Shown: positions 1 to 64,000, counted from the stretch's first letter. The stretch: 64,000 nucleotides of DNA from an uncultured delta proteobacterium (GCA_963737905.1 CAVTUQ010000043.1:1-64000), one strand, 5' to 3'. Notes: generated by a model not told the origin, from the letters alone. Translations and numbers: made by a program.

Positions 1-705
1 GTACTGAACCAAAGCCAGCAAAGCAACGGCGAGCAGCACGATCGTCAGGAGCGTTGCAAAAAGGGCGGGTGCGTTGAACGAAGCACCGAAGGTCATCAGC
101 ATCACACCGAAGCCCACGGCGGAAAGAATCATTTCGCTCGTAACCATGCCCAGGATCGCCCGTCCCATCCCCAGCCGAATACCCGCCATGATCATGGGCA
201 GGGCGGCCGGCAAAATTACTTTTAAGAAGAGTTCGCTTTCCCGAGCGCCGAAGGCGCGCGCCATTTCCGTCAGGGTCGGATCGACGTTCCGGACGCCTGC
301 AGTGGTGTTGACCGCGATGATGACAAAGGCGAAGAGAAAGACGATCCAGATGCGCGAGTGGAGCCCGAGGCCAAAGGCGATCACTAAGAAGGGAATGAAT
401 GAAATCATCGGAACGGCGAGCAACGCGGTCATGTAGATATCGAGAAACGATTCAAGTTTGCGATACCGTCCCATGAGCAACCCGAGCGGCACGCCGAGCC
501 CCACCGACAGAAGAAAGCCCAAAAACAGCGCTTGAAGACTGACCAGGAGCGCCCGGAAGAGTTGCCCGGAGACGAGCAGCTCGATCCAGGTCGCGAGCAC
601 TTTGGATAAAGGCGGCAGCAGGTGGGCGTTATTTGTCCGGCCCGCCACTTCCCAGAGAAGTGCCAGAGTGATCAAAGATATAGCCCTGAGAGTTCTCCGT
701 TGCAC
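1..705 (-). CDS. ABC transporter permease, NitT/TauT (SsuC-like) family; 3' end runs off the window
   Basis: Read manually on the minus strand from GTG at 705: VQRRTLRAISLITLALLWEVAGR..., with EAA-type loop EMARAFGARE. Paralogous to 1734-2489. Missing from the ORF track because it is truncated. Confidence 0.85.
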   Translation of the reverse strand, partial: MQRRTLRAISLITLALLWEVAGRTNNAHLLPPLSKVLATWIELLVSGQLFRALLVSLQALFLGFLLSVGLGVPLGLLMGRYRKLESFLDIYMTALLAVPMISFIPFLVIAFGLGLHSRIWIVFLFAFVIIAVNTTAGVRNVDPTLTEMARAFGARESELFLKVILPAALPMIMAGIRLGMGRAILGMVTSEMILSAVGFGVMLMTFGASFNAPALFATLLTIVLLAVALLALVQY

Positions 706-720
706 GAATGGGGTGTCCTG

Positions 721-1707
721 TTATTTGCGGCCGATCTTTTTTATGACCTTATCCAGGGGCCCGGTATCGAATGCTTGCGGATAGCTGACGGCGCCTTTCT
801 TTAGCAAACCGGATTCCTCGAAAAACTTGATGCTGGCTTCACCGCGGTCCTTACCGGCGCCACCATTGATGTCCCAGATGCGTAACTCTTTGTAGGTTGC
901 AGCGGTGGCATCGACCAGCTCGGGTTTGGTCTCGGGCAAAAGCCTTAGAGCATTTTCTTTGACCAGGCCCGGACGCTCTTCGATGGAACGATGGGTATTC
1001 AGTATCGCTTCCAGTACGTTTTCTACGATACCGGCGTTCTTCTGCACGTAATCCGCTCGCGCGAAGTACATCGAGCCGATGAGCTGAGGGAAAGTCTTCG
1101 CGTAGGAGATCAAGACGTGAAACTGTCCGGGCTTGGCTTGCAGGATATTCAAAACATCGCCGATCTCCGCTGGAGTGGCGTCTAACTGGCCGCGCATGAG
1201 TGCTTCGGCTCTCACCTCCGAACCGGGAATGATCATCCAGGTTGGGCTTATTTTGTAATGAACCGCCATCCATTTGACCAGCGCCTCGGTGACCGTAATC
1301 GGCGCATGATAGCCGACCCGTTTGCCGTCCAGTTGTTTGGGATCGCTGAAGGACACCGGAGTGACCAGCTGCCATTCGTTGCGGACCTGCTCGCCGATGA
1401 TTCTAAGATTCATACCGCTCTCCACGGCCTTGACCACAGCGATACCCGCCGCGCTCCCCATGTCGGCTTCTCCGGCAACCACGGCCTGAACGGCAAGGTC
1501 GGTCTTAGGAAAGAAGGTCGGAATGACCTCGATCCCTTGTTTTTTTAGTCGCTCCCAGGCAAGCAGCGACGGGATGTCGCCCATGTCCGCCGAAGAGGGA
1601 TAGGCGAATCTGACCTTCTTCTGTGCCTGTGCTTCGCCTCCCCAGGAGAAACCCAGGGTGAGCGTCAAAAGAAGTAATGCAGATGGTCTGGCAAATGCCC
1701 TAATCAT
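721..1707 (-). CDS. ABC transporter substrate-binding protein, NMT1/SsuA-like
   Basis: C-terminal part of ORF 721-2358. Likely start MIRAFARPS after an aggaggg RBS, signal peptide ending AQAQ, operonic with the permeases and ATPase. Confidence 0.85.
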   Translation of the reverse strand: MIRAFARPSALLLLTLTLGFSWGGEAQAQKKVRFAYPSSADMGDIPSLLAWERLKKQGIEVIPTFFPKTDLAVQAVVAGEADMGSAAGIAVVKAVESGMNLRIIGEQVRNEWQLVTPVSFSDPKQLDGKRVGYHAPITVTEALVKWMAVHYKISPTWMIIPGSEVRAEALMRGQLDATPAEIGDVLNILQAKPGQFHVLISYAKTFPQLIGSMYFARADYVQKNAGIVENVLEAILNTHRSIEERPGLVKENALRLLPETKPELVDATAATYKELRIWDINGGAGKDRGEASIKFFEESGLLKKGAVSYPQAFDTGPLDKVIKKIGRK

Positions 1708-1733
1708 AAGTAGCCCTCCTTTTTTATCCCTAG

Positions 1734-2489
1734 CTATTCGATAGCGATCTCCGCTTTCCAACCGGTCAGTCGCCGGTCTAACACTTGAACCAGCTTCATC
1801 GTAATCATGGCCACGATAAGAATCGTCAGAATGACGGCGAACAACGCGTCCGTCGCGAAGGCGGAGCCGTATTGCATAATCATCGCACCGATTCCCGTAA
1901 GCGTAAGCAACATTTCCGCAGTCACCATTCCTTTGACCGCTCTGCCCATGCCTAAACGAACGCCGGCCATGATTGCCGGCATGGCCGCCGGTAGGATGAT
2001 CTTGAAGAAGACTTCCGTTTCCTTGGCACCGAAGGAACGGGCCATCTCCAAGAAAGTCCGGTCCACCTGCTTCACGCCGGTCATCGTATTGATGACGATC
2101 ACAAAGACCGCGAAAAGAAAAACCACAGCGATGCGTGATTCCACCCCCAGGCCAAACCACAGGATGAGCACGGGTACGAAAGCCGTCATGGGTGCAGACA
2201 TCAAGGCGTTGATGTAAAGGTCGAGAAAATGCTCTACGGCGCGAAAGCGGCCCATGAGCAGACCGACAATAATTCCGAAAACCACTGCGAGAAAAAAGCC
2301 CGCCGCGAGCGTGCCAAGACTCATCACGAGGTTTGATACAAGCTTGCCGCTGATCCATAGACGCAACCAGGCGCTCCCTATTTTAGACAACGGCGGGATC
2401 AGGACAGAATCCAAAGTTCGCCCGGCGATTTCCCAAAGAATCGCGAGGGTAACAATGGAAATGACGTTGGTCCAAAGGCGGCTATTCAA
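1734..2489 (-). CDS. ABC transporter permease, NitT/TauT family
   Basis: Hydrophobic 251 aa protein with EAA loop EMARSFGAKE and VTAEM motif. Confidence 0.9.
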   Translation of the reverse strand: MNSRLWTNVISIVTLAILWEIAGRTLDSVLIPPLSKIGSAWLRLWISGKLVSNLVMSLGTLAAGFFLAVVFGIIVGLLMGRFRAVEHFLDLYINALMSAPMTAFVPVLILWFGLGVESRIAVVFLFAVFVIVINTMTGVKQVDRTFLEMARSFGAKETEVFFKIILPAAMPAIMAGVRLGMGRAVKGMVTAEMLLTLTGIGAMIMQYGSAFATDALFAVILTILIVAMITMKLVQVLDRRLTGWKAEIAIE

Positions 2490-3265
2490 TGGCCATTCTC
2501 CATTGCCTTTTTGAGAGAATGCCAGATGTAATTCGTCAGATCGACGAACTTGGGGTCGCGGCGAACGTCGTCGGCGATTCGAGGGCGGGGCAAAGGCACG
2601 TCGAGAATCTCGGCCACCCGGCCGGGTCTTGGCGTCATGATCACCACGCGATCAGACAGATAGACCGCCTCATCCATGCTATGGGTGATGAAGATCACAG
2701 TCTTTTGCTCGCGCTGCCACAATTCCAAAAGTTCTTCCTGCAGAAGCTGGCGCGTTTGCGCGTCCACTGAACCGAAGGGCTCGTCCATGAGCAGGATCAT
2801 GGGATTCACGGCTAACGCTCTTGCCAAGCCGGCCCGTTGTTGCATGCCGCCGGAGAGCTCATGGGGATAGTGATGCTCAAAGTCTTCCAGCCCCACGCGT
2901 TTCAAGTAATCGCGCGCGATGCTGATCCGTTCCTCTTTTGCGACTCGCCGCAACTCCAAGCTGAACTCCACGTTGGCAAGCACCGTGCGCCAAGGGAGCA
3001 GGGCAAAGGTTTGAAAGACAACGGCGCGGTCCGGTCCGGGCGCAGAGATCTTCTTTCCGTTAATCACGATCTGGCCACTATCATGGGGAATGAGACCGTC
3101 GATAATTTTCAGCAAAGTGGTCTTGCCGCATCCGCTCGGGCCTATAATACTGATGAACTCATTCTCACGGATGGAAAGATTCACCTCCGCGAGAGCCCTG
3201 ATCTCTGCCGTGTTGTCTTTGACCGTCCTCTGAAAGCTTTTCGAGATCCGCTCGATTTCGACCAT
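2486..3265 (-). CDS. ABC transporter ATP-binding protein, NitT/TauT family
   Basis: Walker A GPSGCGKT, signature LSGGMQQR, Walker B LLMDEPF. Start moved to ATG 3265 because the ORF's upstream extension runs into a repeat. Confidence 0.92.
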   Translation of the reverse strand: MVEIERISKSFQRTVKDNTAEIRALAEVNLSIRENEFISIIGPSGCGKTTLLKIIDGLIPHDSGQIVINGKKISAPGPDRAVVFQTFALLPWRTVLANVEFSLELRRVAKEERISIARDYLKRVGLEDFEHHYPHELSGGMQQRAGLARALAVNPMILLMDEPFGSVDAQTRQLLQEELLELWQREQKTVIFITHSMDEAVYLSDRVVIMTPRPGRVAEILDVPLPRPRIADDVRRDPKFVDLTNYIWHSLKKAMENGH

Positions 3266-3276
3266 AACTAATGTTG

Positions 3277-3375
3277 GTTCAAATCGTTCCAATCGTTCAA
3301 GCGGTTCAAACCGTTTTCGGACTTAATGCATTTCAGGACGCCTTGAACGTCTTGAACTACTTGAACGTTTTGAAC
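3277..3375. repeat. Intergenic palindrome of 9-bp tandem units (GTTCAAnnn x4 ... TTGAACnnn x4)
   Basis: gttcaaatc gttccaatc gttcaagcg gttcaaacc ... ttgaacgtc ttgaactac ttgaacgtt ttgaac. Confidence 0.85.
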
Positions 3376-3383
3376 CCGGCTCA

Positions 3384-4817
3384 TCACTTGCCCGTGATGA
3401 TCCGGTCGTCCTTGGCCGGCTCGTAGGGGCGCGTATCCCGCGCCAGGTCAATTTTTCTAAGCACCTCGTCCGGCGCCTGAGCTTCTTTCGGAAAATCGTA
3501 GGGCGGCATGGGCTTGGTGGCATCGAAGATGAGCTTGGTTTCCATGGGCCCCTTTTCCATGCGGTTGTAGCCGTAGGCGGTCGGATTCAAATGCGAGCCG
3601 ATGATGTTGGGAATGATTACCAGATCGCGGTCAGCTTGAAAGCGCATGGCCAGTGCCCACAGTACCTGCGTCTCGTTGAATACATCGACATCATCGTCGA
3701 CACAGATAACGAGCTTAATGTTCGGATCCGTCACGAAAGCCGCCAGGGCCGCCTGTTTCGGCTCGCCTTCGGCGCGTTTTTTGACCGAGATGTAACAGTG
3801 AGAACGAGCGGCCCCCGAAATCGGCATGTTGACGCCGGTGGTGCTCGGGACGGCCTCTTGAATGCGCTTGTACAGGCTCCCCAATCGCGGCGCGGCGCCG
3901 ATGATATTGTGCTCGAAGTGCGCGCTGTGGATGCATTGATAAATAGGATGTTTCCGCATTGTAATCGCGGTAACCTCGATATAGGGCTGCTCGCCTTCCT
4001 TATAGTAATAATGCGGCCACTCGCCGAAGGGGCCTTCGTATTGCCGTTTTTTTGGCGGCACCATGCCCTCGATGACGATTTCGCAGTGCGCCGGCACCAT
4101 GAGATCTACCGTTTCGGCCTTGACCACTTGAAGCGGTTCCCCGAGAAAAGCGCCGGCGATCTCGAGTTCCTGGCCGACGCCGGCCTGCTTGGTGACGGCG
4201 GCCATATTCAACGCCGGATGATGACCGATAGCGAGAGCCACTTCCATTGGCTCATTGTGGTCTTCATACTCCGCACGAATATAGTTGCCATGATTGGCGG
4301 GGTTGATCATCAGTCCGAGTTGCCGCTTACCTTGCTTCTGGTGTCGATAAATGCCCACGTTCACCGCATTGGTGCCGCGTTCCTTGCAGATCAGCGCAGC
4401 GGCATTGATATACGCGCCGGCATCTCCCTCGTTGATGGTGAGCACGGGCAAAAGATCGAGATCGACATCGTTCCCCTTTAGAATAACTTCCTTGCACGGC
4501 GCATCTTTGGCGGAGATTTCCTTTACCGGCAGCGGACGATGCTCGCGGTAAGCCAGGTCCTTGACCATCTGCGGCACGGACGGCGAGCCCAGGGACAATG
4601 CCAGCCGCTCGTAGGTCGCCCCGAGGTTGATCACCAACGGGATCTTTGAACCCTTAATGTTCTTGAAGAAAACCAGGGGGAATTTGTTCTCCCGTTCGAA
4701 CTTCTCGACGATGGCGCAGGCTTCATAACAGGGATCGACCTCGCGATCGACGACGACCACATCCTTCGGCCGCTTTTCCAACAACTCGTCTAAATAGCTA
4801 CGCAGATCCTTTGACAT
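3384..4817 (-). CDS. UbiD-family prFMN-dependent (de)carboxylase
   Basis: N-terminal DLRSYL, NVGIYRHQ, EIVIEG, EGPFGEW, VDDDVDVF, IFDATKP. Confidence 0.92.
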   Translation of the reverse strand: MSKDLRSYLDELLEKRPKDVVVVDREVDPCYEACAIVEKFERENKFPLVFFKNIKGSKIPLVINLGATYERLALSLGSPSVPQMVKDLAYREHRPLPVKEISAKDAPCKEVILKGNDVDLDLLPVLTINEGDAGAYINAAALICKERGTNAVNVGIYRHQKQGKRQLGLMINPANHGNYIRAEYEDHNEPMEVALAIGHHPALNMAAVTKQAGVGQELEIAGAFLGEPLQVVKAETVDLMVPAHCEIVIEGMVPPKKRQYEGPFGEWPHYYYKEGEQPYIEVTAITMRKHPIYQCIHSAHFEHNIIGAAPRLGSLYKRIQEAVPSTTGVNMPISGAARSHCYISVKKRAEGEPKQAALAAFVTDPNIKLVICVDDDVDVFNETQVLWALAMRFQADRDLVIIPNIIGSHLNPTAYGYNRMEKGPMETKLIFDATKPMPPYDFPKEAQAPDEVLRKIDLARDTRPYEPAKDDRIITGK

Positions 4818-4886
4818 CTGTAGTTACCTCCGTGACGTTTCTTGTGCTTCAAAATCGCCTACTGCATCCTGCAACTCGACCGAGCG

Positions 4887-4932
4887 CCTGTCAAGAACTT
4901 TGCTTGACAGGTTTCATGGGTTCTTCTAACAC
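4887..4932. promoter_or_regulatory. Divergent promoter region with perfect inverted repeat CCTGTCAAG-N7-CTTGACAGG (TTGACA on both strands)
   Basis: Inverted repeat 4887-4911 lies between divergent operons. On the plus strand TTGACA (4904) is followed 17 bp later by TAACAC. Confidence 0.55.
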
Positions 4933-4951
4933 TGGTGTCGGTGTCGAGAAT

Positions 4952-5935
4952 ATGCGCAATTTGCCTATAAGATGGGGCGTGAGCCTGCCGAATCGCGGCG
5001 TGCTTTTCGGCCTGACCGACATCGATACGCTCATGAATGCTGCGGCTCTCGCCGAACAGTCGGGGGTCTTCGAATCGGTATGGTTTGGTGACAGTTTGAT
5101 TCATAAGCCCCGGTTGGAATCCACCGTGATGCTTAGCGCCATCGCCGCGCGAACTCAGAAGGTTCGTTTAGGCGTGATCTGCATGGCAAGCTTTCCGGTG
5201 CGCCATCCGGTGCTTTTGGCGATTCAGTGGGCCAGTCTCGATCAACTCTCCAAAGGCAGAGCTATCCTTGGTGTTTGCATCGGCGGCGGACATGAAGGTG
5301 AGATGCTCGCGTTCGGTATCAAGAAAGAAGAACGGGTCGGGCGGCTCACGGAAGGGGTCAAGCTCATTCGGCAGCTCTGGAGCGGCGACGAAGTGAACCA
5401 TCGAGGGAAGTACTACACTCTCGAAGGCTACCGCATTGTGCCCAAACCGGTCCAGAGACCGTGTCCGATTTGGATCGCCGTTACTCCCGATCGGTCCGTC
5501 GTCGGTGACAAGGGGGTCGAAATTGCGATGCAGCGGGTTGCGACTCTGGCGGACGGTTTTATTACCATGGCGGTGCCCCGCGACGAGTTTCGCCGACGGC
5601 TAGATCTCATTGAAGAGTTCGCCGAAGAACAGGGGCGCGATATCAAAAGCTTGGAAGTGTCGATCCATGGCATGGTGAATGTCAACGACGACCGGCGTGC
5701 CGCCCGCGAGGAGTCAATGTATTATTTCAACAATTACTACACGCCGGGCTATCCCTCCGAAGAGCTGCTCAAAATCTGGCTGGCCCATGGCCCCCCTGAA
5801 GAGTGCGCGCGCTTGATCCAAGGTTGGATCGATATGGGTATCACGACGCCGGTGTTGCGCTTCACATCGCGCAATCAGATCGGTCAGATGGAACGATTCA
5901 TCAAAGATGTGCTGCCGCTTTTGCGGTTGAAGTGA
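4952..5935 (+). CDS. LLM-class (luciferase-like) flavin/F420-dependent oxidoreductase
   Basis: FESVWFGDS, AIAARTQKVRLG, WASLDQLSKGRAILGVCIGG, PKPVQRPCPIWIA. Start trimmed to ATG 4952. Confidence 0.9.
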   Translation: MRNLPIRWGVSLPNRGVLFGLTDIDTLMNAAALAEQSGVFESVWFGDSLIHKPRLESTVMLSAIAARTQKVRLGVICMASFPVRHPVLLAIQWASLDQLSKGRAILGVCIGGGHEGEMLAFGIKKEERVGRLTEGVKLIRQLWSGDEVNHRGKYYTLEGYRIVPKPVQRPCPIWIAVTPDRSVVGDKGVEIAMQRVATLADGFITMAVPRDEFRRRLDLIEEFAEEQGRDIKSLEVSIHGMVNVNDDRRAAREESMYYFNNYYTPGYPSEELLKIWLAHGPPEECARLIQGWIDMGITTPVLRFTSRNQIGQMERFIKDVLPLLRLK

Positions 5936-5959
5936 CGGCGCCATGGTTGATAAAGATGC

Positions 5960-6043
5960 TGGTGTGTTGGAGTGATGGAGTACTGGAGTGTTGGGTCGAG
6001 ACTCCGAAACCCATTACTCCACCACCCCAATACTCCAGTACGC
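5960..6043. repeat. Intergenic palindrome of 8-bp tandem units (TGGAGTnn / nnACTCCA)
   Basis: tggtgtgt tggagtga tggagtac tggagtgt tggg ... ccca ttactcca ccacccca atactcca gtacgca. Confidence 0.85.
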
Positions 6044-6067
6044 AATTGAATTTCAAAGGACACCCCC

Positions 6068-7414
6068 ATGTTTGAAGACCTAAGAGGCTTTCTCACCTAT
6101 CTGGAAACTCAGGGACAGTTACTGCGCGTCAAGGACGAGGTCGGCATCAAGTATGAAATCGCCGCCGGCATGCGGAAAACTTCTGATATCGAAGGGCCGG
6201 CGCTGCTGTTCGAAAATGTCAGGGGCTTCCCGAGCTGGAGGGTTCTGGGCGGGCTGTTCGCGACGCGAAAATTGGTCGCCCTTGGCCTTGGTGTGCCACA
6301 GGAGCAAATGCTCGAGCGCTATTTGACCTTGGAAGACAAGCGCATTCCGCCTGAGATCGTTTCGAGCGCACCATGCAAAGAAATCAAATGGACGGGTGAT
6401 CAAGTCGATCTATCCAAGCTGCCCATCGTCACCCACGCGAGCAAAGATTGCGGTCCCTATGTCACCATTGGGGTGCAGGTCGGTAAGGATCCGGACACCG
6501 GTATCCGTAACCTGTCGATTCACCGTATGCTGGTTCTCGGTAAGGACCGGTTATCGCTGTGGGCGCCAGCGGATCATCATTTGGGCCGGATGATCCTGAT
6601 GGCGGAGGAAAAAAGACGAGGCTTGGAAGTCGCCACCGCCGTTGGCGTCGATCCTGCCATCGTCGTTGGCTCGCAAGCGAGAGTACCGTTCGGTATCGAC
6701 GAGTTTCATGTTGCCGGTGGGCTACGAGGTTCGGCTGTTAAACTGACCCAATGCGAAAGCATCGATGTAGAAGTTCCGGCTTTTGCTGAAGTAGTGATCG
6801 AAGGCGTGACCCTTCCCGGCGAACGCGTCGCCGACGGACCCTACGGCGAGTATCCCGGTTGCTACAGCGAGGCGAAGCAGGCGCCGGTGCTCAAGGTCAC
6901 CGCCATCACCATGCGGCAAAATCCGATCTGGCAGACCGCGCTCACGGGAATGCCCGTTACGGAGAATCACACCTTGATCGAATACGGCAACGCCGCGGTA
7001 GTTTATCGTGAAGTGAAGAAGGTCGTGCCGGAAGTGCGCGGCGTCAACATGACGCCTGGAGGGACCTTTCGCCATCACGTCGTGGTATCCATCAAAAAGC
7101 GCGCGGAGAACGAGGGACGCAACGTGATTCTGGCGCTGCTTTCGATGGGCATCGGTCTCAAGCAAGTGATCGTGGTCGACGACGACATCGATCCCTTCGA
7201 TCCCATGCAGGTGGACTGGGCGATGGCGACACGCTTCCAGGCGGACAAGGACGCCATCATTATTCCGCGTATCGCTTGCTCCACGCTGGACCCCTCTTGC
7301 CCGGAGGCGCGGGTTACCGCCGGCTTGGGCATCGACGCCACCGCTCCGATGAAGGAGCACTGGCGCTTTGAAAAGGTTGAAATTCCCGGCGTTGATAAGG
7401 TGAAATACATCTAG
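6068..7414 (+). CDS. UbiD-family prFMN-dependent (de)carboxylase
   Basis: EDLRGFL, RNLSIHRM, EVVIEG, DGPYGEYPG, VVDDDIDPF, GIDATAP. Confidence 0.92.
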   Translation: MFEDLRGFLTYLETQGQLLRVKDEVGIKYEIAAGMRKTSDIEGPALLFENVRGFPSWRVLGGLFATRKLVALGLGVPQEQMLERYLTLEDKRIPPEIVSSAPCKEIKWTGDQVDLSKLPIVTHASKDCGPYVTIGVQVGKDPDTGIRNLSIHRMLVLGKDRLSLWAPADHHLGRMILMAEEKRRGLEVATAVGVDPAIVVGSQARVPFGIDEFHVAGGLRGSAVKLTQCESIDVEVPAFAEVVIEGVTLPGERVADGPYGEYPGCYSEAKQAPVLKVTAITMRQNPIWQTALTGMPVTENHTLIEYGNAAVVYREVKKVVPEVRGVNMTPGGTFRHHVVVSIKKRAENEGRNVILALLSMGIGLKQVIVVDDDIDPFDPMQVDWAMATRFQADKDAIIIPRIACSTLDPSCPEARVTAGLGIDATAPMKEHWRFEKVEIPGVDKVKYI

Positions 7415-7415
7415 C

Positions 7416-7497
7416 TGGCATATAGCGGATGGCATGTGGCATATAGATAAAGTCATCAGCGTTGGGCCATACGCTATAAGCCATACGCCATAAGCCA
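7416..7497. repeat. Intergenic palindrome of 7-bp tandem units (TGGCATA-like / GCCATAm-like)
   Basis: tggcata tagcgga tggcatg tggcata tag ... gccatac gctataa gccatac gccataa gcca; fills almost the whole gap between the stop at 7414 and the ATG at 7500. Confidence 0.85.
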
Positions 7498-7499
7498 CC

Positions 7500-8375
7500 A
7501 TGAGAAACTTCGACTACCTCGAACCGACGACGGTCGCTGAGGCCTGCAGCCTGCTCAAGCAACACGGTGGTGAAGCGAAGGTCTTTGCCGGCGGCTCGCA
7601 TCTGACGATTCTCATGAAGCAGGGGCTCTACCAGCCCAAGGCGCTGGTTAACATCAAAAAGATTTCCGAGCTCAAGGGCATCAAGTACGACGCGCAAGCA
7701 GGTTTGAGTATCGGCGCGCTGGTGACACACCGCGAGATCGAGACTTCGGCTCTGGTACGAGAGAAGTGTCCCGTGCTTTGCGACGCGGAAAGAGAGGTCG
7801 CCAATATCCGCGTCCGCAATATGGGCACGGTCGGTGGCAATCTTGCCTCGGGGGAACCGCTGACAGATCTTTCGCAAATCTTTATCTCGCTGGACGGTCA
7901 AGCTAAGATCGCCGGGCCGAATGGTCAACGCGCGATTCCGGTAGAAGAGCTGTTTCTCGATTTTTATACGACAAGCTTGGCTGAAGATGAGATTCTCACT
8001 CATGTGGTGCTGCCACCGCTGCCGACACGCTCGGGTGTCGAATATATCCGCTTCTCCAGTAGTTCCGTCGTCGATAAGCCGTCGGCAGGGGTGGCGGTGC
8101 GACTGACATTGGATACTGGCCGGCAAACGATTCGAACCGCCCGCATCGTGCTCGGCTGCGTCGGCGCGACGCCGGTTCGTGCGCGGAAAGCCGAAGGTCA
8201 GATTGCTGGCAGGCAACTGACGTCACAGTTGGCTGAAGAAGCTGGCAGCGCTGCGTCGCAAGAGTGCAGTCCGACCAGCGATCTACGAGGCTCCGAACAG
8301 TACAAGCGGGTGATCGTGCGCACCTTGGTCAAGCGCGCGCTGGCGAAGGCCAACGAGCGAGCGGTGGGAAACTGA
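7500..8375 (+). CDS. Xanthine dehydrogenase-family FAD-binding (medium, CoxM/CutM-like) subunit
   Basis: FDYLEPTT, AGGSHL, IRVRNMGTVGGN, SDLRGSEQYK. Confidence 0.92.
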   Translation: MRNFDYLEPTTVAEACSLLKQHGGEAKVFAGGSHLTILMKQGLYQPKALVNIKKISELKGIKYDAQAGLSIGALVTHREIETSALVREKCPVLCDAEREVANIRVRNMGTVGGNLASGEPLTDLSQIFISLDGQAKIAGPNGQRAIPVEELFLDFYTTSLAEDEILTHVVLPPLPTRSGVEYIRFSSSSVVDKPSAGVAVRLTLDTGRQTIRTARIVLGCVGATPVRARKAEGQIAGRQLTSQLAEEAGSAASQECSPTSDLRGSEQYKRVIVRTLVKRALAKANERAVGN

Positions 8376-8385
8376 AAACATTGCC

Positions 8386-8847
8386 ATGAAGCAACTGATC
8401 TCATTAAAGGTCAATGGACTCGAGCGACATGCCGAGGTCGAACCGCGCACCACCCTGCTGGAGCTTGTGCGGGAAGAGTTTAATCTGACCGGAGCCAAAC
8501 TGGGCTGCGACATTCAGGTCTGCGGCGCTTGCACGTTGTTGCTCGACGGCAAGCCGGTGAGCGCTTGTTCGGTCTTGGCCGTGGACACGGATGGCTGCGA
8601 GGTTTTGACCATTGAAGGACTGAGCAACAAGAATTCTCTCCATCCTCTCCAGGAGGCCTTTATGGATTTCGGCGCGCTGCAGTGCGGTTATTGTACTTCT
8701 GGGTTCATTTTAACGGCTAAAGCACTACTGGATGAAGTCCCACGGCCAACGGACGAGCAGATTCGCGATTATCTGGCGGGAAATTTTTGCCGTTGCGGCT
8801 GTTATCAGGAGATTATGCAGGCGATTAGGAACGTAGCCATGCGGTGA
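8386..8847 (+). CDS. Xanthine dehydrogenase-family [2Fe-2S] (small, CoxS-like) subunit
   Basis: GCDIQVCGACT...C and QCGYC...CRC cluster motifs. Confidence 0.95.
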   Translation: MKQLISLKVNGLERHAEVEPRTTLLELVREEFNLTGAKLGCDIQVCGACTLLLDGKPVSACSVLAVDTDGCEVLTIEGLSNKNSLHPLQEAFMDFGALQCGYCTSGFILTAKALLDEVPRPTDEQIRDYLAGNFCRCGCYQEIMQAIRNVAMR

Positions 8848-8854
8848 ATCAAAA

Positions 8855-8918
8855 GTTCAAAACGTTTAAGCCGTTCAACCGCTTTCGCTCCGTTCAAGAC
8901 GGCTTGAACGATTTGAAC
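8855..8918. repeat. Second copy of the 9-bp GTTCAA/TTGAAC palindrome family
   Basis: gttcaaaac gtttaagcc gttcaacc ... gttcaagac ggc ttgaacgat ttgaac, lying between the small and large subunit genes. Confidence 0.75.
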
Positions 8919-8942
8919 GGAGAAATAGAGCAGGATAATTCA

Positions 8943-11267
8943 ATGGAACTAGCAGATATCGGTAAAACATTTCGCCGGTTGGATTACGAAACCAAGGTGA
9001 CCGGCCGGGCGCAGTATTTGGCGGATATGAGTGTGCCCGGTATGTGCCACGGAAAAATTCTGCGTAGTCCCTATCCGCACGCGCGCATCAAGTCTATCGA
9101 CACTCGCAAGGCACTTAAAGTCCCGGGGGTCTTGGCGGTGATAACGCGGGATGACATTCTCCACGACGAAGGGATCGAACCTTACTACGGCCCGGTATTT
9201 AAGGATCAAACGATTGTCGCTGTGGAGAAAGTGCGGCACGTGGGCGATCCGGTGGCAGCGGTAGCGGCGTTGGACGTGGACGCGGCTGAAGAAGCGCTGC
9301 GTCTGATCGCAGTGGAATACGAGGAGCTGCCGGCGGTTTTGGATGTTCACGAGGCATTGAAGCCAGGTGGGATTTTGGTCCATGAGTCCGTTCGCATACC
9401 TGAATCTGGTTTTGCCGATCTTGCCGAGCTCAAGCCAATAGAAGGTACCAATATCTGTACTCATTTTAAGCTCAACCGCGGGGACATTCAGAAAGGCTTT
9501 GCCGAATCGGATCATATTTTCGAAGACACGTTTACTTTGCCTGCGACGCAGCATAGTTTTCTGGAAACTCACGCCTGCATCGCGTCGGTGGAGCCGGGCG
9601 GCCGGATTACCGTCTGGGCGACGACGCAAAATCCTTTCGTCGTGCGAACCCAGCTCGCCAACATATTCAAAGTTCCAGTATCGAAAGTGCGTGTTATCGT
9701 GCCCTACCTCGGCGGCGGTTATGGCGGGAAAGTCTATCCCAAGGTCGAACCCATTACCGTCGCCCTGGCGCAGAAGGCTGGCTTGCCGGTGCGCGTGGTG
9801 CTGTCGCGCGAAGAGGTTTTCTATACGATCACCAAGCATGCGGCGGCGATCCGCATGAAGACCGGCGTCAAGAAGGACGGCACGTTACTCGCGCGGGAGT
9901 GTGAAATTCATCTCGACACCGGCGCTTACGCCGAGATCGGTCCGCGGGTAGCGAAGAAGTCCGGCTATACGGCCGCCGGCCCGTACAAGATTCCCAATCT
10001 AAAAATCGATTCTTATTCCGTCTACACTAATAAACCGCCGGCGGGCGCGTTCCGTGGTTTCGGCGTATCGCAGTCGGCGTGGGCGGTCGAGTCGCAGATG
10101 GATATCATCGCCACGGCGCTGAAGATGGACCCGCTCGAGCTGCGCAAGCAGAACGGTTACAACGAAGGCGATAAGTTCGTTACGGAAGAGACGCTGCGCG
10201 CGATTGGACTCAAGGAATGCTTGGACGAAGTGGCAAAGTCCATTGGGTGGGAAAAGCATGGAGCAAGGAGCAGGGAGCAAAGAGCAGGAAACGGAAGCTT
10301 GAGGAGAGGAAAGGGTCTTGCCTGCATGATCAAGGCGACGATCACACCGTCGCTCTCCTGCGCGGTGGTGAAGCTCAACGAGGATGCCAGCCTATCCATA
10401 TACAGTGGCACGGTAGAGATGGGGCAGGGCTCGGAGACGGTGCTCGCACAGATCGCCGGCAGGGAGCTCGGCATTCCGCTACGAGCGATTCAAGTTCTCG
10501 GCGTCGACACCGACGTGGTGCCCTACGATCTGACAACTTCGTCGAGCCGCTCTACTTTCCACATGGGTAAAGCCGTGCAGCTGGCGGCTCAAGATATCAT
10601 GCGCCAGCTAAAGCAAATCGTTATGAAGGAATATGGCGTGCCGGAAGACAAAGTCACTTTCGCCGACGGCAAAATTCGTCTGCCCGAAACCCAGCTCGAT
10701 TATGCTGAGGTGATGTTCAAACGTTTCGGCATGCAGGGCGGAACACTGGTTGGCGACGGGCAGGTGAAGACCTTGGTCAAAGACGAATTCGGCGAAAAAA
10801 GCACCTCGGCCTTCTGGTTTCTCGCCGCCGGCGCCGCCGAAGTCGAAGTGGATCTGGACACCGGGAAGTTCAAACTGATCAAATACGCCACCGCCGTCGA
10901 CGTTGGCAAGGCGATCAACCCGCTCGGCTGCCGCCAGCAACTCGCCGGCGCGGCGATCACCGGAATTGGCCAGGCGATGTTCGAGGAGATCGCCTATGAC
11001 AACGGCCAACTGATCAACCCTAACCTGGTCGACTACGTTTTGCCGTCCCTCGGCGATATGCCCCCCGTGATTGACCCGATTTGCGTCGAAGTACCGGACC
11101 GAAACGGCCCCTTCGGCGCGAAGGGAATCGGCGAGAGCGCGCTCATTCCGGTGGCGCCGGCGATTGCCAACGCGATTTACGATGCGGTCGGTGTTCGCAT
11201 CAAGGATCTGCCCATCAAAGCGGAAAAGATCTATCTGGCATTGGAGGATCAAAAAGGGAAACCATGA
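8943..11267 (+). CDS. Xanthine dehydrogenase-family molybdopterin-binding (large) subunit
   Basis: KVTGRAQY, GGGYGGK, AFRGFG, EMGQG, SSRS, GAKGIGE. Start trimmed to ATG 8943, after the repeat. Confidence 0.93.
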   Translation: MELADIGKTFRRLDYETKVTGRAQYLADMSVPGMCHGKILRSPYPHARIKSIDTRKALKVPGVLAVITRDDILHDEGIEPYYGPVFKDQTIVAVEKVRHVGDPVAAVAALDVDAAEEALRLIAVEYEELPAVLDVHEALKPGGILVHESVRIPESGFADLAELKPIEGTNICTHFKLNRGDIQKGFAESDHIFEDTFTLPATQHSFLETHACIASVEPGGRITVWATTQNPFVVRTQLANIFKVPVSKVRVIVPYLGGGYGGKVYPKVEPITVALAQKAGLPVRVVLSREEVFYTITKHAAAIRMKTGVKKDGTLLARECEIHLDTGAYAEIGPRVAKKSGYTAAGPYKIPNLKIDSYSVYTNKPPAGAFRGFGVSQSAWAVESQMDIIATALKMDPLELRKQNGYNEGDKFVTEETLRAIGLKECLDEVAKSIGWEKHGARSREQRAGNGSLRRGKGLACMIKATITPSLSCAVVKLNEDASLSIYSGTVEMGQGSETVLAQIAGRELGIPLRAIQVLGVDTDVVPYDLTTSSSRSTFHMGKAVQLAAQDIMRQLKQIVMKEYGVPEDKVTFADGKIRLPETQLDYAEVMFKRFGMQGGTLVGDGQVKTLVKDEFGEKSTSAFWFLAAGAAEVEVDLDTGKFKLIKYATAVDVGKAINPLGCRQQLAGAAITGIGQAMFEEIAYDNGQLINPNLVDYVLPSLGDMPPVIDPICVEVPDRNGPFGAKGIGESALIPVAPAIANAIYDAVGVRIKDLPIKAEKIYLALEDQKGKP
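10254..10288 (+). repeat. Five GAGCAnn heptamers inside the Mo-subunit coding sequence
   Basis: aagcatg gagcaag gagcagg gagcaaa gagcagg, read in frame as KHGARSREQRAG. Confidence 0.75.
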
Positions 11268-11740
11268 GATGTTTCCCCGGGAGCGGGGCCGATACATCTT
11301 CGAGTTCGGCTACCGCGGGAACGTTCTTGTTGTTTTTTGTCGCGTGCCTGCTCGCCGGCTGCAATTCGGAAGTTCTGGAAAAACAGACGGAACAGCTTCG
11401 ACGACAGGAAATAGACATCGCCCGGCAGCGAAAGGAAATCGACGATCTTTTGGCGGGGCAAAAGCTTCAAGATCAGAAATCGCGGGACTGCAATCGCGCG
11501 TTCCGCGAATACTTCGAGAAAGCCCAGATCAGCAGCGACCGTGAACAAGCGATTGCTCTCTACCGCGACGGACTCGCCATCTGTCCGGACGACGATGTGG
11601 CGCACTACGAATTTGGGAAACTCCTCGCCGACCGAGGAAGGTTTCCCGAAGCAGAGGATGAATTCGAAGCCGCTCTCAAAATCAACCCCGACTTCGTTGA
11701 CGCCAAAAAACAATTGGATACGGTTCGAAAGAATCGCTAA
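11264..11740 (+). CDS. Small TPR lipoprotein
   Basis: Lipobox LAGC, coiled coil, then TPR-like segments (AHYEFG...EAALKINP). Confidence 0.75.
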   Translation: MRCFPGSGADTSSSSATAGTFLLFFVACLLAGCNSEVLEKQTEQLRRQEIDIARQRKEIDDLLAGQKLQDQKSRDCNRAFREYFEKAQISSDREQAIALYRDGLAICPDDDVAHYEFGKLLADRGRFPEAEDEFEAALKINPDFVDAKKQLDTVRKNR

Positions 11741-11984
11741 CCTTAGGCGTGCCATTGCTAGCCTTGCGATTGCCATGAAGATCAAAGGATGTAGCGGGGC
11801 TCCTCTGAAAATCTCTGCACTGCTTCCACGAAGGTTTTTATCCCTCCAAGTTTACCTGTGCGCTTTTAAGCCAATATAACGCCGAGTCCGCCTTTACCAC
11901 GTGGGAGTCGTGAGCGTCTATTTATTTTGCTTTGGACGAGGGGAAATTATAAGCTTGTGCGAATTATTTTAAGGGGGGAAAACT

Positions 11985-13350
11985 ATGATCGTCGGGGTAA
12001 AGAGATTGCCGCAACTCGTCTTATTCGCCGTGATGTCGACAGTGCTATTTCCGCTGCTAAGCTCGGCGGCAGACGTTCCCGCCCGCACGCAACCACAACC
12101 AGCGCAAACCGCAAATCCGCAGGCGAACAATGTTTTGACCCTGGACGAAGCAATCCAGATCGCGTTGGAGAATCATCCTAGTATCAAGGCCTCGAAGGAA
12201 CGTATTGGCGCCCAGCAGGCGGTTTTGGGACAACAAATGGCGGCCTATTACCCAACGTTTGTGATGAACAATCAATACCGGACTGGCAACGAAGTAGGCA
12301 ATACCACCGGGGATTCGCAAATCATGTTTGACACCTTCTTCAGTCAAACTGCCATGAACATGATCCTTTACAATTTTGGCAAACGGGAAGGGACGGTTCA
12401 GGCGGCCCGGGATACCCTAGATGCGACCAATTACAATTATAAGACGACTATTGACAGCGTCATTGTCGGTGTTAAACAAGCCTATTACCTCTATCTTGGG
12501 TCAAAGGCGATTGTCACCGTTAGAGAAGAGACGGTCAAAAGTCGAGAGCTGCTTGTCAATCAAGCGCGTGGCTTCTTTGAGGTGGGAACCCGAGCTAAAA
12601 TTGACGTTGCTCGTGCCGAGACCAATCTGTACCTTTCGCAAGCAGACCTGATTGCAGCCAAAAACGCAGTGCAACTGGCCTGGGTTATCCTTAAAAATGC
12701 ACTCGGTGTGAGAAACCTGCCCGACCGACCTTTGCAAGAGGAAGCGATCGTGACGGACATCCCATATAGCCTCGATCAGGCCAAAGAATTGGCTTACGCT
12801 TCCCGGTCCGAATTAAAGAGCTTTAATGCTCAAAGAAAGGCGCAAGATCAGACCATCGCCGCGGCTAGGCGGGGCCATCTCCCCGATATTATATTCGACG
12901 CCAATTACCGGCGCAGCAATACCAGCGTTATCGTCAGCGACAAATCAGAGCACATTCCCGCTTCCGGCGGGTTGGCAAGTGCAGTTGAGTTTGGTTGTTC
13001 CAATCTTTGACGGATTTCGGACCACCAATCGAGTGGAGGAAAGCTTGCGCAACTATTACGTGATCAAGGACCAAGAAGAATTGCAGCGACAGCAGGTTGC
13101 CCTCGACGTGGAGCAGGCCTATCTGCGGTTGGAGGAATTGCGGGACAGGATCAAGGCGAATGAGTCGGCGAAAGACGCGGCCAAGGAAAATCTCGATCTG
13201 GCAATTGGACGCTATGAAATAGGGGTAGGGTCAATCATTGAGAGAACGGACGCTGAGACTCTTTACACGGACGCTCAGACAACATATGTTAGATCGCTTT
13301 ATGATTACAAAATAGCCGAGGCCCAGCTGACGCGGGCTATAGGACAGTAG
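11985..13350 (+). CDS. TolC-family outer membrane efflux protein (one frameshift near 12940-12960)
   Basis: ORF 11985-13010 (LTLDEAIQIALENHP) continues in ORF 12826-13350 (PIFDGF, RYEIGVG). Confidence 0.85.
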
Positions 13351-13426
13351 GGCACATAGTGCTATGATTTGAGCGGCTAACAAGAGGCAACAGGGTTTTA
13401 ACAACCAGTGGGTTGGGAGAGATAGT

Positions 13427-14674
13427 ATGCGGCGTTCACTCTGGATTCTCATACTGCTGCTGGTTCTGGGTGGCTTTGCGGGAATCCAACAGTACACTTC
13501 TTGGTCGTTAAGTAAGCCTCAGCCTAAGTCTGAAGGAGCGTCCGCTGGCCGGGCGCAGCAGGGTCGCCCTGCGGGTGGACGATCGCGCGAAGCCGTACCT
13601 GTCCTCGTCGCTACTGCCGAGCGGAAAACGATGCCTCTCCAGGTTCGGGCGGTCGGCAACGTCGAGGCTTACTCCACCGTTGCCGTCAAAAGTCAGGTTA
13701 CGGGCGTGCTCACGAAAGCCCACTTCATAGAGGGTCAAAATGTCAAAAAAGGACAGCTACTCTTCACCATCGACCCCCGTCCATTTGAAGCGGCTTTGAA
13801 ACAATCCGAGGCGAACCTGGCGCGGGACGCAGCACAGCTAGAAAACGCGCAAGAACAGGCCCGCCGTTACTTGGAGCTGGTCAAGAAACAGTTCGTTTCG
13901 AAGGAGCAGTACGATCAGATCCGCACCAACGCTGCTGCCCTGGAAGCGGTGGTGGAGGCGGACAAAGCCGCGGTGGAAAATGCTAAAGTTCAGTTGAGCT
14001 ATTGTTATATTTATTCGCCGATAGACGGGCAACTGGGAACCTTGCTGGTGAACGAAGGTAACTTGGTGCGAGTTAACGATGCCGCTCCTTTGGTGGTGAT
14101 TAATCAGGTTGCACCTATTTACGTAACTTTTTCGGTGCCGGAGCAAAATTTGCCCGACATTAGACGCCATATGGCTGCGGGCAGTCTCAAAGTCGAAGCG
14201 AGCTTCCAGTCCGACGAGGGGCGCCCGGCAGAGGGAAATCTCGCCTTCATCGACAATGCCGTTGACCGTACCACCGGAACGATCAAACTCAAGGCGGAAT
14301 TTAAGAATGCCGACAAACGCCTATGGCCGGGCCAATTCATCAACGTAGCTTTAACCCTGTCTACGCAGTCCGATGCGATCGTCATACCGTCGGAAGCGGT
14401 CCAGGTCGGCCAGGAAGGTCAACATGTGTTTGTCGTGAAACCCGACAAGACAGTCGAGATGAGACCGGTCACTGTGGGGCAAACAAATGAAGGCGAAGCC
14501 ATCATTGCCAGCGGGCTGGCGGCGGGAGAGAAAATCGTGCGAGAAGGACAATTTCTGCTCGGACCCGGATCCCGAATAGAGATCAAAGATCCCAGCACAA
14601 CGGCGGCAAAAGAGGGGAAGAGAGAACGAGCACGTCCAAGTAAAGCCAAGAAAGGAGAAAGGGGCGAGTCATGA
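13427..14674 (+). CDS. RND efflux membrane fusion protein (MdtA-like)
   Basis: N-terminal TM, EGQNVKKGQLLFTIDPRP, IYSPIDG, IDNAVDRTTGTIKLKA, LWPGQF. Confidence 0.93.
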   Translation: MRRSLWILILLLVLGGFAGIQQYTSWSLSKPQPKSEGASAGRAQQGRPAGGRSREAVPVLVATAERKTMPLQVRAVGNVEAYSTVAVKSQVTGVLTKAHFIEGQNVKKGQLLFTIDPRPFEAALKQSEANLARDAAQLENAQEQARRYLELVKKQFVSKEQYDQIRTNAAALEAVVEADKAAVENAKVQLSYCYIYSPIDGQLGTLLVNEGNLVRVNDAAPLVVINQVAPIYVTFSVPEQNLPDIRRHMAAGSLKVEASFQSDEGRPAEGNLAFIDNAVDRTTGTIKLKAEFKNADKRLWPGQFINVALTLSTQSDAIVIPSEAVQVGQEGQHVFVVKPDKTVEMRPVTVGQTNEGEAIIASGLAAGEKIVREGQFLLGPGSRIEIKDPSTTAAKEGKRERARPSKAKKGERGES

Positions 14675-17600
14675 ATATCTCCGGGCTCTTCATTCGTCGG
14701 CCGATCACCACGACCCTGGTAATGGTCGGCATACTCATGTTCGGTCTGATGGGGTATAAATCCCTTCCGGTAAGCGATTTACCGCCCGTCGACTTCCCCA
14801 CGATCGTAGTCAGTGCCAATCTGTCCGGCGCTAACCCGGATACGATGGCCGCCACGGTGGCGACGCCCTTGGAAAAGCAATTCGCGACGATTGCGGGACT
14901 GGATTCCATAAATTCGGTTAGCACGCTCGGTCGCACACAAATCACACTCCAGTTCAATTTGAGCCGCGATATCGATGCCGCGGCGCAGGACGTGCAGTCG
15001 ATGATCTCGCGAACACTGCGCGACCTGCCGCCGAGCATGAACTAACCCGCCGTCGTATCGAAAGGTAAATCCGGCAAACAATTCCATTTTTTTGATGGCG
15101 CTAACGTCGGAGTCTCTCCCACTATCAACAGTAGATGAGTACGCGGAGAGCATCTTGGCCCAGCGCATCTCCATGATCAGCGGGGTTGCCCAGGTAAACA
15201 TCTTTGGCGAGCAAAAGTACGCCGTGCGCATTCAGCTCGACCCGAATCAGCTGGCGGCGCGGCAGATCGGCATGGACGATGTTGTCAACGCCATACAACG
15301 GGGCAATGTTGACGTGCCGGTGGGAACCTTGGACGCTCCCAACCGGGCTTTCACACTCGTTTCAGAAGGCCAGCTCAAAAATGCGGAGGCTTTTCGCCCC
15401 CTCGTGGTTGCCTATCGCAACGGCGCTCCGGTTCGGCTTCAAGATCTCGGGAAAGTCCTTGACAGCGTAGCGGATACTCGGGTCGCAAGCTGGTTTAAAG
15501 ATAAACGGGCGATCATTTTAGGCGTGCAACGGCAGGCCGGGGCCAACGTCGTTGAGGTCGTCGATGCGATTAAAGAAGTTCTGCCGGAGCTTCGGAAGCA
15601 GATTCCGCAATCCATCAATCTGGATGTTTTCTTTGACCGCACTCAGGGCATTCGTGAATCGGCCCATGATGTCCAGCTGACGCTGATAGGCACGATCGTC
15701 CTGGTCATCCTGGTGATCTTTCTCTTCCTGCGCAATATTTCGGCGACGATCATACCGAGCTTGGCGTTGCCGATGTCGATCGTCGGCACTTTCGCGGTGA
15801 TGTATCTGCTCGATTATAGTCTGGACAACCTCTCGCTCATGGCTCTCACCCTGGCCGTAGGATTCGTCGTCGACGACGCCATCGTCGTGCTGGAAAATAT
15901 CGTGCGCCACATGGAAGAAGGCGAGCCGCCCTACGAAGCGGCGGTGAAGGGCGCTAAAGAGATCGGATTTACGATCGTTTCTATGACTATTTCTCTGGTG
16001 GCTGCATTTATCCCGGTGCTGTTCATGAGCGGCATGATCGGCCGGCTGCTGCGAGAATTTTCCGTCACGATTTGCGTGGCGATCCTGGTTTCCGGGTTTA
16101 TCTCCTTAAGCTCTCACTCCCATGCTATGCAGCCGTTATCTCCGGCCGCCCGCCACGCAAAAGCACGGCTGGTTGTACAACTTTTTGGGACGTTGTCTGG
16201 ACTCGATGAATAGAGGCTATGAAATTTCGCTCCGCTGGGTGATGAAGCACCACGTCGCGACCTTCGTTGCCTCCATCATCGTGTTGTTAGCGACGATTCA
16301 CATGTTTGGCTTGGTCCCCAAAGGTTTCATTCCGAGCGAAGATACCGGGCAAATTCTCATCAATACCGAAGGGGCTGAAGGGGTATCTTTTACCCAGATG
16401 ACTCAGTACCAGCAGCAATTGGCCAACATCGTTGCCGAGGACCCTAACGTCGAGTCTTTTTTCTCGAGCATCGGTATCGGTGGAAACAGTGTGACGGGTA
16501 ATTCCGGCCGTATTTTCATCAAACTCAAGGACCGGTCGGAGCGGCCTTTGACCGCGGACGAAGTCATCCGGGAGCTACGGCCTAAACTGTCGGGCGTCCC
16601 GGGAGTCCGTGTCTCGCTTCAGAATCCCCCGGTGATTCGAATCGGCGGACGGCTTAGCCGAAGCCTTTACCAATTCACAATGCAGAGCACGGATGCGAAG
16701 GAACTCTTTCGTTATGCCTATCAGTTTGAGGAAAAGTTAAAGGCCCTTCCGGATTTCAGGGATGTCGCTAGCGATCTACAAATTCGCAATCCGCAGTTGC
16801 AAGTGGTGGTTGACCGCGACAAGGCGTCAACCATGGGGATTACCGCCCAGGGGATTTCGCAACGCCAAATCGAGGAGGCGTTCTGGAATTCCTATGCGAC
16901 CCGGAAAGTTTCGACGATCAATACCCCGAATAATCAGTACGACGTCGTTTTGGAGCTGGATCCAAAGTTTCAGAAAGATCCATCGGCGCTGTCGATGCTT
17001 TATATTCGCTCCACGAACACGCAAAACGCGACAGCCCAACCGATGGTACCCCTGGGCTCCGTGGCGAAAATCATATACAGCGCCGGTCCGCTGTCGGTGA
17101 ATCACTCGGGACAGCTACCTTCGGTTACGCTTTCATTTAACTTACGGGAGGGAGTTGCTCTCGGCGACGCGGTCGCAACGATCGACAAGTTGGCCCGCGA
17201 TATCCTTCCGGGAACCATCACCACGAGTTTTCAGGGGACGGCTCAGGAATTTCAAAGGTCCATTAGCAGTCTCTGGATGCTTCTTGCATTGGCCGTGTTC
17301 GTTGTTTATCTGGTTTTGGGAATTCTTTATGAGAGCTTTATTCACCCGCTGACGATTCTTTCGGGTCTGCCGTCAGCCGGCTTGGGCGCGTTGATCGCTC
17401 TGTACTACTTCGGCATGGACTTGAGTATCTATGCTTTTGTCGGCTTGATCATGCTCATCGGCATCGTGAAGAAAAACGCCATCATGATGATCGACTTCGC
17501 GCTGGAAGGCCAACGGAACGAGGGCAAGAGTCCCGCCCAGGCGATTTATGAAGGCGCCCTGGTGCGATTTCGGCCGATTATGATGACGACCATGGCCGCG

Positions 17601-17879
17601 ATCATGGGAGCCGTGCCGATTGCTCTCGGGTGGGGCGCAGGGGCGGAAGCGCGTCAACCTCTGGGCGTAGCCGTAGTCGGCGGGCTTCTGATCTCCCAGC
17701 TTTTGACCCTGTACATCACGCCGGTGGTTTACCTCTATCTGGAGAAGTTGCAGGCGATGATGGTCGCATTGCCTGAAAGGCTGCGCGGGCGTTCGGCGCG
17801 TCGCCCGGCTCAAGCTGGCGAACCGGTGCTCACCCACAAACTGACGGTGGAGAATCAGGGCACGGGGAAATTGCCGTAG
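14671..17879 (+). CDS. RND efflux permease (MdtB/MdtC-like), split by frameshifts near 15041 and 16112
   Basis: Three consecutive ORFs give FIRRPITT, GFVVDDAIVVLENI, GIVKKNAIMMIDFA and RFRPIMMTT. Removing one base at each break restores PPSYRKVNPA and ISLSLTPMLC. Confidence 0.9.
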
Positions 17880-18051
17880 GAGATTATTCGCGCGACGATC
17901 AATCGCAGTTCCTATGGGCAGCGGTCAACCCGGACGTCGGAGTTCATCGGGCTGGTTCGTTTGTCCGTTAAATTTTATTCCTGAGCGCCAGCGAGCAACC
18001 ACAAGCCAAGTTTACTTACTTTTCCCCAACCCCACTCCTAAATCCGCGCAA

Positions 18052-18966
18052 ATGAAGCGATACGGTTGGTTGTTAGTCACGCTTGCCGCAGGTGCTCTGA
18101 TGATCGGCACCACCAAGTTGCCGCCCGCGATAATGAAGAAAGTCGTCGGCTGGTTTGTCACTGACGGTGCCGGCCCGGTGACAGGGGCGCCGGTCAACAG
18201 AGAAATAATGCCGCATGTCGTTCGTGGGCGTGGACAGCTTGAAGCGGTTGGAGTCGTCGATGTGTTTTCTCCTGTGGCGGGCCAGTTGACCGGCGTCCGA
18301 TTTAAGGCCGGCGACCGGTTTTCTAAAGGCGAAATTCTAGCTCTTGTCCGTTCCGATGAATTGCTACAGCGAGAAGAGAAAGTTGCAGCGGCCTTCGATG
18401 CAGCCAAGGCGGATCTCCGGCAAAAAGAAAATCAACTTGGGGTGGCGGAGAAGGCATTGGAAAGAGCCCGTGAGTATCACAACAGAGAGTTGATTTCTAG
18501 GCGGGATTTGAATGAAACCGAAGCTGCGACAGAGACTGCCCGCGCTCAGCAAGCGCTCGCCCGGGCACAAGTGGAACAGCAGCAAGCCGTGCTCGAGCAA
18601 ACACGCCGTTTGCTGAGTGTTTCTAAGTTGGTCGCGCCGTTGAGTGGCGTGGTGATCCGCAGGCTAGCTGAGCCGGGCGCCTTTGTTCAGACTTCAACAC
18701 CGGTTTTTTCAGTTGGGGCTGTGGAGCCTTTGAGGCTCATAATCGAGATTTCCGATAGGGATATCGATTTCGTCCGAGAAGGAGCGGCAGCGGAGATTCG
18801 TGCCGATACACTTCCGGATCGTCTCTTCTCAGGTCAAATAATCGCTCTGCAATATAAGTTAGAAACAGCTCAAAGCGTCATCGCCGAGATCGAGTTACCC
18901 AACCGTGATCGGGTGCTGGCTCCGGGGATGAGGGTGGAGGCGACGCTGGTGCAGGACGGTCGATAA
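18052..18966 (+). CDS. Second efflux RND periplasmic adaptor (HlyD/MFP-like)
   Basis: SPVAGQL..FKAGD, coiled-coil hairpin, LVAPLSGVV..EPGAFV, LAPGM. Confidence 0.8.
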   Translation: MKRYGWLLVTLAAGALMIGTTKLPPAIMKKVVGWFVTDGAGPVTGAPVNREIMPHVVRGRGQLEAVGVVDVFSPVAGQLTGVRFKAGDRFSKGEILALVRSDELLQREEKVAAAFDAAKADLRQKENQLGVAEKALERAREYHNRELISRRDLNETEAATETARAQQALARAQVEQQQAVLEQTRRLLSVSKLVAPLSGVVIRRLAEPGAFVQTSTPVFSVGAVEPLRLIIEISDRDIDFVREGAAAEIRADTLPDRLFSGQIIALQYKLETAQSVIAEIELPNRDRVLAPGMRVEATLVQDGR

Positions 18967-18986
18967 AATGATCAGTTGCGGCTCAC

Positions 18987-20909
18987 TTACCAGCGGAAGG
19001 GGTTGAGGGCTTTGCTTACGTTTTCCATATCGTTCTTCAACTGGTCAAAAGCCCCTTTCTGTTCATCTTCCTGTCCCGGGATAGACGGCCTCTGTTCGGC
19101 TGCCTTTGCAATCGGTTGCGGCTGAGTCGGCCCTTTGACTAACGTTCGGGGAAATTCTCGGTCCCCGGGCACTTGTACTTGCTGTTTCTCGGTGGATTCA
19201 GGTTTCTTTTCCGAGCTGGAGACGGCTTGAGCGGACGGCGCTTTTACCTGAGCGGGAATCTCCGCTGATGGGAGGAATAACGGTCCTTTCTCTACGGCCA
19301 CCTTGGGTTCCAACTCTACTTTCTTTGGTTGTTCCTGCTGCGGCGTCCCTTTCAGTTGGTCCGCCGAGGATGGCGCTTCAAACTTCGATGGTTCCAAGCC
19401 CTGACTCCTGAGCTTTTGGTCGATGCCGCTCAGCAGGCCGTCGCTGCCCCCGTCTTGTTGTGGTTCCGCGTTAGTCTTCACCTTTGCGGCTACGGCTTCT
19501 GCGACCTTAGGGTCGCTAAAGGCCGCATGCGCTTGGGGTGGCGGCGGCAGCTCTTCCACACTCTTGCCACTCTTTTTTAGATTCGCGTCAATATCTCCCA
19601 AGAGTTTGCCGGTGTCTGTAGTCTGCGGAGGGGGGGGCTCTTCGACTTTGGGAGTTGCTGCCGGCGGGGGCTTTAGGGATGCAGTTTGGGTTGCGGAATC
19701 GATTCCCTTTTGTTTGAGAGAATCATCGATCTGATTAACCAACTGATCATTCTTGGCTGTCGCTTCCGTCTTCTTGACCTGAGAACTTTGCCCGCCGAAA
19801 GGATTGACTCCGTTCCACAGGCTCCCGAGCACACCCGGGGAGCTCTCCTTTTCGCTAGGGGTCTTTTTCGCCGCGAGTTCGGTTGGGCTTTCCGGTGTCT
19901 TCTTCTCGTCGTCAGAGGAAGAAAAAGGATTGAGCTTATCTGCCACCCGACGGAAGATGCTTTTTTCTTCGCCCGGCTCCTCGTACACGATCTCGGTCTT
20001 TGCCGTGAGATTGTTAATGTCCTTTAGTTTCTCGTTATTTGCCGTCTCTTGAGCCGCTCCACCGGCTGCTACCGCACCAGGTCTCCGGTCACGCATCAGC
20101 AGCATCGCCAACGGATCTTGTTTCTCTTTCTCCAGCTGGGCGAGGTAGGTCTTGGCTTGAGGGGCGAATTTGCTCTCCGGGTAATATTGGAGCAGCGCTT
20201 CGTAGGCCAGACTTGCCTTGACGTTATTTTTTTCTTTGCGGTAACTCTCGCCGAGGAAGAAAAGACTTTTGGCCGCAACGGGAGTGCCTCGATACTTTCG
20301 CACGATCTCTTCAAAACGCTCACGAGCGGCCGGATACTTTTCCTGTTGCAGGTAAAAGGAGGCGACGATGAAGTCATGTTCGGCGAGATATCCGACGCAT
20401 TTGGCCAATTGTTCTCGCGCCGGGATCGCATACGGCGATTTGGGATAATTTGTAATGACGTTTTCGAAGTAGCTTTTTGCGACTTCGGTATTTTTTTGAT
20501 CCCGCTCGATGGAGGTAAACTGATCTATATGAGCCTGCCCCAAGCGGTAAACGACGAAAGCAATATTTTCGTTGGTCGGGTGCATCGACTGAAACTCTTT
20601 AAACTCATTGATCGCCTCGGGGTATTGCTGGTTCAAGTAATAGGCATCGGCTATTTTGAGTTCCGCGTCAGTCAGTTGCGGGCTAAACGGATACTCGGTC
20701 CTGAACTTGGTCAAGACGTCGATGGCACGCGCGTAGCGTTTTTCCGTGAAGTATCGCGAGCCCTCTTCATATAAAGCGTCCGCCGTGGGATCAGGTTTCA
20801 CCGCTGAAGCCGACCGGAAGGACGGCATCGAAGTGGAGGAACAGCCGGCTACCCAAGTCATCCACAGTAAGGCTATTAGAAGGAGTCCAAATGCTTTCAT
20901 AGAATACAC
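18987..20909 (-). CDS. bamD: Outer membrane protein assembly factor BamD with long low-complexity C-terminal extension
   Basis: Lipobox VAGC; YPFSP, AELKIADAYY, ERDQKNT, YPKSPYA, LAEHDFIVASFY match the BamD/YfiO pattern. Confidence 0.85.
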   Translation of the reverse strand: MYSMKAFGLLLIALLWMTWVAGCSSTSMPSFRSASAVKPDPTADALYEEGSRYFTEKRYARAIDVLTKFRTEYPFSPQLTDAELKIADAYYLNQQYPEAINEFKEFQSMHPTNENIAFVVYRLGQAHIDQFTSIERDQKNTEVAKSYFENVITNYPKSPYAIPAREQLAKCVGYLAEHDFIVASFYLQQEKYPAARERFEEIVRKYRGTPVAAKSLFFLGESYRKEKNNVKASLAYEALLQYYPESKFAPQAKTYLAQLEKEKQDPLAMLLMRDRRPGAVAAGGAAQETANNEKLKDINNLTAKTEIVYEEPGEEKSIFRRVADKLNPFSSSDDEKKTPESPTELAAKKTPSEKESSPGVLGSLWNGVNPFGGQSSQVKKTEATAKNDQLVNQIDDSLKQKGIDSATQTASLKPPPAATPKVEEPPPPQTTDTGKLLGDIDANLKKSGKSVEELPPPPQAHAAFSDPKVAEAVAAKVKTNAEPQQDGGSDGLLSGIDQKLRSQGLEPSKFEAPSSADQLKGTPQQEQPKKVELEPKVAVEKGPLFLPSAEIPAQVKAPSAQAVSSSEKKPESTEKQQVQVPGDREFPRTLVKGPTQPQPIAKAAEQRPSIPGQEDEQKGAFDQLKNDMENVSKALNPFRW

Positions 20910-21118
20910 TCTGCCACCCTTCTGCGATCATACACGCCGCGACGATAGAGTCAAGAATTTTCGCCACTCTTTTTTCATCGTCTTGAGGTTGCATGGTGTT
21001 GTTTCTTTGCCCGTCAGTGCTCACGCCTCTACATGGAGGCACGATTCGACGAAAGCTTTCTAATCATTAAGTGATTCATGATCTCGCGTACGCCCAAAGA
21101 TCATAAAACGAAGATCTT

Positions 21119-21215
21119 CGTCATGCCGGCACGGATAGCCGGCATCCAGTTCGCAAGGACGCATCCGGAGACATCCATGTCACCCTAGATTCCAGCACTC
21201 CATGCTGGAATGACG
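21119..21215. repeat. REP-like composite palindrome (GTCATGCCGG...CCGGCATCCA / GATTCCAGCA...TGCTGGAATGAC)
   Basis: Two inverted hairpin units with GTCAT...ATGAC termini in a long intergenic region. Confidence 0.7.
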
Positions 21216-21275
21216 CGCTGAGGGGATCCTGGCAGCTTGATGCGTGGTTGGTGGTTTGCTAGGAGTGCCAGAGTT

Positions 21276-21307
21276 CGTCATTCCCGCATGCTTTTAGCGG
21301 GAATCCA
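21276..21307. repeat. Single REP-like hairpin CGTCATTCCCGC...GCGGGAATCCA
   Basis: ATTCCCGC/GCGGGAAT stem with a GTC lead-in, same architecture as the upstream units. Confidence 0.7.
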
Positions 21308-21370
21308 TTCGCGGTGAAAATTTATCTTTTATTGTTTGGCTGCGGCTCCACTGCAATGGAATAATGCGGT

Positions 21371-21844
21371 CTAATTTGCCGGCAGCACGCGCAGCGTGAC
21401 TTCGGTTTTGTTGGAACGAAAAACAAAGGGCCAGACCGGTGGAAAAATGACGTAGGCTGTGGTTTCCAGCACGGAATAAACGGTGTCGCCGGGGGGGCCT
21501 TTGTCATCGTGGATGGTAACTGTATAGTTGCCCGGCGCAAGATCTGGGATCGTAAACTGGAGTATCTTGTCTTCGATCCAGACGAGTTCTTCTCCGGGAA
21601 CTTTCCTTCGATCGGGATTGGAAGCGAGGAGTTTGAGTTGGGGCCAGTCCATCATTTTTCCACCTAACTCAACTCTTGGCCAGCCCACCAGATACTCCAT
21701 CGAAAGACTTACTATTGTGCCTGGTGTCCCTTCGACGGGATTGATCCTTACGACTCGCGGGGCGCATGCGCAGACGAGCAAGCAGAATAACGCGCCATAA
21801 GTGATTTGCAGAATTAAAGATCGCCCTTTTCGGTAAGTCTTCAT
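21371..21844 (-). CDS. Hypothetical lipoprotein, possible Ig-like (IPT/TIG) fold
   Basis: Signal peptide with Cys (VCAC), INPVEGTPGTIV, FTIPDLAPGNYTVTI. Confidence 0.65.
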   Translation of the reverse strand: MKTYRKGRSLILQITYGALFCLLVCACAPRVVRINPVEGTPGTIVSLSMEYLVGWPRVELGGKMMDWPQLKLLASNPDRRKVPGEELVWIEDKILQFTIPDLAPGNYTVTIHDDKGPPGDTVYSVLETTAYVIFPPVWPFVFRSNKTEVTLRVLPAN

Positions 21845-22212
21845 TTCGTCCTAGATCGCATAAAGCTAAGGAGTTTCCAAGATCTTTCCCACCATAGAGG
21901 CGAGTGCGCCGGGGCGGATCGCTGGATTCTCTCGATTCTCGGCTTACGACCGTCAGAGTTCCTTTTCGCTCTCGAGAATCCGTTAAAGGGGTCTTTTTTA
22001 GGTCCTTAGTCCTATAAGAAATTACCAAATTGGCTTGGGATGGAAAAAAATCATACGAACCGCGTATTGCCGGATTAAGGGTATTCGAGTACAAACTTCC
22101 CAAGTGGTTGGAGGAAAAAAGCATTTCTCTAAATGGGATGCTTTTTGCGCGACGGCCAGGCAGAGAATTTGAGTAGCGAAATATCTACTAGGGGAAGAAG
22201 GAGGCAAAAAAG

Positions 22213-23739
22213 ATGAAGAAAGGATTCTGGGGGTTTGCAGCGTTGGGCTTCATGCTGACAGCTTTATTGTCAGTGGCTGTGCCGGCGGGAGCGCAGAATG
22301 TGGATGATAAGATCAAGGCGCTGGAGCAGGAACTGTCGTCGCTCAAGTCGCAGCAGATAGAGCTTAAGAAAGAGGCGACCGCAGCGGCAGCGGCGTTGCC
22401 GAATTTTAGCTATCGTCCCGGTAACGGTCTGGACATCACAGCGGCGGACAAGTCATGGGGCGTCCGCTTCTCAATGGAGACTAACCTCCGCATGATGTTT
22501 GAGAGCGGGCAAGACGCAATCGGCCGGACCAATGGTGAGGTCATGTTGCGCCGTTGGCGCCCCACGTTCTGGTACTGCATCGACAACTGTCTGTACGAAA
22601 TCGAGACGAGCATCGATATGGACGGTTTTGGGACGGGCAATGCGAAGAACTCGACCAACAGTGGCGGGAGTTCGATCATGCAGCGCGGGGTGGTTCACTT
22701 TCACCTCGAGAACTTAAACCCCTTCATGCCGACGGTTGACATCGGCGGCGACATCTCCACGAGCTTGAGCACGTCGCGCCAGGGATCCAGCGCCATCGGC
22801 GCCCAGCTGGAATACGATCTATTGAGCCGCAACGTCGGTCCCAACACGGGCCGTGCTGGATGGGGTGTAGTTATGAACTGGGACGACCGGTCTCTTAGCG
22901 GCATCGGTATCCCGGGCCGAATCGGTCGCTATCAGTTTGGCGTGGCCAGTGTCAGCGAAGGCGACGACAACCTGAGTAGCTTCACCGACCGAAAGGATTT
23001 CGTTCAGTATATTTCCGTATACCCGTTTTCGGAGCTCAAAAACAAGTGGCTCCAGGGCTTTATGTTCGAGTTTGGCGCGTGGCTCTGTAACGTCGATCAG
23101 CGCCAATCGGCGGACAACGGTTGCGCCCGGGTACGCATCCAAGATAATGGTGATGCGGGCCGCCAGACGCTCTTTGACACCGGCGCCAATTCCATCGGCA
23201 AGGGGTTGTCTACCTTTTTTATGCCTGGCGTCACCTGGGGTGTGGGTCCATATCGGCTCCGTGCCGTGCGCGGTTTCGCGGATTCTGAAGATGGGGATTT
23301 CACCGGGTGTAGTGGGCTCACGGGGGCGCTGCCGGCCGGCTGTACGCCTAACAAACGCGGAAAGAAGACAGGACGTGATTTCCTGATCGGTAACGATCTC
23401 TTTCTCTGGAGCCCGAAGGGTTTCTTGACCGGGTCGGCGAATGCCCCGGGATCGATCCTGGTGGGAACTAGCTTTCAGCGGACCGACGTCGCTTGCGAGA
23501 CTCCAAGGTGCCCCGCGATTAACGGCGGTCAGTTCCACCGCGGCACCTACATCATTAGAGAGTGGGATCTATGGTATTTCCTTGCGCCGCGTATGAGCGT
23601 CGGTGGCGGTGTAATGTGGTACGATGCTTCCAACCTGACCACTACCGTACAGAGAAACCTTGGGATCAGGCATAACGGCAGCGCCGGGCAAGGTGGGAGC
23701 TGGACAGATGGAAATATAAACTTCAGGTATCAGTTCTAG
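22213..23739 (+). CDS. Putative outer-membrane beta-barrel / porin
   Basis: RBS ggagg, signal peptide AGA|Q, N-terminal coiled coil, amphipathic beta strands, C-terminal NFRYQF beta-signal. Confidence 0.75.
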   Translation: MKKGFWGFAALGFMLTALLSVAVPAGAQNVDDKIKALEQELSSLKSQQIELKKEATAAAAALPNFSYRPGNGLDITAADKSWGVRFSMETNLRMMFESGQDAIGRTNGEVMLRRWRPTFWYCIDNCLYEIETSIDMDGFGTGNAKNSTNSGGSSIMQRGVVHFHLENLNPFMPTVDIGGDISTSLSTSRQGSSAIGAQLEYDLLSRNVGPNTGRAGWGVVMNWDDRSLSGIGIPGRIGRYQFGVASVSEGDDNLSSFTDRKDFVQYISVYPFSELKNKWLQGFMFEFGAWLCNVDQRQSADNGCARVRIQDNGDAGRQTLFDTGANSIGKGLSTFFMPGVTWGVGPYRLRAVRGFADSEDGDFTGCSGLTGALPAGCTPNKRGKKTGRDFLIGNDLFLWSPKGFLTGSANAPGSILVGTSFQRTDVACETPRCPAINGGQFHRGTYIIREWDLWYFLAPRMSVGGGVMWYDASNLTTTVQRNLGIRHNGSAGQGGSWTDGNINFRYQF

Positions 23740-23759
23740 CTTCAGCATCATAAGAGGTT

Positions 23760-23795
23760 AAAAAAGGGGAGTCAGCAATGACTCCCCTTTTTTTT
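23760..23795 (+). terminator. Rho-independent terminator
   Basis: aaaaaaggggagtca-gcaa-tgactcccctttttttt. Confidence 0.9.
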
Positions 23796-23922
23796 GGATC
23801 TTGCACCGCCCGTTAGGTTCATGGAAAGAATGGGCAACCCAACCTGCTATTGAACTTGCAAGGCACCGGATGATAGATATTTGTAAATTCCCGATTATAG
23901 TCCAAGGATCTACGAGGAGAAA

Positions 23923-24552
23923 ATGTATCTCGCCATGAAAACGCGATCTTCAGTTGCGAATTGGGTCTTCGCTGCGTTTGTTTGCTTGGGGGCCGTCTCC
24001 TGCTCGAACACACTGCCGAGATTCGGGGTCGGTGGCCAATACGAAGAGGGTAAGGACCAGTTCTTCAGGGGGCGGGGCGGGGACATGGATAGGGCCGTCA
24101 CTTCCCTGGAATATGTGGTTAGCCGAGATCCCACCTACAAGAATAGTCTCACTTATCTGGGGCGGGCCTATTACCGTAAAGAAAGGTATAAGGATGCTTA
24201 TGCGATTTTGCAGCGGGCTGTGGCGGTCGACAAAGACGATGAGATCGCCTGGCTTGCTTTGGGAGTGACCCAATTGCGTTTGGGGCAAAACGAACAGGGC
24301 ATCGAAACACTCAAAGGCGGGATCACGCTCGCCAGCAAGGTGCTGGTCGAAGGCTACCACAACTATGAACGCTGGGATATCAAGGGGACTATCCGGGCAT
24401 CGATCCGGCGCTGTGCCTTCTATTTAACCAAGGGCGTGGAGGAAAAAGAAAATATAATTCAGTCTACCGATCGCCTGCTCGCTTTGATCGACGAAGAGGA
24501 AAACGTCCAGAAAAACACCCACGTGCAGAACATGAGACCGCTTTACCAATAA
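23923..24552 (+). CDS. TPR lipoprotein
   Basis: Lipobox AVSC, TYLGRAYY, AWLALGVTQ, RBS aggag. Confidence 0.8.
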   Translation: MYLAMKTRSSVANWVFAAFVCLGAVSCSNTLPRFGVGGQYEEGKDQFFRGRGGDMDRAVTSLEYVVSRDPTYKNSLTYLGRAYYRKERYKDAYAILQRAVAVDKDDEIAWLALGVTQLRLGQNEQGIETLKGGITLASKVLVEGYHNYERWDIKGTIRASIRRCAFYLTKGVEEKENIIQSTDRLLALIDEEENVQKNTHVQNMRPLYQ

Positions 24553-24820
24553 CTAGCCGGCGGCCATCGGTCTCTAGCCTGGATTCACTGGCGAACAACG
24601 ATCAAGGGGCGAGCCCTCCGGATCGAAGGCAATGGGCCTCTACCTTGAGGCGGCCCGCAAACCTAAGTTCTGAAGCGGATACCTGGGAAAAAATTCCGAG
24701 CGCAAGGTCAAACACCCTAATCGTCATTGGAACTGTTCGCCTCTGTGCCTTCGTTCCTCCAAACTCGCCCCTTGATCGACACTGTGTCGTGGGTTTTCCT
24801 GGGGGCGTGAATAATCCGGG

Positions 24821-25465
24821 CTAGGGCTCTTCCCCCTTGCCGCCGTCATCCCGGGACCTATCCTGCGCTTCCTGGCGTCGCGCCAGATCGCTTTCCTGCT
24901 CCATCCGGATCCCTAACCATTCCGTGTCGGCGGTTAGTCTTTGCCAGTCGAGATCTTTCGCGGAGATCATCGCCAGGTTATTTTGAATCGCCCCGCGTAT
25001 GTCCCGGTCCGGATCCCAGAACTGTCCAATAGAAAATCGCTGGGCTTGGTTAATATAATCCAGCCAATCATTAATACCTCGCATCCCCCCTTCGATTTCT
25101 TTTAGGCCGCGCTCACGATCGCCTTCGCGGGCCAAGGTCAGGCCTAGATAGAGCCTGGCGATATCTTCTTCGCGATTGCTGGAAAGCGCTCGCTCCAGGG
25201 TTTGCCGGGCCTGTGGAAGTCTGCCGGTAAGGTACTCTGAGCGTCCGACATAACTCCAGACACTTTGCCTCGGGGAGCTTCCAGTCGCATACACATAGTT
25301 GGGATCCGTCTGAGCGGCGCTGTAAAAATAGCCGAGGGCGGTTTCACTGTTGCCCTCCAGTAGAGCCTGCCGTCCATACTGCACTTCGCCACCGGTCCGG
25401 AGGCTGGCGCATCCCGCGAGGAAAACCAACCATGAGAGCAATGCCAATGAGATTTTTGTTTTCAT
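24821..25465 (-). CDS. TPR lipoprotein (copy B)
   Basis: MKTKISL...LAGC, SYVGRSEY, ARLYLGLTL; near-identical to 25582-26223. Confidence 0.82.
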   Translation of the reverse strand: MKTKISLALLSWLVFLAGCASLRTGGEVQYGRQALLEGNSETALGYFYSAAQTDPNYVYATGSSPRQSVWSYVGRSEYLTGRLPQARQTLERALSSNREEDIARLYLGLTLAREGDRERGLKEIEGGMRGINDWLDYINQAQRFSIGQFWDPDRDIRGAIQNNLAMISAKDLDWQRLTADTEWLGIRMEQESDLARRQEAQDRSRDDGGKGEEP

Positions 25466-25512
25466 AGCGTCTCCGTTTTTCAATCCATCGATGGCATTTG
25501 ACCGGCAAGGGG

Positions 25513-25560
25513 AACGCCCAAAAGAACACCCACGGGCAGAACATGAGACCGATTTACCAA
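25513..25560 (+). repeat. Degenerate copy of the 3' end of gene 23923-24552
   Basis: aacgcccaaaagaacacccacgggcagaacatgagaccgatttaccaa versus aacgtccagaaaaacacccacgtgcagaacatgagaccgctttaccaa (24502-24549). Confidence 0.8.
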
Positions 25561-25581
25561 GTAACCGGCGCCCGGCGGTTC

Positions 25582-26223
25582 TTAGGGCTGGCTACCCCTC
25601 CCGCTATCCCGCGATCTTTCCTGCGCTTCCTGGCGCCGGGCCAGATCGCTTTCATTCTCCATCCGTATCCCCAACCATTCGGTGTCAGCGGTTAGTCTTT
25701 GCCAGTCGAGATCTTTGCCGGAGATCATCGCCAGGTTATTTTGAATCGCCCCGCGTATGTCCCGGTCCGGATCCCAGAACTGTCCAATAGAAAATCGCTG
25801 GGCTTGGTTGATGTAATCGAGAAAATCGTTAATACCTCGCATCCCGCTTTCGATTTCTTTCAGGCCGCGCTCGCGATCACCTTCGCGGGCCAAGGTCAAA
25901 CCCAGATAGAGCCTGGCGATATCTTCTTCTCGATTGGCGGAAAGCGCCCGTTCCAGGGTTTGCCGGGCCTGTGGAAGTCTGCCGGTAAGGTACTCTGAGC
26001 GTCCAACATAACTCCAGACGCTTTGCCTCGGGGAGCTTCCAGTCGCATACACATAGTTGGGATCCATCTGAGCGGCACTGTAAAAATAGCCGAGGGCGGT
26101 TTCACTGTTGCCCTCGAGTAGAGCCTGCCGTCCATACTGCACTTCGCCACCGGTCCGGAGGCTGGCGCATCCCGCGAGGAAAACCAACAATGAGAACAAT
26201 GTCAATGAGCTCTTTGTTTTCAT
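25582..26223 (-). CDS. TPR lipoprotein (copy A)
   Basis: C-terminal part of ORF 25582-26691; start MKTKSSL after an aggagg RBS; lipobox LAGC. Confidence 0.82.
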   Translation of the reverse strand: MKTKSSLTLFSLLVFLAGCASLRTGGEVQYGRQALLEGNSETALGYFYSAAQMDPNYVYATGSSPRQSVWSYVGRSEYLTGRLPQARQTLERALSANREEDIARLYLGLTLAREGDRERGLKEIESGMRGINDFLDYINQAQRFSIGQFWDPDRDIRGAIQNNLAMISGKDLDWQRLTADTEWLGIRMENESDLARRQEAQERSRDSGRGSQP

Positions 26224-26317
26224 GGCGTCCTCCTGTTTTCGGAAAGAAGCATAGTCACGGCGATTGAAAAAAGCAACACTGCAATCGTCGCAGTTTCGGA
26301 CGCTCGGGGAGCGCTTC

Positions 26318-27126
26318 TTATGGTTCAAAATCGAGGATGCTGAGCCAAATTCTAGCGGCGATAAGCCCGACCATGGTGCCGTACACAGTGCGAAGCACAG
26401 GGGTCGGGAACCGGCGGTGGATTCTCTCTCCAAACAGTGCTCCGATGCCTGCTCCAAAAACCACGCCACCGTTGTTATGAGCCAAGGTATTTGGCCGGTT
26501 GCAAGACTATGCCGAGAAATCCAAAGCAGGTATTGATCATCGCGATAAAGAGACTGCTGCCGATGGCGATTCGTGTCGGCACTTTGAGGACATAAATCAG
26601 CAACGGCACAAAGACGAAATTTCCCGCGCCGAGAAAGCCGATGAGAATCCCGATGACAAGCGAGCATAGAGACAAAGGAGCCGGACGCCACTGAAACCTT
26701 TTCTAGCGAAGTTATTTCCAGCTCCTTGCTCGGGGCCGGAAGAAAACATCATGGCGAATACAAGGAGGGTGGCGATGCCGAAAAGCAGCAGTAGAAATCG
26801 TTCTGATGTCCATTCTGATGCGACTCCGGCGACAAAGGAGCCGGCGGCGGAAGCGATCCCCGCAACGAAGGCAATGCGCCCATGCACGCGGCCACTACGC
26901 AGGTGGGCCAAGCCGAACCGACGAGGGTCGAAAAAAATACCTGGGTCATAACCGACCGCGGCGACGGTCCTGGCTTGGATCTCCTCCAAACCTAAAAGCG
27001 GACGGGACGTAATAGAGAAGGGGAAAACATCACTACGCCTCCACCGAAACCCAAGAGGCGCGAGAAAAAAACCCCCCGATGGCGCCGATAACGGCCAGGC
27101 TAGACGATGAGGCGACCGGGACTCAT
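26318..27126 (-). pseudogene. Sulfite exporter TauE/SafE (TSUP) family, multiply frameshifted
   Basis: Fragments in different frames: LAVIGAIGGFFS, LLGFGGGVVMF, GILIGFLGAGNFVFVPLLIYVLKVPTRIAIGSSL, IAARIWLSIL. Confidence 0.65.
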
Positions 27127-28023
27127 CGTCCGGATCCCGGAACCGGTCATTAGGAAAAGATCGCCTACCGTGGTCAGCAAGTAACCGATGCTCACATAGG
27201 CATTAAAATCAAAGAAGGCGCGATTGATCCGCGAGAGGTCGGTGGGAGTAACTAGACGGTGCTCCCAGAACAAAATAATTGAAATGATCGCAAAGCCGAG
27301 CCAGTAAATGACTCCCATCTGAGCAGAAAGTCCAACCGCGGCGAGAAAAACTACGGTACAGGTGTGGAAAAAACCGGAAAACCGCAAAGCGCCGGCAACC
27401 CCGAAACGAACCGGAATGGAATAAAGCCCTTCCTTGCGGTCGAACGCGTGGTCTTGGAGCGAATAAATAACGTCGAAACCCGCCAGCCAGAAAAGCACAG
27501 CGAGTCCGAGGAAAAAGGGAGTTGCCAGCTCTTGTACATCGATGGGCGAGCCCGAAACGGCAAGCCAAGCTCCCATGGGAGCGAGCGAAAGCGCAAACCC
27601 GAGAAATAAATGTGACGCCCAGGTAAAGCGCTTGGTCAGGGAATAAAAGAAGACAATGGTGAGGGCAACCGGCGATAGGACAAAGCAGACGAAATTCAGT
27701 CGATACGCGGCGTAGACGAAAATCAGAGAGCTGGCGACCGTCAGTATGACAGCCTCCCAGACCCTGACGGTCCCGTGAGGGAGTTCCCATTGACGAGTGC
27801 GGGGATTGAGAGCGTCAAATTTTCGATCGACCAGACGGTTGAAAGCCATAGCCGCGCTCCTCGCGCCGACCATGGCGACTAGAATCCAAAAAAAACTGCG
27901 CAGCGTGACCGGATGAGATGGCCAGGCGAGGGCGACGGAAGCGAGCGCAAAAGGCAAGGCGAAAATCGTGTGAGAGAAGCGAATGAGCCGGCCGTAATTT
28001 CGAATTTTTTCGAATAGACTCAT
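27100..28023 (-). CDS. mqnP: UbiA-like polyprenyltransferase, MqnP-type (futalosine menaquinone pathway)
   Basis: IRFSHTIFALPFA, ARSAAMAFNRLVDRKFDALNPRT, YSLTKRFT, GFDVIYSLQD, INRAFF; adjacent to the MqnL-like gene. Confidence 0.8.
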   Translation of the reverse strand: MSLFEKIRNYGRLIRFSHTIFALPFALASVALAWPSHPVTLRSFFWILVAMVGARSAAMAFNRLVDRKFDALNPRTRQWELPHGTVRVWEAVILTVASSLIFVYAAYRLNFVCFVLSPVALTIVFFYSLTKRFTWASHLFLGFALSLAPMGAWLAVSGSPIDVQELATPFFLGLAVLFWLAGFDVIYSLQDHAFDRKEGLYSIPVRFGVAGALRFSGFFHTCTVVFLAAVGLSAQMGVIYWLGFAIISIILFWEHRLVTPTDLSRINRAFFDFNAYVSIGYLLTTVGDLFLMTGSGIRTMSPGRLIV

Positions 28024-28063
28024 GTCTTCTTACCTTGGATCGGAGAGCGGAATCGTTGATGCT

Positions 28064-28125
28064 GTTCAATTCGTTCCACCAGTTCAGTCGGTTTGAGCGA
28101 TTTGAACGTATTGAACGTTTTGAAC
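28064..28125. repeat. Third copy of the 9-bp GTTCAA/TTGAAC palindrome family
   Basis: gttcaattc gttccacca gttcagtcg gt ttgagcgat ttgaacgta ttgaacgtt ttgaac. Confidence 0.8.
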
Positions 28126-28135
28126 CGAGCCTCGG

Positions 28136-29578
28136 TCATATCCCGAGTTTTTCCCAGATCGAGTCGATGTATCTCTTGGTTTTGTCGTCCATCACGATGG
28201 CATCGGGCCATTCACGTTCGAAGCCCTCGCTGCGCCACTTTCTGGTCGCATCGATGCCCATTTTAGAACCGAAGCCCATGACCGGGGCGGCATGGTCTAA
28301 GACGTCGACGGGTCCTTCGACAAAGATGACATCCCGCTTGGGATCGATATGGTTGCCCACTACCCATGTGATCTCGGAAAGATCTTGGACATTGACGTCG
28401 TGGTCCACAATCATAAAAATTTTCGTAAACATCATCTGGCCGAGGCCCCACAGTGCATGCATTACCTTGCGGGCATGACCTGGATACTCTTTCTTAATCG
28501 AAATTATCGCCAGATTATGAAAGATGCCGTGCGCCGGCAGATGCATGTCGACGATTTCGGGTAAAGTCACGCGCACCAGCGGTAAGAAAAGCCGCTCCGT
28601 CGTCTTGCCGAGATAGGCGTCCTCCATCGGCGGCCGGCCCACGATAGTAGTCGGGTAGATGGGGTTTTTTCGGTGGGTGATGCAGGTTACGTGAAAGACC
28701 GGATAGTCGTCCGCCAGTGAATAAAAGCCCGTGTGATCACCGAACGGGCCCTCGCGGCGCAATGGTTCGGCGGGATCGACGTAGCCTTCGATAACGATAT
28801 CCGAATTGGCCGGCACCTCGACATCTACCGTGATCCCCTTGACGAGTTCAACTCCTTTCTTGCGCAAAAAACCGGTAAACAAGATCTCGTCGATCTGATC
28901 CGGCAACGGCGCGGTGGCGGCATAGATCATCGCCGGGTCACCGCCCAAGCAGACCGCCAGTTCTAGCCTTCCGGCACGCTCCTTTTGGTGGAGAAAGTGG
29001 CGCGCGCCGACCTTGTGCAGATGCCAATGCATCCCCGTCGTGCGCGGGTCGAAGACCTGCATGCGATAAAGGCCGACGTTGCGCGTACCGGTGCGGGGAT
29101 CTTTCGTAAAAACCATCGGCAGGGTAATGAACGGGCCGGCGTCCCCCGGCCAGCTGGTGAGGACCGGTAAGATGCCAAGATCAGGTTCGTGTGAAATCGT
29201 TTCCTGGCAGGCGGCATCTTTTACAATCTTGGGTGGTATTCCGGAGAGACGAATTAATTCGCCCAACAGCGAGAGTTTATCTTTAAATGATTTTGGCGGC
29301 TTGGTGCGGATGAGTTTTTCGATTTCCGCTGCAATCTCCTCAACGTTGTTAACGCCCAAGGCCAATGCCATCCGCTTCATTGAGCCGAAGGCGTTGATCA
29401 AAAGGGAAATCTTTTTGTCGACAACGTTTTCGAAGAGCAGTGCCGGGCCATTGTTTTTCATGACCCGATCGGCGATCTCGGCGATCTCCAGTTCAGCTTT
29501 AACGGGATAGGTGATACGCTTGAGTTCGCCTTGCTGCGCCAAAACTTGAACGAAATCTGCCAAGCTGTTATAGGCCAT
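28136..29578 (-). CDS. mqnL: Menaquinone biosynthesis decarboxylase, UbiD family (MqnL-like)
   Basis: RNVGLYRMQ, GMHWHLHKVGA, EGPFGDHTGFY, GRPPMED, YPGHARKVMHALWGLGQMMFTK, GPVDVLDHA. Confidence 0.85.
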   Translation of the reverse strand: MAYNSLADFVQVLAQQGELKRITYPVKAELEIAEIADRVMKNNGPALLFENVVDKKISLLINAFGSMKRMALALGVNNVEEIAAEIEKLIRTKPPKSFKDKLSLLGELIRLSGIPPKIVKDAACQETISHEPDLGILPVLTSWPGDAGPFITLPMVFTKDPRTGTRNVGLYRMQVFDPRTTGMHWHLHKVGARHFLHQKERAGRLELAVCLGGDPAMIYAATAPLPDQIDEILFTGFLRKKGVELVKGITVDVEVPANSDIVIEGYVDPAEPLRREGPFGDHTGFYSLADDYPVFHVTCITHRKNPIYPTTIVGRPPMEDAYLGKTTERLFLPLVRVTLPEIVDMHLPAHGIFHNLAIISIKKEYPGHARKVMHALWGLGQMMFTKIFMIVDHDVNVQDLSEITWVVGNHIDPKRDVIFVEGPVDVLDHAAPVMGFGSKMGIDATRKWRSEGFEREWPDAIVMDDKTKRYIDSIWEKLGI

Positions 29579-29624
29579 GTGTCGAAGGACCTTGCCTTTT
29601 CTCCACCGTTAAACTCGAATCAAA

Positions 29625-31737
29625 ATGTCTAATATCACAGCGCCGAATAAGTCAAGCCGGCAACGAGCTTTTGAACCCCGCGCTGGGTTTCTCCAATGGG
29701 GAATACCGATCATCATCGTTGCCCTGACGGCGGCCGCGTTTTATCCGGCGCTGCAAAACAGCTTTGTCAATTGGGACGACTACAAAAATATCGTAGAAAA
29801 CCCCCACTATCGCGGCCTCGGCTGGACGAATTTCCGCTGGATGTTTACGACTTTCCACATGGGCCATTATCAGCCATTGAGTTGGGTGACCTTGGGACTG
29901 GATTATGTTTTTTGGGGGATGAACCCTTTCGGATATCATTTAACCAACCTCATTCTCCACGGCGCCAACGCCCTCGTGTTCTATTATGTTTCCCTTCGAC
30001 TTTTGTCGTTACTCGATACCACGCCTTCGACCCATAAAACTCATGCGCTACCTATAGCAGCGGTTTTGGCTGCGCTGTTTTTTGCCATCCACCCTCTGCG
30101 AGTCGAATCCGTTGCCTGGGTTACCGAACGACGGGACGTCCTCTCCGGATTCTTCTTTCTTTTGACTATACTCTTCTACCTCAAAGCCGTCACTGTCGGA
30201 GAAGCCGAGTCGGGCCGTCGGCAATGGAGGGCCCTTTCCTTGATTTCCTATGGACTTTCATTGCTGTCTAAAGCCAGCGGAATCACGCTTCCGCTCGTGC
30301 TTGTGGTTCTTGACGTCTACCCTTTGCGGCGGCTGGGACAAGATCCGAAGCGATGGCTAGCTCTGGAATCGCGCAAGATTTGGCGAGAAAAAATAGCCTT
30401 TCTCGTGCTCGCCTTGGGGGCGGGAATCGTGGCTCTAATGGCCCAGCACCAAGCGAAAGCTATTCGACCCCTGGAGCAATACGATACCGCCTCCCGAATA
30501 ATGCAATCTCTTTACGGAGTGGGATTCTATTTACGGAAAACAGTCCTGCCCTTTAGCCTGTCCCCCCTTTACGAGGTTTCCCAAACTCCCGATCCCTGGC
30601 GATGGTCCTTCTTGCTCAGCGGGATTGTGGTTGTCGGAATCACGGTAGCCCTCTTTTTTCAAAGGCGGCGCTGGCCGGCCATTTTTGCGAGTTGGATGGT
30701 TTATGTAATTCTCTTGTTCCCGACATCGGGAATTGCTCAGAGCGGTCCCCAGCTCGTCGCCGATCGCTATAGCTATCTTTCCTGTATGGTCTGGGCGTTG
30801 GGCGGCAGCGGAGCGTTTTTTCGACTTTGGCAGCTCTCGTGGAATCGAGATGCTCCTCGGAAGGCTGTTTGGTTCGGTGGTGATTTTTATCGCGGTGGTT
30901 TTGATGGGCCTCGGGGTCCTGACCTGGAAGCAAACACAGGTTTGGCACGATTCGGAAGAATTGTGGCGCCATGCATTATCGATCGATCGAGAATCTTCTT
31001 TCGCCCACAATAATCTCGGTAATGCGCTTGCCGCTCAGGGACGATTTGAAGAAGCGATTGATCAATTTCAGAGGGCCCTAAGAATCGACTCTAACGACCC
31101 AGATGCGACTTATAATCTAGGCAATGCCTTGGCACAACAAGGCAACTTCGAAGCGGCGGGCAAACAACTGCAGCAGGCCCTGCAAATCAATCCCAACAAT
31201 GCCATGGCCGCCTACGACCTGGGCAACGTGCGCGCTAGACAGGGACGATTTGAAGAAGCGATTGATCAATTTCAGACGGCGTTAAAGATCGACCCCGGAC
31301 TGGCGCGGGCTCACTACAATGCGGGGAGTCTTTTGACCCAGCAGGGTAAGCTAGACGAGGCAATCGCTCACTTTCGCCAAGTCATGCTCCTTGCCCCCGA
31401 AGACGCGCGGCCTCCCTACCATCTAGGGCAAATATTTTCACGACAGGGAAGGCTTGACGAAGCGATTCGGAACTATCGTCTTGCCTTGCGCATCGACCCT
31501 TCCAATCTGAAGGCGCGTTATTACTTGGCAGTCGCCCTCACCGAACAAGGCGACTTCGATAGTGCAGGAAAAGAATTTGCGGAGACGCTTCGCCTTGACC
31601 CGAACCTCGGGGAAGCTCACGCCGGCCTGGCGCGCGCGCTGTCAGCACAGGGAAAGAAAAATGAAGCGGTGCAGCACTATCAGGAAGCTCTGCGACTTTT
31701 AAAATCAGAGAGTCAGATTGAAGGGTCAAAGAAGTGA
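29625..31737 (+). CDS. TMTC-like GT-C glycosyltransferase (putative protein O-mannosyltransferase) with C-terminal TPRs; frameshift near 30850-30880
   Basis: FVNWDD, YQPL, GYHLTNLILH, HPLRVESVAWVTERRDVL, LSKA, ADRYSY; ORF 30733-31737 supplies QTQVWHDSEELW and about six TPRs. Confidence 0.85.
31036..31276 (+). repeat. Exact 37-nt direct repeat 204 nt apart within the TPR region
   Basis: cagggacgatttgaagaagcgattgatcaatttcaga at 31036-31072 and 31240-31276. Confidence 0.85.
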
Positions 31738-31797
31738 CCTGGGATAACGAAGCGGCGGTGAGAGAGAGCCTCGGTTGACCCGGTCCATGGGTTGGGG

Positions 31798-33852
31798 ATG
31801 ACCAGGACCGACAAGCTAGTGTCCTATCTGCTTCCCAGTTCGGTTGCCCTCATGACCCTCATCGTTTTTTCACGGGCTTTACGGAACGGCTTCGTTAACT
31901 GGGACGATCTGGAGACTCTCGTTGAAAACCAAAACTTCAGAGGTTTTACCTGGTCCCATCTGCGCTGGATGTTTACGACCTTCCACCAAGGTCACTACCA
32001 ACCTCTCACCTGGCTTACGTTCAGCCTGGATTATCTGGTGTGGGGTATAGATCCTTTCGGTTATCACCTGACAAATATTCTCTTTCATTCGGCGAATGCG
32101 GTGCTCTTTTATTTCGTTACCCTGCGTCTGCTGGCGATCGCGTCACCGATTTCCAGCGCCCTTTTGCTAAAGCTGGCTGCGGGATTTTCCGCCCTTGTCT
32201 TCGCCCTTCATCCTCTGCGGGTTGAATCCGTTGCGTGGGCCACTGAACGCCGCGACGTTCTTTCAGGGTTTTTTCTTCTGCTGACGGTTCTTAGCTACCT
32301 GAAGGGCGTTGGTTACGAAACGAATGATAGGAGCGGGCGGCGCTGGATCGCCGTCTCGGCGCTGCTTTATGTGCTCTCGCTTCTATCGAAAGCGAGCGGC
32401 ATGACGCTTCCGCTGGTTCTGCTCGTCTTGGACGTCTACCCGCTCCGGCGGCTCGGAGGCGGCGTCGGTCAATGGTTCAGCGCGGGTTCCCGGCGTGTTT
32501 GGCTGGAAAAGCTGCCTTTCGTTGCGGCCGCCGTAGCCGCTGGGGCGGTCGCCTTAACGGCTCAACAAAAAGCGGGCGCTCTCGTGAGCACGGAAACCCA
32601 CGATCTGGCGGGAAGAATCGCTCAAGGATTGTACGGCGTAACCTTCTACATAGTGAAAACTTTGCAGCCTACCGATCTTGCTCCGCTTTACGAAATTCCT
32701 CCCGAGCTTCATCTTTTTCACTGGCGTATCATTTTTGCGGCGCTCGTTTTTCTCGTGTTGAGTCTTGGCTTTTTCGCGGCCAGGCATCGATGGCCCGCCG
32801 CCATGGCGGCTTGGATCGTGTATCTCCTGCTGTTGGCGCCGGTCTTGGGCGTCGCTCAAGCCGGCGTGCAGTTGGTGGCGGATCGCTACAGTTATCTATC
32901 ATGTATGGTTTGGGCGATACTTTTGGCAACCGTGCTTTCTCGTCTTTGGCGACCGATGACTCTGGGAGTCGCTCGCCCCATTCTTCTGACGGCGATTCCG
33001 CTGTTCGTTCTTTTCGGGTTGGCTCGTTTGACCTGGAGACAGACCGAGATTTGGCACGATTCGGAGAGACTCTGGAACCATGCGCTTGCCGTGAGCCCTT
33101 CGAGTATGGCCCATTTCCACGTCGGCAGGTTCTCGGCACAGCGTGGCGATTTGCCCGAGGCCGAGAAGCACCTGCGTCGCGCCGTCGAGATCAATCCGAC
33201 CAACGATGTGATGCAAAGCAATCTTGCTTTGGTTCTCGCAAGACAGGGAAATTTGGCGGAAGCAACGGCGCATTTTTATCGCGCCTTGGAAATCAATCCG
33301 GCCGATCCAGCCACCTTGAACAACATGGGCATCGCCCTTGCTCAACAAGGCAAGCTGGATGAAGCGATCGAGCACTTTCAGCGTTCTGTGGAGATTAAGC
33401 CCAACGACGCCTCAGGTCACTCGAACCTGGCAAATGTGCTGCTGAACCGAGGAGATCTGGACGGGGCCATGAAGCACCTGCGCCTCGCCATCGAGATTGA
33501 GCCGGGGGATGCCGATAACCAGAACAGTCTCGCCATTGTCTTGGCGAAGCGCGGAAATTTGGCGGATGCCACCGAGCACCTGCGCCGTGTCGTGGAACTC
33601 AAGCCCGGAGACGCTGCGGCCGTGAACAATTTGGCCATTACCCTCGCTCAACAAGGACAACTCGGGGAAGCGGCCCGACATTTCGAAGCAGCTCTCAGCA
33701 TCGATCCCAATATCGCCGAAGCTCATGCGGGGCTGGCGCGGGTGCTCGCCATGCAGAAGAAGCCGGAAGAGGCGACGCGCCATTATCAGGAGGCGCTCAG
33801 GATCCTCAAGGCGCAACAGAAGGCTGAAAGCTCCGGAGACAGCAAGCGATGA
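31798..33852 (+). CDS. TMTC-like GT-C glycosyltransferase with C-terminal TPRs (paralogue)
   Basis: FVNWDD, HPLRVESVAWATERRDVL, ADRYSY, WHDSERLW, about seven TPRs. Confidence 0.88.
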   Translation: MTRTDKLVSYLLPSSVALMTLIVFSRALRNGFVNWDDLETLVENQNFRGFTWSHLRWMFTTFHQGHYQPLTWLTFSLDYLVWGIDPFGYHLTNILFHSANAVLFYFVTLRLLAIASPISSALLLKLAAGFSALVFALHPLRVESVAWATERRDVLSGFFLLLTVLSYLKGVGYETNDRSGRRWIAVSALLYVLSLLSKASGMTLPLVLLVLDVYPLRRLGGGVGQWFSAGSRRVWLEKLPFVAAAVAAGAVALTAQQKAGALVSTETHDLAGRIAQGLYGVTFYIVKTLQPTDLAPLYEIPPELHLFHWRIIFAALVFLVLSLGFFAARHRWPAAMAAWIVYLLLLAPVLGVAQAGVQLVADRYSYLSCMVWAILLATVLSRLWRPMTLGVARPILLTAIPLFVLFGLARLTWRQTEIWHDSERLWNHALAVSPSSMAHFHVGRFSAQRGDLPEAEKHLRRAVEINPTNDVMQSNLALVLARQGNLAEATAHFYRALEINPADPATLNNMGIALAQQGKLDEAIEHFQRSVEIKPNDASGHSNLANVLLNRGDLDGAMKHLRLAIEIEPGDADNQNSLAIVLAKRGNLADATEHLRRVVELKPGDAAAVNNLAITLAQQGQLGEAARHFEAALSIDPNIAEAHAGLARVLAMQKKPEEATRHYQEALRILKAQQKAESSGDSKR

Positions 33853-35911
33853 ACCGGGCAGCGCCTAGAGCCGAAAGGCGACCGCGAGCTGAGAGGCGGC
33901 GCGCAGGAGTCGAGCCGAAGAATAGAAGCAGGCTGCCGACGGATACGGCGTGGTTTTGGATTATTTTCGGCTGCGCATTTCTCGTCCGTTTACTCTACCT
34001 TGTGGAAATTGATTCAATTCCCCTCTTTTATAATCTTGCCGGCGACGGCCGGACATACGACCAGTGGGGGCAGAGAATCGCTGCCGGGGATTGGTTAGGG
34101 GAGGGAGTTTTTTATCAGGCACCCCTTTATCCCTACTTCCTTGGATTTCTCCAGGTAATCCTCGGGCATAATCTTTGGCTTATCCGGCTCATGCAGATCG
34201 CGCTTGGAGCGACTTCCTGCGCTTTGATTTTCCAAGCAGGCCGCAATCTATTTTCGCGCCAAGCTGGAATTGCCGCCGGTCTGATTCTCGCCTGCTATGC
34301 CCCAGGGATTTTTTTTGACGGTCTCATCGAGAAGAGCATCCTCGATTTTTTTCTTCTCGCGCTGCTTTTGTGGCTGTTGAGTCAAGCGGAGAAAGGACGG
34401 CAATGGAAGCAGTGGCTGGCCATTGGCGCTGTGCTGGGTCTGTTCGGGCTTTCACGGGAGAATGCGCTTATTTTAGTTATGGTGGTGCCGGTTTGGATCG
34501 GACTCCATTTTTCTGATTCGCCCGTCTTGACTCGGTTGCAATGGGTGGGGATTTTCTTCGCCGGTCTGCTATTGGTGCTGGTTCCGGTGGGACTGAGAAA
34601 TTTGACGGTCGGCGGTGAGTTCAAACTGACGACTTCTCAGTTCGGTCCGAATTTCTTTATCGGCAACAATTCCGCGGCCGACGGAACCTATGTGTCCGTC
34701 CGAAACGTGATTGGCGAGCCACAGCTGGAAGGGAAAGACGCCCAGCGCCTGGCCGAAAAAGCCTTGAATCGAAGCCTGACTCCCGGAGAAGTGTCCGATT
34801 ATTGGCTGCAACAATCGTGGGACTATATTCGCTCCCAACCCGTCAGATGGATGGAGCTCCTCGGCAAGAAATGGTTGTTGGTCTGGAACGCCCATGAAAT
34901 TGAAGACTCGGATGATTTCTACATCTATCAGCAGTGGTCCTGGTTGCTCAGTTTTCTCGGAGCAATCAACCATTTCGGAATCCTGGCTCCCCTAGCAGCT
35001 CTCGGCTGGTGGTTGACCCGTCATCAGTGGCGGCGCTTGTGGCTGCTCTACGCCATGATATTCGCTCTCGCTTCGAGTGTCGCGATTTTTTACGTGTTCG
35101 GCCGCTATCGCTTTCCGCTCGTGCCATTGCTCGCGCTTTTTGCAGGCGCGGGGCTAGTGGGATCCGCGAGCCTGTACAAACAGCACGAATGGGGGTCTTT
35201 GCTGGCCGCGTTAAGCGTGTTGGTGTTTGTCGCCGTCGTCGCCAATTGGCCAATCTACGGAATTCGCGGTCCGAGCCCCGGCGGTTATAACAACCTATCC
35301 AATGCATACTACAAGGAGGGCAGAGTAGACGAAGCCATTAAAACCGCTCTCAAGGCGCTCGAATTACAGCCCGATTACGGAGTCGCGCGTTACAATCTCG
35401 GTAACCTCTACGCTGCTCAGAAAAGATTCGATCTGGCCCAGAATAATTTCCAGGAAGCGCTGCGGCTCTATCCGAATTACGCGGAAGCCTATAGCAATTT
35501 TGGGCAGTTGATTGCGGAAAGGGGCGATATTGAGACGGGCATCCGCTATTTTCGTAAAGCCATCGAGCTTAACCCGTCGATCAGCAGGGCGCACCTTAAC
35601 CTCGGCGTGGCGCTCGCCAAGCAGGGGCGAATCGAAGAGGCGGTCGCCCGCTTCAGGAAGCGGCGCGGTTGGCCCCGGAATCCGCCGAGGCCCGCAATTA
35701 CCTGGGGAGCCTATACGCCGCTCAAGGCCGATACGATGACGCGGCAGTATTCTTTCGAGACGCGCTCCGAATCCAGCCGGATTACGCCCAAGCGCATCAG
35801 AGTTTGGCTCAACTCCTATTGTTGCAAGGGAAGAAGGAAGAAGCACGGCGGCACTATGAAGAAGCACTGCGGCTCGGGAAACTCAGGGGAACCCCGTCAA
35901 ACGTTCGCTGA
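33849..35911 (+). CDS. GT-C (ArnT/PMT_2-like) glycosyltransferase with TPRs; frameshift near 35650
   Basis: DGRTYDQW, FYQAPLYPYFLG, LSREN, NFFIGNN, RYRFP, then TPRs continuing in ORF 35669-35911. Confidence 0.8.
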
Positions 35912-36006
35912 GCCATGGTCATAGATCTCTCTCGCATTTATCGGCGGTAATGCTAACGAGGGATAGGTAACCTGATACAAGGCTTTTATTATTATCATTT
36001 AAAAAA

Positions 36007-37920
36007 ATGGCCGGTCGTCTGAAAAGGCAAAAACTATCTGATCCCCGAAAATCCCAAATAGCACGTCGCAGCCGGAGCGACAACGGTATCGTGTCCGCGC
36101 CTGCTGAGGGAAGGTGGGAGTGGGCGGGTATCGTGTTCCTGGTGCTGGCGGTTGTCTGTGCGCTTGTTGTTTCCTGGCGCAAATGGCCAGACCCCTTGGT
36201 CGATTTTGGCCGAGAACTTTATCTCCCGTGGCGACTTAGCGAAGGGGACGTTCTCTATCGCGATATTGATCATCTCTATGGTCCGCTTTCCCACTATTTC
36301 AACGCATTGATCTTTCGCATCTTCGGCACAGGGATGATGAAAATCGTGGGGGTCAATCTGCTGATCTACTGCGCAAGCCTCGCTCTCATCTATTATGAGG
36401 TCCGCGTCGGATGGGGCCGGCTTGCCGCGTTCACCGGTTCTCTGCTGTTCATTTTGCTGTTCTCTTTTTCCCAGTTCGTACAAATCGGCAACTATAATTT
36501 TGCCACGCCCTATGCGCACGAGACAACGCACGGCTTTTTTCTCATCCTTGTGCTCATTCTCATCTGGGCGTCCTGGCTCCGCGAACCCCGCACATGGAAA
36601 ACACTGGCCGCAGGGATTTGCTGCGGCTTGAGCGTGCTGCTCAAACCGGAGATCCTTCTCGCCGCCGCAACTGTCACTCTCTGCGCCTTAATGCGCGCGG
36701 CGCTTTTGCGACCGGGGTTTCGTTCCCTGAAGACTGTTCTTCGAAGTGGATTGGTCTTTCTTGCAGGCGGGTTATTGCCCGTTCTGATTGCGACACTCGG
36801 CTTTTGGAGTGCCTCTTCCTTTGGCGCGGCGTTATCGTGGTCCAACAACGCGTGGCTCAACCTGTTCAACTTCGCCCATATTGCCGAGGAGCCTACCCAG
36901 CGGATGTTTCTGGGTACGGCTAAGGTTGGTGAAAATCTAAGAGGTATACTCTTGTTGGGGCCGCTTTCCGTTTTGGCGATTTTTGCGGTGGGCCTCCTTT
37001 GCAAACGAATTGATCGCGCCAAAGTCGCCATCGGCGTGAGTGGTGTACTCGTCTTCGCGGCGGCGCTCCTTTCACTTGTGCTGCCTTGGCTTGAGTTAGG
37101 TAAGATTTTCCCCGCGTGGCTTTGCTTCGCGGTTCTGGCAGAGTTTTGGTGGATGCCCCTGCTGGCTCCCCGGTCTCCTCTTGATATCACCTCTGCCGAC
37201 ATGCGATGGCTGCTTTTGATTGCGGCTGCGTCCTTTCTCACGCGAATGGCTCTGAATCCACGTTTTTTCCACTACGGCTACTATCAGGCCGCTCTTGCTG
37301 GAGCCGTTACCATGGCGGCCATCTTTCGCTCCATGCCGGATTTGCTGAAAATCCACGGAAGCGGCCGCGCGACTTACACAATCGTCGTTGCAATTTGTCT
37401 GGCATCCGGGATTTGGCAGCTCGAGGAAATCTCCCTCCTATATCTCAAGCTCAAAACAACCCCCATCGCCGAAGGCCCCGATCGGTTTTATGGTTTTGAG
37501 CCTCGGGTCGAACCAACAGCCAGCCTCGTGGAGGAGGCTCGTCAAACGCTCATCACCAGACCGAAGTGTAAAACTTTGGTCGCTCTGCCCGAAGGTGTGA
37601 TGCTCAACTATCTCTTGCGAAAGCCGAGCACGATTCCTCAATTTATGCTGCATCCCTGGCTCATTCAGGGCGCCATGGGAGCGCGCTTGCTGGAAGGTCT
37701 GAAAACCCGACCGCCGGACTGTGTGGTGCTTATCAGCCGAGACATGCAAGAATTCGGAGTCTACCGTTTCGGAGACACGCCCGAGCATGGAAGCGAGATC
37801 CTTTCCTGGCTGGAAGGAAATTACAAACCCTTCCGGCAAATCGGTGGCGACCCACTCGACGTCAACCAGCGAGGGGTGACTCTCTACGAGAGAAAGAAAC
37901 CATCCGGCGATGCTCCTTGA
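36007..37920 (+). CDS. Polytopic membrane protein, probable GT-C glycosyltransferase
   Basis: WPDPLVDFGRELYLPWRL..GDVLYRD..YGPL, LLKPE, many TM segments, periplasmic C-terminal domain. Confidence 0.72.
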   Translation: MAGRLKRQKLSDPRKSQIARRSRSDNGIVSAPAEGRWEWAGIVFLVLAVVCALVVSWRKWPDPLVDFGRELYLPWRLSEGDVLYRDIDHLYGPLSHYFNALIFRIFGTGMMKIVGVNLLIYCASLALIYYEVRVGWGRLAAFTGSLLFILLFSFSQFVQIGNYNFATPYAHETTHGFFLILVLILIWASWLREPRTWKTLAAGICCGLSVLLKPEILLAAATVTLCALMRAALLRPGFRSLKTVLRSGLVFLAGGLLPVLIATLGFWSASSFGAALSWSNNAWLNLFNFAHIAEEPTQRMFLGTAKVGENLRGILLLGPLSVLAIFAVGLLCKRIDRAKVAIGVSGVLVFAAALLSLVLPWLELGKIFPAWLCFAVLAEFWWMPLLAPRSPLDITSADMRWLLLIAAASFLTRMALNPRFFHYGYYQAALAGAVTMAAIFRSMPDLLKIHGSGRATYTIVVAICLASGIWQLEEISLLYLKLKTTPIAEGPDRFYGFEPRVEPTASLVEEARQTLITRPKCKTLVALPEGVMLNYLLRKPSTIPQFMLHPWLIQGAMGARLLEGLKTRPPDCVVLISRDMQEFGVYRFGDTPEHGSEILSWLEGNYKPFRQIGGDPLDVNQRGVTLYERKKPSGDAP

Positions 37921-37979
37921 AATTTCACGTTTTTCTTTGACGGACGCGATTATCAGCTGTGCTCTAAAGCTGCGAGCAG

Positions 37980-38843
37980 TCAGGCTTCAGAGTTTGTGCC
38001 CTTCGCCTTTCCCCAGGTCTCCGCGAGCGCAGCTTGCAAGGTCGAAGCCTGTGGAAGGACCGCCGACAGGTTCGTCGGGTGGTAGGGAGCCAAGTTGGTG
38101 ATGTACCCTTTCAGATTGTCCACATCGATAGGTGCACGAATGCGGAGATATCGCAGGACCGAAAGCGGCAAAAGAAGGAAAGCCGCTGGAACTGAAACGA
38201 AGAGCACCTTGCGGTTCAGAATTGTTCGGAGCTGGCGCAGGAGCTCACCGAACGCCGGCATCTCCTCGTAATAGAAGTTGTACTGCTTCGCATCGTGAAT
38301 TTGGAGGATTGTCTCCAACGCACGGCAGAGGTCATGGACACCAATGACAGTCATGCGCGCATGCCCTCCGTCTAGAAGCGGGAGCACAGGAAAGCTCTGC
38401 ATCACGCCTGCTATCTTCCCGAAGAGGCCTCCCTTTCCCAGGACCGTACCTGGACGGACAATTGTATGGTTATTGCGGATGAAGTACTCCTCCTCTGCAA
38501 GCTTCGTCCGGCCATACTCGGAGACCGCGTCAGGCCGCGCGGAGATCGAGCTCATGAGGATCTGTCGCTGCACCCCGGCGGCCGCGGCGGCCCGCTCCAT
38601 GGCCAGTGTGCCTTTAATATTGGTGTTCATTGCGCCAGGCGTGAAGTCGTGCGCGGCGTGTATGATCGCATCGACTCCAGCGAGAGCAGCGCTCTCGATC
38701 GGCTCATCCAGGCGCCACGATATCGCGTGGAATCGTTCGCTGCTCGAACGGCTGGTGCCCGTAACTACGTAGCCGCGCTCCGAGAGCCGCGTGGCAAGAT
38801 GGTGGGCGATGAAGCCGTTCAGACCTGTGATGAAGACGTTCAT
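37980..38843 (-). CDS. NAD-dependent epimerase/dehydratase (extended SDR)
   Basis: TGLNGFIA, IIHAA, SS, YGRTK, VRPGTVLG. Confidence 0.88.
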   Translation of the reverse strand: MNVFITGLNGFIAHHLATRLSERGYVVTGTSRSSSERFHAISWRLDEPIESAALAGVDAIIHAAHDFTPGAMNTNIKGTLAMERAAAAAGVQRQILMSSISARPDAVSEYGRTKLAEEEYFIRNNHTIVRPGTVLGKGGLFGKIAGVMQSFPVLPLLDGGHARMTVIGVHDLCRALETILQIHDAKQYNFYYEEMPAFGELLRQLRTILNRKVLFVSVPAAFLLLPLSVLRYLRIRAPIDVDNLKGYITNLAPYHPTNLSAVLPQASTLQAALAETWGKAKGTNSEA

Positions 38844-40442
38844 CTCACCAGGTCCGCGCGGACTGCCCGCCCGATCCTGAGCGCGTTGGCCATGATCGTG
38901 AACGTCAGGTTTTTCGCCGGCAGGCGAGGGAACGCGGCGGCGTCGCCGACGTATACGGCCTTCGTCCCGGTCAGGAGTCCATTGCGGTTGGTCTCGTATC
39001 TCCGCTCCGCGCGCTCGCGCATGGGGAGCGGCCCCCCGTAGTGCACGCTAGCGCCCGGCTTGGGTACGCGGACGAAACGGGCGCTCGACCAGTATCCCAT
39101 CCGGCGAAGAACCCGAAGGATGTGCCTCTCCACACCACCGGCCGGTAGTGCCTCGTACCGTAGGAGCAGGTTTCCCTTGGCGTCGATGCCGAGCGTGTTG
39201 GAAGGATGCGGCTCACCGGGGTAGTAAAGCTGCAAGAGCGCCACAGCCGGCAGCAAATATTTTGCGCCCGCAAGGCAGCCTCTCACGGATAAAGGAAAGT
39301 TGAATAGAAAGTCGGACCGTAGTAGTCCATCTACCGCGTAAATCATCCCCACAAGCGGCTCCGGCCACAGCGGCCCCACATAGAAGAGGTTGAGCTGTGA
39401 GTAGAACGATCGTTTCTCTAGGGGCATTCCGATCCGTCGCAACGATACGAGCGGAGCATACCGGTACGGGGTTTCCACCAAAGGAAGCCGGCTGCCGATA
39501 TCGCCGTTCGCGTGGAGCACGAGACGAGCCGTGTTCAGAGCTCCGAGGCAGAGGATCAGTTTGCGGGCTCGGAACACTCGGCGCTCCCCGCCTTCCAGCG
39601 GCCGCGCGCAAACCTCGACTGTGTCCTTATTTTCTCGGTACGTCTCTACGAAATAGCCGGGACGATACTCGATCTCCCCACGCCGCACGAGATCCTCGAG
39701 CGTGAAAGCAGGGGAGAAAATAGCCGGGATCCGCGGCCGAAAAAACTCCAGGTTGTCATATGTGCATGCTTGGCGTCCGCCGTGATCACGCGTGAGGACT
39801 GCCAAGCGCGGATGTCCCAGATAAATGCCCTCACGCTGGAAATCTTCAGAGCGGCGCGTGTAGCGATCGAGGATCTCTCGACCGATCGCCGAGAGCTCGA
39901 GCGGCGGTTGCAGTCCTTGGGCACTGCCGTGAAAACGGGCAAGATCATCTTCCCTGCCGGATATTCCGATGTGTTGCGTGATTTCGTCGTAGAACGGTTC
40001 CAAGTCGGTGGCCCGAAGTGGAAAGCCAGCGGAGATCCGCATCATCGAAGCGATAAACCTGAGCCCCCCAGGCATTCGCGAGTCCGCCGCCGGCGTAGCT
40101 CAGGAGCGGAACGAAGACGTCGGAGAACACATCAGGCGCGCCGGGCGGCCGTGCGAAAACCGGGCGCATCAGCGGCGACTTCACCTTGGGACTGAGTTCC
40201 GGCCCGTCAATCCAAGCGAGCGACTCGAAGCGGGTGCCTACGGTTTCGGTGAACAGGGACTGGCGCTTCCGGAGATCGTAGAGATTGCCGTGGAGCGAGG
40301 TTGCTTCACCGAACCGTAATCCGGCGTCGATGACGACCGTCTTCGTTCCACTCAGGCCCAGGGCGACGAATGTCCCGGCCGCGCCCGAGCCGACGACGAT
40401 GGCATCGTACACGGACTCTACATCAACGTCCGAAGCAACCAC
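38840..40442 (-). CDS. GMC-family FAD oxidoreductase; frameshift near 40030
   Basis: ORF 39945-40442 has DAIVVGSGAAG and GGLANAWG; ORF 38840-40075 has LILCLGALNT, HYGG and VGDAAAFPRLPAKNLTFTIMANA. Confidence 0.85.
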
Positions 40443-40858
40443 CGTCCTTTTAGATATTTATGAACTGTGCGAAGACCGTGGAGTGCCAGGCAGTAAAAGC
40501 CGCCGGCACGCCGCCGCTCTTCGTTGACGAAATCAGAGTAATATTCCGGAAACGCCTCGGCAATATAGATGAGCAATTTGAACTTGTGACAGAGCACATG
40601 GTCTGGCTGCCGACTCCTGAGGACAACCTCAAGAGCTTCAAGGTCGGCTCCCTCTTCGAGGGCTCGCTGCATCCACTTCGACTCGGTCATGTCGAACCGC
40701 AGCAGAGCGACGCGGTGCGCTTCGGCATATCGCTGGGCAACTTCCTCGGAGACGTCACGACCGAATACAGCGCGATGGAGCGCAGACGCTTCCCGCCGAA
40801 GTTGTGCCGGATCACAGCTCATGCCGAAGAAGAGAGTCACCGGGCCTGCCGGCGACAC
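40418..40858 (-). CDS. Hypothetical protein
   Basis: 146-aa ORF tightly packed between the GT2 and GMC genes on the same strand. Confidence 0.6.
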   Translation of the reverse strand: MSPAGPVTLFFGMSCDPAQLRREASALHRAVFGRDVSEEVAQRYAEAHRVALLRFDMTESKWMQRALEEGADLEALEVVLRSRQPDHVLCHKFKLLIYIAEAFPEYYSDFVNEERRRAGGFYCLALHGLRTVHKYLKGRWLLRTLM

Positions 40859-40872
40859 GAGCGTTACGACTC

Positions 40873-41757
40873 TTATCCTTTTCCTGGAAGAGCATGGCGC
40901 TCAGCACGTGAAAGCGACCCGCTTGTCCTCACATGACGCCGGCCGACCAACCCGCAGATGAGATTCAGCACGTAGCGGTGGCTGAACTGCAACACGTCAA
41001 TTTTTGAAACGCCACCCTTGCGGCGATACTCGTGCGAGGGCAGCTCGATCACGCGGTAGCCCTGCTTCAGACACTTCATGGCCATCTCTTGCTCGATGGT
41101 GGTGATATCGCTGGTCAGGCCGATTGTCCGTCCGACTTCGGTGCGGATCGCTCGGAAGCCGTTTTGATAGTCAGTTAGCCGCACTCCGTAACGATAGTTG
41201 ATGGAGAGGGAGATCATGAGACTCCCCATCAAACGAACGACCTCTCGAATCGAGCCAAACAATTCTTCGCTGCCACCCAGCATCCGAGAAGCCATCACCA
41301 GGTCGGCCTCGCCGGCGACGATGGGTGCCACGAGCGCCGGGATATCTTTCGGCTCGTGGGATCCATCCGCATCGATCAAAACGGTGATCGGATAGCGGGC
41401 TCGGGCAAGGCCGACTCGAACCGCATCTCCTTTGCCTCGACCGTTGTCCTGGACTACACGGGCACCGCACCGCCGGGCGATTGCGACAGTCTCATCCGAT
41501 GAGTGTCCATCGACCACGATGAGGTCATCGGTCATGTGACGCACGACCTCGAGCAGTTCGCCGATGGTCTCTTCCTCATTTCGGGCTGGCACGACGATAC
41601 TGTAGGAGGATAGCGCTTGATCCTTGATGAGCTCGATGTTGCGAGGTGGAAAACTCGATTCGGGATTTTCTTTCACGGGTTTCCCCCTTAAAGCACTTTT
41701 GACATGTTCAATCAAGTCCGCCAGAATTGGCAGGGGTCGTCCAACGGGATCCGACAT
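40873..41757 (-). CDS. GT2 glycosyltransferase, DPM1-like polyprenyl-phosphate sugar synthase
   Basis: SIVVPARNEE, VVDGHSSDET, GKGDA, IDADGSH, TDYQNGFRA, RKGGVSK. Start uncertain. Confidence 0.85.
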   Translation of the reverse strand: MSDPVGRPLPILADLIEHVKSALRGKPVKENPESSFPPRNIELIKDQALSSYSIVVPARNEEETIGELLEVVRHMTDDLIVVDGHSSDETVAIARRCGARVVQDNGRGKGDAVRVGLARARYPITVLIDADGSHEPKDIPALVAPIVAGEADLVMASRMLGGSEELFGSIREVVRLMGSLMISLSINYRYGVRLTDYQNGFRAIRTEVGRTIGLTSDITTIEQEMAMKCLKQGYRVIELPSHEYRRKGGVSKIDVLQFSHRYVLNLICGLVGRRHVRTSGSLSRAERHALPGKG

Positions 41758-41768
41758 GACAATGACAC

Positions 41769-41915
41769 GGCCATTGGACTCAATCCATCCTTGAGTGGAA
41801 CGTATTTGAATTTGGGAGTCGCGCTGGCGCGGCAAGCTCGGATCGAGAGGCTGTTGATCTGCAGAGTCTCGCCCAGTTGCTGTCTTTGCAAGGCAAAAAA
41901 AAGGAGGCGATGCAG
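41769..41915 (+). pseudogene. Degenerate remnant of the TPR C-terminus of gene 33849-35911
   Basis: AIGLNPSLSGTYLNLGVALARQARIE versus AIELNPSISRAHLNLGVALAKQGRIE; QSLAQLLSLQGKKKEA versus QSLAQLLLLQGKKEEA. Confidence 0.7.
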
Positions 41916-41989
41916 AGGCCCTTAGGTTCACGAGAAACGGGGCGCCGCGATAAGTCCTCCGTGAGCATGGCCGGGTCGCAGGAACTCGA

Positions 41990-43982
41990 TCACTGGCTGA
42001 TGTGCAGGGTCAATGCGGCGGGCGGATCGATAATCTTGATGAAAGGAATGGGGTCATCATAGATCTTGACTGGGACGATTCTCGCCGGCGGGCTGGCTAC
42101 GAGGCCTTCGGTCCAATGATACTTTAGGACAATCTCTTTCCCCTTTATCTCGGACAGGTCAAGACGGTTGAGGCTCGCCTTGACCCTGCCTTCCCCTTGG
42201 AGAAACCAAGTCAATGGCTGATTCACTTTCATGAGGTGAGCCGGGCCCGCGCGTCGGTCGGAAGTGACCAATCCGGGCACGGACTGGATGCGCTGAACGG
42301 AGGCTGGATAAAAGGCCACCACAGCGCCGATGTTGTAAAGACGAAAGTAATTTCTGATTGCATCGTCGGTGAGGTTCCGGATGTCTTTCTTAAGAAATTT
42401 TCCCGAGTGAAACTCGGCGAAGTGGTGGCGGTCATTGTAAAGATTGATCGGCCCGCCGATCAGCTCGCGACCGGTCCAATGCGGGATAAACGAGGACAGA
42501 TACATTCCGTCATAAGCAAAGCCGGTTTCATCCCCCGACTCTTCGAACAGCACTCGGCCATCGGCAGGTGTGTCCTGCTTGATCCATTCCACGATGGCAT
42601 GCAGTTCCGGGCGAAGCTCAGTGCGAAGCAACATTTTCGCGCGCGTTTCGGTCTCGATAAGATTGAACAGAAAGGCCAAGAGGCCGCAGGCGGCGACCGC
42701 CGGCAGGACGTAAGACCGGGAGGATAGAGATCGCCGGGCTAATCCATGGACTATCGATGTAAGAAGCCGCCAAGGTTAAGAAGAGATCAAGGGGAACCTT
42801 GAAGCGAAGGGGTTGCCAGCTTTTCACGAAAGGCATTAGAGAACCAAAGTAGGCAAGGAAGAAGAGAACAAGAGAGGCGCTGGCGAGCATGACGCCGGCA
42901 GCCCGGTTTTCATCCCGCAGAAGTCTCCACATCCCCCAGGAGCCGAGGAAAAGTAACATCAAGCGGAAACCTTTTTCCAAAAAGGACGGGCGAAAGCTCC
43001 AGTAACCGCTTGGCCCGAGGTAGTCTTTGATAAAGGTAAACGGATCGATACTAGTGAATAGCGGCAATTGATCGACGATCGCCGAGGCAACGTCGTCGCT
43101 GCGATGATGAAATGCGGGAACCAGCCACGGCAGGTTTACGAGAATCGAAAGAGCGGCGCCCACAACGGTCCAAATCAATAGATTACGCCGGAAGACATCG
43201 CGTTGGACGACGAGGAGAGCAATCATCGGCGGCAGAAATATCACAATGGATTGAACGTGAAGGGGTAGAATAACCAGTGCGAGCACAAGCCAGCCAAGAT
43301 GAGCGGGACTCCACAAAGCGGGCGTTTTGGCGATTCGATACAAAAGGGTAACTCCCAAGACGCTGGCATAAGAAGCAGGCGCATAACCCACCATGCCGTA
43401 GAAAAACATTTCTCTCGGTAAAGAGTTCCACCAGTAGGCCGTTCCCAACAGTGCCGCCACCAGTGCCGCGCTGTTTTTGATGTCATCTCGATCAAAAAAA
43501 AGATTGCGCGCGGCAAAATACATGAGCCAAGGAATGCACGCCATCGAGAGAAACGCCAGAATCTTGAACCACTGGATCGGAGCCAGTCCAAGGGTTGAGA
43601 GAGCGAGGGCCGCGAATTCGAAAAATTTGATGCTTAAATCCTGAATCGTATTCGACGGGTAGCCGGCCATAAAAAGGGGGTTGTAGCCCCAGAAAGCCTG
43701 ATCCTGGTGCCAAAACGCCTCCATAGACTTGAGATGATGAAAATGAAGGCCCCAGTCCTGCTCAATAATGGGTTGATTGTTAAAGAGGCCGGACAAGGGA
43801 ACAAACAGAGAAGCCAAACCCAAACTGTGAAGTAAGAACAAGATTCCGGTCCACGTCAAGGAAACTCGCGCGTTGGGCCAGACTGACGGGGTTTTCTGCA
43901 GCGATCGAGCTTCCGAGGTGCGTCGCGTCTTGTTCTTCTTACCGGCCTTTTTAGCTGTCATTTGTCGCTGATTGACCGACAT
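41990..43982 (-). CDS. Polytopic membrane protein, probable GT-C/YfhO-like; frameshifted near 42680-42750
   Basis: QDWGLHF, WGYNPLFMAGYP, LPWLVP, QPLRF, then a soluble domain (GRVLFEESG, VLKYHWTEG) in ORF 41990-42679. Confidence 0.65.
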
Positions 43983-44026
43983 TCAATGAGACATCGGCTG
44001 TCCTGCAGAGCTGAGCCGCGTCCATG

Positions 44027-46546
44027 CTACCGGTTTCTTATCGAGCCTGCTTTCTTGGAAGATTTAATTGGTTTGGGCTGGACCAGACTTTTGGGTTGGA
44101 CCAGACTCTTGGATTGGACCAAAGCTAAGGAGATAGGAATGAGCAGGAAATAGCATAGTGCTCCGATAATCAGAGTCGCCGTAATTCCCAGCGCGAGGCT
44201 AATTGCAATGGCACTGATGGAGGCGAGCACGCCCGCTGCGCCGTTGATCCCCCAGAACCAAGGCGTGGGTCTGGAATCGATCGAGGCGATGAGCCGCATG
44301 CCTGTAGGGAAACCAAACCCAAGTAAAAGCCCGGCCGGCGTGATGGACAACACGCATATCACAATCCGGACGGGTAGCGTGGCGTCATTGAAAGCTGCAA
44401 ATAGGTTACCCAAGGCAAACGGCAAGATCATCAAGTAGCCGCCTGTTAAGATGGCCCAAGTTGTAATCTTAACCCGGTTATCAAGTGTCAAATTTTCTGA
44501 GAGGAAACTGCCCATACCTGTTGTTAGTATTAGGCTGAAGAGAAGAACGGCCAGGGAATAGATGGGATGGCCAAGGAATACGGTCATGCGTTGGAGTAAC
44601 CCGATTTCGACCATCATAAAACCGATACCGATCAACGCAAAGTACAGTGTCCCCCGAGTCGCTACCGCACGGCCAACGTCTTTAAGCGCCGGACGCAGCG
44701 GTACAATGATTGCTGCCATGACGAATATCAACGAGATAAAAAACAAAACAAGCAATGTGATCGTGGCCACCAAATTTCCTTGCCTTACGCCGCCCCCCTG
44801 GGGGCCCCTTGCGAGCATAGTTTTCGCGTGAGCGAGCGCCTGGAACGGGCGGGAAAGAGGCAATTGATTGAAAAAAAACGGCCGGTCATCTGTGGGGGGC
44901 GTCAGGTCAAACTCAAGGCTTGATGTATAACTGTCGAGTGATTTTCGATCAACGGCGGTTATTATCCGGAGACAACGTGTCGGAACCAGGCACACGGCGA
45001 GGACTCAGCAATACGCTATGCTGATATTCCGCCGCTGCTGTCTCCAGGTTTTCGACGTCGCTCGCGGAGAAAGGCGATTTAGACAAGACCAGAGTAGCGA
45101 CCGTACCCTGCGAAGCGAGAAACACATGGCGGCTGGGATCGGCGATCCCCATCTCCATTAGCGTTGCCACAGCTAAACTGATCAGTCTTCCGGTTTCATC
45201 GGGAACTGAAGGGTCGTACCACCGGCTGACGGTCAAAACACCTCTCGGCGTCAATCGATTGAGAAAAATCTTCCAGGCTTCGACCGTATAGAGGCCGTTT
45301 TCGCTCAGGGTAAAAGCCCCAGCCCCCGTTGCAGCCCAGGTGTCAACCAAGCTCATCTGGATGAGGTCGAAAGACTCCTGGCTTCGGGCGAGCCAGCTTC
45401 TTCCCTCATCCAGTACAAAGTTAACTCCCGGCAACGCGGCCACGTTGTTGAAATCGAGAAAGTCGGGCTCTCGAGTCAAGAGCTGAACGAAAATAGGATT
45501 GATCTCCACGCCGGTAATTTTCTTCCGGCCGAAAAGAGCCGCGGATAAAATGTCTCGCCCGGCACCGACGCCAATCACAAGGACCCGCTCGCGATCGGGG
45601 AGAAAATAGGCAAGATTCGTGACGTCATATCTGTAGAAACGCTACCTCATCCAAATTGCCGGTAAAGCGATAGGCATAGGTGGCTGCGTCGCCGTCGATG
45701 TTTAAGATCGTTTGATAAACAGACCATTTATTGTCAAACATCTTAGGCGATGGACCCCACATTTCCGGTATGCCTCGTTTCACCTGCTCCACAACGACCC
45801 GCGAGAAGGAGTTCCATTGCTTGAATAGATGCGATCCCGGAAATTCGAATTTACCCTTTACGGCTATAGGCTGGAGACCATGGTCTGTGTGGGGATTAAT
45901 CAGAGCGCATAGGACGAGGACGGAAAGAATCCAGTAATGATGCTGCAGGCACGAATGCAGCGGTGGCTTTTGATCCGGTGCTTTACCAATGCCGGAACCA
46001 GAAAAAGCCAGCGCCGCTGCCGCCATCAAAGGCTGCGACCCACAAAACGGCCGAGGGACCATCGGTGAAATTTAGAAGCAATAGCGCCCCTAGGCAACCG
46101 ATGGCCGCACCTAATAAATCGACTCCGTAAACCCGTGGCCAACCGGAAAAGGACTGCGGGTTAGCGCGAGACTCACCACCACGCCGGAGAAGAAAAATGG
46201 GATGGACAAACAGATGGCAAGCTCAGTCCATATCCAGAGTGTCGTCATTGCCCCGCTAATGACGGGCGCTAGTGTCATTTGCACGGCTAGACAAATCGCA
46301 GCGGCGAAGGCAAATAGCCCGCTAAAATAGGACAGGTCATAGGATAAAGTCTTTTCCGTGAATCGGTCACGGCGCAAGTAAACCCAAACGGCCCCGACCG
46401 TCAAGCCAAACATAGCTAGGCTAATCACGAAAAATGCCAAGTGATACCAGACCACGACGGAAAGAATACGTGTCTGGATGATCTCCAGCATTAAGGTGGA
46501 AGAGCTAATAAGGAACACACCGAGATAGAAAAAAAGTGGTCGTCAT
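44027..46546 (-). CDS. Membrane-bound SAM-dependent transferase (spermidine synthase-like domain flanked by TM domains), several frameshifts
   Basis: Colinear ORFs: LEIIQTRILSVVVWYHLAFFVIS; WNSFSRV, IDGDAAT; VIGVGAGRD, GVEINP, DEGRS, DLIQMSLVDTWAA; PTDDRPFFF, LGHPIYSL, WFWGINGAAGV. Confidence 0.75.
44071..44124 (-). repeat. 18-bp tandem repeat x3 encoding LVQSKS-LVQPKS-LVQPKP
   Basis: ggtttgggctggaccaga cttttgggttggaccaga ctcttggattggaccaaa. Confidence 0.8.
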
Positions 46547-46681
46547 TACGGTTTCTGGGCTAAACCCGTTGGTGGTTTACCATTGAGGGATACACCCAAA
46601 CAAACCGATATCAAGATTGCATTTGTTTGGGAAGCAGGATATCGATGAAGCGAAGACGGAGGAATTCCCGTTAGAGCAAAA

Positions 46682-48397
46682 ATGACCAATCGAGCGACGG
46701 TGAGGCGCCGCCAGCGCAAAAGGCAAAACTCTGTAAGAGCAGCCGATGCAGGGCGAACCGTCATGGGACGCCCTATCGTGCTTATAGTCCTTGGCGGCCT
46801 ACTGGTGGCGGGGGTCATTACCCGTATCCATTTACTCGATAGAAGCTTGTGGCTGGACGAAGCCTGGGTGGCCAACTCGATCCGCGCTCCAACCCTACAC
46901 CAAGCGCTCTATTACGATGATTGGTTGCAGACGACCCCACCACTTTTTATCGCACTCAGCCGCCTCATCACGGTTCTTATTGGGACGTCGAATGTCGCTT
47001 TTCGAGCGCTCCCCGCGCTGTCCGGAATCGTCTCCGTGCTTGTTTTTTCCTTTATTGCTTTAAGACTCTTAAAACCCAGTTTCGCGATGATCGCGATCTT
47101 GTTGTTTGTTTTTAGCCCGCGAGTGATCCTCTATAGCCAGTCAGTCAAGCAATACAGTACGGATGTGCTTTCCACGACCAGCCTGCTGGTGCTCGGATAC
47201 CTTTATATCGAGAAGCGCGACGATCGCTCGTTCTACTTGTTATTGGCAACTTTTGCTGTGCTTAGCTTTCTTTCCTATCCTGCGATGCTGTTTTTACCCT
47301 TTCTCCTTTACGCCGCTACGACCGGAGTTGATTTGCAGTCGAGACCTAAGGACACCCAAGCGGCAATTCGTCCGAAGTGGCTCCGGGTTTTCGTGGTGGT
47401 CGCGCTCGCAGTTCTTGTACCCGTGACCAACTACTTATTTTTTATTGCACCGAATAAGACTTCGGCGCTGACTGAGTTTTTTCCGGAGGGTTTTTATCAG
47501 GGGCACACTCTAGCTGAGTTTTTGGAGTTCTATGGGACCCGGCTTCTGACCCTGACGGGGATGTTTTTCTTCGGGGGTCCGGGCGTTTTACGCTTTGTTA
47601 CGGTATGCATCACAGTTATCGGGTTCATTCATTTGTGGGTGTCTCAAACAAAGTGGCCGCACCCCGAAACCTTCCAGACGGCTGTTCTGTTGACGGCGCC
47701 GATTGCGGGGGTCGTCGGTCTGAATATGCTCGGATTTTTTCCCTTGCCGGGTTTCCACCACCGGCTCTTGCTCTTTGTATTTCCGATTACCACCTTGGCG
47801 TCTTGCCTCGGATTGCAGTTTCTTGCAAATCTGACTTCGGGCTTCCTAACGTCTCGATTGGCAAACGTTAAAGCGACATCGGTGGAAAACGTCCTTGGAT
47901 CTGTTCTCTTTGTCGGGCTGCTTGGTTTAGTATTGCTGTTCTTTAGTACCTTCGGTATGAAGCCCTTTTTTGCGGAAGAATACGAAGACAGTGAGGAAGC
48001 TATTGCTTATCTTGCGCAACGGGTTCAGGCGAACGACGTCCTCTATATTTATGCGGCTATGCGAGAACAATTCAAGCTATACGGTAGAACACTGCCACCC
48101 GCGACAAACATTTTTTATGGAAAGATTGGTACGCCCTGTTGTCCCCGAAAGAATTATCGCAGTCCCAAGCAAGAATCCGCAGGCGATGTTATCCGCGAGG
48201 TCTCGGCGTTAAGTGACGCGGCAGCGGGGCGATCCCTATGGCTTTTAGTTACAGATCGTCCTCTTCACTGGCTTTATCTACAGCGTAACGATATTGAAAT
48301 ACTTGACCGCGGTCTCGCAAATAAAGGTTGCGAAAAGACCGAAGAAGCAAAATTCGCGGGGGTTTACATCGGTCACTTCAGATGCAAGCCGAAATAG
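46682..48397 (+). CDS. GT-C (GT39/PMT_2-like) glycosyltransferase
   Basis: RSLWLDEAW acidic motif, TPPLF, AFRALP, YSQSVKQYS, many TM segments. Confidence 0.82.
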   Translation: MTNRATVRRRQRKRQNSVRAADAGRTVMGRPIVLIVLGGLLVAGVITRIHLLDRSLWLDEAWVANSIRAPTLHQALYYDDWLQTTPPLFIALSRLITVLIGTSNVAFRALPALSGIVSVLVFSFIALRLLKPSFAMIAILLFVFSPRVILYSQSVKQYSTDVLSTTSLLVLGYLYIEKRDDRSFYLLLATFAVLSFLSYPAMLFLPFLLYAATTGVDLQSRPKDTQAAIRPKWLRVFVVVALAVLVPVTNYLFFIAPNKTSALTEFFPEGFYQGHTLAEFLEFYGTRLLTLTGMFFFGGPGVLRFVTVCITVIGFIHLWVSQTKWPHPETFQTAVLLTAPIAGVVGLNMLGFFPLPGFHHRLLLFVFPITTLASCLGLQFLANLTSGFLTSRLANVKATSVENVLGSVLFVGLLGLVLLFFSTFGMKPFFAEEYEDSEEAIAYLAQRVQANDVLYIYAAMREQFKLYGRTLPPATNIFYGKIGTPCCPRKNYRSPKQESAGDVIREVSALSDAAAGRSLWLLVTDRPLHWLYLQRNDIEILDRGLANKGCEKTEEAKFAGVYIGHFRCKPK

Positions 48398-48453
48398 AGA
48401 AGCCCGCGTCACGATGAAGGGCGATCGCTGTTGTTGCTGAAGTTGGCTGGTGG

Positions 48454-49197
48454 GTGCCACAGGTGGATCTTGACCTCTCTGTTATAATCCCGGCGTATAA
48501 CGAGGCTGAAAGGATTATTCCGACGCTGCAGCGAATCAACGATTATCTCAGGGGTAGCTCTTTCAGCTCCGAAATACTGGTTGTTCTGGACGGACCAACG
48601 GATAACACGCTTGGCGTATTGCGGGAAGTCTCGGAAAAAGTTCCAAATCTGAGGATCTTGGAGCGACATCGAAATCGTGGCAAAGGCTACACGGTTAGAG
48701 AAGGGATGTTGAAGGCCTCTGGGCGATTGCGGCTTTTTTGCGATGCGGACAATTCCACGGATATCGCCCATTTCGACAACATGATACCGCTTTTCGAAGA
48801 AGGCTATGAGATCGTCATTGCGTCGCGCCATTCCAAAGACGCTGCCGGAGCACAACAGACCATTTCGCAACCGAGATACAAGCGGATCATCGGACAATTG
48901 GGCAATATCGTTGTCCAGTCCGTTGCCGTACGTGGAATTTGGGATACACAGTGCGGCTTTAAAGCTTTTCGCGCGGAAGCGGCGAAGCGGATATTCTCTC
49001 AAACTGTGATTGATGGGTGGGGCTTCGATATCGAGGTCTTCGCGCTGGCGCGCGTCTTAAATTACAAGATTGGTATTATTCCCGCCCATTGGGTAAACGA
49101 TCCAAGAAGTCATGTTCGATCCATCGACTATTTACGAGTTTTCGGTGATACGCTTCGCGTGCGGATCCGGCTAATGGCCCGCAAATACAATGTCTAA
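48454..49197 (+). CDS. GT2 dolichyl-phosphate beta-glucosyltransferase-like (ALG5-like) polyprenyl-P-sugar synthase
   Basis: LSVIIPAYNEAERI, NRGKGYTVREGM, FCDADNST, IWDTQCGFKAF, GWGFDIE. Confidence 0.88.
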   Translation: MPQVDLDLSVIIPAYNEAERIIPTLQRINDYLRGSSFSSEILVVLDGPTDNTLGVLREVSEKVPNLRILERHRNRGKGYTVREGMLKASGRLRLFCDADNSTDIAHFDNMIPLFEEGYEIVIASRHSKDAAGAQQTISQPRYKRIIGQLGNIVVQSVAVRGIWDTQCGFKAFRAEAAKRIFSQTVIDGWGFDIEVFALARVLNYKIGIIPAHWVNDPRSHVRSIDYLRVFGDTLRVRIRLMARKYNV

Positions 49198-49343
49198 GGA
49201 AATCTAAAGGGTCAAGAGTTCAGGCTTTTACATTATGGTTTCAAATGCGCTATGTTCCGGACTGATCTTTTTCTTTTTGCTGCTTTGTTTTTAAACAATC
49301 GGCAGAACTGTGACTTCCACTCATAAGCTTTTTCACTCCTGCA

Positions 49344-51428
49344 ATGGTAAGTAGGGCCAGGCCGATAAGATTAGTGACAAAGGCCAGGAAAAGCTCGGCG
49401 GCAGCGGAGGTGCGAAAACTAGCGGCTCAAAAGTCGCCAAGCAACACAACTATATCCCTTCGAGTTCTGGTATCGATTGCACTGGGAATTGGCCTGACTT
49501 TTATAGTGGTCGTTCTCGGCACGATTAGGGAGCTGTCGCCCACCTTCGACGAGCCGGTTCATGTCCTCGCGGGTTACTCCTATCTCAAGTGGAAAGATTA
49601 CAGGGTTAATCCGGAGCATCCGCCATTGGCAAAGGCTCTGGCGGCGCTACCGTTGCTTGCCTTGGATATTAAGGACCCGCGCCCCGGGAACTCAGACTGG
49701 GACCGCATTCCGAAGCAGCAACCTGGAATTCCAACGGTTAAATTCGCGCGCGAACTGCTGTTTGTTCACAACGATGGCGCAAAGCTTTTCCAGTACGCGA
49801 AGCTGCCCTTTGTGATTCTTACCGTAGTTCTTGGACTGTTTGTTTTTCTCTGGAGCTTACAATGGTTTGGCCCAGTCGCAGCGGTCGCCTCCCTCATGCT
49901 TTTCGCCACCGATCCCAATATCATCGCTCACAGCACGCTCGTTCACACCGACATGCCTTTCACCGCGTTCTTTTTCATCGGCACCTATTTTTTTCAACGC
50001 GCGCTTTCTAGGCGGCGTTGGCCGGACGGGCTACTGACGTGTGTTCTTTTTTCCTTGGCAGCGATCACAAAATTTTCTTCCGCTGGGATTATGGCGAGCT
50101 GGAGCCTTGCGGGTTTAGTTTGGCTCCTTCAGCCTGCTTCATCGCACGATTCTCAGTCAGGCAATGCCGCTACTCGAAGTCGCAAGCTGCTCGTGGTTTC
50201 GGGAATACTACTCGGAAGTCTGCTCGGTGCGTATTTATTCACCTGGGCGGCCTACGGTTTTCGATTTGCGGCGATACCCGGAACTGAAGCGTCATTTTCC
50301 ATGGCGCCGGTTATGCCGGAAACCACGCCTTTGCTTGTGCAGAAAGCGGTCTCTTTTTTAACTCGGTTTCATCTACTGCCCGAGGCGTGGATCTATGGCG
50401 AGCTTCATACTCTCACGTTTCTTAGACGCACAGCCTTTCTGTTAGGCGAGTTCTCCGAAGAAGGTTTTTGGCTTTACTTTCCGGTTGCTTTCCTGGCAAA
50501 GACACCGCTTCCTACTCTTATATTGGTCCTTCTCTCTATCGCCGGCTTGCTGACTCGCCGGTACGACCACGAGAGACCGATCTTTACTCTTTGGGCTCCG
50601 GTGTTGGTTTATTTTTCCATCGCGGTTTGGGCCCGAATGAATATCGGCATACGTCACATCCTTCCCGTCTATCCGTTCCTATTCGTGTTGGCTGGTGGGA
50701 GCGCCGCCGCGCTTTGGAACAGCCGCATCGCATGGAAGCGAGGTTGTCTTGCATTAATCGGCGGGTGGGCTCTTTGGGGCTCCCTCGCCACCTATCCCAA
50801 TTATATCGAGTATTTCAACGAGGCTGCCGGCGGTCCGAAGAACGGCCACAATATTTTGTTGGACTCCAACTTGGATTGGGGGCAAAACTTAAAGAGTTTG
50901 AAGTCCTGGATGGACGAACACGGCGTGAAGAGTATCTTGCTTCTTTATTTCGGCCAGGCCGAGCCGGCCTCCTATGGGATCGACGCGATTCACATTCCGG
51001 GAAGTCTCGTTCGGCCGAGGACGTCAAAGCGCTCAGATTCGAGCATTCCGTACGTTCTCGCCGTTAGCGCAAATCACTTCTATGCAGGCCAAGTTTACTC
51101 CACGACAGCGGAAGCCGACTTTATCCGATCATTTCGGCTGAAAGAACCGGTGGCAACCATCGGCCATTCGATCCTGGTCTTCAAGCTCGACCCGTCCGAT
51201 CCCCAGACTAACTATACACTCGGAACCATTATGGCACTGCGTGGTGAAGTTTCCCTAGCCGAGGAACTGTTTCGTAAAGTCCTGGTGGTGCTCCCTTCGT
51301 CTGCAAGGGTTCACGAAGCGTTGGCCCAGGTCCTTGCCTTGCAGGAAAAACTCACCGAAGCCGAGTATCACTACAAGCAGGCAATAGCGATCTATCGTTC
51401 CCGGCCCACCCATCCGGATTCACGATAG
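49344..51428 (+). CDS. GT-C (GT39/ArnT-like) glycosyltransferase with C-terminal TPRs
   Basis: PTFDEPVH, NPEHPPLAK, PNIIAHS, KTP, NIGIRHILP, YFNEAAGG, DSNLDWGQ, two TPR-like repeats. Confidence 0.85.
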   Translation: MVSRARPIRLVTKARKSSAAAEVRKLAAQKSPSNTTISLRVLVSIALGIGLTFIVVVLGTIRELSPTFDEPVHVLAGYSYLKWKDYRVNPEHPPLAKALAALPLLALDIKDPRPGNSDWDRIPKQQPGIPTVKFARELLFVHNDGAKLFQYAKLPFVILTVVLGLFVFLWSLQWFGPVAAVASLMLFATDPNIIAHSTLVHTDMPFTAFFFIGTYFFQRALSRRRWPDGLLTCVLFSLAAITKFSSAGIMASWSLAGLVWLLQPASSHDSQSGNAATRSRKLLVVSGILLGSLLGAYLFTWAAYGFRFAAIPGTEASFSMAPVMPETTPLLVQKAVSFLTRFHLLPEAWIYGELHTLTFLRRTAFLLGEFSEEGFWLYFPVAFLAKTPLPTLILVLLSIAGLLTRRYDHERPIFTLWAPVLVYFSIAVWARMNIGIRHILPVYPFLFVLAGGSAAALWNSRIAWKRGCLALIGGWALWGSLATYPNYIEYFNEAAGGPKNGHNILLDSNLDWGQNLKSLKSWMDEHGVKSILLLYFGQAEPASYGIDAIHIPGSLVRPRTSKRSDSSIPYVLAVSANHFYAGQVYSTTAEADFIRSFRLKEPVATIGHSILVFKLDPSDPQTNYTLGTIMALRGEVSLAEELFRKVLVVLPSSARVHEALAQVLALQEKLTEAEYHYKQAIAIYRSRPTHPDSR

Positions 51429-51453
51429 ACTTACTTAAACAACAGGAAAGCTC

Positions 51454-52200
51454 TCAGAGGTAATGGAGCGTGGCTTTTCCAGACGACAGGCTTGTCTCCG
51501 CTTCATTGATCCGGCTCGCCGTTCCAACATCTTGCCAGAAACCGTCGAAGCGAAAGCCGAAGAGCCTTTCTTGCTGCAGCAGCATCCGAGGATAGGTGTC
51601 CTTGGTTGTGCTGAACTTTCGAACGCCGTCATCTGACTCCATGTAGTCGAAGACCCGCGGCTCCAAGATCTGAACGCCCGTGAACATGAGCTTCGTGGTG
51701 GGACCAGAAACTACGGTGGAGATTCGTGCCTGGAGGAATCGATGGATTCTTCCATCGCTGTCGATTTCCATCGAGCCGTACTGGTCCGCCAAAGGATCCG
51801 GCCGCAGAACCAATGTGGCGGCAGCTCCCTTTTCTTCGTGGAAGGCAATGAGTTCGCTGAGCGATAGATCGATCAGCACATCGGTATTGATCACGATAAA
51901 GGTGCCGTCCTGAAGAAATGGTCTGGCTTTGAGCAGACCTCCGCCCGTATCCAATAGCTCGGGTTCTTTAGAATAAGTGATTTGCAATCCCAATTGCTTG
52001 CCATCGCCAAGATACTTTTCAATCTGGTCGCCCAGATGATGTAGGTTGATGACAATGTCACGAATGCCGTAGCGTTTAAGGAGCAGTAGGGAATAATCAA
52101 TCATCGGCCTGCCGGCCACCGGCACCAGGGCCTTGGGTGTCCGCTGGGTGAGGGGATGGAGTCGTGTTCCCTGGCCGGCCGCGAGCACCATCGCCTTCAT
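51454..52200 (-). CDS. Nucleotidyltransferase, MurU-like
   Basis: MVLAAGQGTRLHPLT..PKALVPVAG, LLDTGGG, INTD, WQDVGT; directly downstream of the AmgK-like kinase. Confidence 0.82.
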   Translation of the reverse strand: MKAMVLAAGQGTRLHPLTQRTPKALVPVAGRPMIDYSLLLLKRYGIRDIVINLHHLGDQIEKYLGDGKQLGLQITYSKEPELLDTGGGLLKARPFLQDGTFIVINTDVLIDLSLSELIAFHEEKGAAATLVLRPDPLADQYGSMEIDSDGRIHRFLQARISTVVSGPTTKLMFTGVQILEPRVFDYMESDDGVRKFSTTKDTYPRMLLQQERLFGFRFDGFWQDVGTASRINEAETSLSSGKATLHYL

Positions 52201-53274
52201 CGCATTTCCTCGTAGTGCTCCGCCAGCATCGGAATGAGCCTTTCCGTCTGCGGCAGGCGGCCGAAATTTTGCTTCAATCGCCGCAGGGTCGGCGGAATGA
52301 ATCTTTTATAGATAGTTTTCCCTTTGACGACGTCCAGATAGTAAAAGCGCCCCACCACCTTCAGGTCCCTTTGAATCGCGGAGAGCAAATACATCTCGGT
52401 AAATTCGTCTCGGTTGATGGGTTGCTTTTCCCAATCGGTTCTTCTGTCCACGTAGTAACCCACCAGTTTTTCTTCAAGGTCCGGCCGAATGATGCTGTCG
52501 GTAATGCGATCGTTAAGAAGCGAGGCAAGATCATACTGCGGCGGCGCCAGCAGGGCATCTTGGAAGTCGATCACGGCCACAGCTTCGTCGTGAATCATGA
52601 GGTTCCAGCTGTGATAATCGCGATGGCTCAAACAGGGAGGCAGGCTATCCAGGCGCCGGGCGATCTCGACGAAAACGCTTCTCAGCTCTTTCTTTGAAGT
52701 CTGGTTGATGTTGGGTTCCCGGCTGCTTTTCTAAACCGTACTCCAGGAAATGGTCAAACTCCCACATGTACAGACGAAAATCGAAGCGCTGTTGAAAGGC
52801 TACACAAGAGTCGTCGCGCTCTTTGGTTCCTCGGATTTGTAGTAGCAGCAGCTCGTCGATCGCTTTTTGGTACCATGACAAGACTTCCGATGGCGGCAGA
52901 CCTTGCACTCTGTCCCATAGAGCCAGATCGCCCAGGTCTTCCAAGAACAGAAGCCCTTCGTCCAGCGATGGGTCATAAAGTCTCGGCACGCTGACGCCGA
53001 TCCGACTCAGAAAGCGGTGTACGCTAAGAAAAGGCAACTCCTTGAGCGGTTCTTTGAAGACGGCCAACTCTTCGGAAGAAAGAGGTAAGACACTCCCACT
53101 GGGTAGTTTCATGATGATGACCGAGGACGGCGTGCCGGGGCCGGTGAGGTGAGCACGGTAATAGCGGCGGCTAGAGGCGTCTCCAGCCAGACCGGCAAAC
53201 GACGCAATGACGGTCTGCTCGTCAAAGAGCGCGCGCAGCTTTTCCGCAATGAGGTCTTTGAGTTGTTCGCTCAC
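52197..53274 (-). CDS. Aminoglycoside phosphotransferase family, AmgK-like anomeric sugar kinase; frameshifted near 52640-52710
   Basis: LAGDASSRRYYR, LEDLGD, HRDYHSWNLM, IDFQDA..PPQYDLASLL, QRDLKVVGRF. Confidence 0.82.
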
Positions 53275-53333
53275 CGGCGAGCCTCCTTTGGTTGCCGCTC
53301 CGTTGACTTGTTTGATAAGCGTAGGGTACCTAT

Positions 53334-53350
53334 TCACCGACCCCGTCGGC
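53334..53350 (-). promoter_or_regulatory. Candidate bacterial SECIS hairpin
   Basis: Minus-strand RNA GCCGAC-GGG-GUCGGU with a G-starting apical loop 18 nt after the UGA. Confidence 0.55.
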
Positions 53351-53353
53351 GGT

Positions 53354-53584
53354 TTAAACCTCTCAGCTACCGCCGAACCCGATTGTAACCTTGCCGGCTT
53401 CAACAATGACCGGTATCTGCCGGCGGCCGTTCGAATGCTTGAGCATCTGCTGTAGTTTGTCGTCGTCTTGGAGGACGTTGATGTATTCGAAGGGAATCTT
53501 CCGGCGGGAGAAATCCTCACGGGCTCTCGAAGTATAGGGGCAAAGATCATGACCAAAAATCAGCACTTTCTCGATCGACATCAT
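53354..53584 (-). CDS. UXX-star glutaredoxin-like selenoprotein (C-terminal ...GFGGS-Sec-E-V-stop)
   Basis: FGHDLCPYT, IPVIVE..KVTIGFGGS then TGA GAG GTT TAA; a hairpin follows the UGA. Confidence 0.8.
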
Positions 53585-53786
53585 CTGTGGCTCCTGCGGA
53601 TCAGTGACGGCTCATTGCGATTATCGATTCAAACAGACCTAGCTTAACGGGCGGGCGGTAAATTGCAAGGAACACCTTGACTGTGCTAGCTTGCCGCGAC
53701 CCGTCTTCTCGGCTCAGCCAGTGTCACGAGATCGCGCGCATAACCCGCTGAGGTTATTAACGGGCGGCACTTACCGCTCTCTTTCT

Positions 53787-54623
53787 ATGGCCGGCATTCT
53801 TTACATCGTTGCCACTCCCATCGGTAATCTCGAAGACATCACCTTGCGGGCGCTGCGAGTGCTTAAAGAGGTCGATGTGATCGCCGCCGAGGACACGCGT
53901 CACACGCAGATTCTTCTGAGTCATCACGACATTCATACGCCGCTAACCAGCTATCATGAGCACAACGAGAAAACCAAAGCCCGGGAGCTGGTTACACGGC
54001 TGGCACGGGGTCAGACTATTGCCCTGGTGTCTGATGCGGGTACGCCATCGATCTCCGACCCGGGCTTTCGATTAGTCGTACAAGCTATCCGTGCCGGGGT
54101 GCGGATCATTCCGATACCCGGTGCCTCAGCTCTGACCGCTGTTCTGAGCGCCAGCGGCTTGCCTACGGATAGATTCATCTTCGAGGGCTTTCTGCCAGCC
54201 AAGAAAAAGCAGAGGCGGGAAAGACTCCAGGCCCTGCGCAATGAAACCCGGACGTTGATCCTTTACGAAGCCCCGCATCGGCTGAAAGACGCTCTCGACG
54301 ACATTCACGAGTTGCTAGGAAATCGCGATGCGGTGCTGGCTCGAGAAGTGAGCAAGATCCATGAGGAGTTTCTGCGCGGGCCTATAGGCGAGCTGGTCCG
54401 CGCGCTCGGAGCCGGTGAGATTCGCGGAGAAGTGACGCTCATCGTCAGCGGCGGGGCAAGTGCATCCCGCGTTAACGAGGATCTGTTGAAAGCTGAAATT
54501 CGCGAGCTCGAAGGCAAGGGGTTGCGGGTTAAGGAAATCGCTGAGGTCTTGGGGGAAAAATTCGGTTACCCCAAAAAGGAAATTTATCGCTTAGCACTGC
54601 AGCGACAAAAGGTCAGCCCTTAA
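53787..54623 (+). CDS. rsmI: 16S rRNA (cytidine1402-2'-O)-methyltransferase
   Basis: LYIVATPIGNLEDITLRAL, AAEDTR, VSDAGTPSISDPG, YEAPHR, REVSKIHEE. Confidence 0.95.
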   Translation: MAGILYIVATPIGNLEDITLRALRVLKEVDVIAAEDTRHTQILLSHHDIHTPLTSYHEHNEKTKARELVTRLARGQTIALVSDAGTPSISDPGFRLVVQAIRAGVRIIPIPGASALTAVLSASGLPTDRFIFEGFLPAKKKQRRERLQALRNETRTLILYEAPHRLKDALDDIHELLGNRDAVLAREVSKIHEEFLRGPIGELVRALGAGEIRGEVTLIVSGGASASRVNEDLLKAEIRELEGKGLRVKEIAEVLGEKFGYPKKEIYRLALQRQKVSP

Positions 54624-56002
54624 ACTTGTACTCTTCCAGCTTGCGGTACAAGGTGGTTCGGTCCACACCCAGAGTTTTGGCAGCTTCGGTTTTGTTCCCA
54701 TGGACGGTTTCCATGACTCGCATGATATATTCTTTTTCCAAATCCCTGAGAGTGTAGGATTTTGCAAGCGCCTCGGCCACCGGGAGGACGTTGTCGTTGC
54801 GTGCGACCAGCGAAGGCGGCAAGGTCTTGCAAACCGATCCGCGGCTCTTTGCCGAGAAGTACCGCCCTTTCTATGGTGTGTTCCAGCTCTCTGACGTTTC
54901 CCGGCCAGTGATAGTTCGTGAGGGCACTAAGGGCTTCCGGCTCGATGCCATCCAGTTGCCGTTGAATCTGGCCGCTAAATTTTCGCATGAAGTGCTCGAT
55001 CAGAATTGGAATATCTTCCGCTCTCTCGCGCAGCGGCGGCAGATCAATTCGGATTACGTTGAGCCGGTAGTAGAGATCCTGCCGGAAGCGGCCTTCCTGA
55101 ACCAGACGCTCCGGATCGCGGTTACAAGCCGAAACCAACCGGGCGTCGATCTTCTCCCCGTGGTTTGCTCCCAAGGGTCTCACTTCTTTATCCTCGATCA
55201 CCCGCAGCAGTTTGGCCTGTAGATTGAGCGGAATCTCGCTGATTTCGTCGAGAAACAGGACGCCACCGTGAGCTGCGCTAAACAACCCGCGTCGATCCTT
55301 CCGGGCGTCGGTAAAAGCGCCGCGCACGTAACCGAAAAGTTCGCTCTCCAAAAGCGTCTCCGGGATCGCAGCGCAGTTGATAGGAATAAACGATTTTGTG
55401 GCCCGACCGCTGTGTTGATGAATCGCCCGGGCGATCATTTCCTTGCCGGTTCCGCTTTCCCCCACGATGAGGACGTTGACAGCAAGATCGCTTACGTGAG
55501 CGACGAGCTCAAAGGTTTCCCGCATCCTTGCGCTCTGACCGATGATATTTTCAAATCCATAGTGACTGTGGACTTGCTTGCGCAGCCTTTCAACTTCGCT
55601 CTGCAGGCTGCGTTGCTCTAGAGCGCGGCTGACCTGAAGCAGGATTTCATCTGTGTGAAACGGCTTGGTCACATAATGGAACGCGCCTGCGTGCATGGCT
55701 TCCACCGCGCTTTCGATACTGCCAAAGGCCGTGATCAAAAGAACCAAGGCATGAGCATCGATCTCTCTAAGCTGTTTCACCAGTTCCGTTCCCCTCATGC
55801 GCGGCATCATAAGGTCGGTAATGGTTAAATCAAAGCTATCCGCTCGGTATCTTTCCACCGCCGAGGCACCGTCGTGAACCGTTTCGACGACGTAGCCCTC
55901 CTCGCCCAATAAATCGGCAAGGAACTGACACATCTCGCGATCGTCATCAACGACGAGAATCTTGGCCGGGTTGGTGGTTTCCTGTTTGATTCCGGGAGTC
56001 AT
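54613..56002 (-). CDS. Sigma-54-dependent response regulator (NtrC/AtoC family); frameshift near 54825
   Basis: Receiver ILVVDDD..TDLMMP, GESGTGKE, ESELFG..GAFTDA, FLDEI, WPGNVREL; Fis HTH (AAKTLGVDRTTLYRKL) in ORF 54613-54822. Confidence 0.92.
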
Positions 56003-57536
56003 TGGAGGTCTCGCTGTGGTAGCTCGTTTGCTTCAGTTGTTCTGCAGGAAGGTAAATTATGAAGCGGGTGAAACGGCCGGGATCGCTTTCAACGTGAATA
56101 TCACCGCCATGCTCCTGGATGATACCGTAAGTCACGGACAAACCTAGGCCGGTGCCCTCACCGATGTCCTTGGTGGTGAAAAAGGGATCAAATACACGAC
56201 CGATATGCTCGGGGTCGATCCCGGTGCCGTTATCTTCGAATGAGATTCGCAGCCAACGACCGGGCGCAACCGAAGCCTTAGCCAGACCGCGATCGGTGAT
56301 CTTCACGCCGATCTTGATCAAGCCGCCCGGACCTAACGCCTGGAGCGAGTTCGAATAGAGATTGATAAACACTTGCTGGAGCAGATCGGGATCGGCATTG
56401 ATTTTAGGTAGGTTGTTGAAACCCTCTGTTTCAACTCGGATATCTTTCTCGCGGAGCTGGTGTGCCAAAAGATATTTCACGTTGTCCAGCAGAGCTTGTA
56501 GATCGACAGGCTTAAAAACCGGTTCTCTGCGCCGGGAAAACTCCAGGAGCTGGCGGACGATAGCTGCGATGCGGTCGCTCTGGGAGCGGATGACAGCCAG
56601 ATTATCCTTAAGCTCTTCGAGACTCCGGGGTCGACGCAAAAGATATTCGGATCGTCCGCCGATGATGTTGAGGGGCGTGCCGATTTCGTGCGCCAGACCT
56701 GCCGCTAGCCGTCCCACTGAGGCCAGCCGTTCAGTGTGACGGAGCTCCTGCTCGAGCCTGAGCTTCTCCTGTTGCTCCTCCAAGAGCCGGGCGTCACTCT
56801 CTTGTAGCTGACGGCACATGAGGTTAAATTCTCGAGCCAGCGAAGCGACTTCGTCATGGCCCTTTATTTCGATGCTTTGCTCCCGTTGGCCTTGAGCCAT
56901 CTCTTTAATGCGGTGAATCAGTTGGTTAATTGGCCGGGTTACGCTGCGGCGCACCAAAATCAGGACCAGAAGCGAGAGAAGAGCGACTAACACGGCCGCT
57001 GTCGCCAGAATTCGGTTGCGCCGCTGCTCAATGGTGGCGAAGGTTCCGTATCCCTGGCGAGCGAGCACGAATGCTCCCACAAGGTGATTGCTCGAGTCGA
57101 CAATCCCTTCTATTCGATAGTAGATCAAATTCCTGTGCTCCTGAATATAACCGTCGATTCCGTTGCCGCTCTGTAGAACGGGTCGGGGATCTAATTTTGT
57201 GATGGGAGTCGGATCCAGCTCTGGAAAATCCGTCCCATACCGCATCGAGGCCGAATGGGCCACGGGCTTTCCCGATAGATCGTAGACTATGACTCCGTGG
57301 ATATTGCCCCTCGGCGCCGCGGTGTCGATGAATTGCTGCACGGTACGGAGGTCCACCTTGTCGGCGAGTGTACGGCTCAACCCCGCCTGCAAAACCCGGG
57401 AGAAGCCACGCATCCCTATGCTTAGCTCTCGCTTAATACTTTCTTGATCCTGTTGAATGCTTAGGTAGCCGTGCACCGTCATGATCAGAATGATGACGGC
57501 GACCAGAGAAATGATGAGTTTGGTCCCAAGATTCAT
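55947..57536 (-). CDS. Sensor histidine kinase (2 TM, periplasmic domain, HAMP)
   Basis: LAHEIGTPL, QVFINLYSNS, DNGTGI, FDPFFTTK, GTGLGL. Confidence 0.93.
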   Translation of the reverse strand: MNLGTKLIISLVAVIILIMTVHGYLSIQQDQESIKRELSIGMRGFSRVLQAGLSRTLADKVDLRTVQQFIDTAAPRGNIHGVIVYDLSGKPVAHSASMRYGTDFPELDPTPITKLDPRPVLQSGNGIDGYIQEHRNLIYYRIEGIVDSSNHLVGAFVLARQGYGTFATIEQRRNRILATAAVLVALLSLLVLILVRRSVTRPINQLIHRIKEMAQGQREQSIEIKGHDEVASLAREFNLMCRQLQESDARLLEEQQEKLRLEQELRHTERLASVGRLAAGLAHEIGTPLNIIGGRSEYLLRRPRSLEELKDNLAVIRSQSDRIAAIVRQLLEFSRRREPVFKPVDLQALLDNVKYLLAHQLREKDIRVETEGFNNLPKINADPDLLQQVFINLYSNSLQALGPGGLIKIGVKITDRGLAKASVAPGRWLRISFEDNGTGIDPEHIGRVFDPFFTTKDIGEGTGLGLSVTYGIIQEHGGDIHVESDPGRFTRFIIYLPAEQLKQTSYHSETSNDSRNQTGNHQPGQDSRR

Positions 57537-57656
57537 TTAGATGTTTGGTCCATAAGCAGCAATCATCATACCGAGAATTGAGCGCAAAAAAACAATGCCA
57601 GATCGTTAAGAAATCAGCTCTATCCCAATGGGTATTGACTTAACCGACCGATGATT

Positions 57657-57693
57657 TGTTGCAATCTACTGCGCCGCGTGGCGATTTGCAACG
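57657..57693. promoter_or_regulatory. Candidate upstream activator (enhancer) sites for a sigma-54 activator
   Basis: tGTTGCAAtc...atTTGCAACg dyad about 150-190 bp upstream of the -24 box, followed by an AT-rich tract. Confidence 0.5.
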
Positions 57694-57844
57694 CGAATAA
57701 AAACACGCAAATTTAATAAGTTAGCCTTAACTGAAGGCTTAGGGCTACAAAAGATCCGAGTTGCCGTGTGAGGCGCCGAAGGGGAGATCGGTGAGAAGTC
57801 TTAGAATTCCCAGATGATTTTAGTTTTGAGCTGGCGATAATTGA

Positions 57845-57859
57845 TGGCACACAGCTTGC
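57845..57859 (+). promoter_or_regulatory. Sigma-54 (-24/-12) promoter
   Basis: TGGCAC-acagc-TTGC matches the TGGCAC-N5-TTGC consensus exactly. Confidence 0.85.
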
Positions 57860-57911
57860 GGTATAGCCATTCATTAGTTCAATGGAATTCAGTGAAAGGA
57901 GGTGAAAAAAA

Positions 57912-58037
57912 ATGAAAAAGTTCGCAATTGCATTGGCCATCGTTTTGGGTCTCGTTAGCTCAATCGTTAGCCTATCCGCCCCGGTAAGTTATGCGCAGGA
58001 GGAGCCGGAGCCGAAGCCAGACAAGCCAGGTGATTAA
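57912..58037 (+). CDS. 41-aa secreted peptide precursor MKKFAIALAIVLGLVSSIVSLSAPVSYA|QEEPEPKPDKPGD
   Basis: RBS aaggaggtg, classical Sec signal peptide, sigma-54 promoter upstream and hairpin downstream; too short for the ORF track. Confidence 0.75.
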   Translation: MKKFAIALAIVLGLVSSIVSLSAPVSYAQEEPEPKPDKPGD

Positions 58038-58064
58038 GGATCGACCAGGCGCACTATCCCTCAT

Positions 58065-58101
58065 AGATAAGGGGATGATACATCCCCTTATCTATATTTT
58101 T
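58065..58101 (+). terminator. Hairpin terminator between the peptide gene and the convergent acylphosphatase gene
   Basis: agataaggggatg-ata-catccccttatct followed by atattttt. Confidence 0.75.
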
Positions 58102-58145
58102 GTCCGGAGCATATCGAAACGCACAAAGTAGGTCGATAACCGAGG

Positions 58146-58436
58146 TTAACGCTTTACAAAAAAAGTTTGAAATTCTCCCCTTGAAGCTTCCCACTCTGTG
58201 CTAACGTCTTTGACCTGTGCTCCCGGTGGTCCGCTCCGGCACCAGCGGATCAGCTTTTCCAGTTCTTCTCTTTCTCCTTCGGCAACGACCTCTACGGAGC
58301 TATCGGGACAGTTCATCACCCACCCGGTTACACCCAGCCGTCGGGCTTGCTCCACCGTTGATGCGCGGAAGTAGACCCCCTGGACCCTGCCGTTGATCTT
58401 TAAATGGACACGCACTGGGTCTTTCATCGCCGCCAT
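58146..58436 (-). CDS. acyP: Acylphosphatase
   Basis: GRVQGVYFR, GVTGWVMN, VEVVAEG, GPPGAQV. Confidence 0.92.
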   Translation of the reverse strand: MAAMKDPVRVHLKINGRVQGVYFRASTVEQARRLGVTGWVMNCPDSSVEVVAEGEREELEKLIRWCRSGPPGAQVKDVSTEWEASRGEFQTFFVKR

Positions 58437-58499
58437 TTTTGCTCGGCTGTTCTCATATCTTACCTACCCAACCACCGCAACTGTTCATACCGAATAGAT

Positions 58500-58529
58500 T
58501 TGACAACCGGCCCACTCCTTAGATAGTCT
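58500..58529 (+). promoter_or_regulatory. Candidate sigma-70 promoter for the RRM gene
   Basis: TTGACA at 58500, 18-bp spacer, TAGTCT. Confidence 0.45.
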
Positions 58530-58668
58530 TACGCCCATTTGAAAGGGTCATTTTACCGAAGAGCATGCCGAGAGATTGGCTCCTGCTGATGAGACCGTTT
58601 GCGGCCCTGCCCTTTGGGTAAGCGATCCCGAAAATGTAGCGTTTCTAGGCGCAACTAGGAGGGCTAAT

Positions 58669-58977
58669 ATGGGAGCAAAGCTATACGTGGGAAATCTTCC
58701 CTACTCGGTGACCGAAGAGCGGCTCCAGCAACACTTCGCTCAGCACGGCTCCGTGGTGAGCGCTCGGATCATCACTGATAAATTCAGTGGAAGATCCAAG
58801 GGGTTCGGTTTCGTGGAAATGAGTTCCGATCAAGAGGCTGAACGGGCGACAGCTGCCCTCAACGGCACGGATTTTGAGGGGAGAAACATTGTCGTCAGTG
58901 AAGCGCGGCCCCAACAACAGCGAGCCCCAGGACCGATGGGTGGAGGAGGCAGGCCACCGCGCGGTAATCGCTACTAA
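58669..58977 (+). CDS. RRM RNA-binding protein with Gly/Arg-rich tail
   Basis: RNP2 LYVGNL, RNP1 KGFGFVEM, VSEARP, RBS aggagg. Confidence 0.93.
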   Translation: MGAKLYVGNLPYSVTEERLQQHFAQHGSVVSARIITDKFSGRSKGFGFVEMSSDQEAERATAALNGTDFEGRNIVVSEARPQQQRAPGPMGGGGRPPRGNRY

Positions 58978-58978
58978 G

Positions 58979-61039
<2,061 letters not shown>

Positions 61040-61130
61040 TCACAAAAAACTTAGCATAAGTCGAACATCGAATGAAGTTCGAGCGAAGCTACATTGACCG
61101 TCTCGGGTGAGTATGTTAACCCTTTCACTG

Positions 61131-62876
61131 ATGGGTAAACGTTCTAGGTGGAGGGTTGCTTTACTCCTGATTCTATCAGGTTGTGCCTCCGCTATGCCCG
61201 AAGTCAAAACGCCCCCCGAAGCCCCCGTTTGGACCCCCGAGGCGCCATTCGCGAGTGACGCAAAGATCGAGATTCCCCCCGAAGCAGCCGGCTTGTTTCA
61301 CTTCCTCAAGGGGCAGTTGTTGCTGGGACAAGGTGAATTCGATGAGGCGTTAAAGGAATTTGAAGCCGCGGCGCAAGCCAACCCGGGTGACTCCTTTTTG
61401 CATTTTCGCTTGGCTACTCTTTACCTCAGAAAAGGAGATCTCAAAAAGGCTGTAGCGGAAGCGGAAATAGCCGTTCGCACGGATCCCAAAGGTGTCGACA
61501 ATCATCTCCTTCTTGCCGGCCTGTACTCTTCTCTCGGAGAAAACCAGAAAGGCATCATTGAATACACCGAAGTTCTTAAACTGGATCCCAAGAACCAAGA
61601 GGCGATGCTCTATCTGGGAGCGCTTTATCTGCAGCTTGAAGACTACGAACGGGCGAACAAAAATCTTGAAGAACTCCTGAAACTGGAGCCGAATTCCGTC
61701 CTTGGACACTATTATCTCGGCCGCGTGCGCGCGAAAAGCAAGCTGTACCTGGCGGCCGAGCAAAGTTATCGAAAAGCTCTGGAGTTGAACCCGAAGTCTG
61801 AAGCGGTGCTGATGGATCTCGCCCTGGTGTACGAACTCGAAGGCAAGACCGAAGAAGCTATCCAAACCTATCAACGCTTGTTGCAAGTTAATCCAAAAAG
61901 CGTCTGGTCGCGGAAACGGTTGGGCGAGCTGTACGTCGGCCAGAATAAGCTAGACGAAGCTCTAAGCCAATTTCAAAGGCTCGAGAGTGCCGAAGTAGAC
62001 CCGCGGGAAACCCGCATCAAGATTGGCCTGATCTACTATGAAAAAGGCGACTTCGAACGCGCTGCGACGGAATTTAATCTTGTGCTGGCGGGTGACGCGG
62101 AGAACGACCGGGCCCACTACTACCTCGGCGCGACCTACGCAGAAATGAAGTCCGACGACAAAGCTCTGGAGGAGTTTTTGCGGGTGCCGGAGAAGAGCGA
62201 GTTGTTTGTCGATGCGCGCGTCCAGGCGGCTTATCTCTATGACCGGCGGGATCAAACCCAAAAGGCCATCGAAGCGGTGCAGTCGGCGCTCCAAAAAAAG
62301 AATGATCAAAAAGAAATTTTCGGTTTACTCGCCTCGCTCTATCGAAAGCAAAAAGACTACCCCAAGGCGATCGAAGCCATGGAGCGCGTGATTGTGTTGG
62401 ATTCCAGGAACGACCAGGCGCACTTCCAGCTTGGCGCTCTCTATGACGAAAATAAGAACAAAGAGAAATCCATCGCCAACATGAAAAAAGCCATCGAGCT
62501 CAATCCCCAGAACGCGGCGGCGTTGAATTATCTCGGCTACACCTGGGCCGAGATGGGAATGCATCTCGAAGAAGCAGAAATCTTGATCCAGCGGGCGCTG
62601 AAGATCGAGCCCAACGACGGGTTCTATATCGACAGTCTGGGCTGGGTTTATTACCAGAAGGGGGATTACAATCAAGCCGTAGAGCTTCTCGAACGGGCCG
62701 TGGAGATCACAGTGGACGATCCCACCATCATCGAACATCTCGCCGACGCCTACGAAAAGGCCGGCAAAACGGACCGGGCGCTCGCCCGTTACCGCGAGGC
62801 GCTTAAGAAATCGAAGGAAGACGGGCAAGTCAAGCGCATCCGGGAAAAAATCCAGCGTGTGGAGAGAAAAATTTGA
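61131..62876 (+). CDS. Long TPR lipoprotein
   Basis: Lipobox LSGC, many TPRs, ALNYLGYTWAE, YIDSLGWVYY, IIEHLAD. Confidence 0.88.
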   Translation: MGKRSRWRVALLLILSGCASAMPEVKTPPEAPVWTPEAPFASDAKIEIPPEAAGLFHFLKGQLLLGQGEFDEALKEFEAAAQANPGDSFLHFRLATLYLRKGDLKKAVAEAEIAVRTDPKGVDNHLLLAGLYSSLGENQKGIIEYTEVLKLDPKNQEAMLYLGALYLQLEDYERANKNLEELLKLEPNSVLGHYYLGRVRAKSKLYLAAEQSYRKALELNPKSEAVLMDLALVYELEGKTEEAIQTYQRLLQVNPKSVWSRKRLGELYVGQNKLDEALSQFQRLESAEVDPRETRIKIGLIYYEKGDFERAATEFNLVLAGDAENDRAHYYLGATYAEMKSDDKALEEFLRVPEKSELFVDARVQAAYLYDRRDQTQKAIEAVQSALQKKNDQKEIFGLLASLYRKQKDYPKAIEAMERVIVLDSRNDQAHFQLGALYDENKNKEKSIANMKKAIELNPQNAAALNYLGYTWAEMGMHLEEAEILIQRALKIEPNDGFYIDSLGWVYYQKGDYNQAVELLERAVEITVDDPTIIEHLADAYEKAGKTDRALARYREALKKSKEDGQVKRIREKIQRVERKI

Positions 62877-63715
62877 TCCCGCGTCGGTTGGCGACGCAAG
62901 GCGCTCTCGGAAAAATAGCGGGACGGGTTCTATTGGCAGTCATCACAGCGGCGATGGTTGGCTGCTCCACCGCTACCCGCCAAATCCCGTTACCCACAGA
63001 GCTTGATTTGGGACAGCCGCCTATCACCGGCTGGACCGTTGACAAGTTAGCCGCTATCCTCGTCCACAGAGACCAAACATTTCAGTCGTTGCGCTCCCTC
63101 GCATCGGTTCACTATCGCGGGCCTGAGGGAAACCAAGGATTCCGGGAGGCCATCCTGGTCCAAAGACCCGACAAAGTACGGTTGGAAACGCTGACGCTCC
63201 TGGGGGCCATCCTAATCGTGACGGTGAATGTGGATCAGATTGCCGGATTTCATCCAAGGGAAGGGCTCTATCTTAGGGGCAAGAGCTCCAAGGAGAATCT
63301 TTTTCGCTACACCGGTATTCCCTTGGAGCTTCATGAAATGACCCGTCTCTTAATCGGGTTGCCGCCGGTAATGAATTCTGCCGATTGGCAGATCAGCGGT
63401 AGTGCGCTTTACCGGGAACTCAACGGGCGGGGAAAAGAGATAGTAGTATTTGATCTCACTCGTGAAGTCCCGATTCGGTGGTACCGCTTAGGTCCGGACG
63501 GAAGCTCCGAGCTAAGCGCAGCCTTTGAGAATTTTTCCTCTACCCCAGCGGGTCTGTTTCCTTCGAAGATAACCTTAGAAGCAGCGGATCAAAAACGGTT
63601 CTTGGAAATTGTCTATCAGGAACCAGAGGTAAACGTCGAAATTGCGCCTTCGCTCTTTGTTCAAGAAAAGCCGGCCAACGCGAAAGAAGTACCTATCGAG
63701 GCGCTGGAGAGATGA
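62873..63715 (+). CDS. LolB-like / DUF4292-like lipoprotein
   Basis: Lipobox MVGC, RPDKVRLE, FPSKITL; sits after the TPR gene, a position often held by lolB. Confidence 0.65.
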   Translation: MIPRRLATQGALGKIAGRVLLAVITAAMVGCSTATRQIPLPTELDLGQPPITGWTVDKLAAILVHRDQTFQSLRSLASVHYRGPEGNQGFREAILVQRPDKVRLETLTLLGAILIVTVNVDQIAGFHPREGLYLRGKSSKENLFRYTGIPLELHEMTRLLIGLPPVMNSADWQISGSALYRELNGRGKEIVVFDLTREVPIRWYRLGPDGSSELSAAFENFSSTPAGLFPSKITLEAADQKRFLEIVYQEPEVNVEIAPSLFVQEKPANAKEVPIEALER

Positions 63716-64000
63716 CCAGGAGGGCTCGCATCTCGGTACTGCTCGTGCTGTTGGTCTTGCTGGGTGGAGGCGCCTATTTCACCTTGAAGTCAGGAGTCCG
63801 CTCGGCAAAGCCGGCGATCACGGTGCGCGCGGCTTCCCAATCTCCGCGCCTGGGCGCGTGGGTTGACGAGGTGGTATTTCGCGAAGAGGCCGACCGGGCC
63901 AAGGCCATCAATATGTTCGAGGCCGGCGAGATCGATGTATACGGATTAGGCATAACCGACCCTGAACTTTACCGTAGAATACAAGCTTCACGAGTCATCC
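63712..64000 (+). CDS. Probable ABC transporter substrate-binding protein (family 5-like), 5' part only
   Basis: Manual translation MTRRARISVLLVLLVLLGGGAYF...GAWVDEVVFREEADRAKAINMFEAGEIDVY; frame open to the window end. Confidence 0.6.
   Translation, partial: MTRRARISVLLVLLVLLGGGAYFTLKSGVRSAKPAITVRAASQSPRLGAWVDEVVFREEADRAKAINMFEAGEIDVYGLGITDPELYRRIQASRVI

Follow-up and report, generated by a model that had tools for sequence, protein, structure and literature searches.

The locus described here occupies positions 29625 to 51428 of a 64,000-nucleotide stretch of DNA (the window) from an uncultured soil bacterium, a delta proteobacterium, and holds two GT2 synthase-like genes together with seven polytopic GT-C-type candidate genes. 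Its features are as follows.

g1, 29625..31737, + strand: TMTC-like GT-C N-domain with a C-terminal TPR tail; one gene, frame-broken in the assembly
g2, 31792..33852, + strand: intact, 686 aa; TMTC-like GT-C (residues 1-430) with a TPR tail (about 437-680)
g3, 33849..35911, + strand: PMT_2-type GT-C with a strong TPR tail; frame-broken in the assembly
g4, 36007..37920, + strand: 637-aa polytopic protein, weakly PMT_2-like, without TPR; strain-variable block
g5, 37980..38843, - strand: SDR/NAD-epimerase-like, 287 aa; closes the g7-g6-g5 cassette
g6, 38840..40442, - strand: GMC-type FAD oxidoreductase; one 533-aa gene, frame-broken in the assembly
g7, 40418..40858, - strand: 146-aa soluble protein; conserved partner, encoded upstream of the GMC gene
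g8, 40873..41931, - strand: GT2, polyprenyl-phosphate-hexose synthase-like
g9/10, 41990..43982, - strand: one polytopic protein of 657-663 aa from a large family without a Pfam entry; frame-broken in the assembly
g11-14, 44027..46542, - strand: one membrane protein of about 840 aa (7 TM, a spermidine-synthase-like Rossmann domain, 6-7 TM), SpeE-like; frame-broken
g15, 46682..48397, + strand: 571-aa PMT_2-type GT-C without TPR, WLDEAW in the first loop; strain-variable insertion
g16, 48454..49197, + strand: TM-less GT2, DPMS/GtrB/ArnC-like; donor synthase of the conserved core
g17, 49344..51428, + strand: 694-aa PMT/PMT_2-type GT-C, FDEPVH in the first loop; short, weak C-terminal TPR

All intergenic gaps, as calculated from the coordinates, are below 150 bp, the start of g3 overlaps the stop of g2 by 4 bases, and the interval is a genuine, compact locus made up of three transcription units, in the order g1-g4 (+), g11-14 through g5 (-) and g15-g17 (+). 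The first-pass annotation had counted about seven polytopic GT-C-like genes, four of them with C-terminal TPRs, and two GT2 genes; seven candidates (g1, g2, g3, g4, g9/10, g15 and g17) and two GT2 genes (g8 and g16) are indeed found, with strong tails on g1, g2 and g3, but the tail of g17 is weak and falls below cut-off. Its observation that wzx, wzy, wzm, GT4 and initiating phosphoglycosyltransferase genes are lacking is borne out by profile searches of every ORF of at least 120 aa in the interval, none of which matched these families, and no LPS core genes lie inside or beside the locus. Just past the interval, at 51454-52200, stands g18, whose MurU-like product has an AmgK-like kinase as its partner, and this cell-wall sugar salvage pair stays a neighbour of the locus in several genera.

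The interval had been described as a 22-kb island, a description that has to be abandoned: the locus combines, in mosaic fashion, a core conserved in the family with two strain-variable insertions. The core comprises g1/g2, g3, the 657-aa polytopic g9/10, the SpeE-like g11-14 and the GT2 g16, and is found in five genomes from four genera of the family; beside g9/10, five related genomes of four genera carry g16 and/or TPR-bearing GT-C genes. Orthologues of g16 adjoin g9/10 in genomes G001, G004 and G011, while in G002 g11-14 stands between the two, and g3 has orthologues in G002, G004, G016 and G011. Six of 31 relatives contain g9/10, with g3- or g2-like genes or g16 as neighbours except on a short contig of G004 (C789), which holds only g9/10 and g11-14. 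Of the insertions, g4-g8 measures 6.2 kb and g15 1.9 kb, and close strains differ in whether they carry them. Contigs from two public metagenome runs (X1 and X3) skip 35844-42009, which spans g4, and link 46541 to 48464 with 112 other letters between them at the site of g15; g4 occurs in 2 of 31 relatives, and g15 was not found in G002. Because the accessory blocks vary between strains, not all 13 genes need work together.

The N-domains of g1 and g2 are 53% identical, and both genes end in TPR tails (TPR_1, E of 2e-56 and 8e-49, respectively). The polytopic N-domain of g2 has no Pfam match and g1 reaches 24.4 bits on PMT_2, below cut-off. An AF2 model of the g2 N-domain (pLDDT 91.5, pTM 0.92) shows a clear GT-C fold, and the structural comparison with PMT and ArnT that had been proposed is positive: in VIA the model matches yeast STT3 with Z of 22.1, Pmt1-Pmt2 with 20.3 and ArnT with 17.5, the STT3, AglB, PMT and ArnT matches together spanning Z of 17-22. 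In a wide structure search of 48,161 chains, GT-C proteins or PIG-U take all of the first 20 places, and the next unrelated chain has Z of 7.7. The model also matches ALG12 (Z of 19.3) and AftB/AftA (15-16), and since ArnT, Emb/Aft and ALG enzymes share the GT-C fold at Z of 15-19, the fold does not by itself point to protein acceptors.

The residues D38 and D39 (the first-loop DD), H140, P141, E145, K200, R365 and Y368 are conserved in 40 g2-family N-domains and line up with the motifs found in proteins that match DUF1736. The two motifs reported earlier in two TPR-tailed genes, DD and HP..VESVAW..R, are present in g1 and g2 and conserved across their family. Neither g1 nor g2 matches the Pfam family TMTC_DUF1736, yet g2 aligns end to end with a protein of locus L180 (28% identity, E of 1e-54) that scores 29 bits on this model in one search and 24.4, below cut-off, in another, and all five DUF1736 matches in genome G016 fall in genes found by the g2-family profile (E of 1e-37 to 1e-66). 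By sequence comparison, g1 and g2 are a sister subfamily of the bacterial TMTC_DUF1736 proteins, and the label "TMTC-like" stands in the sense of kinship to proteins bearing the Pfam signature. IMG labels many close relatives "protein O-mannosyl-transferase". The animal enzymes TMTC1-4 (CAZy GT105) are ER protein O-mannosyltransferases of cadherins, and g1 and g2 resemble them in architecture, with a multi-span GT-C domain at the N-terminus and a non-cytoplasmic TPR tail behind it, and, in a comparison of motifs rather than an alignment with eukaryotic sequences, in the first-loop DD, H/K-x-Y-x-P-L, HP..TE.VA..GR, a third-loop Lys and (D/E)RxxY. They differ in that the 10-residue "..DNPL" insert, the KE-motif Glu and the D(H/Y)SY motif are missing, and in being bacterial and periplasmic and presumably using a polyprenyl rather than a dolichyl carrier. 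The missing Glu, the lack of a DUF1736 match and an EL4 segment that aligns poorly with DUF1736 proteins mean that donor or chemistry may differ from those of TMTC.

Paralogues of this TPR-GT-C type form tandem expansions with up to 8 copies in single loci. Of 17 distant loci, 3 have a DPMS-like GT2 adjoining their g2-like genes. A third g2 paralogue, on contig C19, has an SDR and a UbiA/DPPR-synthase-like gene as neighbours, an arrangement typical of pentofuranose three-component systems.

The remaining GT-C candidates are more diverse. Three exceed the PMT_2 cut-off of 26.1 bits: g3 (E of 2e-16, 61-66 bits, 65.8 in one search), g17 (7.5e-11, 43-47 bits) and g15 (1.1e-7, 33-37 bits, 36.7 in one search). 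Comparison by hhalign found no link between g3 and g1/g2. In g17 the PMT model scores 21.6-22.5 bits against a cut-off of 22.7 and TPR_12 27.3 against 30.1; its orthologue in G001 is 43% identical and likewise comes after g16. The fourth, g4, has about 10 hydrophobic segments and remains below the PMT_2 cut-off (E of 4e-4, about 21-24 bits). The family of g9/10 is large, with 457 proteins in one search and 1488 clusters at E<=1e-3 in another, and PF10131 (PTPS_related) is matched by 8 of 75 members. Direct profile comparisons for a GT-C link were negative or weak; hhalign against the g2 family gives 22% probability with D70 aligned to the DD motif. The protein is probably a GT-C relative, tied to the clan only through its own relatives.

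Donor synthesis is represented by the two GT2 enzymes, whose best matches together are AglJ, archaeal DPMS, GtrB and ArnC. Both match Glycos_transf_2 (E of 3.6e-23 for g16 and 8e-23 for g8). Among known structures g16 matches DPMS (5mlz, 3.8e-14), GtrB (5ekp, 5.9e-12) and ArnC (2.6e-9), and its best NCBIfam match is PgfS (E of 2e-15, far below cut-off); g8 matches DPMS (5mlz, 1.2e-9) and ArnC (7e-5), and TIGR04182 AglJ with E of 1.2e-40, below the cut-off of that model. Translation of g8 probably begins at the ATG at 41757, for a product of 294 aa, and contigs from runs X5 and X9 skip 41770-41987. Downstream of g8 lies the g7-g6-g5 cassette, in which g5 matches Pfam Epimerase (E of 1.3e-12), g7 has no Pfam or NCBIfam match, and g6 shows GMC_oxred_C and N-terminal DAO fragments split over two ORFs. 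The g6 homologue of locus L101 is a single 533-aa frame whose best PDB match is the alpha subunit of an FAD glucose dehydrogenase (6a2u_B, E of 8e-5). Across 79 metagenome loci, g6 homologues are adjoined by a g5-type gene in 68 and preceded by a g7 homologue in 33, and a g8 homologue lies upstream of the whole cassette in 13. The SpeE-like g11-14 matches PRK03612 with E of 0.003, Spermine_synth is found in 11-46% of the members of its ESM Atlas clusters, and IMG names its relatives "membrane-bound spermidine synthase". No ORF of the locus matches the flippase families GtrA, SMR or MATE, and there is no GtrA-type gene on this contig.

These assignments suggest a scheme in which the two cytoplasmic GT2s, g16 from the core and g8 as an accessory, would load a hexose from a nucleotide sugar onto polyprenyl phosphate, as their family membership implies. 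The g7-g6-g5 cassette might then oxidise and re-reduce the lipid-linked sugar made by g8 and so epimerise it, a weak suggestion drawn from the analogy with DprE1/DprE2 or ORF13. The lipid-linked sugars would be flipped, the sole local candidates for this step being the polytopic g9/10 (657 aa) and g11-14 (about 840 aa), and transferred to acceptors in the periplasm, which the conserved acidic first loop of the GT-C-fold transferases should face, by g1, g2, g3, g15, g17, g4 and probably g9/10. The TPR-tailed g1, g2, g3 and perhaps g17 would O-glycosylate proteins of the envelope in the manner of TfpW and TMTC, and the TPR-less enzymes would share these acceptors or have others of their own. The pairing of GT2 synthase-like enzymes with GT-C-fold transferases agrees with the donor logic proposed earlier, from lipid-phosphate sugar to GT-C, and we consider it likely that the locus uses lipid-phosphate-linked monosaccharides for glycosylation at the inner membrane's outer face.

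This donor logic is well supported and has precedents in three-component systems, TfpW, Pgf/PgtC2 and Pmt. The three-component systems (GtrA/GtrB/Gtr*, ArnC/ArnE-F/ArnT, CsbB/GtcA/YfhO and C. youngae ORF15/14/12) also combine a GT2 (or UbiA) lipid-phosphate-sugar synthase with a GT-C transferase, g16 matching the structures of GtrB and ArnC, and share auxiliary epimerases that diversify the lipid-linked sugar; in contrast, the present locus has no GtrA, SMR or MATE gene and has seven GT-C candidates for two synthases, four with TPR tails (one weak). TfpW of Pseudomonas aeruginosa is a pilin D-arabinofuranosyl transferase with a polyprenyl-P-monosaccharide donor, and resembles g1/g2 in architecture as a diderm GT-C with 11 predicted TM segments, a DDx in a loop on the periplasmic side and a C-terminal TPR domain, also periplasmic; the genes beside the C19 paralogue are of its donor-pathway type. 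However, the tfpW gene comes immediately after pilA, which encodes its substrate, whereas here neither a pilin nor another candidate substrate flanks the locus, and the donor enzymes are GT2 rather than UbiA-type. Streptococcal GtrB/PgtC2 and Pgf (PgfS, PgfE, PgfM1, PgfM2) O-glycosylate extracytoplasmic Ser/Thr-rich protein regions and likewise encode a GT2 synthase, GT-C transferases and (Pgf) an epimerase together; their GT-Cs are of the YfhO family without TPR, their hosts are monoderm and the S. mutans cluster includes the genes for the substrate adhesins, unlike here. Actinobacterial Ppm1/Pmt (GT39), a lipid-P-mannose synthase with a PMT-type GT-C that O-mannosylates exported proteins, finds an echo in the 22.5 bits of g17 on the PMT model, below cut-off; a MIR-like or WW-like domain was not seen here, and the host lineage is different. 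The "ER-like logic in a diderm bacterium" of the first-pass annotation was thus not new but already established in bacteria. Full-length bacterial TMTC homologues have also been mentioned in print, and the locus is one more example of a widespread candidate bacterial system, not a new principle.

The nature of the acceptor is less certain. Periplasmic protein glycosylation had been proposed, and the GT2/GT-C pairing and TMTC kinship on which it drew are retained, but the protein acceptors are not secured: the flanks of the locus hold no gene for a Ser/Thr-rich or pilin-like protein or an adhesin, and the suggested search for cadherin surface proteins found no cadherin domain in the genome. A protein acceptor is tentatively favoured, at somewhat short of an even chance. 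It is also quite possible that the same donor logic serves lipid A or LPS core, O-antigen-like chains, exopolysaccharide or periplasmic glycans, in which case the TPR tails would serve as binding sites for glycan chains or as docking modules for the export or assembly apparatus. TPR tails are also found on glycan-handling enzymes and scaffolds. The classical three-component systems and ArnC/ArnT all have glycolipids or polysaccharides as their acceptors (O-antigen, lipid A or teichoic acids), the g2 model scores nearly as high on ArnT, AftB/AftA and ALG12 as on protein-modifying enzymes, substrate protein genes are not linked, and the MurU/AmgK-like pair accompanies the locus in several genera, all of which would suit non-protein acceptors. 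Against these stand the absence of Wzx/Wzy/Wzm, GT4, PGT and LPS core genes in and beside the locus, the fact that both characterised GT-C+TPR enzymes, TfpW and TMTC, modify proteins, and, as a weaker argument, the tandem paralogues, which suit many protein clients better than one glycan. The proposed split, with protein selection by the TPR-bearing members and glycan extension by the rest, is purely inferential.

Whatever the acceptor, g1 and g2 are very unlikely to have given up catalysis for a scaffold or chaperone role, a role once proposed for TMTCs, and left transfer to the PMT_2-type members only. They lack the KE-motif Glu, the proposed metal ligand in TMTC models, and the DUF1736 signature that the TMTC authors call critical for catalysis; however, members with and without this Glu stand side by side, and the first-loop DD, the HP..E..VAW loop, K200 and DRYSY are invariant or nearly so in 40 family members, which argues for selection on an active site.

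Five of the 13 genes (g1, g3, g6, g9/10 and g11-14) are frame-broken in the assembly, with seven breaks at eight indel places, and these were checked against public metagenome contigs of four independent runs (X1, X3, X5 and X9). At every break the reopening indel is present in contigs of two to four of these runs, and all five frames are restored. In g1 the frame switches from 0 to 1 between 30833 and 30898, and contigs of three runs lack one extra base at 30863, giving a single 703-aa frame; in g3 all four runs have an extra T after 35647, giving a 687-aa open frame, the TPR tail running on in frame 2 to the stop at 35911. Contigs of X1 and X3 are one base shorter at 40031, reopening g6, and at 42754, giving a 663-aa frame for g9/10, and indels in X1, X3 and X9 at 44970/44972, 45633, 46028 and 46137 turn g11-14 into one 836-aa frame. 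With public contigs carrying the reopening indel at each break, the breaks are most likely assembly errors; that the interrupted genes are true pseudogenes of a decaying relic, as the assembly as given might suggest, is hardly credible given these open frames, breaks that also strike the unrelated RND permease and AmgK genes nearby, and an assembly of 46 contigs yet just 87% complete. The orthologues of g1 (671 aa), g3, g9/10 (657 aa) and g11-14 (843 aa) in G002 are all intact.

The window covers the opening 64 kb of a contig of 76.6 kb, part of a 6.7-Mb assembly in 46 contigs (completeness 87%, contamination 6.7%); its proteins have their closest named relatives in MAGs labelled Candidatus Binatia. 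From 29625 to 51428 gene packing is tight, with intergenic gaps below 150 bp, and the genes fall into three units:

29625–31737, forward strand: g1, unit 1, membrane domain with TPR tail
31792–33852, forward strand: g2, unit 1, membrane domain with TPR tail
33849–35911, forward strand: g3, unit 1, PMT_2 enzyme with TPR tail
36007–37920, forward strand: g4, unit 1, PMT_2 match below cut-off
44027–46542, reverse strand: g11–14, unit 2, membrane protein (one gene)
41990–43982, reverse strand: g9/10, unit 2, polytopic protein (one gene)
40873–41931, reverse strand: g8, unit 2, GT2 enzyme
40418–40858, reverse strand: g7, unit 2, small protein
38840–40442, reverse strand: g6, unit 2, GMC flavoprotein
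37980–38843, reverse strand: g5, unit 2, SDR enzyme
46682–48397, forward strand: g15, unit 3, PMT_2 protein
48454–49197, forward strand: g16, unit 3, GT2 enzyme
49344–51428, forward strand: g17, unit 3, PMT_2 protein

A promoter and terminator scan was uninformative (8 promoter-like sites observed, 10.5 expected), and a look-up of RNA records for this region listed none. Five of the genes are interrupted in the window as assembled. In G002, a genome of the same genus, the orthologues are unbroken (g1, 671 aa; g3, 685 aa; g9 plus g10, 657 aa; g11 to g14, 843 aa), and that of g2 is likewise intact at 704 aa. Public contigs from four soil and freshwater metagenome runs, which belong to four studies and are 90–99% like the window, carry indels relative to it at every break.

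Table. Indels in the public contigs at each break, relative to the window
30863: one base fewer
35647: T added
40031: one base fewer
42754: one base fewer
44970 or 44972: one base fewer
45633: one base fewer
46028 and 46137: one base fewer and two bases fewer, together

Scripted correction with these indels gave single open frames ending in a stop codon, of 703, 687, 533, 663 and 836 aa. Unrelated neighbours, an RND permease (15092–17879) and an AmgK-like kinase (52200–53556), are also broken. Because the G002 orthologues are unbroken, the public indels reopen the frames and the breaks extend to unrelated genes, we read the locus genes as intact in nature. The permease, MdtB/C-like and on the forward strand, is divided between two or more ORFs (profile positions 139–478 and 482–1008) with its first ~138 residues elsewhere, and again points to indel errors in the assembly.

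The membrane domains of g1 and g2 share 53% identity, and a third g2 paralogue lies on contig C19 of the same genome (49% identity). Like g7, g9/10 and g11–14, these two domains gave no Pfam or NCBIfam match. The first-pass annotation had counted four TPR-tailed GT-C genes; strong arrays do stand in g1, g2 and g3, those of g1 and g2 being C-terminal to the membrane domain (TPR_1, E 2e-56 and 8e-49), while that of g17 is weak. Among 8000 proteins scored, at least 7300 match residues 1–430 of g2 at E≤1e-5, which makes the TMTC-like TPR-tailed GT-C proteins a very large bacterial family; many of these relatives are named 'protein O-mannosyl-transferase' in IMG and 'tetratricopeptide repeat protein' in NCBI. 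The family is present in 18 of 31 related genomes, a tally that counts the unpublished genome G006, with one to eight copies in each. Across 40 N-terminal domains from six phyla, residues D38, D39, P71, H92, H140, P141, E145, W149, K200 and Y368 are invariant or nearly so. The first-loop DD pair (D38/D39) is kept in at least 90% of the 40 and is invariant in a nine-sequence alignment that includes DUF1736 proteins. In Verrucomicrobiota MAGs (loci L008, L001 and L002), tandem arrays hold four to eight g2-like TPR GT-C paralogues within ~20 kb, and a DPMS-like GT2 gene stands beside g2-like genes in L001, L002 and L014.

The AF2 model of g2 residues 1–430 (pLDDT 91.5, pTM 0.92) places this domain among the GT-C enzymes, the only significant Foldseek matches, as the first reading of the DNA had proposed. 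VIA-align scored it against STT3, AglB and PMT at Z 20–22 over 320–354 residues, with Z 22.1 for yeast STT3 (332 residues, 4.2 Å), 20.3 for Pmt1-Pmt2 (354 residues) and 17.5 for ArnT. When 48,161 chains were searched independently of Foldseek, GT-C enzymes and PIG-U filled the first 20 places (Z 20.7 to 10.4), and the next chain scored Z 7.7. Protein-modifying enzymes rank first, with ArnT, Aft and ALG enzymes close behind; the structural-match lists contain no TMTC structure, and neither the g2 N-terminal domain nor the A1 profile found a real match when searched by sequence against the PDB.

Among the nearest described proteins are those of the TMTC family (Pfam TMTC_DUF1736, CAZy GT105), which O-mannosylate folded protein domains with Dol-P-Man as donor and with which g2 has in common an N-terminal multi-span GT-C domain, and g1 and g2 a C-terminal TPR array. 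The portion of PMC7801869 available defines the TMTC motifs and notes essentially full-length TMTC homologues in many poorly characterised prokaryotes. Motif M1, described there as a strictly conserved first-loop DD, is present in the g1/g2 family. M2 (SHKSYRP-like) has the counterpart (Q/M)GHYQPL, with P71 invariant, which aligns with KGSYRPL and GDLYRPF in the homologous loci L180 and L181; M7 (ERxxY) has DRYSY, with R365 and Y368 invariant, which aligns with ER(V/L)(L/F)Y in the same two loci. In M4, KE(T/Q)xxT, where the Lys goes to phosphate and the Glu to metal, K200 is kept; g1 and g2 read SKASG(M/I)T and lack the Glu, whereas the C19 paralogue, L012, L018, L180 and L181 do have it. End to end, g2 aligns with the DUF1736-type protein of L180 at 28% identity (E 1e-54), with poor alignment in the DUF1736 segment.

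Table. Paired segments of g2 and the L180 protein
FVNWDD: FVS-DD
GHYQPL: GSYRPL
HPLRVESVAW..ERRD: HPIHTEAVAW..GRAE
SKASGMT: SKEHTLM
DRYSY: ERVLY

That segment, the TM7–TM8 loop, is described as critical for TMTC catalysis in the available text of PMC7801869. The Pfam TMTC_DUF1736 model did not match g1 or g2 at E≤10, nor, at E≤1, any of the 40 family N-terminal domains or any protein of the genome. Both g1 and g2 lack the 10-residue insert ending in DNPL and the D(H/Y)SY motif, as well as the Glu of KE. G016, a genome of the same family, has five DUF1736 matches above the cut-off, the L180 protein among them, and the genes holding them are all matched by the g2-family profile over its full length (E 1.7e-37 to 4.2e-66). 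Because g1 and g2 do not match DUF1736 themselves, yet their family profile reaches these DUF1736 genes, g1 and g2 are, judged by sequence, not DUF1736 members; they form a subfamily that is sister to the TMTC-type proteins of bacteria and whose fourth loop is remodelled. In the literature searched, with subscription journals and supplements outside its scope, we found no published test of a bacterial TMTC-like protein besides the architecturally similar TfpW.

The remaining polytopic proteins are more diverse. PMT_2 matches lie above the cut-off in g3, g15 and g17 and below it in g4. The start of g3 overlaps the g2 stop by 4 bases, and hhalign of the g2 family against g3 gave no signal. A first-loop acidic pair can be read as DD in g1 and g2 and as DE in g15 (WLDEAW) and g17 (FDEPVH). 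The g9/10 product has a basic N-terminus, TM1 at residues 39–57, at least eight hydrophobic segments, a soluble C-terminal stretch of 220 residues and an invariant first loop (QDWGLHFHH...WGYNP.F.AGYP). Its family is large (one search recovered 457 proteins, another 1488 clusters at E≤1e-3). Pfam, NCBIfam and the PDB returned no match for the g9/10 protein, and its profile gave no real match in the PDB. Pfam returned noise only for 27 close relatives; among 75 divergent relatives, eight match PF10131 (PTPS_related; best E 1.4e-12), which the available text of PMC7801869 assigns to GT-C clan CL0111. Aligned with the g2 family by hhalign, g9/10 reached 22% probability with D70 paired to the DD motif, and 1% with an earlier, shallower alignment. 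The g11–14 product has 14 membrane segments and, in its middle, a spermidine-synthase-like domain.

On the donor side, the two GT2 genes that had been claimed are indeed there, g8 and g16 both being found by Pfam and NCBIfam. Against structures, g16 (247 aa, lacking a TM segment) matches archaeal DPMS at 3.8e-14, GtrB at 5.9e-12 and ArnC at 2.6e-9; g8, which probably starts at 41757, matches the NCBIfam AglJ model at 1.2e-40, below the cut-off for that family, and the structures of DPMS, at 1.2e-9, and ArnC. As all NCBIfam scores fall below the equivalog cut-offs, the synthase identity of both holds at family level only. At that level g16 and g8 correspond to the GtrB/DPMS/ArnC-type GT2 polyprenyl-phosphate sugar synthase of three-component systems, and the GT-C transferase with an acidic first external loop is matched by g2 (by fold) and by g3, g15 and g17 (PMT_2), the acidic pair being read in g1, g2, g15 and g17. 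The dedicated small flippase of such systems (GtrA, SMR or MATE) has no family counterpart among the ORFs of 29.6–51.4 kb. The absence of wzx, wzy, wzm, GT4 and an initiating phosphoglycosyltransferase noted at first sight was borne out, as Pfam and NCBIfam searches of the locus ORFs matched none of these families. GtrA_DPMS_TM has three matches in the genome and none on this contig; at 549011–550012 of contig C2 of the source genome (G000), it shares one 709-aa open frame with the PMT_2 match that scores highest in the genome (154.7 bits), in what looks like a flippase–GT-C fusion. The frame-broken C19 paralogue (C19:146618–152269, or 3619–9270 of locus L100; 547 + 178 aa) stands divergent from a 496-aa UbiA-family protein (PRK08238, 583 bits; DPPR-synthase-like, 1.7e-43) with an adjoining SDR epimerase, a gene arrangement known from pentofuranose three-component systems and from the donor pathway of TfpW.

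Between the GT-C genes lies a conserved cassette, g7-g6-g5, in which Pfam identifies g6, split over two ORFs, as a GMC flavoprotein and g5 as an SDR. In its intact form the GMC enzyme shows distant similarity to the alpha subunit of FAD glucose dehydrogenase (8e-5). With g6 as query we recovered 79 metagenome loci; 68 have the SDR after g6, 33 the small protein before it, 13 a g8-like GT2 nearby and 3 a GT-C nearby. The cassette, with a 533-aa flavoprotein (L101–L179), is widespread in soil and peat metagenomes at identities down to ~40%, mostly with no GT-C in view. By analogy with DprE1/DprE2 and ORF13 (PMC11127046), it may remodel the g8 product.

Comparison with related genomes resolves the locus into a recurring core and variable blocks. 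The core, comprising g2-like and g3-like genes, g9/10 and the GT2 gene g16, with g11–14 in some, recurs in G001, G002, G004, G011 and G016, which span four genera including that of the window, usually with a MurU-like gene near. A DNA search matched 18 of the 31 relatives (counting the unpublished G006 and G012); g9/10 is found in 6 of the 31 and g4 in 2. G002 lacks g4–g8, g15 and g17. In contigs of the metagenome runs X1 and X3, position 35844 is joined to 42009, skipping 6164 bases (the ~6.2-kb g4–g8 block), and 46541 to 48464, skipping 1922 bases (the 1.9-kb g15 region) with 112 other letters between. Since these contigs join across both stretches, g4–g8 and g15 are presence/absence polymorphisms among close strains. 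A related-locus search of a collection of genome contigs returned distant relatives only, at 42% identity or less. A single horizontally acquired island was rejected, as only 38–42 kb deviates in GC (0.585–0.60 versus 0.50–0.575 elsewhere) and the blocks vary independently.

What the pathway modifies can be approached through precedent. For a protein, which we rate at close to an even chance, the precedents are TfpW (bioRxiv 10.1101/2020.04.19.049825) and the streptococcal GtrB/PgtC2 and Pgf systems (PMC12041528), as far as the available text of each describes them, together with TMTC. The classical three-component systems are precedents for glycolipid or polysaccharide acceptors, and a non-protein acceptor is a serious contender of somewhat lower probability. 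In the TfpW type the GT-C+TPR gene lies directly beside its pilin substrate gene, whereas here no pilin family matched among ORFs of at least 120 aa in the locus and at least 90 aa in the flanks, and no candidate substrate was seen in or beside it. The cadherin domains that the first-pass annotation suggested looking for did not turn up, PF00028 having no match in the genome. A PEP-CTERM search (TIGR02595) also returned nothing, as did its control, and is uninformative. As the locus provides no host that is easy to work with and no candidate substrate, its value is comparative rather than decisive.

Should the acceptor be a protein, one could tentatively go further and picture the conserved core as a protein O-glycosylation pathway dedicated to that task in diderm bacteria, a proposal we think rather unlikely as a whole. 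Its members would be the two TMTC-sister TPR GT-Cs, the PMT_2-TPR enzyme, the 657-aa Pfam-less protein, the SpeE-like membrane protein and the TM-less DPMS-like GT2. The TPR tails would select folded envelope proteins as clients, the 657-aa and SpeE-like polytopic pair would supply the missing flippase or an anchor for the soluble synthase, and the remodelled EL4 loop of g1 and g2, with neither DUF1736 signature nor KE Glu, would be the sign of a non-mannose donor. If true, the animal TMTC pathway would have a counterpart in bacteria, and possibly its forerunner there. The locus contributes a sister subfamily, now defined, in which the DUF1736 signature has been lost. It also contributes two conserved partner proteins, of which one belongs to a Pfam-less family of ~1500 sequence clusters, and the small-protein/GMC/SDR cassette, which is widespread and may act in remodelling lipid-linked sugars.

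Just beyond the locus, 51454–53556 on the reverse strand encodes a MurU-like nucleotidyltransferase, which scores 192.6 bits where the cut-off is 250, and an AmgK-like kinase, frame-broken near 52700. We rejected the former, g18 (51454–52200), as an established sugar-nucleotide supplier, since its best match, MurU, is below the cut-off and it is paired with the kinase. In G002, G004, G011 and G016, too, the MurU-like gene lies close to the core locus, which could reflect mere synteny or a salvage pathway that supplies the GT2; such a route into g16 is possible. Upstream, a 508-aa secreted protein (22213–23739, forward) has a signal peptide, a C-terminal ...NFRYQF typical of outer-membrane beta-barrels and no family match. 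Two tandem, near-identical lipoprotein-like paralogues of ~200 aa (24821–25483 and 25582–26691, both reverse) share the same LAGC lipobox context and likewise match no family. Three UbiD-family decarboxylases lie in the window (the stretches listed are 3384–4817, 6068–7414, 28136–29578 and 27100–28023); the one abutting g1 is a menaquinone enzyme of the SCO4490 type (643 bits) and adjoins an MqnP/UbiA-like prenyltransferase.

Follow-up and report, generated by a model that had tools for sequence, protein, structure and literature searches.

A gene for a 41-aa precursor, a sensor histidine kinase and an NtrC-type sigma-54 activator together form a conserved and recurrent three-gene module of uncultured Candidatus Binatia, the precursor being predicted to yield an exported Pro-rich peptide of 13 residues. 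Binatota are an uncultured phylum with a global distribution, and small proteins that tune sensor kinases, usually missed by annotation, are known from a handful of enterobacterial cases. The family is tied to a dedicated sigma-54 two-component system, and an exported gene product could hardly be much smaller than its members; conservation extends to the promoter, the ribosome site, the cleavage site and the N-terminus of the mature part. Tentatively and by analogy, we favour a peptide that assists the same kinase in the periplasm or feeds back on it, ahead of a stand-alone envelope effector and, in third place, a diffusible autoinducer. The features concerned lie as follows in the window, i.e. 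the whole 64-kb stretch of DNA that was analysed.

54613..56002, minus strand: NtrC-type sigma-54 activator, in two frames (54620..56002 and 54613..54822)
55947..57536, minus strand: sensor histidine kinase gene, 529 aa, with HAMP, HisKA and HATPase_c (Pfam)
57558..57573, minus strand: weak sigma-54-like box CGGTATGATGATTGCT, 8 of 11 consensus positions, GG and GC kept; candidate only
57658..57692, no strand: inverted repeat GTTGCAA-N21-TTGCAAC with 7-nt arms; candidate activator binding site
57845-57859, plus strand: predicted sigma-54 -24/-12 box TGGCACACAGCTTGC, TGGCAC-N5-TTGC, 67 nt upstream of the ATG
57895-57905, plus strand: ribosome binding site AAAGGAGGTGA (GGAGG), 6 nt before the ATG at 57912
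57912..58037, plus strand: 41-codon peptide ORF, 41 aa
57912..57995, plus strand: predicted signal peptide part, 28 codons (MKK, hydrophobic core, PVSYA)
57996..58037, plus strand: predicted mature peptide QEEPEPKPDKPGD, 13 codons, and TAA stop
58063..58102, plus strand: intrinsic terminator, 15-bp stem (58063-58095), 3-nt loop, then ATTTTTG

The ribosome binding site, short ORF and terminator hairpin reported in a preliminary description of this DNA are all in place, and its division of the product into a signal peptide and a charged, Pro-rich remainder of 13 aa also stands. The leader (MKK, a hydrophobic core of 16-17 residues and P-V-S-Y-A↓Q; GRAVY 1.57) has the features expected of a Sec (SPase I) signal peptide, cleavage being placed by the -3/-1 rule and family conservation only. 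The mature peptide (1465.5 Da and pI 4.3, both computed) is probably extended and looks disordered; it is devoid of hydrophobic and aromatic residues, which is unusual for a specific ligand and counts against an accessory or feedback role. The 41-aa product has no match in Pfam or NCBIfam, and none of the 15 unassigned window ORFs scanned matches an NCBIfam family at E<=1e-8.

Relatives with a short signal-peptide ORF, which it had been suggested to look for, proved numerous. The 77 found (42 by word search, and 35 new ones among the 39 cluster representatives that a profile search yielded at E<=1e-3) are nearly all 40-50 aa long and combine a signal peptide of the Sec type with a cleavage motif S-x-A↓Q-E and a Pro/Glu/Lys tail of 12-27 aa; JGI and NCBI already annotate such homologues as 'hypothetical protein'. 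The family comprises no fewer than 78 members, which fall into ~39 clusters at 50% identity; an A↓[Q/D/P][E/D] site is kept in 76 of the 78, a 13-aa tail is present in 36 of the 76 with a recognisable site, and in 73 ('short members') the tail is no longer than 30 aa. Among 34 divergent representatives, pairwise identity is 0.66 over mature positions +1..+6, and 0.40 and 0.23 in the hydrophobic core; the sequences argue for selection acting on the mature part and support the view that the ORF is a genuine gene, conserved among relatives, whose Pro-rich product is exported by a Sec-type route. Cyclisation of the N-terminal Gln to pyroglutamate, proposed earlier, is possible for the peptide studied here but could not be universal, since position +1 is occupied by Asp in at least 3 of the 73 short members.

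Could the N-terminus instead stay uncleaved, anchor in the inner membrane and contact the transmembrane helices of the kinase? MgrB-PhoQ and PilA-PilS are precedents for such a small membrane protein, and the hydrophobic segment is 0.84 conserved among close relatives. However, this seems difficult to reconcile with a textbook S-x-A site at -3/-1 and a helix-breaking Pro, kept in 64 of the 73 short members, with a core that drifts among divergent members while the mature N-terminus does not, and with the absence of Cys and of any MgrB or pilin motif, and we consider it rather improbable. Still less credit can be given to the idea that the transcript is mainly a sigma-54-dependent regulatory RNA, on the model of Qrr1 (next to luxO) and GlmY, with an ORF that is secondary or incidental. 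A short monocistronic transcript with a strong terminator and an adjoining activator would suit such an RNA, as would a fold z-score of -2.7, which comes mostly from the terminator. Nevertheless, coding selection fits the family: substitutions are conservative, differences in length fit whole X-Pro units, and nearly all 77 relatives stop at the same position. The strong ribosome site is conserved too, appearing in translation as K-G-G-E in N-terminally extended homologue calls. The transcript has no match in Rfam; between 57400 and 58300 there are just two Rfam hits, both at 57486-57537, at the start of the kinase gene.

The perfect TGGCAC-N5-TTGC box noted at 57845 in the preliminary description is the sole exact match to this pattern in the 64 kb, on both strands. 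Shuffled windows contain a mean of 0.12 matches, with at least one in 12 of 100 shuffles, and the occurrence of the box is by itself only weakly unlikely by chance. Its credibility is raised by its position next to the sigma-54 activator, of which a Pfam scan of ORFs in the window revealed no second example, and by its conservation in relatives. This conservation was read from those N-terminally over-extended homologue gene calls that reach far enough upstream (n=15): a compatible box stands 55-70 nt before the ATG in 12 of the 15, as against 0.8% of control segments. Conserved promoter boxes can thus be exposed without the DNA itself, from database proteins whose gene calls start too far upstream. 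With GG at -24 and GC at -12 upstream of a gene, the box has the make-up of a sigma-54 promoter, and since the peptide gene has this promoter and a terminator of its own, the peptide is the sole product of the promoter within the window, as had been proposed. The gap between the kinase and peptide genes spans 375 nt and contains two further candidate elements. The box CGGTATGATGATTGCT, which lies 22 nt upstream of the kinase ATG and came out of a script scan of this gap, is indistinguishable from chance. A dyad described earlier at 57657-57693 does exist as the inverted repeat listed above, ~180-210 nt upstream of the expected transcription start, but is weaker than claimed, as it goes unreported in a repeat search at a minimum length of 8, and it is a weak candidate for a binding site.

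In relatives, adjacency is judged from coinciding longest-contig sizes and not from DNA, about one chance coincidence being estimated among short contigs. The length of the longest contig was found to be identical in five peptide-kinase pairs (188638, 147640, 3300, 3413 and 4195 nt), one peptide-activator pair (4445 nt) and, by hand comparison, 19 kinase-activator pairs. Where a shared contig measures 3-4 kb, the genes must be neighbours on it, which supports the notion that the peptide gene travels with the kinase and activator. The kinase and activator genes overlap by 56 nt, and the neighbours of the module encode RsmI, an acylphosphatase, an RRM protein and LigA.

Adjacency and the conserved promoter outline a scheme in which the kinase would phosphorylate the adjacent activator, which would bind the shared intergenic region and open the promoter at 57845 to drive a monocistronic transcript of ~230 nt. 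Signal-peptide rules and family conservation suggest that the precursor would then be exported by Sec and cut after SYA, freeing an acidic Pro/Glu/Lys-rich peptide of 13 aa into the periplasm. There, by analogy with ZraP-ZraS, CpxP-CpxA and MgrB-PhoQ, it might act as an accessory or feedback element of its own kinase rather than as a cell-to-cell signal. If it does feed back on the kinase, the principle known from ZraP, CpxP and MgrB would be extended to a 13-mer; that the peptide shares no family with these three proteins counts against it. Since the activator may also act on other genes of the genome, the peptide need not be its main output. The module, small and self-contained with its three genes and single promoter, could be rebuilt in a laboratory host for direct testing.

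The leftward transcribed kinase with a periplasmic sensor and the NtrC-type activator, both recognised in the preliminary description, are borne out by Pfam domains and, for the sensor, by AF2 and Foldseek. The kinase is laid out as TM1, a periplasmic domain (~residues 28-172), TM2, HAMP, HisKA and HATPase. The periplasmic domain, which has no sequence match in Pfam or the PDB, is predicted, from a sensor-only AF2 model (pLDDT 86, pTM 0.81), to adopt a PAS/Cache (PDC) fold, a type defined by a long N-terminal helix and a following five-stranded antiparallel sheet, set between two membrane helices; the Atlas lead for it is sCache_3_2 (score 0.95). Foldseek returned 18 matches at E<=1e-3, which include the extracellular domains of WalK, CitA, DcuS and KinD. 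The best PDB match is the PAS/Cache domain of WalK (TM 0.64-0.70; 8-11% sequence identity), followed by CitA, DcuS and KinD, and the top Foldseek match is 9a5d, a WalK-YycH model. The WalK domain is controlled by accessory proteins (YycH/YycI) and not by a known small molecule; WalK differs, however, in belonging to Firmicutes, in its OmpR-type regulator and in the large size and membrane location of its accessory proteins. Homologue comparison revealed invariant N, H, S, Y and R on the sensor strands, and ligand pockets of the PAS/Cache fold carry comparable strand residues.

Sensors of this fold, CitA, DcuS and KinD among them, usually bind small molecules, and the kinase therefore need not sense the peptide. 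It could respond through its Cache-fold pocket to a periplasmic or envelope cue, with the anionic polyproline-type peptide as an output without feedback that would, for example, buffer cations, contribute to periplasmic charge or osmotic balance, or bind an envelope protein. The mature parts of the family are composed almost only of P, E, K, D and Q, with a net charge of -2 or -3 in 64 of the 73 short members, they differ in the number of X-Pro units, which is easier to square with a bulk physicochemical role than with a lock-and-key ligand, and their E-P/K-P pattern resembles the TonB spacer. However, the best-conserved block among divergent members is Q-E-x-P-x-P at +1..+6, which suggests specific recognition, and 13 residues are very few for an effector, whose target is not known. 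Such a stand-alone effector is a possibility that we regard as somewhat doubtful, and an accessory or feedback role for the peptide is still preferred.

A kinase, an activator and a peptide with its own inducible promoter are also the minimal wiring of an autoinduction loop, in which the cleaved peptide would leave the cell, build up with density and be sensed by the Cache-fold domain. A ribosomal peptide gene beside its controlling kinase and regulator is typical of Gram-positive peptide quorum sensing (ComC/ComDE, Agr), and conservation of the mature N-terminus is in accord with this scenario. However, ComC/ComDE and Agr rely on leaders of the double-glycine type or processed by AgrB, on dedicated exporters and on pairs of peptide and receptor that co-diversify fast, none of which is seen here. 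The leader is a plain Sec leader, no exporter, processing or modification gene adjoins the module (window ORFs, Pfam), and pherotype-like diversification is absent, identity in the close set being 69% for the sensor, 74% for the HATPase and 76-98% for the peptide. We lean, on these grounds, against a Gram-positive-style pherotype system. Moreover, the host is a diderm, as had been stated, because the window encodes a BamD-like lipoprotein, a TolC-like OEP and an RND pump, and a hydrophilic, anionic peptide of 1.47 kDa would presumably need a route across the outer membrane. A diffusible autoinducer is thus unlikely, and so is the broader proposal of a Binatota autoinduction loop, quorum-sensing-like or confined to the periplasm, in which a Sec-exported polyproline-type peptide would be both product and ligand of the two-component system without a dedicated exporter or modification enzyme. 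Should the peptide nevertheless act as a sensed signal, the module would provide a rare diderm example of signalling by an unmodified linear peptide.

ZraP, CpxP and Spy are helical proteins of ~100-160 aa with LTxxQ motifs, a family from which the product is excluded by its 13-aa mature part and the lack of Pfam and NCBIfam matches. ZraP itself is a folded zinc-binding chaperone of ~140 aa, CpxP/Spy-like, whereas the peptide here is probably disordered, lacks His and Cys and matches nothing in Pfam. The closest layout is nevertheless that of ZraP-ZraSR (HydHG) in E. coli and Salmonella, a kinase and an NtrC-type activator divergent from the sigma-54-dependent gene of a small Sec-exported periplasmic protein: the available part of PMC4987338 has ZraR driving divergent sigma-54 promoters for zraSR and ZraP, and ZraP is called a repressor of ZraSR in the title of a paper that it cites. 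NCBIfam scores for ZraS and ZraR fall far under the cut-offs (kinase, 190 vs 479; activator, 392 vs 760) and the sensor differs in its predicted PAS/Cache fold; the catalytic core of the kinase is structurally near ZraS (9jfj, 33% identity). MgrB belongs to a sigma-70 regulon, is not adjacent to phoPQ, stays membrane-anchored and uncleaved and needs conserved periplasmic Cys residues, and PhoQ has a periplasmic PDC-fold sensor. Here, in contrast, the leader is predicted to be cleavable and Cys is absent. The available portions of PMC2789325 and bioRxiv 10.1101/438515 describe MgrB as a 47-aa membrane peptide in a PhoQ/PhoP feedback loop, comparable to the 41-aa product in its very small size; the MgrB gene, too, is induced by a two-component system. 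Membership of the MgrB family was rejected on the lack of a Pfam match, of Cys in the mature parts of all 73 short members and on the predicted cleavage site. Prepilins carry a G↓FTLIE-type motif, which is absent from the 41-aa sequence. PilS/PilR is a sigma-54 two-component system whose kinase directly senses PilA, the product of the controlled gene, PilS having six transmembrane segments and no periplasmic sensor (PMC6058289, in the part available); PilA, however, is a type IV pilin with a prepilin leader, unlike the Sec-type precursor here. A PEP-CTERM system with PrsK/PrsR, which would call for a C-terminal PEP motif with a membrane helix and a basic tail and for a nearby exosortase, was rejected as well: the peptide has no C-terminal helix, and the homologous activator scores 367.5 against a TIGR02915 cut-off of 502.6.

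The preliminary description was silent on a frameshift in the activator. Its REC, sigma-54 AAA+ and Fis-type HTH domains are all encoded, Response_reg, Sigma54_activat and AAA_lid_14 (Pfam) in frame 54620..56002 and HTH_8 out of frame in 54613..54822. Alignment of both frames to an intact 462-aa homologue (P0163) places a 1-nt indel near 54818-54826, between 'GLQD' and 'PPSLVAR'. A frameshift before the DNA-binding domain, like the weakness of the candidate dyad, counts against an accessory or feedback role; it probably arose in assembly, given that the window contains two further split genes. Among the homologues listed, nearly all are intact, at 462 aa with HTH_8. No rpoN was seen among the window ORFs scanned. 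The loop that contacts sigma-54 has GAFTDA in place of GAFTGA, both in this activator and in 111 of 120 homologues.

A module in which a histidine kinase and an NtrC-type activator are divergent from a 41-codon gene for a secreted peptide had been proposed at 54613..58101. This description of the locus is confirmed with three corrections: the dyad is weak, the activator is frameshifted, and relatives of the peptide gene have already been called.

Features of the candidate module
54613-54843, minus strand: region of a 1-nt indel that leaves the activator HTH out of frame (alignment to P0163, a database homologue)
54620..56002, minus strand: NtrC-type activator, start at 56002; receiver, Sigma54_activat and AAA-lid domains (domain scan)
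55947..57536, minus strand: histidine kinase, 529 aa; HAMP, HisKA and HATPase_c domains (ORF and domain scan)
57537-57911: 375-nt intergenic gap between the kinase gene and the peptide ORF
57558-57573, minus strand: weak sigma-54-like box, 8/11 match with GG and GC kept, 22 nt before the kinase ATG
57658-57692: inverted repeat GTTGCAA-N21-TTGCAAC
57845, plus strand: sigma-54 box TGGCACACAGCTTGC, TGGCAC-N5-TTGC
57895-57905, plus strand: ribosome site AAAGGAGGTGA (from sequence)
57912 (ATG) to 58035-58037 (TAA), plus strand: 41-codon ORF (ORF scan)
58063-58102, plus strand: terminator, 15-bp stem followed by a T-run

The sigma-54 box is perfect, as originally described, and is the only exact match in the 64 kb, where chance would supply a mean of 0.12 per shuffle (12 of 100 shuffles contained one match). 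A promoter search allowing three mismatches returned 234 matches versus 247 expected, and a scan of 57400-58500 gave no sigma-70-type promoter. The gene after the peptide ORF, encoding an acylphosphatase, is convergent, so that with the terminator in between the peptide is indeed the only product of the sigma-54 promoter here. The dyad reported upstream is present, but its arms are only 7 nt long and the repeat search did not list it; it remains a candidate element at a plausible enhancer distance, and no IHF consensus was found in the intergenic region. The minus-strand box before the kinase is regarded as no better than chance, although, were it real, sigma-54 would drive transcription in both directions, as at zraP-zraSR. 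Rfam models gave only two matches in 57400-58300, both to snoRNA models, both sub-threshold and both at the start of the kinase gene. The archaeal C/D-box model sR35 (57486-57537, kinase 5' end) reached 27 bits, where the gathering score is 60, and was taken as chance.

The activator start overlaps the end of the kinase gene by 56 nt (55947-56002), an arrangement which, with both gene lengths kept in homologues, suggests translational coupling. The activator has the domains expected of an NtrC-type protein, but its Fis-type HTH lies in another frame (54613..54822, domain scan), which the preliminary description did not mention. Aligning both frames with P0163, which is intact at 462 aa, shows that one base has been gained or lost between 'GLQD' and 'PPSLVAR', around 54818-54826; nearly all the activator homologues listed are intact at the same length. 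Since a TolC-like OEP is also broken into two ORFs (11985-13350), and three ORFs make up what should be a single AcrB-family RND pump (14671-17879), the window looks indel-prone, and the frameshift is more likely to be an assembly error than the mark of a true pseudogene. The sigma-54 contact loop (activator residues about 227-232) reads GAFTDA instead of the canonical GAFTGA. This variant is found in 111 of the best 120 activator homologues listed, with GSFTDA in four more, while among the motifs found in paralogues from the fetched loci GAFTGA accounts for 21/37 and GAFTDA for 3/37. Scores against NCBIfam equivalogs were below cut-offs both for the kinase (AtoS, 215 vs 646; ZraS, 190 vs 479) and for an activator homologue (AtoC, 462 vs 714; ZraR, 392 vs 760). 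A PEP-CTERM reading was rejected on the same NCBIfam scan, in which the activator homologue reached 367.5 against a cut-off of 502.6 for the PEP-CTERM regulator.

The peptide gene had been presented as uncalled, yet its relatives in other assemblies are called 'hypothetical protein', those with a name carrying the label Candidatus Binatia or 'Deltaproteobacteria'. Word-based searching recovered 42 relatives, 41-71 aa long and for the most part 76-98% identical. When a profile was run against 1.84 billion cluster representatives, 39 passed E<=1e-3 and 35 of them had not been seen before, bringing the family to 78 members with the window copy; neither Pfam nor NCBIfam nor the Atlas has a match for it. 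Independent contigs share the short length and the stop, so the ORF cannot be the remnant of a longer gene cut short by error. Membership of the peptide in the ZraP, MgrB, pilin or double-glycine-leader groups was considered and rejected (no Pfam match; family sequence survey).

In the window copy a 28-aa leader (GRAVY 1.57) precedes the mature peptide QEEPEPKPDKPGD (1465.5 Da, pI 4.3). The A|[Q/D/P][E/D] junction is kept in 76/78 members and the tail is 30 aa or less in 73, and these short members have S-x-A at -3/-1 in 64 cases, Gln at +1 in 68 (Asp in at least 3) and a net tail charge of -2 or -3 in 64. Tails are composed almost only of P, E, K, D, Q, G, A and S (mean proline content 0.31), with Cys, His and Trp absent; 36 members have a tail of 13 aa and the maximum is 27 aa, a spread that fits the addition of X-Pro units, as in QESPAPEPKPEPKPEPEPEPKPEKPGE. 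Exceptions among the homologues are P0029 (Thr at -1), P0042 (tail acidic, not Pro-rich), P0316 (a 46-aa acidic tail) and P0038, P0285 and P0315 (tails that look frameshifted or read through). Cleavage of the leader before the mature peptide is predicted from signal-peptide rules and from this conservation. Among 34 divergent representatives the best-kept block is mature +1 to +6 (Q-E-x-P-x-P), with a mean pairwise identity of 0.66, compared with 0.40 and 0.23 in the hydrophobic core and 0.41 in the c-region. Hence the exported peptide is under selection too, not the leader alone, and the conserved head suggests that it may be specifically recognized. An uncleaved, MgrB-like anchor is improbable in view of the conserved cleavage site and drifting hydrophobic core, and a transcript acting primarily as RNA is hard to credit given the coding type of the conservation.

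Conservation of the promoter could be followed because over-extended gene calls carry the translated 5' region, and 26 of the 77 database entries start too far upstream. In 15 entries the extension is at least 19 aa, and 12 of these (not 12 independent events, as some are closely related) back-translate to TGGCAY-N5-TTGC at 55-70 nt before the true ATG, the distance in the window being 67 nt; the box fits only 0.79% of 20,000 24-aa segments drawn at random from window ORFs. The compatible extensions, which include the distant representatives P0287 and P0295, typically open 'MAHALR' or 'M-x-G-T-x-F-A-L'. The incompatible ones are P0296, P0313 and P0314, although the opening 'LR' of P0313 would fit a call that starts on the TTG within the -12 element; the shorter P0003 fits such a start too. 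Extended calls also read K-G-G-E, the translation of a GGAGG site.

Linkage was assessed by looking for protein clusters whose longest contigs are identical in size. Five peptide-kinase cluster pairs (188638, 147640, 3300, 3413 and 4195 nt), one peptide-activator pair (4445 nt) and 19 kinase-activator pairs coincided in a comparison restricted to the best 120 kinases and best 120 activators, which leaves most peptides without a possible match. The 188638-nt contig has peptide, kinase and activator, and where a contig is only 3-4 kb long the genes have to lie side by side. With about one chance coincidence estimated among the short contigs, linkage of the three genes in relatives is suggestive, short of proof. 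Genome contigs searched with generic kinase motifs gave, among the matches listed, only paralogues of at most 35% identity. In the 80 paralogous loci fetched by kinase alignment, the peptide profile had 0 matches among all ORFs, and nothing comparable to a sigma-54 box with a small signal-peptide ORF was seen. One of the fetched loci, L002 from a Binataceae MAG (4899-7482), has a kinase and a GAFTDA activator, but its sensor does not align (E = 1.1), and what lies divergent from the pair is a lipoprotein-like ORF of 297 aa without Pfam family, directly preceded by a GG-N10-GC box (read by eye). The layout of a system beside an exported product may recur with different products.

A sigma-54 promoter is inactive without an enhancer-binding protein. 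That role falls most obviously to the activator, which is adjacent and co-inherited, and kinase input would then control peptide output. The proposed sequence of events, drawn from general knowledge of sigma-54 and of signal peptides, is that the activator would switch on the peptide promoter, the kinase input setting the output, and that the precursor would leave the cytoplasm through Sec and be cleaved after SYA. The functional interpretation first offered is thus supported in part: regulatory linkage of the peptide to the kinase-activator pair is well supported, if indirectly, with signalling between peptide and kinase as a hypothesis. Our tentatively favoured reading is that the 13-mer may be a periplasmic accessory or feedback element of the same kinase, because this is how small periplasmic or membrane partners, encoded next door or within the regulon, act in the best-studied cases. 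ZraP is a periplasmic protein whose sigma-54-dependent gene is divergent from zraSR (PMC4987338), and a paper cited there calls it in its title a repressor of ZraSR; MgrB is a small membrane partner in PhoQ/PhoP feedback (PMC2789325; bioRxiv 10.1101/438515), and PilA is sensed directly by PilS, the kinase controlling it (PMC6058289). Of these, zraP-zraSR is nearest in layout, MgrB nearest in product size, and PilA-PilS possibly similar in logic, but it belongs to none of the three families. A complex prediction with two copies of kinase residues 1-200 and the peptide precursor scored 0.02, which is read neither for nor against binding.

The periplasmic sensor (residues about 28-172) has no Pfam and no PDB sequence match. 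Foldseek matches of a whole-kinase model were dominated by the catalytic core, so a separate sensor-only AlphaFold model was built (44 sequences; pLDDT 86, pTM 0.81), in which a long helix is followed by a five-stranded sheet. Its closest PDB folds are the WalK extracellular PAS/Cache domain (TM 0.64-0.70), then CitA, DcuS and KinD (Foldseek), and an Atlas feature search of the sensor gave sCache_3_2 as a lead (score 0.95). The sensor strands carry invariant N, H, S, Y and R residues, as a conserved ligand pocket would, and these may line such a pocket. Small molecules are the usual ligands of PAS/Cache-fold sensors, and the peptide tail is a length-variable polyampholyte, both of which would suit a stand-alone envelope effector, a possible reading that is nearly as likely as the accessory or feedback role. 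In peptide pherotype systems the sensor is hypervariable; no sign of this was seen among 18 homologues, whose identity to the window copy is 69% in the sensor, 74% in HATPase and 90% in HisKA. The wiring would be correct for a diffusible autoinducer, but this is unlikely with no diversification, no exporter and no evident path across the outer membrane. The organism is a diderm, as had been supposed, since a BamD-like lipoprotein, OEP, RND pump and HlyD-type adaptors are encoded in the window. The boldest reading, a leader-only, exporter-free peptide autoinduction loop in such a host, is likewise unlikely.

Two-component systems that have, divergent from them, a small exported partner under sigma-54 control are known in kind; what is new is the partner, an unprecedentedly small Pro-rich 13-mer with its own family in Binatia. 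In the literature, supplementary files being outside the search, the sole match to peptide-family strings was an unrelated carboxysome paper, and queries combining sigma-54, small protein, kinase and signal peptide found no such module described; the five small-protein or export terms looked for are absent from the D. vulgaris sigma-54 regulome paper.

Elsewhere in the window, 3387-11264 and 27103-29578 encode three UbiD-family decarboxylases, a UbiA prenyltransferase, a luciferase-like monooxygenase and a three-subunit molybdopterin dehydrogenase of CoxSML/xanthine dehydrogenase type. A large cluster (31792-51425 and 61107-62873) contains TPR proteins, PMT_2-type and GT2 glycosyltransferases and many ORFs without family, and no exosortase or PEP-CTERM family was detected in it. 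Upstream of the module, a nucleotidyltransferase and a phosphotransferase-like ORF (51454-53556) presumably resemble, by eye, the MurU/AmgK cell-wall recycling pair.
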